Below are positions 1 through 64,000 of a DNA stretch of 64,000 nt, piece after piece. The translations under genes were made by a program, and so were the position numbers. A model generated the notes under the pieces. That model was not told the DNA's origin, did not search any database, and worked only from the letters and a program-made list of their open reading frames with translations. Position 1 is the first letter of the stretch; each line of letters opens with the position of its first letter. The stretch comes from Phallusia mammillata (lineage: Eukaryota): assembly GCA_965637545.1 (NCBI GenBank), contig OZ281496.1, positions 5,084,001-5,148,000 of the forward strand. The letters are read 5' to 3'.

Positions 1-91
1 CATCATCATCCGGCGTTTCTAGTTTGCAAATGAAAACATTAATATTAGCAAAAAGTGTGACCCGGTATTTTTTCTTTTGGGTAAGGATAAG

Positions 92-2170
92 CCTTTCGCA
101 CAATCACGATCACTACGGAAACCCGCACTGTTGAAAATGCCACTACTACCACCACCAACATGGAGACGATCACCACCAGAACCACCACCAACATGGAGAC
201 GATCACCACCACAACCACCACCAACATGGAGACGATCACCACCACAACCACCACCAACATGGAGTCGATCAGCACCACAACCACCGCCGACCCAATCACG
301 CGTGACACAGGTGAGAATATTTCTGATAAAATTCGTATTGTAAATAACGCAACAAATAACGTAATATTTCCTTATTTATGCTGTCCATTATTAATGCTTC
401 GGATAATTTTATATAAATGCTGGCAATATTCTTTACCGCCAATATGCTTCGGTAAAAATGAAAAAGAATCCATAAAACGTCTTAAAGTTGATATTTTTGG
501 TGTAAACTCAATTCATGCTTAGATCTCTGTGAGAAAAAGTTAATTTGTATTATTTTTACATATCTATCACACCGATTTCGCAGAAAAAAAAACTAAATAT
601 TAAATTTGTGAAATCTATAATGAGTCATACCAAAAACATAAGTCGAACCAAAGCGGCCTGATGTAAATTTTATTTTTGACTATGAATATGACATAATCAA
701 CAACAACGTTTGGCGTTACATGATCCGATACAGAATAAAGTCATCTAAGAATCAATGAACAAAAACCAAGAACAGAGTTCATAATGTAAAGAACAAGTTT
801 GTTTCGAGATAAAGCAAGCACAGCAAAATGTGTCCTGTGTTAGAGGGAAATGCCCGGAAAGATTCCTGACGTGGGTTCAAATCCCACAACAGGCTAGATT
901 TGTTTGTCTTTGCCTTGTCGGATGGGAATGCTTGGGAGACCGACTTAACTCGATATAATGCCTCATTGTGCCTGGCGTACTATGATTTGTATGTGAGATT
1001 TTTCGTGATCGAAGGTTTGCATGAACGCTTCAGAATCCAGTAGGAATGTATGTTTATCTTAGCTAATTTGCTTTGATTGTTAAGTTTTGATTCTCAATAG
1101 CTCTCCCCAGCACCAACCCTAAACATAAACACTTTGCAACTTAGCTCAAAATGCAAAGTAATTATGTGTTGATAGCCAAAACGTTCTAAACGTATCTATG
1201 TAGAAGAACGTCACTGAAACTTATAAAGAAACCATCCAAGTAAGAAGCAAAAGAAAAACATTTAGGGTTTATATCTCCTCCCGACCTTTGTAATAAAAGC
1301 CCAAAGATTGCGTTTTGTATTGTTCAGGAGGACGTTTATGAGTTCGAATTTGACATGCCGGTAAGTAAAAAAATTACTTCTAAAGCAGTAAGTATGCCTG
1401 ACCACTTTTTGACCATCATGATTTTGCCAGTTCGAATTTTCAACCTTTTATCTGCAAATTTTTTTTAAAAGTTTAATTAAAAACCAATATGGAAACTATC
1501 AATCTAAATCTAAAATCTAAATCGTGTTTGTTACCACAAAAAACACACGATGGCGTTCAGACCCCTGGAGGAACAATGTCTGAGAGTGCAACCAGTTTTT
1601 TTGATATTCGTAATTTTTTATTCTTTTCTTTTTAGCTTCCGCGTTTCAGGCGATCATCGTCCAGCTCGTCTGAAGAGGTACAGTCACCAAGTAGTACAAC
1701 CCTTGGCTACAAACATAATTCTATTTTAGTGAAACGATTTTTAGGTGTAATTTATTCCGTATTGCTGAAACAAGTGTTCCATATTTCAAGTCATGTTGGT
1801 CTTCAGTTAATGCACAAACTGTTGGAGTTATTCAAAAGTTGTTTAGAAATGCAAACTTAAGACACATTGAAAATTTCAGATCAAATTTTCTTGTCTAGAT
1901 ATATGTAGAAAATATCGTGGAACCTCCACACAACGTAAACCGACCACTTCCAAACCAAGGTAGGAAATATAACTCGACGAATGCCCGCATATCTACTTTT
2001 TGTTCAACTTTTGTTTGCCAATAAGTAGATATTTTTTAGGCCTATTTGCATTTGACATTTTTGATCCTGCTGCACCCCCAGCAGAAGAACCAGCTCAAAC
2101 AGATGGCGATGATGGTCGAAACCCGTACGATCAGTTGAAACCAGAACAAAACCAACCTCATAACAATTAA
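92..2170 (+). CDS. Family-X gene copy 1, 3' part (5' end outside window): Thr-rich mucin-like exon, small phase-0 exons and terminal exon
   Basis: GT-AG exons: 92-310 (AFRTITITTETRTVENATTTTTNMET...DT), 1328-1360 (EDVYEFEFDMP), 1636-1677 (LPRFRRSSSSSSEE), 1899-1959 (IYVENIVEPPHNVNRPLPNQ), 2040-2170 (GLFAFDIFDPAAPPAEEPAQTDGDDGRNPYDQLKPEQNQPHNN*). The last four are phase-compatible. A phase 1-to-0 linking exon between 310 and 1328 was not found, so inclusion of the mucin exon is uncertain. Confidence 0.6.
148..290 (+). repeat. 33-bp coding tandem repeat (METITTTTTTN), about 4 units
   Basis: Directly visible accaccaacatggagacgatc units in ORF 160..522. Confidence 0.9.
851..1060 (+). mobile_element. 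Degenerate partial copy of the tRNA-like-containing repeat
   Basis: cccggaaagattcctgacgtgggttcaaatccc...ggctagattt...cctggcgtactatgattt...tttatctt matches the copies at 28332 and 62659. Confidence 0.75.
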
Positions 2171-3489
2171 TGTTTGTATCGACGTAATTAAACCATGCAG
2201 CACCAAGGAAAAAGGAAAGTTCTGCAATAAGTTTTTGCACCTATTAAAAGATTAAACGGTCGAACCAAACAATTATACAAATGGGCTCAAAACTGCAGCA
2301 CCATGCGCACCAGTCGTACCTGGCAAATATTTAGTTACATTGTGTCCTTCCAAACAAAGCGAAGTTGTTGTACGTACCTTACCGTATTACATTATTTTGA
2401 CCGAAAGTATTCTCGATTGACCATTTAACATTTAATTAATTAGAATGTAAAATGGATCAGACAATAAAAATCCAAACCTGCAAAATAGCATGTCAAATGA
2501 TTATTTGTTTGTGAATAAAATATAACATGTAGAATGATTATTTGTTGTTTTGTGAATATATTGATTCAACTGATTATAGATGTTTGCAGAAGGTTGGTTT
2601 GTATCTAAAACTAAATAAAACGTTGGATACAATCGATAAACTAGGTGGAAGCATTAAGTTGTACAATCAATCGTATACAGTCATCGAAAGAAACAATCCC
2701 AACTTGCAAACCAAATCCACCACAAATAAGCTTGTTAAGATTATTTCCTCTCTACATCCAAAAACTTTTTTAAAACTTAACCGGTAAATGTTTTGACCAT
2801 AAAACTTTATTCCGCCTATGACTGCCATTTCTAATCTTTCAGTTCTGTTAGTTGTTCCCATACATTGTGCAAATTTAGCAATTATTAAAAAATAGCAAGT
2901 TTAACTCATAATTAAATGTTTTGACTATAAAACTCATTGTGCCTGTGATTGGAATTTCTAAACTTTCATTTCAGTTTTATTTAATGGTTTCCATGAATTG
3001 TGTAAATTCAGCAATTATTTTGAAAAAAGCTCGTTTGAAAGAAAGTAAAATTGTGTAACAGGCAAAAAAGTTGAGAACAATCTTTCAAACTTCGTAATAT
3101 TTCCTATCACAATTTAATTAGGAGACACATGCTACTCTGAACTGCAGTTCCATGGTTAACCATGGTTAATTCAAACGTGTCAAGCGCAAATGTAACTTTG
3201 GTGGACATATAACCAACACACACACACAGTATCAATTGCATCCGATTATATTGTTCTTCAGTCATACAAACAAAAACACTTTGACAAGCCATTTTTCGGA
3301 CAACAATAAAGCAGTAAATATTACATGTACTGTAATGACTAGTTTTAAAACCTCTAGCAAATTTAACAAGCAACGAATTTTAGAATAAATTGCAGAATAA
3401 TTTGTTGTTTCGAAGAAAATTTTAAGCGTTTTTATGTCGTGAGAAACAATTCAATGTCGAGCATTTCTGACATTTCATCCACAGATCAA

Positions 3490-6400
3490 TTTGTTTATAT
3501 TCTACTGTAGATCTTGGGCATTTTTGCCCATACGAGGGAACCGGCTCCGATAATTATAGCAGCCAGAAGAACAAACATCACAAGTTGGAAGATGTTGTAA
3601 GCGGCATCATTTACATCATTTATTCATCTCTGTCTCCTGGAGTGTCTGCGATAAAAAGAATGTTTAACTTAGATAAACATATATGTGTGCGAAAGCATTT
3701 GATACTGGAACTAGAGATTAACACCTCAGACAGACTAAAAATAATGCCACTCTTGTATACACTTGGAAGTGGGCCAAGCTTGCGAGAGATTGAAAGCCAA
3801 TACGAGAAGTAACTTTAAACTTTGATTCCTGGTTAAGGCAATGTCGAGTATGTTTCTTACACACAAAACAAAACGAAAAAGTGACTTTAGGAGTCAAGCT
3901 ATGCATAAGTTTGCCAAGATGGTCGAGTTGTAAGTAAAACCGACTTGTGTTCAATAGTTTGTGGGTTCTAATACTGTCTCGGCAGCCTGTGTTTCCCTGG
4001 GCAAGAAACTTAATTTGCATTGCTCCAACCCAGTGAAAATCCACGTATTGCACTACATTAACGTCCCCTCCGCTATAACGTAGTTGCTATAAATCTAGCA
4101 GCTCGACCGTGGACTGACTGTTAGTTAACGCATTCAGGCGTTGCAGGCTCATCGAGGATTAAAATAAATAGAAACATGCGAATTATTTGATAATTGAGGC
4201 CTAATATAGCTGAAGTAAACATGTCCCCAAAGGTTTTAGTTGATAAATACAACAATTTGAGTAGTTGGAACATAAGCAACTAAAGTATTTGGTCCAGAAC
4301 TAAGTTAATATGTAGGAAAGAAGAGTTTAATTATTGTCTTGGTACCTTGCACAAGCAAATACTTGGTAGTTTTCACGATACGAACTGGCCCCGCAGAAAG
4401 TCGTTGGCTGCGTCCATTGTTGTCAACAGATCGTCTTTTTTTCCCACCACACATCTTCAAATCAGTTTCATATTAATATTTTTTTTCATGTATATATATA
4501 TATACTATTAAGGATAAACAAAGCAGCTAAATGGAATCAGAAAAAACTTAGGCATGTAATGGTTTTTCCCTGTTTATTTCAACTAAAGCAAACTTATTGG
4601 AGAATAAATTAATCGAATATAATCCACTTTACTTGCAATGATGCAAGCAGCTCGACGGCGGACTTATTATTAGCCTTACACACCACACAAACTCAATTCA
4701 CCTGTCCAGGGCATTCTCCAGTCGAGTTTTGACAGACGGTCACGTCGCAGTGGATGTAGATGAACTGTTCTGCATCAGTAAAGTTTGTCCACACAAAGCT
4801 CTTCAGCTTGAAAGTTGCAGAGTTGGATTCGTAATTTCGTATCAACATTTTTGCGCCGGCAACCTCACTTCCACTGGGTGGCGCAACACATCTAATAATA
4901 TTTACAAACATTTACGCAAGGTCAAATGCAATGTGCCGTTCAATATATTATGAGAAAGATCACACGTTGCAAATCAAACACAAGTAATGATGTAAAGCTT
5001 ACCCGCTTACTACAACAGGGTAGTTCGGCAAACCACTGGAGTTTTCAACGCGTGTCGCCCAACATTCTTCAAGCTGTATACAAAATGGTAAATAAATCAA
5101 ATGTAGAAACTCTATAGCACCTAAAAGATGCTTAGTGTAATGCAACAAGTGTAATGTGCATTTTTTATGAAACACGAACTAACATTTAGCAACCTCTGTT
5201 ACCTTAATGCTTTTGTTTTTACCTGGACAATAAAGTCATCGTTGCTTGCAGAAATTTCATCAAGTTTCACTTCAGCAAAAATGTAGTTAGGCACAGTGAC
5301 TTCTCCGGGAAAGCTTTCGTTGAAGTATTGGTTGGAAAAGAGATTTAAAGCAACGTCAAAGTTTCCTGTATTCTCAGCAGAAGTTTCAATGGATCTGTAA
5401 CAAACTTCTACGTTTGAGAAATAAATGGACACGTTCCTGAGGAATTAGTCACATCAATAGACGTCATTTACTGTTTTTGACTTCACCGTTTATTTTCCGA
5501 GTTGTTTGACTAGCACTAATAATAGAATAAAAATTAATCAACAGACCGTTGGAGTCTCTGTGCCATGTTTGGCATGTGCTTACACATGCAATGACATGTG
5601 TCATGATTATAGTTTGCATTCTACGTGCTTTGCAGCATGTTACATCTGCTATTGCATTACATGACAAGTATTATGTATATGTTTTGCATATTGTGCGCTT
5701 TGTTGGCATGTGACATGTTTGGCATGTGCCGTAGATGTCTTCTTACCCGGCTTGTGATTGGACGTTGGATGACGAGAGAAGTAGTTCCGAGTCAAACAGA
5801 CAAGTGACATTGAGCCTGTTTTGAACGTCGCGTTGGATCACTGCTGGGGACGGAGCTAGGAATCTCCAGATAAGGAAGGACACCGACACTTTTCCGTTCT
5901 CATTCTGTTAATAAATAAATAAAAAATATTTTTAGAAGGGTAGCAAGAAAGTTGACAGCAATAAAAAGCACCAAAACTTAATCGTAACTGTAAAAGCATA
6001 TAGAGCCAATAAATGATAAGCTGCAGACAGTGCACACTGTTTCGACCTATAAGGTCTCATCAGTGCAGCTGGAGACGAGAGATCGGCCGCATTGGCTAGT
6101 GTAGCCATTCAACGGCACTCCAGTTCACCAGCTGCACTGATGAGACCTTATAGGTCGAAACAGTGTGCACTGTCTGCAGCTTAATCGTAACTACTGTGGA
6201 CGAAATGAATATGTGTCGATACATGGTGATGCCTGCCTGTATTTTTACTAAATGACATGTTGGGTGGAAGTGGCTCGATGAAGAAAACAGAAATGAGTTT
6301 TACCTGATAGAGGCCTTCGCATTGTCCAATGTCAAACACGAACACCGGGTCTGACCCCGTGACCTTGCAGTGGTCATTAAGTTGAGAAAGGGGAGTTTGC

Positions 6401-9400
6401 CTGTCCAGTGCGATGTAAAGTGTGTCACCGTGTTCGTAATCTAATGTGTTCTGTTCATCAGCTGTTACTCTGCGAATGATGGCTTTATTAGTTTACATGG
6501 ACAACTATACAATACTGGAAACACGCCATCGCCAAATAAACTGACTATTTATCAGTATTTAGTCAGCTGCGCAACGTTAAAACGTTGTGGAGTGCAAGAC
6601 AGTGAGGATTCCACTGCTGGACAATTACTGAGCGCGCAGTAGCTTGTAATAAATGTTTCCTGCTTAAGGCGAGAGTTCTATTAAGTGACTTTATTGTTCA
6701 GGATTTCAAAAATAAACAAAAACATGCCTAAAAGCAAAGACAAACTTACGCGATGGTCAAGTCTTTGGTCCTGCACACACTCATTGATTGTTCCATTCCT
6801 ACAAAGAACTATTAGTTTGCATGTAAGATGTGGTTCTTAACCAATTTATTTTCGTTACCCATTAGAAGAAACCGGGGAGTTTTAACAACGTAAAAAAATT
6901 ACGGCTTGTCGAAAATTGTTAAATGACCACATACTGGTAAATCCATAAGTTTTAATTCCTGAAAAAGACTCGGAGTTTATTTTATGAACATATAAACTGT
7001 TAGAAACTGTCCCTCCTACAAATTACTGCTCAAACTAAGATTTTTCCTGTTGTTGAAATTTGAGTTCTACCTGATTCATTGTTGACTGTCGCATTAAATC
7101 CCTGTGCTTGACCGCTTGCGTCGCTGACAAAGATTAATGTAAGAATTGTTGCAGTAACTGTATGATTCAACCCCCCAGTATGATTTCCAGTCAATCTTTC
7201 CACATTACCTTCTTCATTCTGGAACTGAAAATAAAATCACCGACCAATGTATAAACCAGTGAACAAGTGTGATGTATGTTGTTGTTATAAAAGCTCAAAT
7301 GTATTTTTTGGTTTGGGTTCAGTTTTTGTTTCGCATCTAAATTCATGCTCAGTCAAATTAATTTCATCGTTTTATATTGGCAGATCTAACTTTAAACAAA
7401 AATTCTGTCTTGTTTAAAAATCGGGTGATGCCTGGTTTTTGGTTCTTTAGTGGGATTTAACGAAAATGACAAAACGACAATCACTTACGTAAAGAAAGTC
7501 GAATCCATCCTCGATGTTATAAGTGGAGAATTGAAACATCAAGGACGAGCTGCTTTGCAATTGAAATCTCCAAACACACCCAGCAGAAGCGGAGTAGTCA
7601 CCCGGAAACATAGGAGATAACAAATTATACGGCAGGCTGTCAACATCTTCACCACACTCTTCAGCTGAATTGCACATAAAGCGTCAATGGTTGATAGTTA
7701 CGCTGCGGACGGACAGTGCAGATGGTGCACAAAACTTTGGTTTCTAAACAATTGCCAAATTACTTATGCTTTCAAATCTACTCTGTGTTATGTAAGCTGG
7801 GGTGCCGTGTGGCCAATCTCTTGTCACCAGCTGCACTGAAGAGACGACAAAGGTTAAAACAGAATTAACAAGCTGGATCTAAATACACAAAATACATTTT
7901 GCAGACTCCCCAAATGGTGGGTGGTCAAGTACATGATCTCATATTTTAGATTAACACATAGTTAAGCTTTTCCGTAAACATCCGACTTACCGGGATCTAT
8001 AAACACTTCTATTTCGACTGTTGTCAGGTTGAGGACACATGATACATAGACAGACGAGCTTTCAACGATAACCGGAAAAGATAAGCCTCCACCTAACAAC
8101 GTACCAGCCAATGTGCCCGAATTGTCGATTCCCTCGTATATCTAGATTAAACCTAGATTGTATCTTAGTCAAAAAACATTTACAATTTTAGCAAAAAACA
8201 TTTAACGCTCTTTTGGTTTGATGTGCTACTTCAATGTAGGTTTTTTCTAGCCTTTTTTGTCCACTTAGATCTTACCTAATGGCACAATAGTAGGTCAGAG
8301 GCAATCACATACATACATTAGCAAACATAGGATATCACAAGTTACTTGTGTGGGTTCCAAAATCAACCAAATTAATGCCCATGTTCCAAGTTATCCAATG
8401 CAAAAGTGCGTAAATAAGCATAAAGTGAAGATGTTAAACATTTGAAAGATTAAAATCACAAATTTAGTAATAGATCAAAACCATCAACAACATGGCTTAA
8501 ACTGACGATCACTGTTTGCCTTTTTAACTAGAGTACAGTAAAACCAATGGACGATAAAATCCTTGGTTTAGCATTACACCAGTTGAACGACAAATTTGGT
8601 AAAATGCAACCTGGTGGACGAAACACTTGTTCGGTATTTTCTGAGGATCTTAATGCAACTTACAAACAAAACCATTACCGACCCAAGTCATAATATACGA
8701 AATTCTACCTGACAAAAGTTGTTTGTAGCAAGCTCTCCTGAAGGAAAATAAGCAACCAATCTAGGGAAGTCGTCTCGGGAAACAAAACTAATAGTCCACG
8801 TGTCACATATAGCTGGAATATATTCAGTCAGTCGTGAAGAGATTGCTAGCCCAACATCACACCGTGCATCTGAAACTTAACATTGCATTTGCCAATAAGA
8901 CAAAATTGAACCAATCCAAAAAATGTATATTAAGGTTAAACGAAATATGCCCTTTTCGTATTTTTATGGTTAAACGAATATGCCCCTTTTCGTACGTTTC
9001 GTATTTGTTTACAAATATTTCAACAGTTTTGATACAATTAAACATTTCTACGTTTAAGAACAGATATTGATTAGTTTTTCTTTTCAATTTTGTTTCCTGG
9101 TACCGCAGAGCACTAAAATTTCTAAGATTGAAACAGTATGGGTGCATTGTGCTGTTGTCAAACGAGGATTGTCTTCTCAATTTCGGGATTTTAGTTAAGA
9201 AACGGATTAAATATAGGTAATATTTATTGGGAATGGAACGTTCAATACTAAAAGAAAAAGGAATTTGAATCGAAAACGCCGCATAAGACGAGAGTGAAAT
9301 AAAGAGAAAAGAACCGTTTGAGGGTGAAGGTTCGTGATGTTCTGGGCGAAAAAAATCACCAGGAACGGTGATGGCACAACCGTAAACAAGTTCGGCCGAT

Positions 9401-12400
9401 GAAGCCAGCAGGTATTTTTTTGGAGCTGTGCGAATACCAAACTCAACTTAACCTATGGTGGTCCCCTTGCCGACACCAAATCTTCTATGGTTTCGTTTAT
9501 GCCCATGAATCTGTCCCTCCGTGTCACTCTCAAGATTGTTCTGAGGCATTTCATTTTAAACTCCAGCAGAGCTGTTAACTCCTGTTCTCTGAGAGTTCAA
9601 GACTCAGAACCGTATATGGCTATACGGAGGATTAAAGCCTTATATAACCTAAGTTTTAGGGTTCTGGTCATGTCACTGGAGGTCCAGATAGTGCTCCTTA
9701 GACCACCACATGCCTGTGACGCCATGGATATTTTCTGGAGGACGTCAGAGGTACAGTTCGGGATCAAACTTCCGAGGAACTTGAACAATTTAACTTTTGC
9801 AAACTTGACGTTGTACTTGCATATCGTGCCAAACAAAATTTGAAGCGACAAGTTTGCGTGTTCACCGTATAGATGGGTGTAATGAAACGTGTATGAGATC
9901 AAAAACTTTAAGTTGCCATGATGTTGGGACAATTGGACGAGGCGACTCAAAAGGAAACGTCCCAAATGATTGTAGCTCTAGATCAGGGGTTCTTAACCAG
10001 GGGAGCACGCACCCCAAGGGGTGCAAGAACTGTTCCTAGGGGGTGGCGGGAATGCTGAATCATTAAGGTTGGTTAGGTCTTTTTTAAACACAAAACCCAG
10101 GTGGGTGCTAAAATTGGTTGGTGATTTGAAAGGGGTGCAGCAAGGAAAAAAGGTTTAAGAACCACTGCTCTAGTTTGATCGATCTACATGTCATTTAGTT
10201 GAGGGTTAGTGACTGAAGTACGGTGTGCTTGAACCTCTGGGCCAACCTGAGCAGCTGCCAGTGACAAATAATCAAAATCAGATAGGAATCAAACTGCATC
10301 GATGAAAACGCGGGAGAGGGCGTCGGCCAAGTGTTTTTGTTTGCCTTCGATGTGTCGCACATCTGTGGTAAACTCCGAAATGGCGGTTAAATGACGTTGT
10401 TGGTGTGCTGACCACGGAGCCCACACTTCGGTTAATGCAAAGGTCAACGGCTTGTGATGTGTGTACGGTCAACCAAAGAACCAACTCTAACTGGTCATCC
10501 AAAGAACGTTGTAGGTTTACCCATAGGTCTCGTATAAATAGGAGACCTGATGCGTGCAGCGCCAGAAATAAAACGATGGCACAAGTTTACGATACCTGCA
10601 AATTACTGAAGCCCGTTAGCAGCAGAGGGGTGCGGAAAAGTTTGAAAAGCTTCGACTTTGTTGGGAAGGGGTCGGGCACGGGTATTGTCAACTCGATGTC
10701 CCGTCAAAGTACCTCCCTGGAAGGTCCTTATGTTTTATGTAATAAGGTCCAAATACCTCCCTGGAGGTCCTCGGTTTGCGACGGCGTTTACAAGTCCAAA
10801 TGCCTCCCTTGAAGGTATAAGTTGCGCCAGCGCAGCTACCGCGGAGCAACGGAGAGGAGCAACGGCGCGGCCCGGAGCAACTGAGCAACTCAAGCGTTGC
10901 AAAGGGAAAAAAGGCGTTGAATTCTATGCAACAAAAACCTGGGTATTGCTTTGAGCTGTATCATACGCTTCAAAGTTACAAACGGTGACTTTTATGTGCA
11001 ATATCATTGTTTACTTTTGTTGACTGAACAATAAACTTCATGTTTTTTGTTTGGTGTATTAATGGTCGTAGTTCTCGGAAAGTGACTTGCTCGCGACGAG
11101 CTCCCACCATGACTTAAGCCGAATGACATGCTAAGGAATCCAAAAAGGCCAAAAGGAGTAATGACCGCGGTTTTCGCAATCTCACCTGGGCCACAGGTAC
11201 CTGGTGGTAACCACGAAAAGTCTTGAATGTGAGGAATTGGCAGAACGATCAGGCCGGGTAGCTGCGTTAAGACCGGGTAGCTGCGTTAAGATCGGGTAGC
11301 TGCGTAAATCATTGCGGTCACAAAGCCCATGGACTGGAAGAACGTCTAATAATACCCCGTTGCAGCACGTTTTATATTCTTTTTTAGCGAAGCCGAGTTT
11401 CCCGGGAGGGCGAAATCGAGCGCGAAAGTGCACGAGTGGGCCATTAGCTGGGAAAAATGCTGAAGTCCATGCTTGGGTTACGTCTGTGAAAAAATGGGAA
11501 AAAGTAATTCCTTGCAATTTGGCCGACAACCGAGCATGAGCCGAAGAGCGCGCGGAAACGGTGTTGGTTCGATGCTTTGTCCAGTGCAACGATGGAGAAG
11601 GTGTCGGCATTGATGAGACGTCGATGCTTGAGGTCCTTGCAAAAAATGAGCCCTTGGACAAGCATAAACTGTCATTGAAGTTTGCCGGAAGGTAAATGCA
11701 TAGTTAACAGACGTGACCCGGATATGGGTGCCATTCGCAGCAACGAGGTTTTTTTAGGAGGATTGTTGCGGCGCTTCAATCCTATGGCTGTATTGACGCT
11801 TACCTCGGAGTAGCGAGATGTTTATTCGAGGTACATGAAAATAGAATAAGACAATGTACTAATACGTCGCATAGGACGAGAGTGAAACAAAGAAAGCATT
11901 CTGTCCGGTTCACTGTAGGTATACAAGAACACGATAATCATAGTGAGAGAAGCCAACACATATGTAGACTTTTTCAGCTCACTAAAACGAGTCCAAATCG
12001 TATTTCTATTTGCTTTTTGCATGCGATAAGTGAAACATGATCAAATAAGGGATTCTCTGCATGAACGAAATGCATAAGCTGTTAGGGTACGTAAAATAAA
12101 ATTATACCACACAGCCAAAGTAACCATTTAAATCCGACTGTAGTTTCCACTGTATGTTGTCATACTGTTTATTTGTTCGCAACTATTTTGCTTCATTGGT
12201 CTATGTATACCCGTGTGCAGAAAAACGGCAAAACGTTTGCAAAATAATTAGTTCTTTAACCAAAAACGAGCATTTGGTGAAACTTTATGCCAGTTAAAGG
12301 AGAAACGTTACTAAATTAAAAAAAATATTTACCAAATCAACTTACCTTTGTGCAAAAAACTAATCGAACAGACAAACAGAGCCAGTTTCAATAGCCCTTG

Positions 12401-12406
12401 TGACAT
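3490..12406 (-). CDS. Kringle-like/CUB/ZP-domain protein, paralog A (premature stop just before the TM helix)
   Basis: Exons: 12346-12406 (MSQGLLKLALFVCSISFLHK, signal peptide), 8709-8869 and 7991-8141 (C..CDTW..NNFC), 7489-7664 and 7071-7224 (CUB: SPMFPGDY..CVWRF..FVSD..GFNAT), 6750-6798, ~6305-6479, ~5735-5883, ~5222-5396, ~5002-5073, ~4700-4890 (ZP: CWAT, FKLKSFVW, IHCDVTVC), ~4346-4454 (KKRR furin site, LSAGPV), TM exon ~3500-3646. Phases are consistent. An 8-bp duplication gives TAA at 3620-3622. Confidence 0.85.
6019..6070 (-). ncRNA. Type I hammerhead ribozyme (inverted copy)
   Basis: Reverse complement of 6130-6181. Confidence 0.88.
6130..6181 (+). ncRNA. Type I hammerhead ribozyme
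   Basis: Stem I AGCTGCA/TGCAGCT, core CTGATGA, stem II GACC-ttata-GGTC, GAAA, stem III ACAGTG-tg-CACTGT, cleavage triplet GTC ending at 6174. Confidence 0.9.
7700..7880. mobile_element. Decayed copy of the HHR mini-element family
   Basis: gtcaccagctgcactgaagagacgacaaaggttaaaacag resembles the HHR core. Related relics lie at ~12845, ~13275, ~34560, ~56260 and ~58400. Confidence 0.6.
9450..9975 (-). mobile_element. Non-LTR retrotransposon (RTE-like LINE) RT C-terminal fragment, frameshifted
   Basis: FKFLGSLI..SDVLQKISMASQACGGLRSTIW..LKLRLYKALILRIAIYGSES, continuing in another frame as WTL..KCLRTILRVTRRDR. This matches the typical LINE RT thumb/C-terminal region. Confidence 0.8.
9984..10167. 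mobile_element. hAT-type MITE
   Basis: Terminal inverted repeats (TIRs) caggggttcttaacc / ggtttaagaaccactg; 8-bp TSD ctctagat/ctctagtt. Confidence 0.85.
10270..11760 (-). mobile_element. Decayed Ty3/gypsy pol (RT-RNase H) remnant
   Basis: Motifs in shifting frames: GPLVHFRARFRPPGKL, EIAKTAVITPFGLFGFLSMSFGL, PLPNKVEAF..FAGIVN..RFI, HKPLTFAL..HLTAISEFTTDVRHIEGK..ADALSR. No LTRs recognised. Confidence 0.85.
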
Positions 12407-13838
12407 TTTTATACAAATGAATGAACTGTATTACCATAAATTGTAACTGTAACAAGACAGTAAGTACATATCACGAAAACTAATTTCACACCCACAAGAA
12501 TCTTATCATGTTGCAAAAATCAAACAAAGTTATTGAATCAAGGGTGCCGAAAACTTAGTCTACATCGTTTCAGCAATGCCAGTATCATAACGTTAATACC
12601 TCTCAGCTAATACGCTTCGTAGGCTTCAGGTTTTCTCATATACATCAGAACACACTGCTGCTTACATAGAGCTTACCAACGTAAACACTGCAAACGCCGC
12701 AACACAATGCAGGTGATTCAAACCGGATCAATACAGTTCCATTGTTTGTTCTATAACCATGCAGTTCTATCTAAGCGTGTTAGGCGCTTGTTACGTTATT
12801 CACGTGAGTCGTCAGCGTTCTTTGTCACACTCTGTGGAAGCAAGCTGCAGATAGTGCACACTGTTTTGATCTATTAAGTCCTAACCATTGCAACTGCTGT
12901 TCCAACTAACAACACTCCATTTTGATGGGAGCAACAGGCTGAAGCAAATTGTTACTTTAAGGACTCTTGCTATATATATGTACTAAATCCCAAACTGGTA
13001 GTTAATTAATAAGATTCGCAGAATATATTTTCGGGTTTTAGCAGTTCCTGTCATTTGTATGTTTTCTTTAACATATGCTACGTCTCATTCAATGCTTAAT
13101 CATATAAACAACTTAATATATCTCAATCAATTTTCATATTTATTTTCAACAATTAATTAGATTCACAAGTTTTTGTAGAAAGTCTACCTAAAACTTAAAG
13201 ATGCATTCAGTCGCTAATTGATGCCGTGGGGGTTGAAACACGGACAACCAGTTGGGAAACTCCTATAGCCAGCCCGCAGACAGTGCACAGTGTTTTAAAC
13301 TGTCTGTGCAGCTGGTGACAAGACGTAGACCGTATTGACTCGTGTAGCCATCTAACGACACTTCAGTTTGTTGGGATTAACAGGCTGAAGCAAATTGTTA
13401 CATTTAAGACTTCATCTATATGTACGAAAACCAGAACTACAAGTTAAACAATAAGCGTCGCAGATAATATTTTCGGGTTTTCTGCAGTTTGTACCATAGT
13501 TAATTTCATTAGGCAAGACAGCATTTTGCCTAAATTCTACAAAAAGAACTTGCATATGAACTCGCAAATCGTTTGGCGCGCAAATTTAGATTTGAAATGG
13601 ATAATTACACATAATTTTATATTGGTGTTTAGTACTTGAAAAATACTGCTGTTAATTGTTAAGTAGAGCATATTTTGAAGCAAATCAGAAATGTGGCTGA
13701 ATTTAGTAAGACACCAAAAAATTGTTGACGCAAAGTTTGAAAAAGTTTAACAGGAATTTTTCTTCGACTCTCACAGACTTATTTAAGATTTTTCAGTTGC
13801 ATACCCCTGTTCTTTTGTTTAAAGGTATTTGTAGAAGG

Positions 13839-14787
13839 AACACTATGCACGGACTTGAAAAGTAGTTTAATCATAAACATTACTGCCAAGGTAGTGGTGT
13901 ATATGGAATACATCGTGTAGACGTTTCGACAATCTCTGTTGTCATCATCAGTACATGTTTTCAATCAAGCTGTAGAACACGGTACATAAAGCACTAAGGA
14001 AAAGAAAAGAAAAGAAAGGGAAGCCAGATGTGTGAAGTGACGTCACAGACGATAACAGGGAACGACGTTTAGAACGGTAGCGTAGACGAAAAGATAAGAA
14101 CCGGAGATATGGGTCAGGTGTTGAACAGACGCAAGGGCATGGAAACTGTGTCGATGTTGAGCTCGGGTTCATGCATTTGAAACAAAACCGCTTACGTCTT
14201 GTCCATGAAACGAACAAACTTTCACGGCATTTTCCTATAAAAGAGCGCCAGGAACACATCAAAAGAACTAACGTTGTTTACCGGTTGGTTTGCAACTGCG
14301 GCGCTTCATATATTGGGGAAACGCGGCGAAATCTCGCTGTAAGAATTAAAGAACATCGCATGGACCAAAAATCAGAAGTGTGCCGGCACATTTTATCGAA
14401 TCCGACACATAAAGTTAATTTTGCCGAGCCGGAGATTTTGGACGCAAACCAAGACCGCGTGAGACTGTTGTTTCTCGAATCGCTTTTTATTCAAAGGCAT
14501 GAACCCGAGCTCAACATCGACACAGTTTCCATGCCCTTGCGTCTGTTCAACACCTGACCCATATCTCCGGTTCTTATCTTTTCGTCTACGCCACCGTTCT
14601 AAACGTCGTTCCCTGTTATCGTCTGTGACGTCACTTCACACATCTGGCTTTTCCTTAGTGCTTTATATACCGTGTTCTACAGCTTGATTGAAAACATGTA
14701 CTGATGATGACAACAGAGATTGTCGAAACGTCTACACGATGTATTCCATATACACCACTACCTTGGCAGTAATGTTTATGATTAAAC
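13839..14787 (+). mobile_element. 5'-truncated Penelope-like retroelement: GIY-YIG endonuclease end, pseudo-LTR and inverted pseudo-LTR
   Basis: ORF 14171-14557 has NVVYRLVCNCGASYIGETRRNLAVRIKEH...LESLFI...LN. About 13862-14172 is the inverted copy of ~14499-14790. 13-bp TSD tatttgtagaagg at 13826-13838 and 14788-14800. Confidence 0.92.
14696..14737 (+). ncRNA. Minimal type I hammerhead ribozyme in the pseudo-LTR (antisense twin at ~13916-13958)
   Basis: TGTA-CTGATGA-T-GACAA cagaga TTGTC-GAAA-CGTC-TACA; palindromic short stem III as known for Penelope HHRs. Confidence 0.85.
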
Positions 14788-15032
14788 TATTTGTAGAAGG
14801 CTTCTAACTTTAACTGCTTATTTTTGCACCCAAATTACTGTTGTTAAAATCTGCATCAAATTTTGATAAGTTACATTTTCAAGTTTTTCTGATTTTTGCA
14901 AATCAACTCATTTGAACTCATCGTATCAGAACGATTGAATAAGCAGCAGAAAATTGTTATAGTGCACGTGGGCCAACAATCGCTTTAGTATTACTTGAAA
15001 AAAATGTATGCTGGTTTTCATGAAAAAACTAC

Positions 15033-15150
15033 TAGTGTGACATTAAATCCTTTCTGTCTCGGGTTTATGTCGCTGACAAACAAAACACTGTACGTTGTGA
15101 CATTCCAAGACGGTTGTTTAGTGTGGGATGTCCTTATGTGCAACATTGTT
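15033..15150 (-). pseudogene. Orphan CUB second-half exon relic
   Basis: Translates NVTTYSVLFVSDINPRQKGFNVTL, matching TVLFVSD..GFNATV of the paralogs; no partner exons nearby. Confidence 0.5.
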
Positions 15151-18119
15151 GTTTGTTGTACAGGTTTTTTGTTGCAAAAATCTGTTTATCGATGACATCA
15201 GCTTTTGATTTAAATCTTTAAATCTCTTGCTATACTAGGGTACATATCAGTGTAGACTGTAGACTGTAGACTGTAGAGCTACTTTACTAAGTTGTAATTG
15301 GTGGTGTTAAGAGCACAGTTATTTAAATAAGCAGAAGGACTGGGATAGAGTTACGAATTAAATTTAACATGAGAACTATGTTTACAGGTTAAATTTATTT
15401 TTTATTATAAAACCTCACCCCAACCCTAATCGCCCTAGCCATCAGCGCTTTCATACAATCTACTTTGAATATTTACAAATGCTCTTTGCGCCATCTATCG
15501 GTATATAGGGCAGATGCACTGAGATTTGTTACAAGACAACTACAGAAAAACATTACAATTCTTTTGTATCTTTAAGTATTGGCCGAATTAGGTGAAGATA
15601 TGTATATTAAACGACTGCGCGTTGGGCGCAGTTTATTGCCCTTAAAGCAAATAAAAAATGTCTTTGCTGTTCATGTAAAACTAGAGTTACGAAAATCTAC
15701 ACAATTTTCTAAACTTTCTAATGTTCTATCTTGTATTTTAAATAGGATACTTATGTTACCATAAACTTCCTCATTGAAACAGAAACCATTTAACTCTTGT
15801 AAGGCTCAAAATGAACACACACAGTTTCAATTGCATCCGATTATATTGTTCTACAGTAACAGAAGTCTTTGACAAGGTATATTTTTGACAACAACAAAGT
15901 AAAAAATGTTGCATGTTCTGTAATAGATAGTTAATGTTGCATGTTCTGTAATAGATAGCTTAAACTGTTAAATGTAAAAAGGATAAATGTAAAAATTTGT
16001 AGTATTTTTAAGCGTTTATAAGTCGACAGAAACAATACAATTTTAAGTTTCGTCTACAGACAAATTTGTTTATGTTTTGGACCTTGGGCATTTTTGCCGC
16101 ATAAAAGGTAACCAGCTCCGATAAATACAGCAGCCAGAGGAACAAACATCACAAGTTGGAAGATGTCCTCAGCTGCTTCATTTACTTCATCTCGGTCTCT
16201 TGGAGTGTCTGCGATAAAAAAATGTTTAACTTATATATATATGGGTGCGAGAGCATATTTTACTGGAGCTTAGCTCATCCAACAGACTAAAAAATACCAC
16301 TCTTATATATACTTCGATGTAAGCTTGCAAGAGATTTATTATCAATGCATTTCATTGCGACAAGACATAGACTAAAATCAGCCGATGGTGGGATTCGAAC
16401 CCACAAAATAATATTATTTATTATATTAATATTTTTTAAATAAATGTTTTGTATTTTGGTAGAAACTTTAATTTCTATTTCCTGGTTAAGGCATAGCCGA
16501 GTCTATTTCTTATGAACTGTGTAAGAAAGCGAAACACAAATCCGACTTTAGAAGTCAAGCCAAACAAGTTAATATTTAATTTCGTTAAATGTGTTTGGGC
16601 GACAGACTTGTATTCGAAAGATCGCGGGTTCTAATCCAGTCTAAACGACAAGTCCCAATAGGTTTGACTTGATCAATACCATAATTTGCTTTGTGAAAAC
16701 ACAAGCAACTGCAGTAGTAGTTACTGAAATAAGTTAAAGCGTACGAAAAGATACTTATTGTGTTGTTACCTTGCACAAGCAAATATTTGCTGGTTTGCAA
16801 AATGTGAACTGGTCTTGCAGAAAGTCGTTGGTTGCGTCCATTGTTATCAACAGATCGTCGTCCCACACCTCCACATGTCTGCGAATAGGTTAATATTAAT
16901 GCTTACCTAATAAGAAAAATGTTTATGGTCAAGAAGTTAGCACAAATTTGAAGTTATCGTAACATAAATGCATTCAAACTGGGATCAACACTGAAGCGTC
17001 GATGTAGAGCAGCGATAATGGCATAATTATCGATAAATCATAGTACGCCAGGCCTAATCAGCCGGTATCCCATACATTCACATATGACAAGGCCTTAGGT
17101 AGAAAATTCTAGCCTGCATTGGGATTCGAACCCACGTCATGACTCATTCCGGGAATCGCGCTCTACAAACTGAGTAACGCAGGCTCAGTGGAAATTCCGA
17201 CAAAGTCGAATCTCGAGCACCGTTGCATGCTGCATGCTGCATATGTCAGCTTCGTAGTAGGGCAAGGGGCGGCAACCTTTTGCATGCAACGGGCCAAAAC
17301 AATGATTTGATGAGTCTCGGCGGGCCGTATGACTTTTTACCTTTAAATTGCGCTCAATTCTAGTAATGTCGTTGGAACCTCTGAACGTCGTTGGAACTCT
17401 CTCTACAGCTTATTTTGATGGGGTTTGTCCCGGTATTTCGCAATGTATATTTGGCAAAGCAACCGACATCGCAATCAATAAACAAAAATCCTTTCTTAAC
17501 ACTTGTATTACTAATACTGGATGAAAAGCGCCAAAGACGCCCATCACGATAACAAAAATGTTGGTCGCACTACAAAGTATTTGCGGATTGAGTTAGGGCA
17601 CTTAAAACTAGGGTTGGCAAGCTGGTCAATTGACCGGTCAAATACGGTCAATTGACTGGCCAATTGACTGCACTTTATTTGACCAGTCAAATACTATTTT
17701 TTATTTTTAAAATCAAATGTGGTAAATTTTCTTGGACTTGCTTATTGGTTGTTGGAACGGGTAAATTATTTCTAATAACCCTAAGGAATAACATTTTAGG
17801 GCATACTCCTGTATTAATAACGGCTTTCAAAGCCAATATAGATGTGTTTTGTTCATTTGAAATCAATGCCAAAACAATCGAGCCGCGGGTTGGTCACCCC
17901 TGTTATAGTTGATCAAAAAACTGTTTGTAGCTATATATTTAGCTTATAATTGTCATGACTATATTTTTGTGGATAAGTTATTGCGATAAAGTACGTACAC
18001 ATCAAGCTTTTGTATTTTCCTTTTTAGTCATGAATGGGCAACAGCGTAACAGCATAAATTACGACTTTAACAGGATAACCGAGTTTTGCAGTTAAATCTC
18101 AGTCATTTTTGCAGTTAAA

Positions 18120-19030
18120 CCTGTAGATTCCTTTCTTTCGTGGTTAACGTGAGAAGCCGTGGAAACGATGTAGCCCAAGCTATTCTATGTTGGTCTGTTT
18201 TTTTTTCTTTAGGCGGCGCGAAACGCTGTACCCATTCTCTTACATTGCTCCGTAATTAATGCAGAAAAACCGGAACGATGGCACTTCTCGCGAACTCTTT
18301 CTAGGCTTCTCACGTTAACCACGAAAGAAAGGAATCTACAACCGCTCGCTAAAATCGTTCACAAAAATGTTTTAACCATCGGGAATGTTCTTACCAACTA
18401 CAGAGGCTTGGCACATGGACGTATGAAACAGGTTGCCAACGGCCAATCGGGTCCATGCAAAAAGTGCGCGTTGTGTGGAAACCATGGCGTACATATGGCG
18501 ATGGCGTATGAGCAGTGTAATTTTGCCACACGCGGCAAAGATATTAGATTAAAACAGGTACTGATGGACTGCAAAAACTATGGTGTGTATGCGGCCACTT
18601 GCAGCATGTGTAAAGAACAACACATCGGCCAAACAAAAAACCGGTTTAGCACCCGATTTCATTTGGACTGGGTTGTTTGTTTGCCAACTTCAGGGTTTTT
18701 TCGTTGCCTCTGGACTAGACGGTTACATCGTCTCTCCGCTTTTCCTTCTTTTTTAACTGGTTTGCACTGTTCCCATATCGCTTGTTGCAGTGTGTGCCTT
18801 TCGCGTAGCTTAGACGAAGTTCTGTTGCAGATCTTGCATAGTTAGCAAGAGCTTGTAGCAGGTTGCCGTTTCTCTTTGGTGTGTTTAATATGGAATTAGT
18901 TCATTGCTTGGTTTGTTTTACTTTTGCACCCATTGTTTCACAGAACGACTGAAGATGCCCTTTTGGGGTGAAATATATATCGTTTAACAACTTTGTTGAC
19001 TGATTTTCATTAGAAAGCACTGCGTCATTT
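18120..19030 (+). mobile_element. Second Penelope-like family fragment: Cys-rich linker, truncated GIY-YIG and pseudo-LTR with HHR
   Basis: CKKCALCGNH...DCKNYGVYAATCSMCKEQHIGQTKNRFSTR; local 37-bp inverted repeat at 18124-18160 / 18304-18340. Confidence 0.75.
18944..18984 (+). ncRNA. Minimal type I hammerhead ribozyme
   Basis: AACGA-CTGAAGA-TGCCC tttt GGGGT-GAAA-TATATA-TCGTT; palindromic stem III, ATA cleavage triplet, one mismatch in stem II. Confidence 0.7.
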
Positions 19031-21172
19031 ATTCTTACATATAATTTTATATATAATCAGTGGTCGTCGACAAAAAAGATGCCTACTACTTGCGGGATAG
19101 ATCCTGTACCAAACACTAGATGTTAATCTGATGTAAGTTATATATTAAAACTAAAATTGCAATTTAATAATGTGTACAGTATTTGACCCATATTTGACCT
19201 ATTTGACAAGTATTTGACCGGTCAATTAACCAGATTTTATTTGACCGGTCAAACGCCCAACCCTACTTGAAACACTATCGCAACAAAGGTACTTGCACTT
19301 GAATTTGCGTATGTTGAGTTGTTTGTTTGTTTTAGCTGGCCGGTCCCCGACCCCTGTAGTAGTGCATCGACAGTTCGACTATATCAGCTGTGGTGAACAT
19401 ATTCATTCTGGGATCAGTCCTGAAGCGCCGATGCACACCAGCGGATCACGGCCTTATCGATAAGGACACCTTTAATAGGTCTGGTGTACTGCACTGTGAT
19501 TTGGTGACTGAAATATTTTTTTGTTTGAATTAAGGAGCCTATGAGTTCAATCTCGTCTTGGCCACTTGTGTTTTCTTAAACAAAAAAGCTAGAACGGCAT
19601 TGCACAAACCCAGTTGTATCTCATGGGTTGAGCTAAAGCTAAGTGAACATTTAATTGATAATCAAACAAGTCAAAAAAGATCCACCATACTTGCAATAAG
19701 GCAAGCAGCTCGAAGACAGACTCATTGTAATTATAATGCATTCGGTTATTGCCCGACCGGCAAAAACAAAATAAATGAAATAAACGAACTCAACTCACCT
19801 GTCCAGGGCATTGTCCAGTTGAGTTTTGACAGACGGTCACGTCGCAGTGAATGTAGATAAATTGTTCTGCGTCGGTAAAGTTTGTCCACACAAAGCTCAT
19901 CAGTTTGAACGTTGCAAAGTTGGATTCGTAATTGCGGTTTAACATCTTCGCGTTGGCAGCCTCACTTCCACTGGGTGGCGCAACGCATCTAACAATTTTG
20001 AGACAATCTTACGCATTGTGAAACACTTACTGTCGTTCAATTTTAGCATAGCGATACCACAAAACAGCAAATCCATAACCGGCACAGCTTACCGCTTTGT
20101 ACAATCTGATAACTCGGCAAACCACTGGAGTTTTCGACGCGTGTCGCCCAACATTCTTCAAGCTGTGCCCAAAAACAAAAAAAATCATATGAATAAAATA
20201 TTATAAAAAAATATTTGGATGTTCAATATTGAATCACGGAGTAAGGTTTGTTTTAGATGGATTTCAAAATTTTTAATCAAATAAATACATGAGGAGGCAG
20301 TTTTGTTAGAAATATAAAACCAAGAGTTTACATACCAGAGTTTTAAGTTGAACCGGCCTGTGTTTACCAACTTGCTTATAATACGTTTGTGTTTACGTTT
20401 TACCTGGACAATAAAGTCATCGTTGCTCGGAGAAATTTCTTCAAGTTTAACTTCAGCAAAAATGTAGTTGGGCACATTGACTTCCCCAGGCAAGCTTTCG
20501 TTGAAATGTTCGTTCGTAAACAGATTTAGAGAAACGTCAAAGTTTCCTGTATTCTCGGCCGAAATCTCAACAGATCTGCACAAAGTTTTAAAACATTTGT
20601 TCATACTGTGGATTTATTTTAAGTTCGTTTCGGTTCTTGTTTACTTTTCCGTAATGCTTTGCTAGCATTGATGATTAAACTAACAGCCCATTGTGAAACA
20701 ACTATAAACTGCGACGAGAAACATTACTTTCGTGTGACATGTAACGAGTGGCATGTGACATGTGCCCTTGTTGTTTTCTTACCCCGGTTGTGGTTGAACG
20801 TTGGATGACGACAGAAGTTGATCGGCGTCAAATAAACAAGTCACATTGAGCTTGTTTTGAACGTCGCGTTGGATCACAGCAGAAGTTGGAGCTAGGAATC
20901 TCCAGATCAGGAAGGAAACCGACACCATTCCGTTCTCATTCTGTTAATACATAAACAAAAACATTCAAAGGGTAGCAAAAATTTAACCGCAATAAAAAAA
21001 AAACTTATCGTAACTACTACTCTCGAAAAAAGTATGTGTCGAACATATCTGTATAGGTGATCCTGGTCTGTATGGTTTTAACAAACGTTGCATCTAAATG
21101 CTAAATGACGTGTTTGGTAACAGTGGCTCGATGATGAAATCTAAAATGGCAAAAAAATCAGGATCGTTTTAC

Positions 21173-21269
21173 CTTGTAGAAATCTTCCGGATCTGACCCC
21201 GTGACCTGATGAGTGCTGGTTCTTCTGCTGGAGGTCCATTGGGATCGAAGTTGTCAAATGCAAATGGGC
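21173..21269 (-). pseudogene. Chimeric exon: family-X terminal exon 5' half fused to the ZP-N exon 3' end
   Basis: Reads GPFAFDNFDPNGPPAEEPA, then gtcacggggtcagatccgg (ZP VTGSDP, out of frame), then the ZP donor site. Confidence 0.75.
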
Positions 21270-22999
21270 CTGAGTTTAGTCACAAAATCTCAAGCACAGA
21301 CAAAAGTAGAAGAGGAAAAAAAATAATACAAAATACAAAATTCTGGCTAACAATACCTCTTCGGAATAACTGGACAATTTTGCTTTTGAGCCTGCTCCCT
21401 GCAAAACAAAAATGGAAACACTAAGTAATTGTTTATTCCCACATATTTTATGCGATTAAATGAAAACACAATGAACGATTTCGTGGTCTTTGTGTTGTTA
21501 CTTAACTTGAAAGTCTGCCTGTGTCAACTGGATAGAGGCAAATTGAAACAAACTTGAAAGGGTGTGTACGTTAATATAATTAGAACCTTAACTTCAAATC
21601 CGAAATTTCACCAAATGTATTAAGATATATAAACGATTTTCTTTAATTTGGTTTAAGTTGTTAAGTTGAGATTTTGTTATTTGATTGATGACTTGCTGCG
21701 TATTTGAAATTAATCCATTATTTGTTCACTGATTACATAAATTAGTTATTCAAAATGCTTAACTTACAAGTAATATTGGGTAGTTATATTTTAGTATTAC
21801 CGATAAGCCCCTAAATTGTGACTTCGTAATTTCGAATTAATTGATCGCATAAAAAAACGCGTTGAAGTTTAAAAACATGTCTTTGTTATGCAGCATTTAA
21901 CTTTTTTATGAGCTAAGGTGAATACATCGTTAAAAAAATTTTAAACAGCTTTTGCACTATTTCGGTTAGACAGACTTTTCCTTTATAACTACCCTTACCA
22001 CAAAGATTCCAATAGAGAGTTCGGATGAAATAAACTGCTCCTGAAAGACAAACACAAAAAATGCCAACTTTAAATTGTATATTTGTAGATTTGCATATTT
22101 TTCGCTTGTTTAAACAAAGCTAATGGTCTGTGACAAATATTTAAATCTGAATTGTACGAAAAGGTCAAACAGAATACACATTTGCAAATTTTGTTCAGTT
22201 TTTTTTTTTGGTTTTTCCTTTACATTATATAACAATGACAACTTATGCAACATTCACCCGCTTGGAGCATTGTGGTGTTTCTTCTTTTACACCGAATAGT
22301 ATTTCAAATAATATTTATATTCTTTATTTAACGCCGCTTTGTATCTTTGCAAAATCTCATACTTTGTGACACATGTTTTGTCGCTTTCAGAAATAGAATC
22401 TTGGTTCTTGTATATATCAGACTCATCTTCACTGTTCACTTCTTGTTTGGGTAAGCTCGGTTCCATGTTGCTGTTGCCTGGTATTAAGTAGAGGCATACG
22501 AAAATTACATTTAAAAACTTGTCATTATTTTCAGAAGACGCACATACAAAATACAAAACTTACCAAATACGCCTACATGCAAGTAATACAAAATGCGCAA
22601 CTTTTTTAATTGACAAACTTACCGATTTACTTCTAGTCCAATTAACACGATTTATGAAACAACTTTTGAGAAGCAAATTATTACCGATTTCGAGCAAGCT
22701 TTCAAAAAATTGATTCTACACTGCAAGCTATGGCACAAACAGCTACCAATGCAGAGAGAAGACACGCACAGCGCAGAACGATGCCTCGAAACTTGGGCTG
22801 CGCCACGCCACGCTTAATTGACTTTAACCGCTTTAAATACAGGCGTGTGTGTGACGTAGTATGACCACGAAAAGAAATATATTTTGGTGCGGTTTCCGGT
22901 ATTTTCTATAGACTGACATAACCTAAACAGATTATTTGTGACTCAACAGCTTAGAAGTAATGAAAAACTTTTACAATAGTGTTTCATGTTACACATTTT

Positions 23000-24700
23000 G
23001 AGTGCTAACTTTGTTACTTCTGTAATAACCAGAAAACATAATGGAGGTATGAAAATTGTAACGTGGAGTTTAATACACTACCATGCACATATTGGAATGC
23101 AACTGAGCAATTGGAAATCGTTAAAGTACTGCAAGCGTATAGACAACTACGTTATAGCAAACTCATTTAACTCTCGCCGTATGATAAGTTACCTATTAAT
23201 GCTACCTATGGATAGATATACGATTGCACCACATCGAAGAGAGCAAAACAAAAAAGGCAATCTATCCCTGATCCCTGTAGGACCGGGTTTTCTAGTGGGG
23301 GCGTTTTTATCCACCCAGGGGCCGATGGTTACACTTTAAGAAGGGGGCAAGTTTACTTCAAAGAAAGGAAGGATTTCAACATTACAGATTGTATAGTTAT
23401 ATACAAGAACTGTTAGACTCAGCAATCTTTAACTTACAACATATTTTATTCGGCTTTCAAACAAACTCCAGGGACAAGAGGCGCATCAGCTTACATGCTG
23501 CTGGCGATTGTTTGTATTTAGTGATCTTAAGAGCAAGGTTGGGCATTTAATTTGCAACAAAAGATACCTTTGAGGCTATGTATACAGGCCATACCTTTCA
23601 AATACAACGGTAAGGAGCACCGTTTACACTTCCTATTGGCGTATAGCGCTTTTCAAACTGCGAAGTATTTGTACCGTTCAATTTGGTAAATCTAGTGTAA
23701 CCTGAAGTTGAATGTATGTGATTCTCCTTTACCGATTGTTTTCAACAAAAGTAGGCAATTGTTTGCGCATAATCATAGTCAATAAAGTAAAAAAAAACTC
23801 AGACGTGAGATTTGCGTAAAATGGACCTTGGGTGCTGCAATTGCTATTCAATTAGGTTTTACCAGTTAACTGAAGTTTTCGTGTTGCTTCTTGCTTGGTG
23901 AGTCTTATTGTCCTCATATGCTAAAGAGGCAAGGACTTTATCAAAAATAACGTTCTCATACACGGTGATTTTGAAGGGGGCGATTTTGCTAAAATAGTTA
24001 GACCCCTGCTCTGGGATATACCGTATGATACAAGGCAAAAACAGTAAGTTGGCAAAATTAGTGAGGTTCTTACAAAAGGCAAAATCAGTGAGGTTCTTAC
24101 AAATTCCTGATTCCAGAAATTTCAACGATTTTTAAAAACATTTGCGTTGGAATCTAACCCATAGTGACTACAGACAAAGGTACTGCACGTTTGTTGAATA
24201 TGGTAACAAAACAGAAACGTACCGCTTACATGTTGCACAGCAGTAGATGCAGAAGGAAACACTGCAACACGTTATATGTGTGTGCGCTCACTTAAAGAGA
24301 GCAAAACAAAGCAAGCAATGTGTTCGATTCATTGCTGGTTCAAGTGCAACATAAAGAAAAATGTTGCCACAAACTCTCGATACATTTTTGCCTCAAGCAG
24401 TTCAAACAAGCCTGGTGTCAATTTGCTTAAGACTTTGGATATTTGCGTTCCTGTTTGTCTCAAAATTACAGTTGAAAACGATTGTAGTTTACGAATATGA
24501 TGCGAAAGTACAGATGACCAGACACACTTAAAACTGTTCTACAGCAAATACAAAACGTTTGATGACAAAATTGAAAACAAAAATAGCATTTATTTGTGTA
24601 AAAATAAATATTGTTTCTGGTTTTCGATAGCACGTCACGTGATGCATTACAAAATGCTGCATTTGTTTTTCAGACTGCATTAAAAGAAGAAATACTGGAT
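23000..24700 (-). repeat. Inverted segmental duplicate of ~62100-63900
   Basis: Collinear reverse-complement matches: ttttcaattttgtcatc (24570/62225), atcgagagtttgtggcaacat (24375/62425), caactgagcaattg (23100/63800), aggcaatctatcc (23258/63627). Confidence 0.75.
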
Positions 24701-24913
24701 ATTATTCAAAAAAGTACAAAAAAACACGAAAAAGAAATTTTGCAAAAGCTTTTAATTAGTATTCTTTGATAAAATTTAATTCTAGGATCCGGTCTGGCTA
24801 ACAAAACAACTTATAGTAATATGGTTGTTTGAAATGAACAAAACTTGAAAATGTTAGATTTTTTTAATTATTAACCTATGTATACGTTTTGTTCAAACGC
24901 AATATAGCAAGCA

Positions 24914-25639
24914 TTAGTTGTTTGAGTGTCTTTTGGTTGTGGTTGTAACTGGTTGAACTGGTTTCGACCTTCATCACCATCTGTACGTGTTGGTTGTTCT
25001 ACTCATATTCTGGTCGAAATTGGAGAACGCATTTCGGGCTATAAATAGTTTAACATAACAATGATGTTCACTAAAATACACAGACAATATTCATGTGAAT
25101 TCTTCCTACCATTGTTTTGACTGTCGAATTTATTATGATATCCTTGATGTCTCATCTCAAAGAAACCCTAAAAAAGGCAACGCAAAGTGAAAACGACAAT
25201 ATCAAAGCTATGAGGCAAACAATTACTCTCACAATCAATCAAAGTTTACCGTGTTTGACGAACTTTTCCTATATTCGAAGTATACTAAACAAAAACAAAT
25301 ACGTGTTAAATGCTGCTAGGTTGAAACCATTTTTTTCCTAACTTGTTTTTAGTTTGGTTAAGTAAAAACACAACCAGTGATTTAATACTGAAAACACATT
25401 TATGTTTCTGCTAAACTATTGCTCGACTAGAGTGTCACTATTTTTCTTATTGTCTTTTTTTCTTTCTTGTAGTTTATCGTTCTGTGTCGAGTGATGAATA
25501 GATATATTGTTCACAAGTGAATTAAAACGCATTTTAAAACTTACGTTTGGTGGCGGTTTATTACACTCTTGATTTCTTGGCAAACATAATAAAGCACATG
25601 CACCCATATTGTTCTCCAATGTAATAAAAGAAAACACAG
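24914..25639 (-). pseudogene. Inverted family-X fragments (hydrophobic Cys-containing exon 25545-25639; frameshifted terminal exon 24914-25038)
   Basis: AVFSFITLENNMGACALLCLPRNQECNKPPPN with tttgcag acceptor and gtaagt donor; ARNAFSNFDQN / TDGDEGRNQFNQLQP homologous to the X terminal exons. Confidence 0.55.
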
Positions 25640-26636
25640 CTGCAAAGCAAAATACAAAACAGAACCTGTTAACTATATCTGACATTAAGAGAAACACACA
25701 AGCAAACGCAAGACAGACTCAGTTTACTTTACAAAGAATACTCGGTAGGGCTATTAATCAAAACAACAACAACACCTGTACCTTGGGCAATGTTACGTCA
25801 CAGAAAATCGGAAACGCAATTGTGCGCCATACAATATGATTGTTTTGTCATCAGCATACCAATACGGTTCAAGTCATTTGGGTTGCAACAGCGTAGGTTT
25901 GAAAAATGTACATTTTCGCTAAATTAAAAGAAAAGGATTTGCCAAAAACGCACCTTGAAAACATTAATCCGCTGAACACGTTAAATTCCGACAATATCCG
26001 GTTTAAAATAAGCATAAACCCAATCAGCGTTAAGTCCGAGTCTAAACACACAAAATCGTGTTGTAAGAGCTATTGCCGCTAGGCATGGTATTAAGTTTAT
26101 ATAGCTCTTCTGCTCTATAAACTTGACTCACATTCAATGTTATTTACCCTGATGAAGATGACCTATATAAGACGTCAAAACATCCGAATAAAAGTACATT
26201 TGCCAGAAGAGGTCCATAAACATAAAATCGTGTTGTTTATTGTATTAAAACATGCACTACAAAAATGCATTTTATTCGTAAATGGAAAGATTTATGGACG
26301 ACAGTGTAAATGTGTAAAAAAGTGAATGCAGTCACGTAACGCACATAATGCAACATACAAAAATAGTTTATTGCTATGTTTATCGTTAAAAAAATAAATT
26401 TTTCTAGTGGAATTTTCGATTGAAGTTAATGGTGTCTAATGTCATTTTCGAACAATGCGCAATATTGCCAAAATAACAAATAAAAAAGGAATTTAATTCC
26501 ATTTGCTCTACAATTTGTATTAAAGCTTTTGCAAGTGGCTTATGATACAAATAATTCCGCTAGTATCGCTAACCAATGTGAATATATGTGAAAATATTTG
26601 TGACGTACCTTTCTGCGCGATGTATTGTTTTCGCAG

Positions 26637-29600
26637 AAATACGATCCCACCACTGAGTGAAGGCTTTTGTCCCTATCATCGTGCTTTGAACAGATGTTGT
26701 AGTGTGTACAGGAGTACATCTGTAAGTCTGGGAGCAGATTAAAGTCAGAATTAACAACTGCATCAAGGCTGTTTACACATCATATGCAATCACTTATTCA
26801 TCGGCTGGATTGAAACGATTGCCAGCAACAATAAAGTTATCACTAAATATGCAGAATTACCCAAACTTTGTAAGTATTCTTTAAAATATGTCAGACAGTT
26901 TTTACAAAACCTTAAATTGATTGTTTCATAGGCTCTGACTAGTCCGTATCGTCGTGCTGATAACTTCATGGTGGTAAGTACATCTTCAAATATTATGTTA
27001 AATTGTTACCAGTTTATGAGCCTTAAATGCCAGAAAGGTAAAAAATAAACATACTTCTATTATTATTGGCGTTCATGTAAAACAGCAAACGGTGCTCATA
27101 GTGCGGTAGGCTTATAAAGGTTCGAAACAAACCGGCCTCTGAAGCATGACATAGGCTGAAACAAGCTGCCTTGACGTGGGATTCAAACCAACTATACGAG
27201 CTGTTGGGTCTCGCTATACAGGCCCAGTGGTGAGTTCGTAGAAAGTCGAAATGTAAGCACAGTTGCCTGCCTCGTATGCTGCACATTTCAGCTTTGTAGT
27301 AGGGAATTTTTCGAAAGGTTTGTTCGAAAATTGGTTTTGCAGACATTTGACTGTTAGCTTTATTATTTACGCTTAAGGCCTTGTGGATTGTACACACGCC
27401 AAGTTATTGACAGGTATTGCACTAAATTATTCCTTTTTTCAGCAGATCCCGTCTACCCCACAACAAATGTTCCTGCCTCAGCCGGTAAGAACGTATGGAA
27501 GTAATGAGGTATTTTTTGAAAATTGCGGGTACATAAGTAACTACACCGGAAGCACCTTATGTTTCTTCTATGAACCTAATAATGACTTCAAATCCAAATT
27601 GAACTGTAAAGCGTACATACTTAGAAAATACATTCTGGAAAAATCAAATCAATTGAGTCCAATGGATTGATACTTAAAAATTAAATTCGTTTAAACCTTG
27701 TGTAAAACTCAAAATAAATTATGTTAGTGGGCAAATAGCAGTCCGACAGAATTAAATTAACATTTTTTAATGCGTTTCAGGTTCCGTTTGTTTCACAACA
27801 ATATCTTCTGCCTCAGCCGGTAAGAACATGGAAACAGTTTATCCAAAAATTAATGCAAAAACTGTTTCCATTTTTACAAAAATGTTGAGTGTATTTTATT
27901 AATAGGTAATAACAGTCTGAATTACGGTGTTGCTTGTTAACGTTTTAAATAAGTTTCGATCGAAACAAATGCTGTCTTTCTCAAAAACTTGGTAACTTAC
28001 TTATTTTTGTTAGCATACAAGACAGTTCTTTTTTTAAAGTTTCAAATAGATAAGTGACGATGAAACACTTTGCACTACCAACTACTTCACCTGCATAGGC
28101 TAAGCGCATATTGATCATTTTGTGCAAAACATTTTTCACATTTGGTTTATTATATATTTGTAACACTTAGAGTGAAGAATATGAAGGCTTCCCGACCGAC
28201 AAAATTGGTCATTGAAAACAAAAGGCCCCATAATAAATAAACACTAATTTGGCGAGCGACTTTACCAAACTATTTTCTGTCATTCCTTTAATATTTTGAC
28301 AAACGTTTGGATTTAAAACATGTCTAAGGGAATATAAATTCATAACTGGGATCAGCCCTGAAGCGTCGATGCAGACCAGCGATCACGGCACACTCATATA
28401 TAAATCACAATTATGGGCTGATCCCAGTTATGAATTGATGTTCATCTTTAACTGATACTGGTCAATCTGGCGATCCCCTACTACGAAGCTGACATGTGCA
28501 GAATACGAGGCAGGCAACGGTGCTTGTGATTCGACTTTCGGCGGATTCTCCACTGAGCCTGCGTAGCTTAGTTGGTAGAGCGCGAGTCCCGGAAAGACTC
28601 CTGTCGTGGGTTCGAATCCAACCGCAGGCTAGATTTTTCCAGTCTACGCCTGATTTTCCAGTCTACGCCTGACCGGCTGATTCGGTATGACGCCTTTAAT
28701 GGGCCTGGCGTACTGTGATGTCTAAGGGATTGTCATTTTTGCAACGATGGCATATGGATAAAATGATAATGGAAATATAATTTTGACTTTGATTAGGAAA
28801 AGCATTCTGAAAGAGCTATCCGTACAAGTTTTTTCTCCTTTATGATTTTTAGCCGCAGTACAATCCTTTCCTTCAAGGCGGTCAGATAATGATGGTAAGT
28901 ATATTGTCAAGAAGAAAATATGTTAAAACTAAATGACGATAAATGTATTACTCCAAAGAATGTGAAAAGCAAATGAGCAATTTAGTTTTAAAGTTTCTCA
29001 ATCTTTGTTTGAAGTTCGTCTTTGCCGCTTTTCTATAGGAAATAAACACTATTTTAAATATTTTTTAATATGTAAAATTTTTTGCTGCCTTGGTTCTTGA
29101 AGAAACGAGTAACATAAATTATTTAGTTTAAATTTCTTTTAAACATTCAGCGGGTTGGCTCAATTCCTTAATTAAACGCTTTGCCTGTAAATAATTTGTA
29201 GGTCTCAAAATTATTCACACGTTGATTTTCAGGCACCGCCTGTTTTACCACAATATTTTCTGCCTCAAACGGTACGAAGGTTATTAAAAAAAGAATAATC
29301 ATTTTCTTATGGAGCGTGGTGATAAAAAGTTTTATAGTAGGAGATAATTCGAATTCATCCATTTTTTACAAACTTTTTTTAATCCGCTAAATCTTTTTGC
29401 CATTTTATTTTATTGCCTTAATGATATAAACTCGTTTTTGTTCAAGATTACTATCTAAACCAGTGGTTCTCAAACTTTTTATTGTCGGGGCCAAATGGCA
29501 TTTTTTAAGTGTGTAGGGTGCCGCAAACAACGAAACCTTGCAAAAAATTACTTTTTACTTTGAAAGCTAAAATAGCAATTTTTGGTGGTTTTCTGGGGTC

Positions 29601-31406
29601 TGGTGCGAGCCCCAAAATAAGTAGTTGGGAGCCGCATGAGGCCCCGAAAACCGAGTTTAAGAACCACTGATCTAAACAAACAAACCTATATCTTAGTATT
29701 GAACTGTGCATAAACCGTGGAAAATCGCATGTGCTTCTATTTTTTTTGCTCAGGGCACCAGTCTACCAACAAGTAATCCATACCATAGGGTAAGAATTTA
29801 CATGAAAAATCTTTGCATAAACGCCAAAAACTTAAAAAAACTTTATGTGAAATAAAGTTTTGTCTTGTTTTTATAGTTTAATTTTTGTTTAGCAAAAAGA
29901 AACTGAAGTAAAAAAATGTAACAAAATGTTTTGATATTTAGGTTTCAAGTAATGTCGAATGCGAAAAATATGAATACAACGTAAGATCACCAGCTCAATA
30001 CCAAGGTAAGGAAAAACGTATGTTTAAAGAACCAGGGAATTAGATTGATTTTAATGCAGGTTGCATAATGTTGAAACATATAATAATATTAATTCGTCAC
30101 ATTGTTTACTATACAATGCATTATAATGATTCTCATAAAAGTATCAAATATACATTAAATTTAAATTATACTCTTTACATGTTGTTTGAAATGATGTTAT
30201 TTGTAAATAATGATTTAATTCAATTTGTTTATTTCTGTAAAAGCATAAAACAAATATATGATAAAGATAGAATGTGTCCACTGACTGCAGCTTATTGTTT
30301 ATTATTGTTTCTCTATTTTGAATTTCACACAACGGCATTTTTGTTTTTTTGGGAAAGTGAAAACGGTTCCAAAAATTACGTATGGTGAAGATACTGGTGA
30401 TGAATCTGATGACAAGAAGAAGGTTATCGAATATCATCGGTCGGACGTGAGTGAATAGATAATATGCTTATGTATAGAGTTTGTAACACTTTTTGTGAAT
30501 AATCGGACAAAGAATTGCTTGTTTGTTTAAATGTAAGTACAGGGTGACTCAAACATGAAAAAGGGTTGTATAATTGTGGTGGTTTCAAACACAAATTGTA
30601 GATTAAACTAACGTTTATTCTATGTTATTGGATTGTTTGTTTGTGTTACAACTGTTTCGCTTTCGTTTCGTTTGTGAAACAGTTTGTGGTTTGTATTATT
30701 GTCTACCGTACTACGTCTCATATCTCAATGTAATGATTGACAAACCGGCGAAGTTTCAAATAGTTGTATCAATGCTATGCTGTTTAATTAAAAATGAAGT
30801 TCATTAAAAATTACGTAATTTACTTGATACAATTGATTATTAAACTATCAGTTGCGTTTTGCTTAATCTGCAACAAACACAAACAAAGACGCAGTTTAGT
30901 TTTTTTAACAAAAATTTTGTTTTGATTTTTACAGAGTCAGAGTAATGTCCAAAAAATTCCACCTGTGAAGGTAAAATGTAACAAAATTAAACTTATACCG
31001 TAAACATGAAACATTTTGTGGGTAGATGTTTTAACTAATGGCTGTGTTTCGCAAATAACATACGTATTTAAAAAGAATATGATGGTTAATATAGTTTGAA
31101 AAACAAACAATAACATTTGTTATTTACATGACATATAAATTAGGTTTCAGAAAAAGTGAAAATGGATCGACAAAATTTAAACCGACCACCTCAAAACCTG
31201 GGTAAGAAATTTCGAGTTTATAAATTTAACAAAACTTTTAACGTTGCCAAGCATTTGATGTTCTTTCAGCCCGAATTGCATTCGACAATTTTGACCCCAA
31301 CGGACAACCAGCAGAAGAATCAACACAAATAAATAGGAACAGGGATAGATTTCGTCACAACCTTTTGCAACGTAGCAGAAACGGGCGTTCTGCAAACTAT
31401 CGTTAA
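26637..31406 (+). CDS. Family-X gene copy 2 (5' end undefined): micro-exon-built Pro/Gln-rich region and terminal exon
   Basis: Phase-compatible GT-AG exons: 26637-26721 (least certain), 26932-26973, 27443-27484, 27781-27819, 28853-28894, 29233-29271, 29942-30005, 30391-30446, 30935-30970, 31144-31201, 31270-31406 (ARIAFDNFDPNGQPAEESTQ..YR*). Confidence 0.7.
27090..27310 (-). mobile_element. Old degenerate copy of the tRNA-like repeat
   Basis: gtgggattcaaacc, gttgcctgcctcgtatgctgcacat, ctttgtagtaggg. Confidence 0.65.
28332..28717. mobile_element. tRNA-like-containing permuted repeat with inverted end and 12-bp TSD
   Basis: TSD atgtctaaggga at 28320-28331 and 28718-28729. 28332-28410 is antisense to the terminus region; 28412-28717 is sense. 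Confidence 0.85.
28557..28630 (+). tRNA. tRNA-like cloverleaf inside the repeat (probably not a functional tRNA)
   Basis: Acceptor GCCTGCG/CGCAGGC; A box TAGCTTAGTTGGTAGAGC; anticodon-arm stem GAGTC/GACTC with loop CCGGAAA (no U33); B box GGTTCGAATCC; followed by T5. Confidence 0.7.
29461..29669. mobile_element. hAT-type MITE
   Basis: TIRs cagtggttctcaaact / agtttaagaaccactg; perfect 8-bp TSD atctaaac. Confidence 0.9.
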
Positions 31407-32443
31407 TTTTATGGCATAGAATGTAAACCTAAATCAAACTGTTTTACGTATCATGGCCGTAGCTTTCAAATACTAAAATTGTTTTTTTCATGTTTTGACA
31501 TACGGTTTGTTGATGATGCAGGATAAAACTTATCAACTTTCCAATTAGAGTCCAATCAGATTTTCTACCATTGTTGTACCTGTTTTGTTGTACAAAAGTC
31601 ACTAGTGCAGCAAGGTTAAATCGATAAAGCGATGGTTAGTTGTTAAGATACTCATATTTAACATTAAAAATATTACATGTTTTTGCTTGTTTTACGAAAC
31701 CATTTACAATTATTATTAGATTATGTTTAAATTATATCTCATTAAATAGGATTCGCATTTTTGTGACTTTTTTGCCGAACAAAATTGTTGCCTTTCTACT
31801 GATGTATAAGCATAAAGTATTTATTACGTCAAAATACATACGTTTATTGTCATCCACCAAATGCCAAAATATCATTTGAGGTCGGTCAAATGGCAAATGG
31901 AAAACATCTTTGTTACAGCCAAGGATAAACTAATCTTTGCCAAATTAGATTGTGTTTGTTGGTCCAAGCAAATCGTAGTGAACTGCAGTTTAATATACGA
32001 GTTCATTATTAATTTCGTTGCCTTAATGCAGGCCTTTTTTGTGACAAACCAACCAGACAATCTCACTTATCCTACTGTTATGCCGACAGCAAAGCACGCA
32101 CGAAAGTTCAAAACACTTTGATTAAGGCGAAATGTTGTATAAAAAGTTATTACAAAGAAATATGCAACGATGTTTTTTCTGTCTACTTTCTGTCATTGTA
32201 ATAATAGTAATAATTCAAGACTAAAATTTAAGTCGGCCTAGAAAAATATCATGTAAATACAAAAATTTCAGTAAAGCAACAAGATCGCCTTTACAGTCAC
32301 ACGTAAATTCTGTTGTAGGCGTGGAAAAAGGGAAACAGTAGTTTTCGCAATACCGTCATACAAACTGAATCAACAAATATTATGTTTACCAAAGCCATCT
32401 GTTGTACAGCATAGCGTATCATATTCCGGTTTGTCACCTAATG

Positions 32444-33008
32444 CAGGGGTGTCAAACTTGCGGCCGGAGGGCCGCATGCGGCCCACGAACACTTAACAAC
32501 AACTGTATTATTTTGTCAGATATATGTGCGGCCGTAAACATGTTCATTAAAATAGTTGTACTGGCGGTCGTGACGCAATTAAAACTCTTTTGAAACAGTA
32601 TTACTAGCCTAGTAGCCATATGCGTCAGATTTTTTGTACGCCTATTGTGTGCAAACAATGCGGACAAACAGGAACCACTGGCGTCACAATATAGATTATG
32701 ACGTAATAAACAATTAAAACTGATGTTAACACTGTGCAGCTTGATTTGTGCATCAAGTTGGAAATTAATCTGGGCTTTTGGCGCGCCAATAGTTGGTATA
32801 CATGAGATTTTAACCCATTTTTTTAAAACCTGTAATTTTAAAATAAAAACCAGCAGGTAGTTGGCGGCTGTTGGTAAAATAAGGATCTGCGATGCGGCCA
32901 TAGTAGCGAAAAGGTTGTTTAAGTGTACAAAACTAGATCAAAAATCACATGCGGCATAATTTCAAAACTGCGATGTGGCCCACGAATCCCACGAGTTTGA
33001 CACCGCTG
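32444..33008. mobile_element. hAT-type non-autonomous element
   Basis: TIRs caggggtgtcaaac / gtttgacaccgctg; perfect 8-bp TSD acctaatg. Confidence 0.9.
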
Positions 33009-33400
33009 ACCTAATGCGTTGTATGATTTATAGAGGGATGTAATTATGTTTTGTAAGTATAGACCGAATTTGTTTCGAAAGCTAAAATATTTGAAAATGT
33101 TTTTTCCTGATTCATGTTATAAGCTAAATCAAAAAACACAAGTTTGACTCTATGTGATTATATTGTACATAACAGTTAAACATAAACACAACAATACCTT
33201 GACAAAGTAATTTCATGTCAGCTATGAATGATGCATGTAATAAGTGAAATGATGCATGATATTTTTGGACAACCTCATTTGCAAACAGCGGTGTTTAAAA
33301 TGAAAACACATTTAATTTGTTATTTGTTTTTATCTTCAAAAGTGAATAGTTATTTACATGCACACAAACAATGCCATGATGAGAATAATAGAAAATGCAT

Positions 33401-36400
33401 TTACTGGCAAAATTGTCTCGCATTGCGATCCTGGGTCAGTTTGCTCCATACGATGTAACCAGCTCCTATAATAATTACAGCCAGAAGAACAAACATCACA
33501 AGTTGGTAGCTGTTGCCAGCTCCTTTAAAAGCTTCGTTTCTTTCTCTTGTTGTATAATTGATAAAAAAAATCATGCTTAACAAAAACAAATGAGTAAAGA
33601 TTTGTTTATTTGTTGTTGTAGCCAACCATGAAACAGCCATGTGTTCGCCATACTCATGAAAATTATGGTATACGTCAAGATTGCAAGAAGCCATCGAATC
33701 AGTCTGGTTGTTAAAGCAACGGATACCAGAAAAAGAAAATAAGAGAAATAAGAGAATCCATGAAATACGTTTTAAGGTAACTGTTAGATTTATTTACCTT
33801 TTATATGTGTCCTGTAATGCAAACACAGTCTCATTATTGAAACAAGTTAAGGCGGTTAACAACGGAGCGATTGTTACCATTGAAGTTAATCACATATACA
33901 TCTACGTAAGTAACCACCAAAACGCAGTATATTAACTTGAGAAAAAAATCTTAAGTTATTATGCCCCAAAATTTTGAAAAGTGAAGTTATTATGACCCAA
34001 GCCGTGTGACTTGCTTGCTAGAACTACAAATTTCCTTAGCAGAAGCACGTGTATCAGCAATATAATCTAGAATAGAGATTAAATTTTTCTTCTTGTATTA
34101 CCAAGCAGGAAAGCGGTATCTTGAACAATGTGCACTGGCCCTGCAGAAAGCCGTTGATTGCGACCATTGTCTTCAACAGATCGCCGTTTCTTACCAGAAC
34201 AAGACTGCAAAAAAAATTACACTAATATTGATATTTAATGGAACACCAGTCTTATCAAAGGCGTCATACCGAATTAAGCCGATCACGGCTGCACGGCGTA
34301 TTTTCCGTGCTATTACTCTATCAGCTGAACCAAACAAGAGGGTTTAAATACTCTTTAGTTTGTATGTATGCTACGGACAGTAAACATCGTTATTTTCCAT
34401 GTGGTTCGGACCCAAGACGGGGGGATAGGTGCCGAATCCCGATGAAGTTTTTGTAGGTCTTTATGTAGGTCTGGCGCGCCGGACCATTCGGCCATTGTAC
34501 TGGTTTGCCATATAAAATCGCATGAGTGCAGCTTGTGACAGGAAATATACCGTACCTAGGACACTCCAGTTTGTTGTGTGCAACAGACTATTAGCCGCGC
34601 CTCACTAAAACTTTTCAATGAACGCCAAGAAAAAATCTTTAGTTTATCTAGACACATACTGTTTCGAGTTTTTGTGAGCAATACTCCGCAATTGTGTTCA
34701 GATAAAACAAATATCCTCGATCTTTCTATAGTTTTCGACGAACACTACTTTTATACATATATATATATATCACAAGTCCAAAATGCACTTAATTCAACTC
34801 ACCTGTCCAGGGCATTGTCCAGTTGAATTTTGACAGACGGTCACGTCGCAGTGGATGTAGATATATTGATCTGCGTCGGTAAAGTTTGTCCACACAAAGC
34901 TCATCACCTTGAAAGTTGCAAAGTTGGATCGGTAATTGCGCATCATCATCTTTGCGTCGGCAGTCTCGCCCCCACTGGGTGGCGCAACGCACCTAATAAT
35001 TTCAATGCTAAGTTACACAGAGTGAAATTGCGCAGGAACTTGGCCGAATGGTCCAGCTCGCCTGACCCATTTACAGCCATAAAAAGGCAGAGTGAAATTC
35101 AGATGGAAAATTAATCACTGAACAAACAAGCTCCCGACTAAGAAAATAATATGTTGAGGTTATGCAACTATATCTTACCCGCTTTGTACAATTTGGTAAC
35201 TAGGCAAACTATCGGAGTTTTCATTGCGTGTCGCCCAACAGGCTTCCAGCTGTGCAAAAAGATGTTCCACTTTAAGAGTATAAATTACAAACTAGACCAA
35301 AGATGCCAGAATAATGTATATTAAAACAAAGAATGCAATGTTTTCTTGCACTAAAAGCAGTTTGTTTTCATCACCTGGACAATAAAGTCATTGTTGTTTG
35401 TAGAAATCTCATCAAGTTTAAGTTTAGCAAAAATGTAGTTAGGTACAGTTACTTCTCTGGGCAAGCTTTCGGTATATAATTCGTTGCTAAAGAGATTTAG
35501 GACAACATCCAAAGTTCCTGTTTTCTTCGCCGAAATTTCTTCAGATCTACAATATTTAAAAATTTTCGGAAATAAAAATTGCAATCAATATGACAAATAG
35601 CTTACTATCTTTAACGCCCTGGTGTGTACGCGAGATTATCAAATACACGTTAACGCACTAGATTAATACCGTGCATTTTGTTCAGCAGCATTGGTAAATA
35701 CACTCTCCACATTATTATGGCCTTGTCTAAATAGAATTGTGCAATTTTAAACGGTTGGATAAATTGCCACCTGAAATGGCTACAATTAAGGTACCTGACA
35801 ACAACCGAATCATGCAAGGAGAAATAAACTGTGCTGCGTGTGATACACAGTGCGGCAAGTGCTGTTGAGTGTCTTGTGTCATCATGATGTATAATTATGC
35901 CTTATTTTTTTGTCAAATGTGTCATGCATGCCAGGTGTCTTGTGGCATGGGCAGATTGATGAGTTCTGTGTCGTGTGGAATGTGTACAGCTGTATGTCAT
36001 TCATGGTGTGGTTGGTTGGATGTTTTGTGACATGTGCAACATTTCTTTTTCCGTTTGTCAAATTGTTTTAAAGTGATGTCAACCAAAGACTGTGTAACGT
36101 ATTATCACGCCTACTGTGTGTTTTGTACATGTTGTCTTGTACCGAGTGCCACAGCTGTTATATAATTCATAGTACCCCGGGCCTATTCGAATCAGTTGGT
36201 ATCCCAAGCATTCCCACAAGGCAAGCCTCAGGTTAGAAAAATATAGCCTGCGGTGGGATTCGAACCAACGATAGGAGTCTTTTCTGTACTCGCGCTCTAC
36301 CAACTAAGCTACACAGGCTCAGTGGAGAAATCGCCAAAAGTCGAATCACAAGCACCATGCCTTGTATGCTGCACATGCCAGTTTCGTAGTAGGGGATCAC

Positions 36401-39400
36401 CAGTTCGACCGTATCAGATAAGATGAACATATTCATACTGGGATCAGCCCTGAAGCATCGATGCAGACCAGCGATCACGACATACATATCGATAAATCAT
36501 AGTACCTCAGGCCTATTAACGGTGTGTACCGAAACAGACGGGCACCAAGCATTCACATCAATATGGCAAGGCGTCAGCTAGAAAAAGCTAGCATGCGATG
36601 GGATTCGAACCCACGACAGGAGTCTTTTTTTCAGGCCTACGCCTTGCCGTGTGGTGGTGAATGCTTGGATGACCAGCTGATTCGGCACACGTCTTTAATA
36701 GAACTGGCATACTATCATTTATCGATATGTATGCCGTGATTGATGGTCCGACGCTTCAAGGCTGATCCCACTATAAATATGTTCATCTTAGTTGTTATAT
36801 AAATGTTTGTTTTTCGTCTCTTTACCCGATTTGTGTATAAATTTTGGATGACGAGATAAGAATTCCCGCGTCAAATAGACAAGTCACATTGAGCTTGTTT
36901 TGAACGTCGCGTTGGATCACGGCAAGGGATGGAGCTAGGTATCTCCAGATCAGGAAAGACACCGACAACATTCCGTTTTCATTCTGTACAAGAGCAGGAA
37001 AATTACATTATATTTCAAAATAGGCGGTCTTTCATTATGCAGCAAAACAAAGATTAAACACTTTATTATTATCCATAACTATACAATGTTTATTGGTTCT
37101 AATAGCTAATGTTTTCTAAAATATAATAAGGACATATTGTCTATGTATAAATCAGTATTGCTTATCCAGCAGTTTTATTGTAAACAATCAGTTTTATTGT
37201 ATTGTCTATGTGTTCAGAACAAAAATCCAACTTTACCTTAAAAGCACATTTGCATTGGCCAATGTCAAACGTAAACACTGGGTTTGACCCTTTGACCTTG
37301 CAGTTGTCATGGAGTTGAGAAAGGGGGGTTTCCCGGTCTAATGCGATGTAAAGTGTATCGCCGAATTCGTAATCTAATGTGTTCTGTTGATCAGCTGTTA
37401 CTCTGCGAATATTGGACTGTTAAGTTTTTGTACATTATAAAAGTCTAGACAACTTCCAAACATTTATACTATGTTGCTCTATTTATCGCGAAAACCGATT
37501 AGAACACCCATTGCAAACTGATAAGTAAAATGTCTGAATCAATAAAAAACTAAAAACAAGAGATTACAAGCCTATGGCAAAAACAGGCAGTGCACCAAAA
37601 TCCTTGAAATACTGTATTTTTTTAATAATCTTCTAGTTATTACAGACTTTCAAAAAATTAGCAATAATTTTCAAAAAGAATCAAAAAGAAAATATTAACT
37701 TACCTGATGGTCAAATTTTCAGTCCTACATTCAACAGATGGTATTCCTACACAAAAAGCATTTTTCAACCGTGATAATAAAGTTCGAGCACTATTCTAAT
37801 TTTTATGGATGAAAATTTACTTCTACATATTAAATTTGTTATTTCATTGCTTTTATTAAATTTGTTATTTCAAACATTTCATTGCTTTTATATTGTGACA
37901 ATAATTTAATGGATTTTATTTAGTAATTTTATTATATAAAATGTTTCAGCTTGGCATCAGCAAACTAACAAAACGATATAAGTTGGTAAGACCAAACCAA
38001 AAATAAGAACTTGATGTCAAAATAACCCGTCTTGAACTCAAATTTTTTAGTGCTATGTTATTGACAAAACAAATATTGAAATTACATTTTCAGACCACCC
38101 TTAACCTATAACTCATGCTGGCTGAGTTCGAGTGTGTTTTTATCATTTGCATGTCAAAATTTTGTGCCTGAAAGCAGATTTGCCTCACCTACTGTCGCAT
38201 TAAATCCTGGGAATTGCGTGTCACCGTCGCTCACAAACAAGACAGTGAGATATGTTGCTGTCACCGTGTAATCAAATGACCCAAGCGACCCAACAAATTT
38301 GTCCACATTACCTTCTTCGTTCTTGAACTGAAAACAATAGAGTATTTTTTATTTTCAGTATGTTCAGAAATGCTAACATTTAGCCGCAGGGGGCACACTT
38401 GTTGTCCTAAAAACGGTCGCATACCTCCTTAAGGCCGCAAGTTTCTCATCATTAAATTAGGCGCTTGTCAAAAATATGATTTCTACCACCTTAAGCAAAG
38501 TTATTGCTTTTTCAATATTAGAAGCAAACTTTTCCCCACTGGAAAATCAGTTTATAATAAATATGTTACTCAAAAATTCATTAAAAAAACAAACTTAAAC
38601 ATGTATTAATTTCAAGCGTATTGCGGAAAATTTCGTAAAAATAACATACCGTTTCCATTCGATTATTTGCGTCGACAATATCTCCCGGAATTTTAGGTGT
38701 ATATTAGTTAAGACACTTACGTATAAAAAGTCGCAGCAGGTCTCAGTGTAAAATGTGGAGAATTGGAACACCAAGGTTCTGCTGCTATTCATTTGAAATC
38801 TCCAAACACAACCAGCATCGTTGGGGTAGTAACTAGGAAACATTGGAGAGAGTAAATTGTACGGTATATCAGCAACATCTTCCCCGCACGAAGTAACTAT
38901 AAAACACAAAAAGATTAGCTTGAGACAGTGCAACTAGTAAGAATAGTTCCAAAAAGTTGTTTTGACCATCGAGTTGTCAATTTTGTGTGGCTTATATCTA
39001 GTTGTCGATCCGATAACCAGTGGAATATCACCACTGTTTAAGAAGTGCTTATAAACTACGCTTTTATTGTACATCAAACAATTGTTTGCAAATTATACTT
39101 TTATTCAATTAGTTGTTTCTTTTGTTTGCAAAATAATAGATTTGACATCATTTTGTTGATACCGAACCGAAAACATGTTTCTTTCGCATGCTTTAAGTTT
39201 CGGTTATAAAGGAATCGTAAACCTGACTTACATGAACTTATGCGAAACGACACAGATTCCGTTGTGAGGTTTGTGACACAAGATATATAAGCAGATGAGC
39301 TTTCAACGATAACCGGAAAAGATAAGCTTCCACCTTCCAACGTTCCAGCCAATTTACCTTGTTTGTCGGATCCCTCGTAAATCTAGATTTTTCTATTTAC

Positions 39401-40948
39401 GGTTAGCGCATAAGGTTAGGAACAGGTATTTTAAAAATGTGAGAAATGAGATTCGAACCTACGAGGAAAAAAACGGACGAATTTCTAAAAAAAACTTTTT
39501 AGACAAAGTTTGTAGAGTTTTACCTTACAAAAGTTGTTTGCAGCAAGCTGCCCCGAACGGAAATGGGCAATGAACCGAGAGGAAACTCCAGTTGAAACAA
39601 ATCGTCTGGCCCATGTGTTACAGTTACGGGAAATTGCTGTATCATGTGAGGTACCGGTTACATTCTGCACACATAGTGTGTCTGAAACTAAATGATACGG
39701 GCACCATTTAAAAAGTAAAATAATATAACAAGCTTATGCTCCCATACATCCTGTACAAGCGTTGCCACGATGGCGCATTTTCGCCCAATTTGTTTGTTTA
39801 AGCCAACATGTTCCAAAGTGTTCAATTTATGACAATATATGTTGTAATGTTCGAAAATATAACGCAAAATCTCTCCTTGTGCCGACGTATTGTTATAACT
39901 TATGACATAAAGGATTTATGGAATGCTACTTGGTTGGTGTACAACTAAAAAACATAAAAAATAAAAGAGGTGCAAATATGGATATTGACACTCTGTTTTT
40001 TTACGCCAGGAAACAGTTTCAGCTGCAAGAAAGCGCTATTATAAGATATCATCTGAACATCAGTTTACTTTCTTAAAAATGATTAAAAAAAAACGAAAAT
40101 CAATATTAAGTTGAAAACGATACATATACTGGCCACAACCAATATATTTTTTTGATATAAACGTATTAGCAAAGAAAGCAGCTTGCCTAAAGTAGGAAAT
40201 ATATTTTAAAAAACTATCAAACTATATCTAATAAATGTGGCGTCTAAATTTTTATGCTACTGTTACGCAAAAAATTAAATAAAATAATTTTGTGGAGCGA
40301 GTTGGTCTGGACCCTAAAGGTATAATGCAATCTCATTTAGTTTAAATAGTGCTTCTTTGAGAGATTAAACTTTTTGGAATACTGAAGAGTCTGCTCTGCT
40401 TGCATTATTCATTTATTGCATCACAATCAACAATAAAAAATCAGTTAATTCAAAGCCGGATTTGACCCTCGAGCCCGAGTTTGCTCTTTTCAAGCTTACA
40501 TAATTTCCCTCCAAAAACAATAAATTTCCCACTAGTGGGAAATTCCCCACTGGTTAAGAACCACTGGTCTAGACAGCTAGATACTAGAACAGTGATTTCC
40601 AACATTTTATATCGCTTTCTTTTTATATCACTTTAAGTCACCCTCAGGACCCGTAGCCCCCCTTTAAGTAACCATCAAAATACGTAGTCCCATTTTTGTA
40701 ACATTAGGATCTGTGATAAATACAACATAATCTCAATGTCTTTTGGATGATGTTTCTAGTGAGCCTACACCCGTGGTCCCCCAGAAAACAGCAGCATAAA
40801 GTTTAATTTTATCGTACCTCCACAATTTGATTTATCATGTATACCACTTAAGTTGAAATCAGAACAAAAATCACAAAAGTCACTTACCTCGGTGCAGCAT
40901 ACTCAGCGTGCTGACAAAAAGCGCCGCTTTTAATAGTCGACTTGACAT
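33401..40948 (-). CDS. Kringle-like/CUB/ZP-domain protein, paralog C (ectodomain open; canonical TM-exon acceptor lost)
   Basis: Signal exon 40888-40948 (MSSRLLKAALFVSTLSMLHR); kringle-like DTLCVQNVTGTSHDTAISRNCNTW..NNFCK; CUB; all ZP exons open; SCSGKKRRS furin site; TM QLVMFVLLAVIIIGAGYIVW. Confidence 0.85.
36166..36789. mobile_element. tRNA-like repeat: more than one head-to-tail monomer plus an inverted terminal segment, 13-bp TSD
   Basis: tagcctgcggtgggattcgaacc (~36244) recurs at ~36589, period ~345 bp; orientation flips near 36625; TSD agctgttatataa/agttgttatataa at 36153-36165 and 36790-36802. Confidence 0.85.
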
Positions 40949-42379
40949 TTTTACCGTGGATAACGATGAACAGTAATAACACTAACTACCTAAAATCTGC
41001 GCCTCCTGCAAAAAAACTTGTCACATTAGGGTATAGCGGCACTCCGGTTGGACACCTGAAACTTCTTAACATTGCCTGACATTTCTTTATCAAGCGACGA
41101 CTTGCGACACGACGCCAATGACTACACAATTACAGCTCAAATACAAGAGGAAGCAATCAAACTGGTGAATTGACGTTCGGTCGAACCTGCCAGAGACTTT
41201 TCCAGCCCAAGCAGACATTTTGGTCCATTCACAACGCCACCGAGATACCATTTGATCTAGGTACGTCACAATCAGTGATTTACTGCTACACAATGCGTGT
41301 GTTCTAAAACTTTCCAGTATGCTACAGAGTCTTAAGGCACGTACCTTTGCACAACCGATGAACATTTCAAAGCCTGTTTTAATGTTTTAACTCATACGTA
41401 ACCAATTTGCCTCGCAACATACAACCTGTAAATCTGCTGCAAAATATGTCTCTGCTTTAACTGGAATGGAACTGTAAGCCCGCGATGTGACAGTCTATAA
41501 CAGGGCTTGTCAAACTGTGGGTCACGAAATATAATTTTGGGGTATCGAAACATCATGAGTTCTTATGTCATTTGTCATTGTCTACAACGTCACCAAGATA
41601 CCATTGGATTCAGGTAAAAATATTAAAAATTCAATCTTACATGTTGCTGTAGAAAAATTTTAGTAAAGCAACTTTTTTTTCCGAAAACAATAAGTTTCCC
41701 ACTAGTGAAAAATTTGTATAATTGTAGCTATATTTGCAACGAAATTAGTGAGGTGAAATCGGATTCGGCTTAAGATTTTAGGAAAAGACGAGGTGGTTAA
41801 CTTTCACTGAACAAAGTAAGCATACCCAACACTATCCACTATTACAGCGGATCACCGCCCTTAACTTTCTAGATTTCCCCTGCACTGACGGCTTACTGCT
41901 AAAGACAAAGGTGTAATGTTCACACCGAACAACTAAAACAAGTTTAATATGAATAATAAATATGAAATGGCTAGAACATTGGCTATCTCCAAAGTTTCAA
42001 TAAGTTACAACACAACACGACCACGTTTCACAACTACAAAGCGAACGCTCCAAACACCACGAGGCCCAGGCAAGAACTGCACTAAGTATAGCACAAAGTA
42101 TGGCAGCTCAAAAGTCACATGATCTTTCCGGCCAATCACAGATGTCCAGGCGCGACTCGTCGACGTCAGAATTACTGGTGCGAGACAGCAGTTAATTAAG
42201 TGAACGAAAGTAGCGGTACGTTATTGGAGTGTTATCATACAAAAAATTAAAACACAATTATAGTTAAATATAGACAAAGTGTGCGTGTAGACAAAGTATA
42301 TACAAATTAAATTTTGTGAAGTGAAATATCGTTAAATATGAACAAAGAGTGTGAGGTTAATCATTATTAGTTCTTGTAA

Positions 42380-42612
42380 ATGAATTACGATTTGATGCAT
42401 ATTAAAGATTCATCATATAAAAAGAAAGATTTATTATTTAAAATGGAAGAACCATTAACGAAAATGGAAGAATCATTAAATAATGTGGAAACATCAACAA
42501 AGAATATTGAAGAATCAGCGACTATAACAGTACGATCATTAAAGAATATAGAAGCATCTCTGAAGAAAATGGAAGAATCATCAAAGTTTTGGTCAAAATC
42601 ATCCGGAATAAG
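42380..42612 (+). CDS. Candidate exon with 21-bp (7-aa) heptad repeats, coiled-coil-like
   Basis: KMEEPLT KMEESLN NVETSTK NIEESAT..NIEASLK KMEESSK, ending at a gtaagt donor; parent gene not established. Confidence 0.45.
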
Positions 42613-43308
42613 TAAGTGAATCGTTATTGTTTGCCAATTTTATTACAAGAATAAACAATAAATAATCGTAATGGAACAAAATAACTTTTGTGACAAGGCA
42701 ATAATTTTTTGGTGAAGGAGATTGCAACATTCTCACTTGACTCGATGTCAAATCGTAGGGCCAAATCATAGTATTTTTTAACGAATAATGACAACGATTT
42801 TGTGTTGATGTCAAAATAATTTGCTATGCTAGATACTTGTTAAATGTAAAAGTTGTATTTTAAAGTTAAACAAATGTGAGAATTCGATTTGTAATATAGC
42901 TGCAATGATTGTAAGAAAAATGATTGAAAATTAAAACCATTAAAAATACTCCTACCTGTTCTTCATGAAACAGTCTAAATATACACAATTGCTTAAATTT
43001 AATTTAAAAAGTAGACAAATTAAATCTTTTTATTGCAGTTCTGTTTATGTTTTTGAGTTGCAAACAAGTCACTTGCAATGAGTACCACCTAAACGAATTA
43101 TGTCAAAAGATTTTTTTGTATTTTGTCAAGCAGTCAAAAATATTATCGACCATCAGTTGCGTTCGTTGCTTGCAACGTGAGATACAAAAAGTGTATTATT
43201 TGGGTGCAAAACTGGATTAGTTTTTGTAAATCCATGAAAAAATTCAACAATTTAAATCGTATTTTTCTTTTCTATGTTAGTGTATTCAATGCGAAGAAGA
43301 GTGTCGTC

Positions 43309-45325
43309 TGTAATGTATATTGCGCCACCTTGTGACGCATTAAGTACATTGCCCCGCCTTGTGACGACCTTGCCGCATGCCCATATAAAAGCGTGAGTTT
43401 AACCTTTCATTCGAAGTGTTTTGTAGCTGTGGGCTTGTTGTGTCACTGTTTCATTCAATACATGGTGTCAGAAGTGCGTTCACGCCTCTAATTAAGATGG
43501 ACAAATCAGCAGTTTCTCTACCCCCGGCAATGCAGTGGATTTATCCAGAGATTCAAGCTGTATCTGATGGCGATTGGTGGTGACAGCAAGTCCGACAAAA
43601 GTAAGTCTGCGTTGCTTCTTCATGTTATGGAAGGTGATGACATTCAGATTTACAATTCTTTTATGTTCGAAATTGGAAATGACATGAAATTTGATGTCAT
43701 AGTGAATGAATTTCAACTGTATATCTGCCCCAAAAACAACGTAACATTTGAACGTTATAAATGTAACGACCGAAACCAACAGGATGGTGAAAATATTGAT
43801 CAATATGCCACCGAGCTAAAAAATCTTTCTGCACATTGTGAGTTTGAGATCCGGGATAGACTGGTTTGTGGAATTTCTGACGACAAGGTTTGTGAAGTTC
43901 TCTTAAAAGAAGTTGACCTGACTCTAGAAAAATGTCTTTCTATTTGTCGTTCAAAAAAAGTAGTTAAACTACAAGCTGCTGTATTTAGGAGCCAAGAGAA
44001 TAACGTGTGGGTTGTCAATAATCAACAATTAACCCCGGGGACAAGTCGTTTCAGGTCCAACAAAAGGAACTCGTGGTGTGAAGGATGTGCTTTAATTCAC
44101 GCTTCAGGTGCATGTTCAGCCCAGGGGAAACCTTGTTTCCATTGTGGAAAACTTGGCCACTACTTAAGATGTTGTAGCAACCGAAGAGTCAATGAAGTTA
44201 ACGAAACTTCTTTTCACGTTAAAACAGTGAGTACCGTTGTCACTTCAAAAGATTGGTTAGTTCCATTGAGATTAAATGGAAAACAGTTTACCTGTAAAAT
44301 TGACACTGGTGCCCAGGTGAACCTAATTTCGCTATCAGATATTAAAGCTATAACCATTACACCTCGTATCGAAAGTACCAATAACTGCGTTTGCCAATCA
44401 CAAGATATTTGTGTATGGTGTTTGCACTTTAAATGTCACATTTCGAAGCCATGCGCACGTGATGAAGTTCTTTGTTGTCCAAGCTAAAACTCAACCACTT
44501 ATCGGTCTTTTTGGTGCAGAGGCGTTAATGCTTATCAATCGTGTACATGCAGTGGAGTCTATAGAGCAGTGTGGTAATTTCGTCCGCGAATACGAGGATA
44601 TTTTTAATGGTCACGGTTGTCTTCCAGATACATACTCAATAAGGTTGAACTCCAATGCCACTCCAGTCATCCATCAGAGTCGAAAAGTTCCGTATCTGCT
44701 GAAACCAAAGTTGAAAGAAGAACTTCAGAGAATGAAAGGATTAGGTGTTATAACAGCAGTGACTGAACCAACCAGATGGGTAAACTCCAGTAATTGTGAA
44801 CAAAAAGAACGGAAAACTTCGTGTTTGTCTTGATCCCCGTGACCTCAATAAATCAATCATGCGTGAACATTACATGTTATCCACTCGGGAGGAATTAATG
44901 TTACAATTTAGTATTGCAAAGTTTTTTAGCAAGTTGAATGCTGTGAGTGGTTTTTGGCAAATAAAAATTGACGAAGAAAGTTCGAAACTGTGTACATTTA
45001 ACACTCCCTTCGGAAGGTACAGGTTTTTGCGTTTACCGGTTGGCATCTCGTCCGCCTAGAAGTATTTCATCGTGCTGTACATTCCTTGTTTGAGCACAGG
45101 ACGGTGGACGGTGTTGACACGTCAATGGACGATAGTATTGTGTGGGGCAGTTACAAAGAAGAACATGACAGGCGACTCCGCATGGTTTTGAAACAAGCTA
45201 GGAAGTCAAATTTACGATTGAATCGTGAAAAATGCGTTTTTTGTGTCAGCGTGAGTTTAACCTTTCAGGTCATTCGAAGTGTCTTGTAGTTGTGGGCTTG
45301 TTGTGTCACTGTTTCATTCAATACA
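43309..45325 (+). mobile_element. Internally deleted Ty3/gypsy LTR retrotransposon
   Basis: 5' LTR TG..CA at 43309-43462; primer-binding site tggtgtcagaagtg (tRNA-Leu type); gag with CFHCGKLGHYLRCC; protease IDTGAQ; RT motifs RVCLDPRDLN, FNTPFGRYRFLRLP, MDD; partial 3' LTR ~45249-45325; 5-bp TSD tcgtc. Frameshifts and stops present; RNase H and integrase absent. Confidence 0.93.
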
Positions 45326-48300
45326 TCGTCAACAGAATGATATGTTTCGTGGTCCCTTTAAATTTCAAGTTGATACCGAAGATGACGATAATGATTAGTT
45401 TACTTCGATTGTAGTTAACTAGACCAGGCCTGGGAAACTTGTCGTTCATAAAGGTCATCCAACATTTCATCGATACTCATAAAAGCGACATGAAGTAGTT
45501 TCTAGGCAGTGGTAACATAATATTTATTTGTAGTTTTTCTTTCGTTTTTATGAAATGTTTTTATAATTGCTGCAGAACAACTTTATGGCTTTTTACATAA
45601 GCTGCACGTTTGAGTGTCGGTACTCAACATTTTTTCGGTAGCACCTATTTCAGCTGTTATTTTAAGTCAAATAACTACCAAAACTTATCAAGTTAGCCCA
45701 ATTACACCACGCTTGTTTAAGCTGCTAAAGTGTATTAAGCAGTTTGTACCAGCCTTTTTCACTGTGATTGCTTTGCGTTGCACATGCGCCTGCAGCGAAC
45801 AAGTTCGAATTGTTTAAATTAAGTTCGGATATCTACTTTTCAATATGATCTTGTGTCACCTATTCGTGCATTCCAAATTTATGTTCCAATTTATGGTGTA
45901 CATACAGCATCAATATTAAACCGATTTCGTCGTTTTGGCAGCGCCTATTTCCAGTAGTTTGATATGAATTTTTAACTTGCACTGTACCGACAAAACCTGC
46001 GGTACCAAACACATCTTTAGCACCGATTGTACCTTCAGCAATAGATTCTGGAAAACAGATTTACTGTGACCTTTATAACGACATACGTCAGTTACACGAA
46101 TAAGAAATTCCATGTGTGTTTGACATAAAGTAATATACGTAGCACCTGTCACGAATATATTGGTGTTCGGATTTTATTATTAATACTTGTATCCATACCT
46201 GGTAATCCATAGGAGCGCGGTAGCTAACATGCGTTTAGTGACGTCTTTCAATGACGCAACACAACGTACAGGAAAAGAGGCGTTGAATTCCGGCCTTTGT
46301 TCACTTATAAGTTGGGCTGCTGAAATACCAATCAGTCAAGTAATAAAAGATACTTAAAGATTCCAAGTTTCATGTTATAGACAGAAAAGTTAAATGTGTG
46401 TCAAAAAATCCACTTGTATATTCTTTAGGTAATTTTGTGTGTCAAAAAATGCCCGATAGGTATTTTGCCCAAGTTTTTATATTTTGTTTGCGGTATAAAA
46501 GCAATGTCGCATTGTAAATCATGTTTTTATTTGAACTCTGGACTTTTGACGCACTTTGTAGAGTAGTATGACAATTGTCTGTTTAGCGTTTGTGACAGGT
46601 AGCACTACAGAAACCTATGATATGGCTTAATCCAGCGGTTGGTTTGCTGATGTATTCACAGCAGTATCCTATAAGCCTCATTGTTTTGGGTTCCATAAAC
46701 GTCAACCGCTGCAATCGAATAACCCACGCAATAATGGTGACGTAATAAAGATAAAACAAACAGTAAACAGGAAAGAAGGCGTTGATAGCAGATCCTAAAC
46801 CATTGTCTTCGAGATGTTAAATGGTTAGTGCAAGATACTAAAGCTAAATGATTGGTGTAAGTTTTCTTCCCAGAAAAAAATCAGATAAAAGAGGATCTTT
46901 GTTTTACAGTCAAACTAATGTTACAATTTTGCATTGGTTAACACAGAAAATATTTTGTAACGTTATAAACGGTTAATCCTTGCATATTTTCGTTGAATCA
47001 GTTTTATTTCAAGAATCTTACAGTGGCATCGGTCACGTTAAGTTTTAAACTGTTTCATTTTGCGATAAGAGTCTGTTTAGTTTCAGTGGTTTATATGCTT
47101 GCAATTTGTACCTTGCTTTGGTGAAAACAAGTATCATTGGCCGCTTTGCAAAAATTATGGGCTCATGTTTTTCGAGAAACGTGACAAAAAACAAGAAAAC
47201 CTCAGGAAAAACAAACGAGTTTTGCCATAATGGTAAGTCTATCATCGATCAGTGAGATTTTTTCGTCGTCCCAAGAATTAGCAGAGTAATGCCAATTGTA
47301 AAGCAGGTACCAGTTATATAGTATTTTTGCAAGAATTCGAATGTGAGATCTATGAAAATTAGAGATTTTAAATGTTGTGAGATTTTTTTTTTGCTGGACG
47401 AAATTGACAATGTTTTTTTACCAGCTTACATGAACCGTTGTCAGTAGATACGATTATACTCTTTGCGTAGATACGATTAGACGTCCACTCTGGTGCTTCA
47501 AATTAGATTTAAAAACGCGCCTGCCATATCTTAACTATAGGCTTCTTCACACTAACACTCCTCACAAGGTTCCAACAGTTTATTTGTAAACAAAACCCTT
47601 GCTGACTTCAATTAGCAGGATGTAGTGACTTCAACGAGAACCTGATGGATAAACTGGCGGGCGGTTTTCAAAGGAAATATCAGGTCATAATCACAATTGA
47701 AAAAATTGCCGGTCTAAACAATATAACACTCTTACCTAAACTTTTGGACGAGGACTTTAAAACAATTATTTGTTGACGATCAATCAAGTCAAACTTCAAG
47801 TAATACAGTACACTTTAGACCAGGCATATTGTCACAACAAAAGGTTTAACACAACAAGACACTGGTTATTGGCATAATGTTGACAAAGCAAATAACACAA
47901 CACTTACCAAAACAACTTGGTCACGAACTACTGGCAGACTTTTTGTGCACAGCAATAAGAAACATATGATTTAACAAGCAATTTACAATTTGTCTGAAAA
48001 ACAAACGCCAGTAGTTTCCTAGACACACGAAACGAACTACCGACGTTTTTAACATATCAAACATGAGGCGCGAAATTGCGCAAAATTATTCTCATGAAAA
48101 GGCGCTATTTATACTAAAAATTACAAATTGGGGAGACGATAGACACAACAGTAATCCGTAATGCAACGAAGATACTATTATGATGCTTTTGTGTTTTTTA
48201 CGAAACATTCATTGATACAAAATAATTACATCAAACAGTAGCAAATAGAAAAGTGTAACATAGTTGGTATTGTCGTTTCTTTTTAGATGGGCAGATGCTG

Positions 48301-48938
48301 AACGATAACATTCAACGTCTAATTGTGTTGATGTGATTCTTTTTTGTACAAGTTAAAATGTGTTTTTCTTATTTTTGACAAATGTGGTAAAGACTTGTTT
48401 TTGTTTAATTTAGTTGAGAAAAAAGCAATAAGATTAAGTTTGACGAAGGAAACGGGGCATCCTACACCACTTACTATAATTCCTACATGCGAAGTTGAAA
48501 ATCATGACGTGAGTAAAGTGGATAGAATGTTTATGGTTCAGTTCGTTACATACTAGAACTTAAAGAATGATTCATTTATCAATTCTTAAATAAAAATAAC
48601 AAACAAAATTCACGTCTTGCTATCACATATCTATCTTACATATTCAGTAGGCAACTACTTACGATAACCAGAAACAACTACTTCAACCTAATAGGAAAAA
48701 TGATTGTCAAACAAAAAAAAGAATATTTAAAAAGATTGCTTGTGTGGTGTTTTGTTTGTCTGTTTAGCAAATAATCACTTAAGAAAAACAAAACTACAGA
48801 AATGTTTGTTGGGTAAAAAAATATACCAAAGCTTCTTTGATCTCATGTGATAACTTAAGTGAATTTGATTTGATTGTCAGTATCTAACGCCCTCACCATC
48901 AGCCGATGGTAGTTTACAAATGAGAATATTATTATTAG

Positions 48939-50138
48939 CAAAATATCGGAGGAAAAAACATTGGCATCATGGAATCAGTAATTTTCGTCGCGGAGGTAAA
49001 TATTGGTAATTAATTTCGTTGAACTTTTGCTTTCAAACTTTGGAAACTTATTGTAACCATTTGTACAAGCAACTTGAACATTCAATGATTTAATGTTGAT
49101 GGGAGTAAATCTGATAAAATGACAAAAATTATAAACAAGAGACACCACGTCAAAGCTTTTTGCGCCTAATGCATAATAAACAATAATAAGAATAAATTTT
49201 CAATGGCAATATGATACAAAATGTAAAAAAAACTCATATTTAACTGACGTTATCAACAATATTTATGCTATGCTTTAAAGCACAAACAAGCGACGGATGG
49301 ATTTGTAAACTTTCAATATTTGTGTTTTCCAGTATAATAGACTGAAATAAGATATGTCCAAATTTTAAATGTGAGTGTAACACAGTCAATAACTGTAAAC
49401 AGAAAAACACATCTTTGATTTAATATTAGCATTCTCCAGTTATATAATCATAACGCAGCATAGTTGACGTTGCTCTTACAAGCGCTTAATGTAAAAGCTA
49501 TAAATATGGAAGCCTCCTGGGTAAAAACCTGCTAAAAAAGCAAAAACGAAATAATACCAATTTGTACCTTGCGTATGTCTTAAGTTCAAAGACATTGGCA
49601 TCATGGAATCCGGAATTTTCGTCCCGGAGGTAAATATTGGTAATTAATTTCGTTGAACTTTTGCTTTTAAACTTTGGAAACTTATTGTAACCATTTGTAC
49701 AAGCAACTTGAACATTCAATGATTTAATGTTGATTGGAGTAAATCTGATAAAATGACAAAAATTATAAACAAGAGACACCACGTCAAAGCTTTTTGCGCC
49801 TAATGCATAATAAACAATAATAATAAATAAAAATCAACCTCAATGAGTTTTTTCTTAGTCTCTAAACCGGTTTCAATTGGAACAAAATCGCCCAATCTTA
49901 AATCGACCACCGCAAAATCTAGGTAGGAAATAATCGTTTTGAATTATCTGTCTGTTCAGTTAAATCACACTTTGTTGTGTAACAAAACAAAACGCTCCAT
50001 TTTTCAGCTCGAGTTGCATTTGACAATTTCGATCCCAATGGATCCCCAGCAGAAGCACCAGCACAAATGGATGGCGATGAGGGTCGAAACCAAGACAACC
50101 AGTTTCAACCAGAACGGAACCAACCTCATAACAACTAA
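48939..50138 (+). CDS. Family-X gene copy 3, 3' exons (further candidate hydrophobic exons near 46560-46730)
   Basis: Exons 48939-48995 (QNIGGKNIGIMESVIFVAE), 49585-49629 (FKDIGIMESGIFVPE), 49859-49922 (..LNRPPQNL), 50008-50138 (ARVAFDNFDPNGSPAEAPAQMDGDEGRNQ..PHNN*). Confidence 0.65.
48958..49825 (+). repeat. ~230-bp direct duplication (48958-49190 / 49592-49825) that duplicates an exon
   Basis: Near-identical acattggcatcatggaatc...taaacaataataa blocks. Confidence 0.9.
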
Positions 50139-51267
50139 TGTTTGACTTGATGTAGGCAAAAAAATGAACGATCGTGTCTTTGTCAGAACTTAACAATACA
50201 ATCGTCAACAAACCTGCAGTAACGTCGAGTTTTTGTCCTATCTAAACAATAAAAATGCCGTAGCAAGCAATTTTACAAGTAGATTTGGCCACTATTCCTA
50301 CGTACCGTACCTTGAAAATCTGGTATTACTGCTGAATAAAGCGAAATTGCCTTACGCAGTCTTACATGATTAAATTTGAAAACAAATGTAATACGTTAAA
50401 TTTGAAGTCGGATGAAAGCAACTAAATTCATTTTAGGTGTCTTCTAAACAACAATCTTTAACAGTGTTGTTTGTTCTTTTTTATCAGTTTAAAGCTGGTT
50501 TCAGTAAGCTGGCAACGAAACTGAAACAACCGTTATAAACAGATACACTAGGTGGAACATTGCGTCGCCCATCAATTCGATTTTAACACAATATAGAAAT
50601 CGTACTTTGTCAACGTGGAAACAATCTCAACTTGCAAACCAAGTTTATTACATTTGTTTGAATATTTATTATTACTGTATTAAACAGCAATTTTAAATGC
50701 TTTTTTATTAACTGTTTTTACAAATTAACTCCATTCTGACTGAGAATGTCATTCGTGAAATTTTATTTATGTTTTTACAAGTGTTAACTGGAAATGGTGC
50801 AAATTGGCAATTGTTTTAAAAACACCTCGTTTCGCCTTGACAGCTCAAACCTTGCGGGGAAGTCATATTGTGTAAAAATGAAATTTCTGCTAATAGCCAA
50901 CAATATTCTGAGCTTTTTAAAACATTCTATCACACTTTAATTAGGATACAGATGATACTCTAAACTGATTTGTTTTGGTGTTTTGGTAAACCCACAGTTG
51001 TAATTGCATCCGATTATATTGTCATACAGTCATAAAAGCACAAAAACACCTTGACAAGATATTTTTCTGACAACAATTATCATTAAATGATGCATGTTGT
51101 GTAAAAGTTAGTTTTGATTCCCCTGGAAAATTTAACATCGACGAATTTCAGAATATAATGCTGCAAAAATTTGTTGTTTATGAGATAAATGCAAAACCTT
51201 GTAGTATTTTATAGCCGCTTTTATGTCGACAGAAACCATAAAATGTTGAGTATATGAGAAATTTTAT

Positions 51268-54200
51268 CTACAGGCCATTTTGTTTAGATATTAGATCTTG
51301 GACCATTTTGCCCCATACGAGGAAACCAGCTCCGATAATAACAGCAGCCAGAAGTACAAACATCCCAAGTAGGAAGATGTTGTCAGCTGCTTCATCTGCT
51401 TCATTTCTGTCTCCTGAAGTATCTGCAAAAAAATGTTACATATACGTGATGTTACATATATCTTGGATATACATGTACGTGTGAGAACATTTGTTACTGG
51501 AACCAGCCCTTCAGGAGGACTAAAAACATTTCACTCTCATATATACTTGAAATGTGCCAAGCTTACAAGAGTTTTAATGCCGAATCGAGCAGGTTATCAA
51601 TGCATTTCAGTGCGAGTGAAGGTCGGAGATTAAAAATTCATTTAATGGTGGGATTCGAACCTTCAGAATACTATTATTCAGTATAAGGTTTTTGCTTTTT
51701 TAAAGAAACTGCATTTTGTTTCATGGTTAAGGCAATGTTTCTACAAATCATGCATTTCGACGAAGGACCCACCGTAAGTTAACGAATTCGGGCGTGGCGG
51801 CACATCGAAGATTAAAAAAAAACAAATTCACTTTAAGGTGCAGTAATTTCAGTCATAGAAACAGGCGAAATCTTTGATAATTGAGGCCTAATATAGCTGA
51901 AGTAAATATATAGGACTTTAGTTGATCAATACAATAATTTGAGCCGTTGAAACATAGGCAACTGCAGTATGTTGTCCTGAACTAAGTTTATATGCAGGAA
52001 AGAAGAGTTTAACGATTGTGTTGGTACCTTGCATAAGGAGATACTTGGTAGTTTGTAAGATGTGCACTGGCCCTGCAGAAAGTCGTTGGCTGCGTCCATT
52101 GTTGTCAACAGATCGTGTTTTTCTTCCACCACACATCTGCAGATAAGTTTTATATTAACATTTTGTATCATTTATTCAGCTGTGGAAATCAAGAAGCTAG
52201 AACCTGAAAAACCTTAGACATATCGTGTTTTTTCCCGGTGTATTTCCACTAAAGCAAACCTATTGAAAACTATTCAAGTCAAATATAATCCACCAAACTG
52301 TGCAAGCAGTTCGAGAACGGACTTATCGTGAGCTTATCACAACAAACAAACACAATTCACCTGTCCAGGGCATTGTCCAGTTGAGTTTTGACAGACGGTC
52401 ACGTCGCAGTGAATGGAGATAAATTGTTCTGCGTCGGTAAAGTTTGTCCACACAAAGCTCATCAGCTTGAACGTTGCAAAGTTGGATTTGTAATTCCGCA
52501 TTAACATCTTTGCATTGGATGCCTCACCTTCACTGGGTGGCGCAATGCATCTAATAATATTCACATCAATGTAAGCAAGTTGAAATAGAATACACCGTTC
52601 AATTTTATTTAAAAAAAAACAAGAGCATATCAAACACAAGCACTGCTTACCCGCTTTGTACAACAGGGTAGTTCGGCAAACCACTGGCGTTTTCAACTCG
52701 TGTCGCCCAACATTCTTCAAGCTGTGCACAAACAGTGTACCAAATTTATATGAGCAGTATATTATATATTGTTTAGATGTTCAATATTAAATCACGGAAT
52801 AAGGTTTGTTTTAGATAGGTTTCAAAATTTTTATTTAAAGGAAGGCTTAAAGATGGAGTTATCTTTAAAATACAAAACCGAGTTGCATACCAGAGTACGG
52901 ACCGGACATTTTGGGTCGATTCGGATGTTATTTTTTACCAACGGGGTTAATTCGGACCTGAATTCACATTGTATGACCGTAACCATTGTAATTACACATT
53001 CTGTACTTTTACAGGCTTTGATGTATACGCCTGTCAAACAAACTTTTGGGCCTTAACCGGCTTATTCAAAACGATTCGGGTTCGGGCTTTAATTTCGGGT
53101 CAGCTCTCAACTATGTTGCATACAAAGCAAAACAATGACTTAAGTAACACAATTCTGTTTAACTAAAAAACACAAGTGTTTCATGTGAGTTTGTTATCCA
53201 TTTTGCTTCAATAAGTTTGTTTTACTTTTTACCTGGACAATAAAGTCATCGTTGCTTGGAGAAATTTCTTCAAGTTTAACTTCAGCAAAAATGTAGTTGG
53301 GCACAGTGACTTCCCCAGGCAAGCTTTCGTTGAAATGTTCGTTTGTAAAAAGATTTAGTGCGACGTCAAAGTTTCCAGTATTCTCGGCCGAAATTTCAAC
53401 GGATCTGCACATTGTTATTTCGAAGATAATTAAACATACTTCTATAGGGATTTAGAGCTATAGTTTCATTTTCTTGTTTTTATTTGTTAATTTTCATAAT
53501 GTTTGACTAGTACTAGTGATGATAAAACTAACATTGCACATTGAAATAATTACCAACTGATGTCGTGTGCCAAGTAACATATGGCATGTGCCTGTGGTCG
53601 CCTTACCCAGCTTGAGGTTGGACGCTGGATGACGTGAGAAGTTGGTCGGCTTCAAATAGACAAGTCACATTGAGCTTGTTTTGCACGTCGCGTTGGATCA
53701 CGGCAGTAGACGGAGCTAGAATTCTCCAGATCAGGAACGACACTGACACCATATCGTTTTCATTCTGTTATTACAAAAAATGCACGTAATCATTCTCAGC
53801 ACAAACGCAAAAAAGTTTACTAAACCGAACAATGTTAATCCTTTATTTTATTGGCGCGTTAAATTCAAAAACCATTCATCTTTGCTAACTATGTTTTTTC
53901 ATTGTTTAAATAGTAACCGATGATTTGCCTGAGCGTTGTTGATCAGTTTATGCAGCGTCAATATATAAAATAATCGTATGTTACCTTTTAGGCACCTTCA
54001 CACTGACCAATATCAAACACAAACACCGGGTCTGCCCCCGTGACCTTGCAGTTGCCATTAAGTAGAGAAAGGGGAGTTTCCCTGTCCAATGCGATGTAAA
54101 GTGTGTCACTGAGTTCATAGTCTAATGAGTTCTGTTCATCAGATGTTACCCTGCAAATAGAAACTAAACAACACTCGTAATGCAGCAGCCTACTAAATAA

Positions 54201-57200
54201 ACAACACATTTTAGCAATTATATCATATTTTGGCTGTTGTTGAGTTGCGTTTAGTTTTTATTGTTATTAATTCGCTTGGTGAAAGAGACCCAGTCGCTCT
54301 AAAACCAAACCTGAAATACCTATACGTAATGGAGCGAAGAGCGGGGGGTGTGAAGGGTATTATATAGCGGAGACAATAAACTTTATATGCATACATTTTG
54401 CTCAATGTGCATCGTAACTGGATTACAAACTAATTGGTAGAAAAATTTAAAATTAGTATCCAATTCATCATTATTTATACCTTTAAAGCCAAAATTTTAT
54501 TTGTACAATCGAAGTTTTTGTGCGATGTCTAAAAACACCATGCCAAAAATCAAATATCCAAAGTAACCTAATCATTACTAATCTCTTAATCATTACTAAG
54601 GTTTATTAATGTTACACCAATCATAAAGAAAAAAAGAAGAACTTACGGAATGGTCAAACCTTCGGTCTGGCACACGCTCATTGATTGTTCCGTTCCTACA
54701 AAAAAACATTACATTACTTTTAGTTAGGTTACCCTTTTGAACCAAGTAACAGGCACCTTGCTGCATTGGATAGATAAAGTTTTTTAAAACAAATAACAAG
54801 ATTGATTAAATTATCTGCATTTCCACATTGCATAGATAAAATTTTGCTTCAGCACATTTCACTAAGCTTGTGTTTCAAAACTATTTTTGTTGTTTTCCAC
54901 AACAAGCACCTAATGGGTTTTGTTTTCCCTTTTTCACAACCTAAAAAATTACACCTCGATGCCACTGAATTCACAAAACGACAAATAATGATCATGATAT
55001 GGTGCAAATCAATTCAACGTGTTCTCATTTACTTTACGGGTAAATCGGAAAGTTTAGTTTTTTCCCATTAGTATCAACCTTTTAAAATGTACCTTTTCAT
55101 TGTCCGATTTGTTTTTTTTTGTCTTTTGCTTTCTAAAAGCAAATAGCACTAACCTGCGGGAAGGTTGACCGTCGCATTAAATCCCTGCTGAGTACCGAAA
55201 TTATCGCTGATAAAGATAAGAGTAAGATTTATTGCAGTAACTGTGTGATTCAATCCTCCACCATAATCTCCAGTCAATCTTTCTACATTTCCTTGGTCGT
55301 CTTTAAACTGAAAATAATTTCGCTCCAGTGATCAAGTGTAAAAACTCTGGTTTACGCCGCAAAACATGTCTGGGGTTGGTCAATGGAATAAAACTTTTTT
55401 TTACAGAAATTTGGGCGTAATAATCGCTCTGTCTGGGTTTCGAGTGCCTGGAGAGTATGTTAGCAGCTTAGTAACCATTGGGAACAAACACTAAATAAAC
55501 AACAGTTAGGACATGATTGCCCTCAAATTAACCTCTATCTACGAGTGAAACAATAAGAAATTTTTTCTAGATTTTTAGGCAATGGTAAAATGGATTTTTT
55601 CGAGTAGTTTAGTTAGATATTTAAAACAAAAAAACTGTTGGTAAAATGGAGATCTGTGATGTGAAAGTCAATAGGGAAAAAGTTGTGCACGAATAAACGT
55701 TTTATTTGGAGCCAGGCATTTCAAAATAGATTCGGCTTTTGTGTCAATACAACGTGTATGATTCGAACCTGACTGCAATAAACTTTATAAAGTGTAAAAT
55801 ACAAACTCGGGACAAACTGAGGCTTGATTAAAACCTGATTTGGTATGTTTGATTCTGATTTGGAATTTAAACACAAATAACCACTTACGTATAAAAAGTC
55901 AAAGGTATTCTCGGTGGAAAAAGTAGAGAATTGAAATACCAAAGAGGCGCTGCTTTCCAATTGAAATCTCCAAACACAACCGATCAAAATTGGATAGTTA
56001 CTCGGAAAGTTTGGAGACTTCAAGTTATAAACCGGACCGGTGGCATCTTCCCCACACAAAGTAGCTAAAACACATTACTAATATTAATGTTTCATAGTAG
56101 CTGTCGTGCTTAACTGCAAATATACAGCCGGTGAAAACAACTTTGGATCTTAAACAGTTACTTAGTTATTTAACCACATGTATTTAAACTGTTACTCTTA
56201 AAACATGAGACTGCTTTAGCCTGACAGCAAGCACATTTAAACTTAATGTTGTGTCACCGGTTTCACTGATGAGATGATACAGGACGCAAGAGTACGTTCT
56301 GCCTGCAGCTTACTTATCTCAAAAAAACAGACATCAATTTTTTTCTCCTGACTCCTAACTTAGATAATGGACAAGTTCAAGAATTGACTTCTTACATTTT
56401 ACAGAATTGAACCGTTTTGAAAAACTTGTTAAATTTGACTTACCCGCGTGCATAACGATTTTTACTCTTTCCGTTGTGAAGTTTGTGACACAAGATATAT
56501 AAGCAGTAGAGCTTTCAACGAAAACCGGAAAAGATAAGCCTCCACCTTCCAACGTTCCAGCTAATTTACCTTGGTCGTCGGATCCTTCGTAAATCTAGAT
56601 TACACAGAATGAGGCTAATGCTCAATATTTGCGCATTAATGGCAATCGAGCTTGAACCCTAACAATCAAACCCCAACCTGAACTATTTTGTAAAGCTCGT
56701 CAGTTAAACCTAATTCATAACTTAATACACGACGAAAATGTGGCCGAGTAAAAAGTCAGGTCCCCTTTTGTTTAAAAACAGTGTCCAAAATTTGCTCCGA
56801 AACCAACTTTGTTTCAAGTACAACTCGAAATCATTTTGAATCAAAAGCATTGCAAAGGCTTTTTGTAATCAAGGAATTTAAAACAAGTCACATATCGAGT
56901 AAAAATTGTTCTTAACAAAATTTTGATTTGTTACTGAATTCGAATCGAGGTGGACGTGTTATATGCGCACATGTGTAAAAACGTATACATGCTGCTCATT
57001 CATATAAACTGTTTGTCTGGATAAAATATCGACAAATAATTTAACTAACGGGAAGCAATAAGATGCAGAAAGCTCGACAACGGACTCATTGTGTGCATTA
57101 AAAGAAATCTCATGTACCCAATTCAAAGGCTATACTCATATAACTTTACCTTACAAAAGTTGTCTGCAGGTAGCTCTTCACTTAGAAAATAAGCAATTAA

Positions 57201-57876
57201 TCTTGGGGCATTCTCTGCGTGAATATATCCTCGAGTCCATGTGGTACATTGAGGTAAAATGTTTACATTAAACCGAGTTGTGTTTGCAGGCCCTTCGTGA
57301 CATTGACCGCACGACACTTAATGAAATACAATATTAGAAAAAAACATTTTAACAATCAAGCATTACTCTCCAAATCCCGACACCCATAAACTGTTACATA
57401 GCGAGTTCGGCATAGCGACAGCTCGTTTCCTATTTTTCCACCAATGTGCCAAATGCGCTATGACGCTGTTTAAGACATCGCAAATCTGCGTAGCTATTCT
57501 AGACCTGGTGATTATTTTTTACAAGCTTACAAACACGTATTTTACACCAAACCCATAAGACTTGACGAAAAGGGTTTAGTCAAAGGATTTGTTGGATTTC
57601 AATCGTTCAAAATGATTAAAACTTAAACGATTCTGCAGCGAATAAATAGATTGTTCTTTAATCTTGTTTATGGAACCGTATTTTTAAGCTCATCTGCCAA
57701 CAACACAAAACTGTTCGTGCAAATGCAATATTCAAACTTACACAGTTTTCAATGTTAAAAAAGGTTTTGATTGTCTATGTTTTATTGCGTTTGCTATATG
57801 CCTAACCTTACTTACCTCGATGTAATAATCTCATAGAGCAGACGAAAAGAGCAACCTTTATGAGCCTGATTGACAT
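51268..57876 (-). CDS. Kringle-like/CUB/ZP-domain protein, paralog D (in-frame TAA in the ZP-N exon; otherwise open to TM and stop)
   Basis: Signal exon 57816-57876 (MSIRLIKVALFVCSMRLLHR); kringle-like, CUB and ZP exons; CGGRKTRS; TM IFLLGMFVLLAAVIIGAGFLVW. GCC TAA AAG at 53988-53990 where paralogs have TAT/TAC/TTT. Confidence 0.8.
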
Positions 57877-58149
57877 TTTGGTCGTTGTGTTCGACAAAAG
57901 GCAACTGTTTTATATCACCAACTATATCTACTACTATACAATGCAAATAAATTAATAAACATACTAATTTAATACAACCAACATAACTTACAACTATATG
58001 TATTTGCACATCAACTAGTACATAAGCATATATTTGTCTGTCAATATTTAACATTTTCTATTTAAACTTCCTTGAGGTCGGCACCCTTGTTAATTTAAGT
58101 GTGGCTACAACTTTATCTAAATCATTTATCCAATATAAGTATTATAATG

Positions 58150-59450
58150 CTATTCTCAGCTGCAACACTTCATATGCGTCAAGCGGGTTTCCTTTTATAC
58201 ATTATAACACACTGTGGCCTACTTAGAGATTACCGGCGCGAACACCGCGAGCCCCGTAACACAACGCAGGTGATTCAAACCGGATCAATACAGTTGCGAC
58301 GCTTATCCTGTGCCGATGCCGCTACATCCAACTGGGTTAAAACGCGTATAACGTTATTCACGTGAGTCGTCGTTCTTTTTTCAAACTCCGCGGAAGCAAG
58401 CTAATGCCCAATGTTTTAATCCACAAGTCCCGTCATTGCAGCTGCTGTTTTTTTTGTAACACCACTCCAGTTTGTTGGGAGTAACAGTCTGATATAAAGT
58501 GTCCATTTAAGATTTTAACCATCTATATGTACTGAATCTCATAGTAAAAGTTTAATAGTAAGTTTCGTAGAACACGTTTTAGTGTTTACAGCAGTTTGCA
58601 CGATTTTTAATTTTATTTGGCAAGACAGCATTTTGCCCTGGTCTTCATTATACAAGAAGAACTTGCATGTGAGCTCACAAGTCCTTTTGCGCGCCAGTTT
58701 AAAATTGAAATGGGCAAATCCACGTAACGTTGTTTTGTTTCTTTAAGCCCCACCCTCTTACCTAACACGGTTGGTTAGCTTGTAGAGCTCTCCACGAGTC
58801 CCACTATTGCCCTTCATTTATTTACATCTTTCAATCTCGATGTATATTGTATACGATGTATATCAGAGTAGCTCATTACCTTAAGAACTTGCGACAGATA
58901 AAGTTTACTGAGTTCCGAAGGATGGCCGTAAAGAGCACAGGAATTTAAATAAACGATAAGACTTGGATAGAGTTAGGAACTTACTTTAACATTAGAACTA
59001 AGTTTACAGGTTAATTTTATTTTGATTATTACTATAAAACCTCATCTCAACTGTAATCGCTAAAACCCTCAGCGTTTTCATACAATCTACCTTAGCAATT
59101 CACAAATGCTCTTTGTGCCATCTATCGGTATTTAGAAAACTTTGTCTAATACCAGTTCTTACAGTTGAATCAATCGGTCAGTGACTGAATTGCTGAGTCA
59201 AGTGTTGCAAAAGCTTTATTTAAACCGTTTCACCAATACCAGTATCATAATGCTACATTTTAGCTAAAATGCTTTTTATGCTTCAGGTTTCCTCATCCAC
59301 ACTATAATGCACTGTGGCCTACTAAGACATTGCCGGCGCAAACTATCGCAGCCCCGTAACACAATGCAGGTGACTCAAACCGAAACAATACAGTTTCGGC
59401 GCCTATGCGGTAACGATGCCGCTTAAAACAACTGGCTTTAATGCGTAATA
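58150..59450. promoter_or_regulatory. Conserved non-coding block upstream of ZP start codons (also ~12600-13620 and ~15330-15520)
   Basis: Shared gcaggtgattcaaaccggatcaatacagtt and acgttattcacgtgagtcgtc motifs, partly re-duplicated at 59280-59450. Regulatory role is inference only. Confidence 0.35.
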
Positions 59451-61837
59451 CATAACTCATGTGGTTCGACTGTATTATGGAACCTGTGTTTAATTATTTC
59501 GTTCAACTTCTAACCGTTTTGGTTTTATTACTGATATTGAAACATGAACCTTTAATCCTTCAAATACATAGGGTAATAAAGCATAATTTTTTAAAATTTG
59601 CTGTTATTCTTTACATAAACTACCTCCCATTTAATGCCTTATCACATTCAAAACTTAGTATATATCAATTTGATAGTTACTACCCACATAGGCGCCGAGT
59701 GGGCAGTGGCGGGGTGGCGCCTCAACCTCGCGTTTTTAAAGCACGGTGGCGGCCATCGTGAATATTTTGGTTAGTTTGATAGCAGTATCGTACGAAAAAT
59801 CGTAAAATGTGAAGAAAATCAAGAACGATTTTGCATTTAAACAAGGGTGCTGGCGAAAAAACAACAAAACGTGCCTCCAAACTGCAACCCGTTTGGGATA
59901 ATGCCTTGTTTATGACATCAAACACACAGTTGTTTGGCAGTGAATGGATGATCATTATTGTGTACAATGCGAATGTGTTGTAATTAATAATTATCTCAGT
60001 TGGTACAAAGCTAAAAGATCGTGACCAAACATTTCTTTTTTGAACGTTGCCAAACCAACGGTAACTCTTCAGCAACGTGTTTCAAATTTATATTATTTTA
60101 AACATTCTCTCATAAATGATTTTGACGAACGTTGCATTTTATTGGAACTTTGTTAGGCTTTGAGCTCTTGTTGTTGCACGCATTAGTGACGTCACATTTA
60201 GTGACGTCATATATTACGTCCGCCACCTTGCATTTTTGTAAAACTCGGCGCCTATGACTACCCAAAACAAAAATTCGCGAAAAGCCCGGCCCACTTTTTA
60301 ACCTGAGTTCAGCCTGCATACATTAATAGTTAGGGTGGGATCTTTTTATTAAAGTTAAAGGTTGGGAAGAATCTTTTTATTATTACAATGCTGAGTGCTT
60401 GTAACTGGGTTAAGTGGTTTACCCAGAACTCATTCCCTCAACTGTTTATTGTATGTGAAACCTTTTGAGACACATTTGTGAAAACTTTTTACTTGTTTAT
60501 ATTGATCTACAGTTATTGGATTGGTTCTGTTTCTCCCTGCTATACCGTTTGGTGATCAAAGGAGCAACGTACGGTTCTGTACAATACAAACAGATTGCTT
60601 ATTAGAAATATGGTTCATGTTCTGCGAACCCGTCTCTGTGTAGAACATATAGAACAAAGCGTACATGTTAATGAGCCTGTTTGCCTCTGTTAGGTTTAAA
60701 AGTTGAGTTTTTTTGTATTGGTTTATTGCGACTTTGTTACCATATATCAGACATTACTTCATTACAGCAGAAATAACCCATCAACTGCATCTATGTCTTT
60801 GAGAAGAGTCAAATTAATGCAACGGGTTAATTGACACTCATTAAAAAGCGTATACAAGAACGTCACTCCTTTGGGGTTTTTGAGAACCTAAAATTCATAT
60901 TTTTACCGCAAGCGCTAGAGCGTTTGTAAGACCATCAAAGCAAATACTTGCCTTGACATCTACTACATTATTTTAAATTAAACGACAACTACTACCCTGG
61001 CAGTGGCGATTTCATTAAGTGTGGTTGTTGTTTGGTTTAAACCAACTAAACAGATTATCTGTTAAGAAGTTTCCTTCCAATGCAACGAGTCCAAGTCTTT
61101 TCACAGCTGAGTGAAGTCATTAAAAGAAACGCATCAAGTTGGATTGGAGTTCAGTCACTGACTCGTGTCTCTCCATTATTTATTTTTATTTGCATTTTAT
61201 TGCGACACGGCACACTCATATATAAATCTTTGCACGCCAGGCCAATTAAAATTCATACCGAATCAGCAATTGAGTTCAGTTGTAAGAGCGTAAATCCCGT
61301 AAAGTCACATATCGTGCGTCCAAATTCCACCGCAGGATTGTTTTTCAAGAATGCGCCTTGCTGTAAGAATGCTTAGACGACCGGCCAAATAGGAATGGCA
61401 CTATCAATATATCCGACCTACTATGACTCAAGGAAACATCTAACTTTAAAACTTCTTGCTCACACTCCCTTTCCTTTTCACGATTATGCCACGTCACTTC
61501 CAATTAGTCAGAAAATTGTGATATGACGCAGCGAATGCTTTGACGTTTCTGTTAATGTTAGTCTGTACAGTTATTGTTTCTTTAAGATATTTTGTGAGAA
61601 AGATTACAGTGTAAGTTTACGTGCAGTTTTGTCAATGCTAAAGATTAGTGTAACTTTGCTTTCCGGAAAGGATTTGCTAATTCGTGTAAATTTGCACATT
61701 TATTAGGTTTTGAAGGTTGGTTCGCAAGGCAATGATATACTTTGAACTATTTAGTTCAGATATATTCATTTCTTTTGTTGATATCATTTAGTATGACTTC
61801 AAACAAGCACTTTTCTTCTTGTTTTTTTCATTTCAAA

Positions 61838-62125
61838 GTTTGTCCGACTCGTTTTTTCATCAAATGATTGATGGATTTGACTAAAATTTACACAGATGGT
61901 AGATATAGTTATGTAGATGTGCATGCCACTTTGTTTGTGTTTGTAACCCCAGTATTTACCCGCTAGCCCCCTTAAAGGGGTATTTTCCCCTGAAGTTTGC
62001 CCGACTCGTTTTTCAATTAAATGTTTGATGGATTTGAATAAAATTTACACATATGGTAGATACATTCATGTAGATGTGCATCCCACTTGTTTTTGTTGAT
62101 AACCCCCTGTATTTACCCCGCTAAT
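61838..62125. repeat. Two tandem ~155-bp units, probable transposon-internal repeat
   Basis: tttgtccgactcgtttt..gatggatttga..aaatttacac..tagatgtgcat repeated. Confidence 0.75.
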
Positions 62126-62658
62126 TAAACGCTTTGCAGTCTAAAAACAAAACTGCATCACATGACTTGTTATCGAAACCAAAGATATTTTTTTATCTTT
62201 ACGAAAATGAATGCAATTTTTGTTTTCAATTTTGTCATCGAACGTTTTTTTTACTGTAGAACATTTTCATGATTGTCTTGTCATCTGTACTTTCGGGTGA
62301 TGTTACATCGCACCATATTTGTACAGTACAACATTTTTCAAGTGTCATTTTGAGTCAAAAGGGAACGCAAATATACAAAGTCTTTTGTAAAATGGACAGT
62401 CACACAACGCTTGTTTAAAGTGGAATCGAGAGTTTGTGGCAACATCTCTCATTATGTTGCACTCGAATAAATGCTTTTTTTGTTTTCTCTCTTCGAGTGA
62501 GCACATCACAGCTGTGCCACTTGTCAGCGGTACGAATTTGTTTGGTTACTTCATTCCATAAACGTATATCTCGTTTGTCTGCAGTCACTATGAGTGAGAT
62601 TCCAACGCAATCGTTCTCACTGATATTACCTTGTATTATACATAATATCCAAGAGCAA

Positions 62659-63167
62659 TCACATGATGCCAGGCCCATTGAAGGCGCCATACCGAATCAG
62701 CCGGTCACCAAGCATTCACCACCATATGGCAAGGCGCAGACTGGAAAAAACTAGCCTGCGATGGGATTCGAACCCACGACAGGAGTCTTTCCGGGACTCG
62801 CGTTCTACCGACTGAGCTACACAGGCTCAGTGCAGAATCCGCCGAAAGTCAAATCACAAACACCGTTGCCTGCCTTGTATGCTGCACATGTCAGCTTCGT
62901 AGTAGGGGATCGCAAGATTGACCAGTATCAGTAAAGATGAACATAAATTCATAACTGACCCTACTACGAAGCTGTTCGAATTCCATCGCAGGCTAGATTT
63001 TTCTAGCCTGCGCCTTGCCATATGATGGTGAATGCTTGGTGACCGGCTGATTCGGTATAGCGCCTTCACTGGGCCTGGTGTACTGTGATTTATATTTGAG
63101 TATGCCGTGATCGCTGGTCTGCATAGACGCTTCAGGGCTGATCCCAGTTATGAATTTATGTTCATCT
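62659..63167. mobile_element. tRNA-like repeat (cloverleaf 62754-62826, minus strand) with inverted terminal segment and 13-bp TSD
   Basis: TSD tatccaagagcaa/tatcccagagcaa at 62646-62658 and 63168-63180; ends ...atgttcatctt as in the 36166 copy. Confidence 0.88.
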
Positions 63168-64000
63168 TATCCCAGAGCAAGGGACTTAAACCCTTTTAGC
63201 GAAATCGAAAGCGCTAGTCGCCAATTGGAAGTGTGAAAGCAAAACAAGTTTAATGGAAAACTCCTTACCCTTTTATTTAAAAGATATATCCCGTCACATA
63301 CATAGGCTTAAAAAGTGGCCTCAGTGGCAAATTAAATGCCCAACCTTGCTCTCGAGATCAATAAATACAAACAATCGCCAGCAAATGCAATGCATACAAA
63401 TGGTAGCATGTAAACAGATGCACTTCTTGTCCCTAGAGTTTGTTTGCAATGCAAATAAAATATGTTGTAAATTAAAGTTAGCATCTAACACATTTGGTAC
63501 ATATTTATACAATCAATGTTGAAATCGTGCCCCTTTTAAACTTAAATCACACTCCACATCCAAAAAATTGTTACCATTGGGGGATCAAAACGCTCTCTTG
63601 CAGTCCCCTGTCCTACAGTGATCCGGATAGATTGCCTTTTATATTTTGCTCTCTTCGATAGTGGTGCAATCGTGTATCTGTCCATAGGTAGCATAAATAT
63701 GTAACTTACCGTACGGTGAGAGCTGAATGAATTTGGCGTAAATGAATTTCTGGTAATGTATTTAAATATACGCTTGTAGTACTTTAGCGATTTTCAATTG
63801 CTCAGTTGTGTGACAAGATATAAAGTTCTGATTTAATCCACTATTTGCGTGGTAATAAATTAAACCTTGCATTACAATTTAAATACCTTCGTTTTATCTC
63901 CTGGTTATTACAGAAATACGAATACGGCACTTGAAATATGTTGCACGAAACAATATTGTCAAAAATTGTCATTACTTCTGAGCTGTTGCGTCACAAAAGA

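Follow-up and report, generated by a model that had tools for sequence, protein, structure and literature searches.

Penelope-type insertion scars shared by a coding element and two non-coding repeat families in Phallusia mammillata

A stretch of 64,000 nucleotides of the Phallusia mammillata genome (GCA_965637545.1, contig OZ281496.1, positions 5,084,001 to 5,148,000; hereafter the window) contains five insertions. One is a copy of a coding Penelope-like element (PLE), and the other four belong to two non-coding families, a hammerhead ribozyme repeat (H) and a tRNA-like gene repeat (T). The locus raises the question of whether such non-coding repeats are inserted by the machinery of a PLE. 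The way in which PLEs choose and copy their own RNA is poorly understood so far and, to our knowledge, the sole biochemical study of a PLE (2024) deals with one lizard element, in which copying begins at two internal sites and is primed on both strands. Because the three templates are unrelated, young and abundant and bear the same footprint, they form a natural comparison set, and the features common to all of them should be what the enzyme reads. Such common features, described below, are starts fixed at A and B, a stagger of 12-13 bp, arms that face outward and possibly the motif TGATACTG.

Anatomy of the five insertions

Two fixed 3' ends, END A and END B, occur in each family and delimit a stretch called the tail. 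All five insertions (Table 1) are flanked by target site duplications (TSDs) of 11-13 bp, read directly from the window, and consist of arms placed head to head, of which the inverted one overruns the end of the opposite arm, by 24 nt in the GIY-YIG element, 30 nt in H and about 75-80 nt in T. The first two nucleotides of the PLE duplication are ambiguous with the element end (length 11-13 bp), and two of the five TSDs (T copies 2 and 3) have one mismatch. The initial annotation had described three unrelated families with TSDs of 12-13 bp, no poly(A) and an inverted arm running past the terminus. Indeed, Smith-Waterman comparisons against shuffles gave no significant similarity among T, H and the PLE, none of the five insertions has a poly(A) or simple-repeat end, and the overrunning arm was found in every one of them; the overruns of about 25-30 nt that it gave agree for the GIY-YIG element and H, but the constant T overrun is not "most of a monomer".

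Table 1. Coordinates of the insertions and related features in the window.
Feature	Position	Strand	Remarks
H left TSD	5977-5989	.	cttaatcgtaact; identical 13-mer at 6180-6192
H arm to END B	5990-6125	-	unit 282->147; 99% to 282-nt unit
H tail / overrun	5990-6019	-	outer 30 nt of END B arm
H arm to END A	6126-6179	+	unit 197-251; complete type I hammerhead inside
H right TSD	6180-6192	.	copy of 13-mer cttaatcgtaact
H fragments elsewhere	7808-7845, 12842-12896, 13303-13376, 30274-30303		by comparison to unit
PLE left TSD	13826-13838	.	tatttgtagaagg, (ta)tttgtagaagg; right copy 14788/14790-14800
PLE insertion, whole	13839-14789		5'-truncated copy
PLE inverted 5'-truncated arm to END B	13839-~14190	-	97-99% complementary to direct arm
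PLE tail / overrun	13839-13862	-	24 nt
PLE ORF, C-terminal part with GIY-YIG endonuclease domain and stop	14186-14554	+	Pfam PF01541
PLE 3' UTR to END A	14555-14789	+	
Minimal hammerhead-like motif in PLE 3' UTR	14701-14732	+	CUGAUGA..stem II..GAAAC GUC, by eye; no Rfam match at E<=1
T copy 1 left TSD	28320-28331	.	atgtctaaggga, again at 28718-28729
T copy 1, whole	28332-28717		between atgtctaaggga TSDs
T copy 1 inverted arm, tail alone	28332-28409	-	unit 349->270, END B outward; 97.5% to unit
T copy 1 direct arm to END A	28415-28717	+	unit 321-354, then 1-275
T copy 1 tRNA-like module	28557-28630	+	
T copy 2 left TSD	36154-36165	.	g[c/t]tgttatataa; right copy 36791-36802, one mismatch
T copy 2, whole	36166-36790		
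T copy 2 main arm	36166-36627	-	~1.3 head-to-tail units, END A outward
T copy 2 tRNA-like module	36245-36318	-	
T copy 2 inverted arm to END B	36628-36790	+	unit ~157-355
T copy 3 left TSD	62646-62658	.	tatcc[a/c]agagcaa; right copy 63168-63180, one mismatch
T copy 3, whole	62659-63169		
T copy 3 arm, END A outward	62659-62957	-	unit 276->1, then 354->331
T copy 3 tRNA-like module	62753-62826	-	
T copy 3 inverted arm to END B	62974-63169	+	unit 160-355
Older decayed T copy	16961-17262	-	78% to unit
Further T fragments	853-1061, 19394-19452, 27213-27304, 61202-61361		by comparison to unit

The coding insertion is a 5'-truncated copy of a canonical-looking, endonuclease-bearing PLE. Its GIY-YIG domain was recognised with Pfam PF01541 (E 1.6e-5, 25.6 bits versus a cut-off of 22.6), genome copies align with its ORF from residue 12 onward, and the Atlas clusters nearest to this ORF are animal GIY-YIG fragments. 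The family is young, with copies 94-98% alike, among which uninterrupted frames of 748, 614 and 549 aa, each ending in the endonuclease (EN) domain, are present. With canonical EN+ PLEs (Penelope/Poseidon type, such as PAc of Anolis; PMC11167929, PMC8557442) it shares the GIY-YIG domain at the C-terminus, a tail that is optional and confined to one end, a 5'-truncated copy inverted next to it, and termini internal to a tandem unit; its tail of 24 nt is shorter than the published 30-40 nt. The motif read by eye in its 3' UTR is a candidate for the hammerhead that such elements carry in the 3' or pseudo-LTR region; in minimal PLE hammerheads, helix III has 1-2 bp (PMC4209133).

The H unit is a 282-nt non-coding tandem repeat; its copies are about 99% alike, which indicates a young family, and about 1,000 hammerhead cores are found in the genome. 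The hammerhead of the window copy (stem I 6130-6136, CUGAUGAG 6137-6144, cleavage after C6174) is predicted to form a three-helix fold with a conserved core, and matches Hammerhead_3 of Rfam with 26.8 bits (E 0.0012), under the gathering score. A paralogous gene unit in the window still has the empty site (~21010-21030), in which the 13-mer is in single copy. Another Rfam match on the H palindrome, mir-759 (32 bits versus a gathering score of 100), is an inverted-repeat artefact. With a complete type I hammerhead in the unit and no LTR, PBS or PPT, H agrees with animal non-LTR retrozymes, which it further resembles in its non-coding tandem unit, its TSD of >4 bp, its abundance and its youth. 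Judged by these sequence features, H is an animal non-LTR retrozyme, an already known kind of element.

The T unit measures 355 nt and its overrun covers unit positions ~276-355. Unit positions 107-180 are occupied by a complete Pol III gene of tRNA-like type, including A and B boxes, after which comes a T5 terminator (184-188). When two tandem units were run through cmscan (E<=1), the sole Rfam match was tRNA (55.3 bits), with no match to a ribozyme, and T differs in this respect from animal non-LTR retrozymes. T is thus the ribozyme-free counterpart of H, retrozyme-like at insertion yet no retrozyme, and the suggestion of the initial annotation that a tRNA-like module takes the place of a ribozyme in T holds as anatomy, while a functional replacement belongs to a more tentative reading discussed below. 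About 1,400 young tRNA-like modules were counted in the genome, and T copies lie 1-2% from the consensus. For T copy 1, an empty site was found, as one contig of run X13 joins 28322 to 28721. Assembled contigs that are RNA candidates (their kind was guessed) represent the T element without its flanks, for the most part as pieces within longer contigs, and are uninformative on ends, strand or circles. A pile-up of cDNA stops in the T-arm of the tRNA-like module (6 of 42 inner ends at unit 143-160) came from a query-biased sample and was dropped.

Termini, inversions and duplications across the genome

In the genome, copies terminate at unit positions ~272-284 and 347-355 of 355 in T, at 250-256 and 282 of 282 in H, and at ~328-336 and 354 of the query in the PLE family. 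Close inverted pairs are always arranged (-,+), with their 3' ends outward (37/37; H 18/18, T 5/5 and 14/14). One A and one B end were observed in ~16 of 16 inverted PLE pairs and in ~20 of 22 inverted H insertions; for inverted T insertions, a BLAST sample gave 9-10 of 12 and an unbiased pattern list 10 of 14 (~19-20 of 26 together), so that the A/B rule in T is a tendency (~75%) and not a law. The majority of T copies are simple insertions truncated at the 5' end, and inversion was seen at 18% or more of the loci in the unbiased list. T and H copies have no poly(A), are 5'-truncated to a variable extent and contain up to 3-4 tandem units per TSD pair.

Furthermore, direct repeats scoring at least 10-11 bp border 17 of 29 T copies and 19 of 25 H copies, while repeats of at least 10 bp occur in 0.7-2.3% of trials with mismatched flanks, taken as the chance level. 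The median exact TSD, far above chance, is 13 bp in T (n=16) and 12.5 bp in H (n=20); the value for the coding family is that of one insertion, the window copy (11-13 bp). None of the three contrary outcomes named in the initial annotation was encountered among these genomic copies: TSDs of ~12-13 bp are found in both non-coding families, inverted T and H copies show the one-sided tail, like the ~16 pairs of the GIY-YIG family, and poly(A) or LINE-type ends are absent, T and H stopping at two fixed internal positions.

The target context of H is clear (A-rich / 12-13 bp / T-rich) and that of T is a weak A-rich/T-rich version of it (42% and 40% versus a background of ~32%; n small). With a motif clear in H, weak in T and small in sample, a common target motif was unusable as proof of one enzyme. 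No spliced leader (SL) was found at the 5' ends of T and H copies; the one SL-like match has a GT directly after it and resembles an SL gene.

Proposed insertion mechanism and relation to known elements

The published PLE signature comprises two internal RT start sites with a tail between them, both DNA strands being cleaved and extended (PMC11167929); PLE insertions carry a tail at one end and an inverted 5'-truncated copy, and non-autonomous PLEs are also described (PMC8557442). The pattern in the window and in the genome fits this signature, in agreement with the initial annotation, which had taken the anatomy as a PLE hallmark. Insertion of T and H by machinery of the PLE kind, the same kind as for the coding element, is probable and is the best explanation of these results.

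The mechanism is proposed by analogy with the anole PLE studied in vitro. A dimeric RT/GIY-YIG protein would cut both DNA strands, ~12-13 bp apart, and reverse transcription would be primed by either 3'-OH. The template would be an RNA of more than unit length, and its copying would start internally, from a fixed site that is either END A or END B. Extension of one strand would give a simple 5'-truncated copy; with both strands extended, two cDNAs would meet head to head, and a single TSD would then enclose an inverted pair whose 3' ends face outward, in most cases an A end on one side and a B end on the other. Since the tRNA-like gene of T lies mid-unit and has its own T5 terminator, a template RNA spanning END A and END B could not be the short Pol III transcript.

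A dependence of retrozymes on PLEs has been proposed by Cervera & de la Pena 2020 (PMC7229834) and in the preprint of Li et al. 2026 (10.64898/2026.07.22.740005); as searched, these two sources contain no mention of the tail, of the one-A-one-B rule or of inverted arms, and no paper on the sea-squirt H family was found. The earlier basis was co-distribution and pseudo-LTR similarity, to which the present anatomy adds structural support for animal retrozymes as PLE passengers. In Chlamydomonas, MRC1 and other Chlamys derivatives are non-autonomous PLEs moved by PLE machinery (PMC8557442); they resemble T and H in being non-coding, with pseudo-LTRs and head-to-tail multicopy insertions. These elements have 3' sequence in common with autonomous families, whereas T and H have none in common with the window PLE; the Chlamydomonas elements, unlike T, contain no tRNA-like gene. 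We found no paper that describes a ribozyme-free, tRNA-bearing passenger of PLE type. As the T family shows, efficient spread of PLE type does not depend on a hammerhead, which bears on the purpose of the ribozyme. The schistosome Sm-alpha/Sj-alpha SINE-like elements, reportedly described by Ferbeyre et al. in 1998, are likewise short retroposons with Pol III-type features and a link to ribozyme-bearing repeats, but are said to carry an active hammerhead, whereas T has no Rfam-recognised ribozyme.

Candidate helpers and alternative origins

Since the same odd insertion scars occur in all three families, the two short families most likely depend on a borrowed enzyme of Penelope type, a PLE protein acting in trans on T and H. 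The initial annotation had attributed their mobilisation to the RT/GIY-YIG protein of a PLE; inferred from the scars, this is backed by PLE-type scars genome-wide, but no 3' sequence in common with the window PLE accompanies them. Indeed, Smith-Waterman comparison against shuffles gave no significant common 3' end among T, H and the window PLE. In the absence of a sequence common to the three families, the shared-3'-end argument usual for SINEs and LINEs fails for the window PLE, which may therefore perhaps not be the helper of T and H.

The two non-coding families are linked by TGATACTG, located at nt +3 to +10 past END B and conserved in 36 copies of T and 22 of H; after the PLE tail, TGATACTG had 0 matches. 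In the anole element, protein binding was mapped to a region that matches the position of TGATACTG (PMC11167929). The identical offset of the motif in T and H points to one common helper for both. A more far-reaching reading, which we consider rather doubtful, would make T the first described SINE-like partner of a PLE, a ribozyme-free analogue of retrozymes in which a self-terminating tRNA-like gene takes the hammerhead role, the helper being common with H via TGATACTG, an entry motif immediately 3' to the distal RT start. Under this reading, the tRNA-like gene could provide host tRNA-processing cuts or Pol III/TFIIIC-dependent openness, by which the template is made or marked.

It is quite possible that the PLE-type scars stem from parallel systems, in which each passenger has its own PLE lineage and the window GIY-YIG element is a bystander. 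The genome contains at least five EN lineages that have diverged from one another (40-63% identity), and open frames of 415-543 aa occur in some of them; the differing target contexts of H and T, the missing 3' similarity of the window PLE and the absence of TGATACTG after its tail are all in line with such a separation. In a genome search with Pfam RVT_1, directed at an RT upstream of EN in the 748-aa frame of the PLE family, the best 150 matches were all LINE or LTR RTs, and since these RTs flood the search, many other potential helpers exist. On the other hand, the equal offset of TGATACTG after END B argues for a helper common to T and H, and all three families were active in the same period.

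Independently of which PLE supplied the enzyme, insertion of T and H as passengers of PLE-type machinery was weighed against other origins. T and H could derive from longer coding PLEs, as their 3' ends (pseudo-LTRs) left by strong 5' truncation, given that PLE insertions are mostly 5'-truncated and that one locus fuses a PLE 3' region to T units, a junction repeated in segmental duplicates on C3 (including L029 and L030). This origin is improbable, because the 5' borders sampled (29 copies of T and 25 of H) fall within the repeat or its inverted arm, with the TSD following, and because up to 3-4 units occur per TSD pair with no common non-repeat sequence upstream. The PLE-T junction itself is limited to a ~1.2-Mb stretch (C3, ~3.9-5.07 Mb), its frame is broken and it has no TSD; its confinement to one chromosome stretch indicates one event, afterwards copied, which, with no TSD around the chimera in L030, cannot be called a single template-switch event.

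It is very improbable that a LINE mobilises T as an ordinary tRNA-derived SINE and that its inversions arise by twin priming. Like such SINEs, T is short, abundant and non-coding and has a tRNA-like module with Pol III A and B boxes; the genome is also rich in LINE-type RTs with long open frames, and L1-type twin priming likewise produces inverted 5' parts. However, SINEs have a 5' tRNA head that drives the transcript and a LINE, poly(A) or simple-repeat tail, whereas the tandem unit of T is permuted and has the module (107-180) at its middle, with a T5 terminator belonging to the module itself, the two fixed internal termini are at ~275 and ~355, and no A-run, simple-repeat or LINE-like tail is present. 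Furthermore, the inversions are of PLE type, the outer end of the inverted arm being the alternative terminus and not a random internal point, and the TSD length of T is tight and equal to that of H.

Finally, some copies are palindromic and the units are tandem, as in DNA-level elements (foldback, MITE or Helitron-borne tandem repeats), but an origin other than by retro-copying is hardly credible, since about half or more of the T copies have no inverted arm or terminal inverted repeats, and 5' ends vary while 3' ends are fixed, within TSDs of 12-13 bp.

Insertions in the window

The window corresponds to C3:5084001-5148000 (C3 being its chromosome) in the 240-Mb assembly and is AT-rich animal DNA (GC 36%) with four repeats of a gene unit of roughly 15-17 kb. 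The five insertions are as the initial annotation described them: each has a target-site duplication (TSD; 11-13 bp, two with one mismatch) and an inverted, overrunning arm, and none has a poly(A) end. They belong to a short non-coding family with a hammerhead (H), a short non-coding family with a tRNA-like module (T) and a coding Penelope-like element (PLE) with a GIY-YIG domain. In the H element, the two arms are reverse complements of each other, the left one overrunning the right by 30 nt; in the GIY-YIG element, the left arm is 97-99% complementary to the right one and extends 24 nt beyond it. These two overruns stand as first reported, but that of T is a constant 75-80 nt and not most of a monomer. 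An empty H site is retained in a paralogous gene unit, and the empty site of the first T copy is represented by one contig of run X13 (a sequencing run of unrecorded kind), in which 28322 is joined to 28721.

Positions of the window insertions, of the two fixed 3' ends (END A and END B) of each family and of the motif common to T and H
Feature	Position	Flanking repeats	END A	END B
H element	5990-6179	two copies of one 13-mer		
GIY-YIG element	13839-14789	11-13 bp		
T copies	28332-28717; 36166-36790; 62659-63169	12-13 bp, one mismatch in two of the three		
T (355-nt unit)			~272-284	~347-355
H (282-nt unit)			250-256	282
PLE (354-nt query)			~328-336	354
TGATACTG in T	unit positions 3-10 (e.g. 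window 28452-28459)			
TGATACTG in H	unit positions 3-10 (e.g. L053:1773-1780, minus strand)			

Insertion anatomy across the genome

Sixty genomic loci were read, and the remaining figures come from match tables and pattern lists. The 5' ends are variable, and as many as 3-4 units can be present inside one TSD pair. For T, pattern counts gave 946 END-A-proximal sites, 555 continuing into the tail (the stretch between END A and END B) and 238 continuing past END B, so that the arms ending at A number about 391 and those ending at B about 317. With A and B in near-equal use, mixed A/B ends would be expected by chance in about half of the inverted insertions; one A and one B end were found in about 16 of 16 for PLE, about 20 of 22 for H, and 9-10 of 12 (BLAST sample) and 10 of 14 (unbiased list, the others being two B/B and two apparent A/A) for T. 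All close inverted pairs are in (-,+) order with their 3' ends outward (H, 18/18; T, 5/5 and 14/14). The exact TSD has a median of 13 bp in T (n=16) and 12.5 bp in H (n=20); among mismatched flank pairs, taken as a control, repeats scoring at least 10 occur in 0.7-2.3%. In the unbiased lists, inversion affects at least 23% of the H loci and at least 18% of those of T; both are lower bounds because the probe must sit in both arms. The TSD of about 13 bp proposed from the window holds genome-wide for T and H, and inversion is common though not the rule.

The target context differs between the two non-coding families: an A-rich/12-13 bp/T-rich arrangement is clear in H but only weak in T. The H context is symmetric: A makes up 62% of the 4 nt preceding the TSD and T 53% of the 4 nt following it, against a background of ~32%. 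A dimeric nuclease that nicks both strands, each after an A-run, would leave such a pattern.

Composition of the three families

The T tandem unit (reference L030:1171-1525) carries at positions 107-180 a tRNA-like module with perfect A and B boxes (55 bits), followed by a T5 run (184-188); a template spanning both END A and END B must consequently come from read-through or from another promoter. No ribozyme known to Rfam was found in T. Exact-pattern counts put the T modules in the genome at 1,404 and the H hammerhead cores at 1,026. In presumed-RNA contigs the T element is covered and its flanks are not, mostly as pieces within longer contigs, which cannot show ends, strand or circles. One 74-nt contig of the presumed RNA run X5 is coextensive with the module at window 28557-28630 (3 differences), which hints at a discrete small RNA corresponding to the T module or to its parent tRNA. 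tRNAs have U at position 33 of the anticodon loop; this module has C there.

Positions 195-262 of the H unit fold as a textbook three-helix hammerhead, which matches Rfam below threshold only. In the coding fragment, Pfam identifies the GIY-YIG domain, and a minimal hammerhead-like core is visible by eye, with no Rfam match. T copies diverge by 1-2% from their consensus, H copies are ~99% alike and PLE copies 94-98% alike, some of the latter containing frames of 748, 614 and 549 aa that are uninterrupted and end in the endonuclease; all three families are thus young at once. No sequence likeness was found among them.

At L053 (901-1013 and 2349-2570), a duplicated ~110-nt flank encloses an H array of roughly 4.5 units, whose ends at unit positions 205 and 224 are unusual in not being A and B. 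Next to it lies another tRNA-like sequence, of the Ser/Leu type, and the arrangement may be a composite element or represent a further SINE-like family.

Mobilisation of T and H

The anatomy common to T, H and the coding family is the published PLE footprint. As a 2024 biochemical study showed for the anole PLE, both DNA strands are cleaved and extended, reverse transcription starts from two internal RNA sites with the tail between them, and activity requires RNA downstream of these start sites (PMC11167929). Two cDNAs, one per strand and one from each start site (A and B), would account for the pairing of one A with one B end, for the 3' ends pointing outward and for the presence of just one TSD.

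Bearing this footprint, H is an animal non-LTR retrozyme, a new example of a previously known type. On the basis of co-distribution and pseudo-LTR similarity, retrozymes have been proposed to depend on PLEs (PMC7229834; preprint 10.64898/2026.07.22.740005); the searched text of these two sources makes no mention of tails or inverted arms. T inserts as H does but, having no ribozyme that Rfam recognises, is not a retrozyme. Nor is T a classical SINE, as it has an internal, self-terminating tRNA-like gene and no LINE-type tail, ending instead at the fixed A and B. No tRNA-bearing PLE passenger was found in the literature searched, and the evidence supports T as a previously unreported variant of PLE-type passenger. 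Mobilisation of T and H in trans by a PLE-type enzyme, as initially proposed, is supported by the insertion scars but not proven.

The window PLE has no 3' sequence in common with T or H. The best local match between T and H is the 8-mer TGATACTG, at nt +3 to +10 past END B in both. The sampled copies conserving it number 36 in T and 22 in H, and it is nearly retained in the older copies of the window; elsewhere in 264 kb it occurs 14 times against about 8 expected, i.e. at chance level. The chance of such a same-offset match is roughly estimated at about 0.2-0.5%. By analogy with the anole element, the protein should bind in this region. In the predicted fold of H, base pairing between TGATACTG and the first part of the tail is possible, which would place A and B on either side of one hairpin. 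The motif was never found after the tail of the window PLE family, and several further PLE endonuclease lineages, as well as many LINEs, are present in the genome; if TGATACTG matters, the helper belongs to a lineage other than the window PLE.

Other observations

At L030:575-1880 (G000:C3:~4480230-4481535), a PLE 3' part (87% identity to the window's family, frame broken, stopping 36 nt before END A) meets T unit position 309 across a 2-nt overlap (AC), and two further T units lead on to END B. No TSD was found around this junction. The same structure is present at L029 and about 8 more places (C3, 3.89-5.07 Mb). A reverse transcriptase that changed templates, from T RNA to PLE RNA, could have produced it, and every copy looks like a segmental duplicate from a single event.

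Furthermore, L043:2909-2924, which differs by one mismatch from the ascidian spliced leader and has GT after it, is probably part of an SL RNA gene. In the window, GC rises locally at 10001-12000 (47% versus ~36%, GC skew +0.15), and a 33-bp tandem repeat (family D15; 5-6 copies, 67-94% identity) lies at the window start (107-304) and may be coding.

What the first reader, a model, noticed from the sequence alone, without database searches (positions are those of the whole stretch)
28320..28729. Circularly permuted ~350-400 bp repeat with an internal tRNA-like cloverleaf (not a conventional SINE)
Seen: the tRNA-like unit lies ~110 nt downstream of the recurrent terminus (..gggctgatcccagttatgaatttatgttcatctt), not at a 5' end, and is followed by T5, a possible Pol III terminator. 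Sequence continues past the terminus into the start of the monomer. At least six copies occur in 64 kb. The terminus has two hairpins (ggg-ctgat-ccc; atgaa-tttatg-ttcat). Inference: a circular or multimeric RNA intermediate in which the cloverleaf acts as promoter or as an RNase P/Z processing signal, playing the role HHRs play in retrozymes.
Basis: partly seen in the sequence, partly recalled or inferred. Interest (0 to 1): 0.78.

Follow-up and report, generated by a model that had tools for sequence, protein, structure and literature searches.

The report
Penelope-style retroposon carrying tRNA-like gene
This is one copy of a young, very abundant 355-base non-coding jumping element of a sea-squirt genome. 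It carries a tRNA-like gene in its middle, and its insertion scars match the unusual way Penelope-like retrotransposons copy RNA into DNA, so it is a new variant of a known kind and shows no sign of being an RNA circle.

Summary
Window 28332-28717 is one insertion flanked by a 12-bp target-site duplication. It belongs to a 355-bp repeat with thousands of genomic matches, a well-formed tRNA-like cloverleaf (unit 193-266) and a T5 run just after it.

Copies end at one of two fixed sites: A (..GTACTGTGAT) or B (..CATCTTAA, 81 nt further on). They have variable 5' ends, target-site duplications that are mostly 13 bp, partial tandem units inside one duplication pair, and often a second, inverted arm.

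In two-armed copies one outer end is A and the other is B (12 of 13 unbiased cases). This is the published footprint of Penelope-like elements (PLEs): reverse transcription starting inside a multimeric RNA at two nearby sites, priming on both DNA strands, and a "tail" on one side only. The genome holds many intact PLE genes.

No ribozyme was found, and copy ends show no excess at the cloverleaf borders. Nothing tested bears on an RNA circle. No autonomous partner with matching sequence was found.

"Circular RNA" and "cloverleaf replaces the hammerhead" are not supported.

Earlier follow-ups of this scan reached the same reading on other windows of this genome.

The parts
28320..28331 (.). Left copy of the 12-bp target-site duplication (ATGTCTAAGGGA)
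   Evidence: Identical 12-mer at 28718-28729. The duplication is kept in the segmental copies L002-L010.
28332..28409 (-). Inverted arm: reverse complement of unit 1 to about 78-80. Its outer end lies near terminus B, 7-9 nt short of it.
   Evidence: BLAST to the family consensus, 98% identity. Boundary read.
28410..28414 (.). 5-nt filler (attat) between the two arms
   Evidence: Not alignable to the unit.
28415..28717 (+). Direct arm: unit 52-355 plus TGTG(AT), ending at terminus A
   Evidence: BLAST to consensus, 91% identity. This is a subfamily with a changed stretch at about unit 276-312.
28415..28450 (+). Site B region, internal in this arm: the two small hairpins and ..catcttt/aa
   Evidence: In other copies the same place is a fixed 3' end (unit 87).
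28556..28631 (+). tRNA-like cloverleaf with A box (tagcttagttgg) and B box (ggttcgaatcc). The anticodon loop CCGGAAA has C where tRNAs have U33, and there is a short variable loop despite the 'Ser' anticodon.
   Evidence: ARAGORN. Rfam tRNA 47.9 bits here and 55.3 bits in a consensus-like copy.
28634..28638 (+). T5 run, a possible Pol III terminator. In the family consensus it is the loop of a 6-bp hairpin GGCTAG/CTAGCC.
   Evidence: In one copy elsewhere (L063) an inverted arm ends exactly at this T5.
28718..28729 (.). Right copy of the target-site duplication
36165..36791 (-). Older two-armed copy of the same family (about 78-85% identity). One arm is 1.3 tandem units ending at A, the other an inverted arm ending at B. 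9-bp duplication TGTTATATA.
62668..63169 (-). Young two-armed copy: arm unit 62-351 towards A, arm unit 246-355 plus 1-86 ending at B
   Evidence: tRNA-like at 62752-62827.

Best explanation
The finding is one insertion of a non-autonomous retroposon with a 355-bp unit, most likely copied into DNA by the reverse transcriptase/GIY-YIG endonuclease of a Penelope-like element (PLE).

Inferred steps:
- Genomic copies that hold more than one unit are transcribed into RNA that spans unit junctions.
- The PLE enzyme makes a staggered break, usually 13 bp apart.
- It starts DNA synthesis inside the RNA at one of two fixed sites: A (after ..GTACTGTGAT, unit 6) or B (after ..CATCTTAA, unit 87).
- When both broken DNA ends prime, one uses A and the other uses B. 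The insert then has two head-to-head arms, with the 81-nt A-B 'tail' on one side only.
- In the window copy the B-primed arm copied only the tail (unit 1 to about 78). The A-primed arm copied unit 52-355 of the stretch just upstream on the same RNA.

The tRNA-like cloverleaf with its T5 is a self-contained Pol III unit carried in the middle. It probably gives a short tRNA-like RNA, and it may help to keep source copies active. It does not set the ends of the template.

What is shown and what is inferred:
- Shown: the anatomy, the termini, the duplications, the A/B pairing, the lack of a ribozyme, and the presence of PLE genes.
- Inferred: that a PLE enzyme does the copying, which polymerase makes the long RNA, and what the cloverleaf does.
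For: 1. Retroposition scars. Target-site duplications flank copies, with a mode of 13 bp (15 of 26). The 3' ends are fixed and the 5' ends vary.
2. Two alternative 3' termini 81 nt apart. Among one-armed copies, 9 end at A and 6 at B. This parallels the two adjacent internal start sites and the 'tail' of PLEs (PMC11167929; PMC8557442).
3. Partial tandems inside one duplication pair, for example unit 188-355 + 1-355 + 1-87 in L020 and 165-355 + 1-361 in L065.
4. Inverted 5'-truncated arms. The outer ends are A on one side and B on the other in 17 of 18 young copies, or 12 of 13 after dropping five copies that the query may have favoured (P = 0.001). The older window copy at 36165-36791 fits as well.
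5. A true PLE family of this genome shows the same habit, with a 39-nt tail present in L034 and L035 and absent in L032, L033 and L037.
6. The enzymes are at hand. There are more than 150 PLE reverse-transcriptase matches, uninterrupted RT + C-terminal GIY-YIG reading frames of 905 and 979 aa, and 3.3-kb tandem arrays.
7. The family is young. Many copies are 98-100% identical to the consensus.
Against: - No autonomous partner was found. The unit shares no detectable sequence with 19 PLE loci from several families.
- The tail is 81 nt, about twice the published 30-40 bp.
- There is no hammerhead, which canonical EN+ PLEs and animal retrozymes carry.
- The sample of copies is small (about 37 independent insertions) and was partly picked by likeness to the query.
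- One A/A copy (L028) and three copies with other outer ends (L013, L056, L063) exist.
- No RNA data show the template. Only contigs of runs guessed to be RNA could be laid.
Confidence: 0.7

Rival explanations
1. Multimeric transcripts are cut at the cloverleaf by RNase P and RNase Z in place of a hammerhead, the monomer is circularised, and rolling-circle reverse transcription gives copies longer than one unit.
For: Copies longer than one unit lie inside one duplication pair. Two copies are one full turn plus a few repeated bases (L019, L029). The cloverleaf is intact in the consensus of a young family. Hammerhead retrozyme-like elements exist in the same genome (earlier notes).
Against: The 5' ends of arms show no excess at the RNase P site or at the RNase Z site/T5 (2 of 53 each, about 2 expected). 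The fixed 3' ends are at A and B, not at the cloverleaf. From established knowledge of these enzymes, RNase P and Z leave 5'-phosphate and 3'-OH ends, which are not the substrates of the RtcB ligase that closes hammerhead products. Linear multimeric RNA with internal initiation explains the same copies (PMC11167929). Contigs gave no circle-specific signal, and they could not have done so, because tandem DNA copies give the same joints.
Confidence: 0.1
2. An ordinary tRNA-derived SINE mobilised by a LINE, with twin priming and template jumps giving the inversions and tandems.
For: Target-site duplications, 5' truncation, Pol III A and B boxes, and inversions resembling L1 twin priming.
Against: The tRNA part is internal and is followed at once by T5. 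There is no poly(A) or simple-repeat tail. There are two fixed termini, and the outer end of the inverted arm is always a fixed terminus rather than a random internal site. The strict A/B pairing and one-sided tail are described as not seen in LINE insertions (PMC8557442).
Confidence: 0.12
3. A DNA-level element: a MITE or foldback transposon, a Helitron, or a satellite spread by segmental duplication.
For: Inverted arms look like terminal inverted repeats in single copies. Arrays of 3 units exist. The window copy sits in a segment duplicated at least 10 times.
Against: Arm lengths and inner junctions differ in every copy, while the outer ends are A or B, not matching inverted repeats. One-armed copies have no inverted repeat. 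Duplications of 8-14 bp of varying sequence rule out Helitrons, which make none. Copies are scattered over at least six large contigs in unrelated flanks.
Confidence: 0.03

Closest known systems
Non-autonomous derivatives of Penelope-like elements: animal 'non-LTR retrozymes' (bioRxiv 10.64898/2026.07.22.740005) and non-autonomous Chlamys elements such as MRC1 (PMC8557442)
   Same: Short non-coding units; head-to-tail partial tandems; dispersed copies with target-site duplications; dependence on a PLE enzyme inferred from insertion structure; co-occurrence with PLEs in the genome.
   Different: Retrozymes are defined by a hammerhead ribozyme and resemble PLE pseudo-LTRs in sequence. This unit has no ribozyme match and no likeness to the PLE loci read. 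It carries a complete tRNA-like Pol III unit instead.
Sm-alpha / Sj-alpha SINE-like elements of schistosomes (Ferbeyre et al. 1998 and Laha et al. 2000, as reviewed in PMC6765202)
   Same: A unit of about 330-350 bp; both tandem and dispersed; Pol III promoter boxes inside the unit, so that a single copy cannot transcribe its whole self and tandems are needed; multimeric transcripts.
   Different: Sm-alpha carries an active hammerhead that cuts multimers into monomers. Here there is no ribozyme, the tRNA-like part is a full cloverleaf with its own T5, and the copy ends are set by two reverse-transcription start sites.
Autonomous Penelope-like elements (Penelope/Poseidon, Neptune; PMC11167929, PMC8557442)
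   Same: Pseudo-LTR-like partial tandems; an adjacent inverted 5'-truncated copy; an optional tail on one end; AT-rich targets. The same features are seen in a true PLE family of this genome.
   Different: No reading frame; 355-bp unit; 81-nt tail instead of 30-40 bp; no hammerhead.
Canonical tRNA-derived SINEs
   Same: tRNA-derived A and B boxes; retroposition with target-site duplications; high copy number.
   Different: In a SINE the tRNA head is at the 5' end and the 3' tail mimics a LINE or is poly(A). Here the cloverleaf is at unit 193-266 of 355, is followed by T5, and the ends are elsewhere.
Helenus (tRNA-derived sequence inside the LTRs of non-autonomous LTR retrotransposons; PMC10886601)
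   Same: A small-RNA gene module carried inside the repeated terminal part of a non-SINE, non-autonomous retroelement.
   Different: Helenus is an LTR element moved by integrase-bearing retrotransposons, with a different class of enzyme and different scars.

Membership tests
PLE-dependent non-autonomous retroposon | Partial head-to-tail tandems (pseudo-LTR structure) made in one insertion event | tested here: met
   Arms spanning 1.1-2.5 units inside single duplication pairs (L020, L039, L063, L065, L066 and others).
PLE-dependent non-autonomous retroposon | An adjacent inverted 5'-truncated copy | tested here: met
   About half of the 37 independent young insertions are two-armed, including all three larger window copies.
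PLE-dependent non-autonomous retroposon | Two alternative 3' termini, with the 'tail' between them present on one end only | tested here: met
   Termini A and B are 81 nt apart. 17 A/B, 1 A/A, 0 B/B; 12 of 13 in the less biased set, P = 0.001. The tail is longer than the published 30-40 bp.
PLE-dependent non-autonomous retroposon | Sequence likeness to an autonomous PLE of the same genome (pseudo-LTR or 3' end) | tested here: inconclusive
   None to 19 PLE loci. More than 130 further PLE places could not be read.
PLE-dependent non-autonomous retroposon | Potentially active PLE enzymes in the genome | tested here: met
   Uninterrupted RT + GIY-YIG frames of 905 and 979 aa and many more long frames.
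Animal non-LTR retrozyme | Hammerhead ribozyme in each unit | tested here: not met
   Rfam at E up to 10 on a two-unit copy, both strands, gave only tRNA. The same search finds hammerheads at window 6034-6166.
Animal non-LTR retrozyme | Circular RNA of unit length | not testable with these tools
   Only contigs of runs guessed to be RNA were available. They cannot show ends or circles.
Canonical tRNA-derived SINE | tRNA-derived head at the 5' end of full-length copies | tested here: not met
   The cloverleaf is at unit 193-266. Only 2 of 53 arm 5' ends lie at 183-196, with 2 expected.
Canonical tRNA-derived SINE | Poly(A), simple-repeat or LINE-derived 3' tail | tested here: not met
   Copies end at ..GTACTGTGAT or ..CATCTTAA directly against the duplication. 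LINE libraries could not be searched.
Canonical tRNA-derived SINE | Pol III A and B boxes | tested here: met
   TAGCTCAGTTGG at unit 200-211 and GGTTCGAATCC at unit 245-255.
Helitron | No target-site duplication; 5' TC and 3' hairpin + CTRR ends | tested here: not met
   Duplications of 8-14 bp; ends do not fit.
MITE / foldback DNA transposon | Matching terminal inverted repeats and a fixed-length duplication | tested here: not met
   One-armed copies have no inverted repeat. The arms of two-armed copies end at different unit positions (A against B) and have variable inner ends.

The most novel reading that the evidence does not exclude
In this lineage a tRNA-like cloverleaf has taken the place of the hammerhead in a PLE-dependent, retrozyme-like element. 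Host RNase P and RNase Z (or Pol III start and T5 stop) would then process or mark the multimeric RNA, possibly yielding a unit-length or circular RNA, so that a host tRNA-processing pathway, not a ribozyme, serves a retroelement's life cycle.
Probability: 0.12. Interest if true: 0.8.

Novelty: new variant of a known kind. Interest (0 to 1): 0.5.

Why it matters
PLEs are the least understood class of retrotransposons. Their internal, two-site start of reverse transcription and their priming on both strands were shown in vitro only in 2024, for one lizard element.

This family gives thousands of young, short, easily aligned insertions that record the same events in vivo. The two start sites are far enough apart (81 nt) to be told apart in every copy. 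The near-strict rule 'one end A, the other end B' suggests that the two DNA ends of one break are served by two different sites of one RNA, which is a testable point of mechanism.

The family also shows that a PLE passenger need not carry a hammerhead and can instead carry a Pol III tRNA-like unit. That widens what repeat annotators should file under PLE-dependent elements, so that such copies are not mislabelled as SINE, MITE or satellite.

Tried and rejected
- Partner search. I compared the unit with 7 GIY-YIG loci and 12 PLE reverse-transcriptase loci by sensitive BLAST. There was no match apart from chance hits of the T arm to true tRNA genes beside one PLE. Further loci could not be fetched.
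- The isolated piece of unit 109-203 at window 27213-27307. It is only an old fragment inside the local segmental duplication, not a shared module of another element.
- A contig 'loose end' with another tRNA-like 5' half. It comes from a single-copy locus, not from a sister family.
- RNA evidence. Contigs of four runs guessed to be RNA hold pieces of the family with many different flanks and opposite-strand joints like those of the DNA copies. They give nothing on ends, strand or circles.
- Structure. The hairpins and the whole unit fold no better than shuffles.
- A cluster of arm 5' ends at unit 1-60 (P = 3e-7 in the full sample). It vanished in the loci fetched with the tRNA segment alone (4 of 22, 3.7 expected), so I attribute it mostly to how the first query picked copies.
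- A weaker cluster at unit 36-48, about 30 nt after a TATATAT motif. It stays suggestive only (3 of 22, P = 0.045).
- Literature searches for a tRNA-bearing PLE passenger or an ascidian SINE of this kind found none in the held library.
- Dfam and Repbase could not be searched.

Full report
**What is at the coordinates**

Window 28320-28729 is exactly one insertion with its target-site duplication (TSD). ATGTCTAAGGGA stands at 28320-28331 and again at 28718-28729.

Between the two copies lie, in order:
- an inverted arm (28332-28409, reverse complement of unit 1 to about 78);
- five filler bases;
- a direct arm (28415-28717, unit 52-355 plus the first bases of the next unit).

The direct arm holds the cloverleaf that ARAGORN and Rfam both call (28556-28631; 47.9 bits). 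The cloverleaf has intact A and B boxes. Its anticodon loop has C where tRNAs have U33. A T5 run follows three bases after its end. The cloverleaf starts 108 nt after the ..gttcatctt motif.

The copy lies in a segment of at least 3.4 kb that is repeated about ten times on the same chromosome at 90-93% identity. The insertion is therefore older than those duplications.

**The family**

A search of the window's own genome (240 Mb) gave 4405 first-look candidates with the whole element as query. It gave 2263-2488 with 76-97-nt pieces. Earlier notes of this scan call the genome a sea squirt, which I did not test.

Sixteen full copies gave a 355-bp monomer. Most copies fetched are 97-100% identical to it.

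On the monomer:
- the cloverleaf is unit 193-266;
- the T5 is unit 270-274, in the loop of a GGCTAG/CTAGCC hairpin;

Rfam at E up to 10, on both strands of a two-unit copy, finds only tRNA (55.3 bits) and no ribozyme of any family. As a control, the same kind of search picks up two hammerhead motifs at window 6034-6166 at E about 1e-3. Neither the terminus region nor the whole unit folds better than dinucleotide shuffles (z = 0.18 and -1.27).

**Insertion scars**

I read about 37 independent young insertions from the window and from 60 loci.

1. Target-site duplications. They are of unrelated, AT-rich sequence. They are 13 bp long in 15 of 26 measured cases, with a range of 8-14 bp.
2. Two fixed outer ends. 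Every arm ends at one of two places:
   - A, after ..GGCGTACTGTGAT (unit 355 plus 6);
   - B, after ..TTCATCTTAA (unit 87).

   Among one-armed copies 9 end at A and 6 at B.
3. Variable inner ends. The inner (5') ends of arms vary widely.
4. Arms longer than one unit. Examples are 188-355 + 1-355 + 1-87 (L020, 13-bp duplication) and 165-355 + 1-361 (L065, 14-bp duplication). Genomic arrays of three units with a 355-bp period also exist.
5. Two-armed copies. About half of the insertions carry a second, inverted arm. One outer end is A and the other B in 17 of 18 young copies. L028 is A/A and none is B/B.

The first query was itself a B/A copy and may have favoured look-alikes. I therefore dropped five such copies. 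That leaves 12 of 13 A/B, P = 0.001 against independent choice. The loci fetched with the tRNA segment alone give 6 of 6. The old window copy at 36165-36791, once its diverged left end is read by eye, is also A/B, with a 9-bp duplication.

In ten of these copies the B arm is confined to the 81 nt between A and B, while the A arm covers the stretch just upstream. The two arms together therefore read as one RNA 'broken' at A.

Three copies have other outer ends. One of them (L063, 14-bp duplication) has an arm ending exactly at the T5, as if an RNA terminated there had been copied from its 3' end.

**Comparison with published mechanisms**

The combination seen here is the described structure of Penelope-like element insertions:
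- partial tandems;
- an adjacent inverted 5'-truncated copy;
- an extension present at one end only.

It is stated not to be seen in LINE insertions (PMC8557442).

The 2024 in vitro study of a lizard PLE explains this structure. The enzyme cuts and extends both DNA strands. It starts reverse transcription inside a multi-copy RNA at two adjacent sites without homology to the target. The 30-40-bp tail is the stretch between those sites. Hammerhead cleavage is not needed (PMC11167929).

Here the two sites are 81 nt apart.

The same genome has:
- more than 150 PLE reverse-transcriptase matches;
- uninterrupted RT + C-terminal GIY-YIG frames of 905 and 979 aa;
- 3.3-kb tandem arrays;
- a coding PLE family with a hammerhead motif whose copies end with or without a 39-nt tail.

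I therefore take the element to be a PLE passenger (confidence 0.7).

The weak point is that I found no PLE sharing sequence with it.

A template longer than a monomer is supported. A circle is not needed and is not shown.

If RNase P and RNase Z, or Pol III start and stop, defined the template, arm ends should pile up at unit 183-196 or 264-277. They do not: 2 of 53 at each, with about 2 expected. In the unbiased subset it is 1 of 22 at each.

The T5 directly after the cloverleaf argues that Pol III starting at the cloverleaf makes only a short tRNA-like RNA. The long template must then come from another promoter or from read-through.

There is a weak hint of such a promoter. Arm 5' ends at unit 36-48 number 3 of 22 in the unbiased set (P = 0.045), about 30 nt after a TATATAT motif at unit 8-14.

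Contigs of four runs guessed to be RNA contain pieces of the family joined to many different flanks. That fits co-transcription with neighbours, but says nothing on ends, strand or circles.

**Novelty**

Known relatives in kind are:
- animal non-LTR retrozymes, now argued to be PLE derivatives (bioRxiv 10.64898/2026.07.22.740005);
- non-autonomous Chlamys elements;
- the schistosome Sm-alpha SINE-like repeats, which combine Pol III boxes, tandem units and a hammerhead (PMC6765202).

Helenus elements show that tRNA-derived modules also ride in LTR elements (PMC10886601).

I found no paper in the held library on a PLE-style passenger with a complete tRNA-like unit and no ribozyme. Dfam and Repbase could not be searched. 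It is a new variant of a known kind.

Earlier follow-ups of this scan reached the same reading on other windows of this genome. This report adds:
- the exact sites A and B;
- the 81-nt tail;
- the 13-bp duplication mode;
- the A/B pairing statistics with their bias control;
- the negative test of the cloverleaf borders;
- the failed partner search.

Noticed in passing
window 26440-30607: The segment around the finding is repeated about ten times on the same chromosome (C3, 2.96-5.11 Mb) at 90-93% identity, carrying the insertion and its duplication with it. It is a local segmental or tandem gene-cluster duplication of unknown content.
   Followed up: partly
window 6034-6166: Two sub-threshold hammerhead (type III model) matches on opposite strands (26.8 and 25.5 bits, E about 1e-3). 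This is the inverted hammerhead pair noted by another reader. It shows that hammerhead-bearing small elements coexist with the tRNA-bearing one.
   Followed up: partly
L034:2093-2132 and L035:2092-2131: A coding PLE family (GIY-YIG frame; hammerhead-like motif ctgaagaagtcc..ggacgaaacgtc about 100 bp before its end) has copies that end at ..ttattaaata. Other copies run on for a shared 39-nt tail.
   Followed up: partly
G000:C8:5587356-5601125 (not fetched): At least five PLE reverse-transcriptase matches spaced exactly 3300 bp apart, each in a 942-aa open frame. This is a tandem PLE array.
   Followed up: no
L036:2532-3099: A cluster of true tRNA genes (Leu-TAG, Met-CAT, Leu-AAG) lies 700 bp downstream of a PLE GIY-YIG frame. 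This explains the only BLAST hits between the repeat and a PLE locus (shared T arm).
   Followed up: yes
L040:1425-2106; repeat unit 161-166: The unit has a second TGTGAT at 161-166, identical to the motif at site A. In L040 the sequence jumps from one to the other (314-355 joined to 164-355). Two more copies (L065, L066) begin at 165-166. It is a likely template-switch or start hotspot.
   Followed up: partly
L060:2860-2995: A mini copy made of reverse complement of unit 6-45 joined to unit 6-82, with a run of A at the junction and no clear duplication.
   Followed up: no
repeat unit 8-14 (for example window 28396-28402, minus strand): A TATATAT motif lies just after site A. Seven arms begin 36-48 nt into the unit, about 30 nt downstream of it. 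It may be the element's own promoter, but the statistics are weak.
   Followed up: partly
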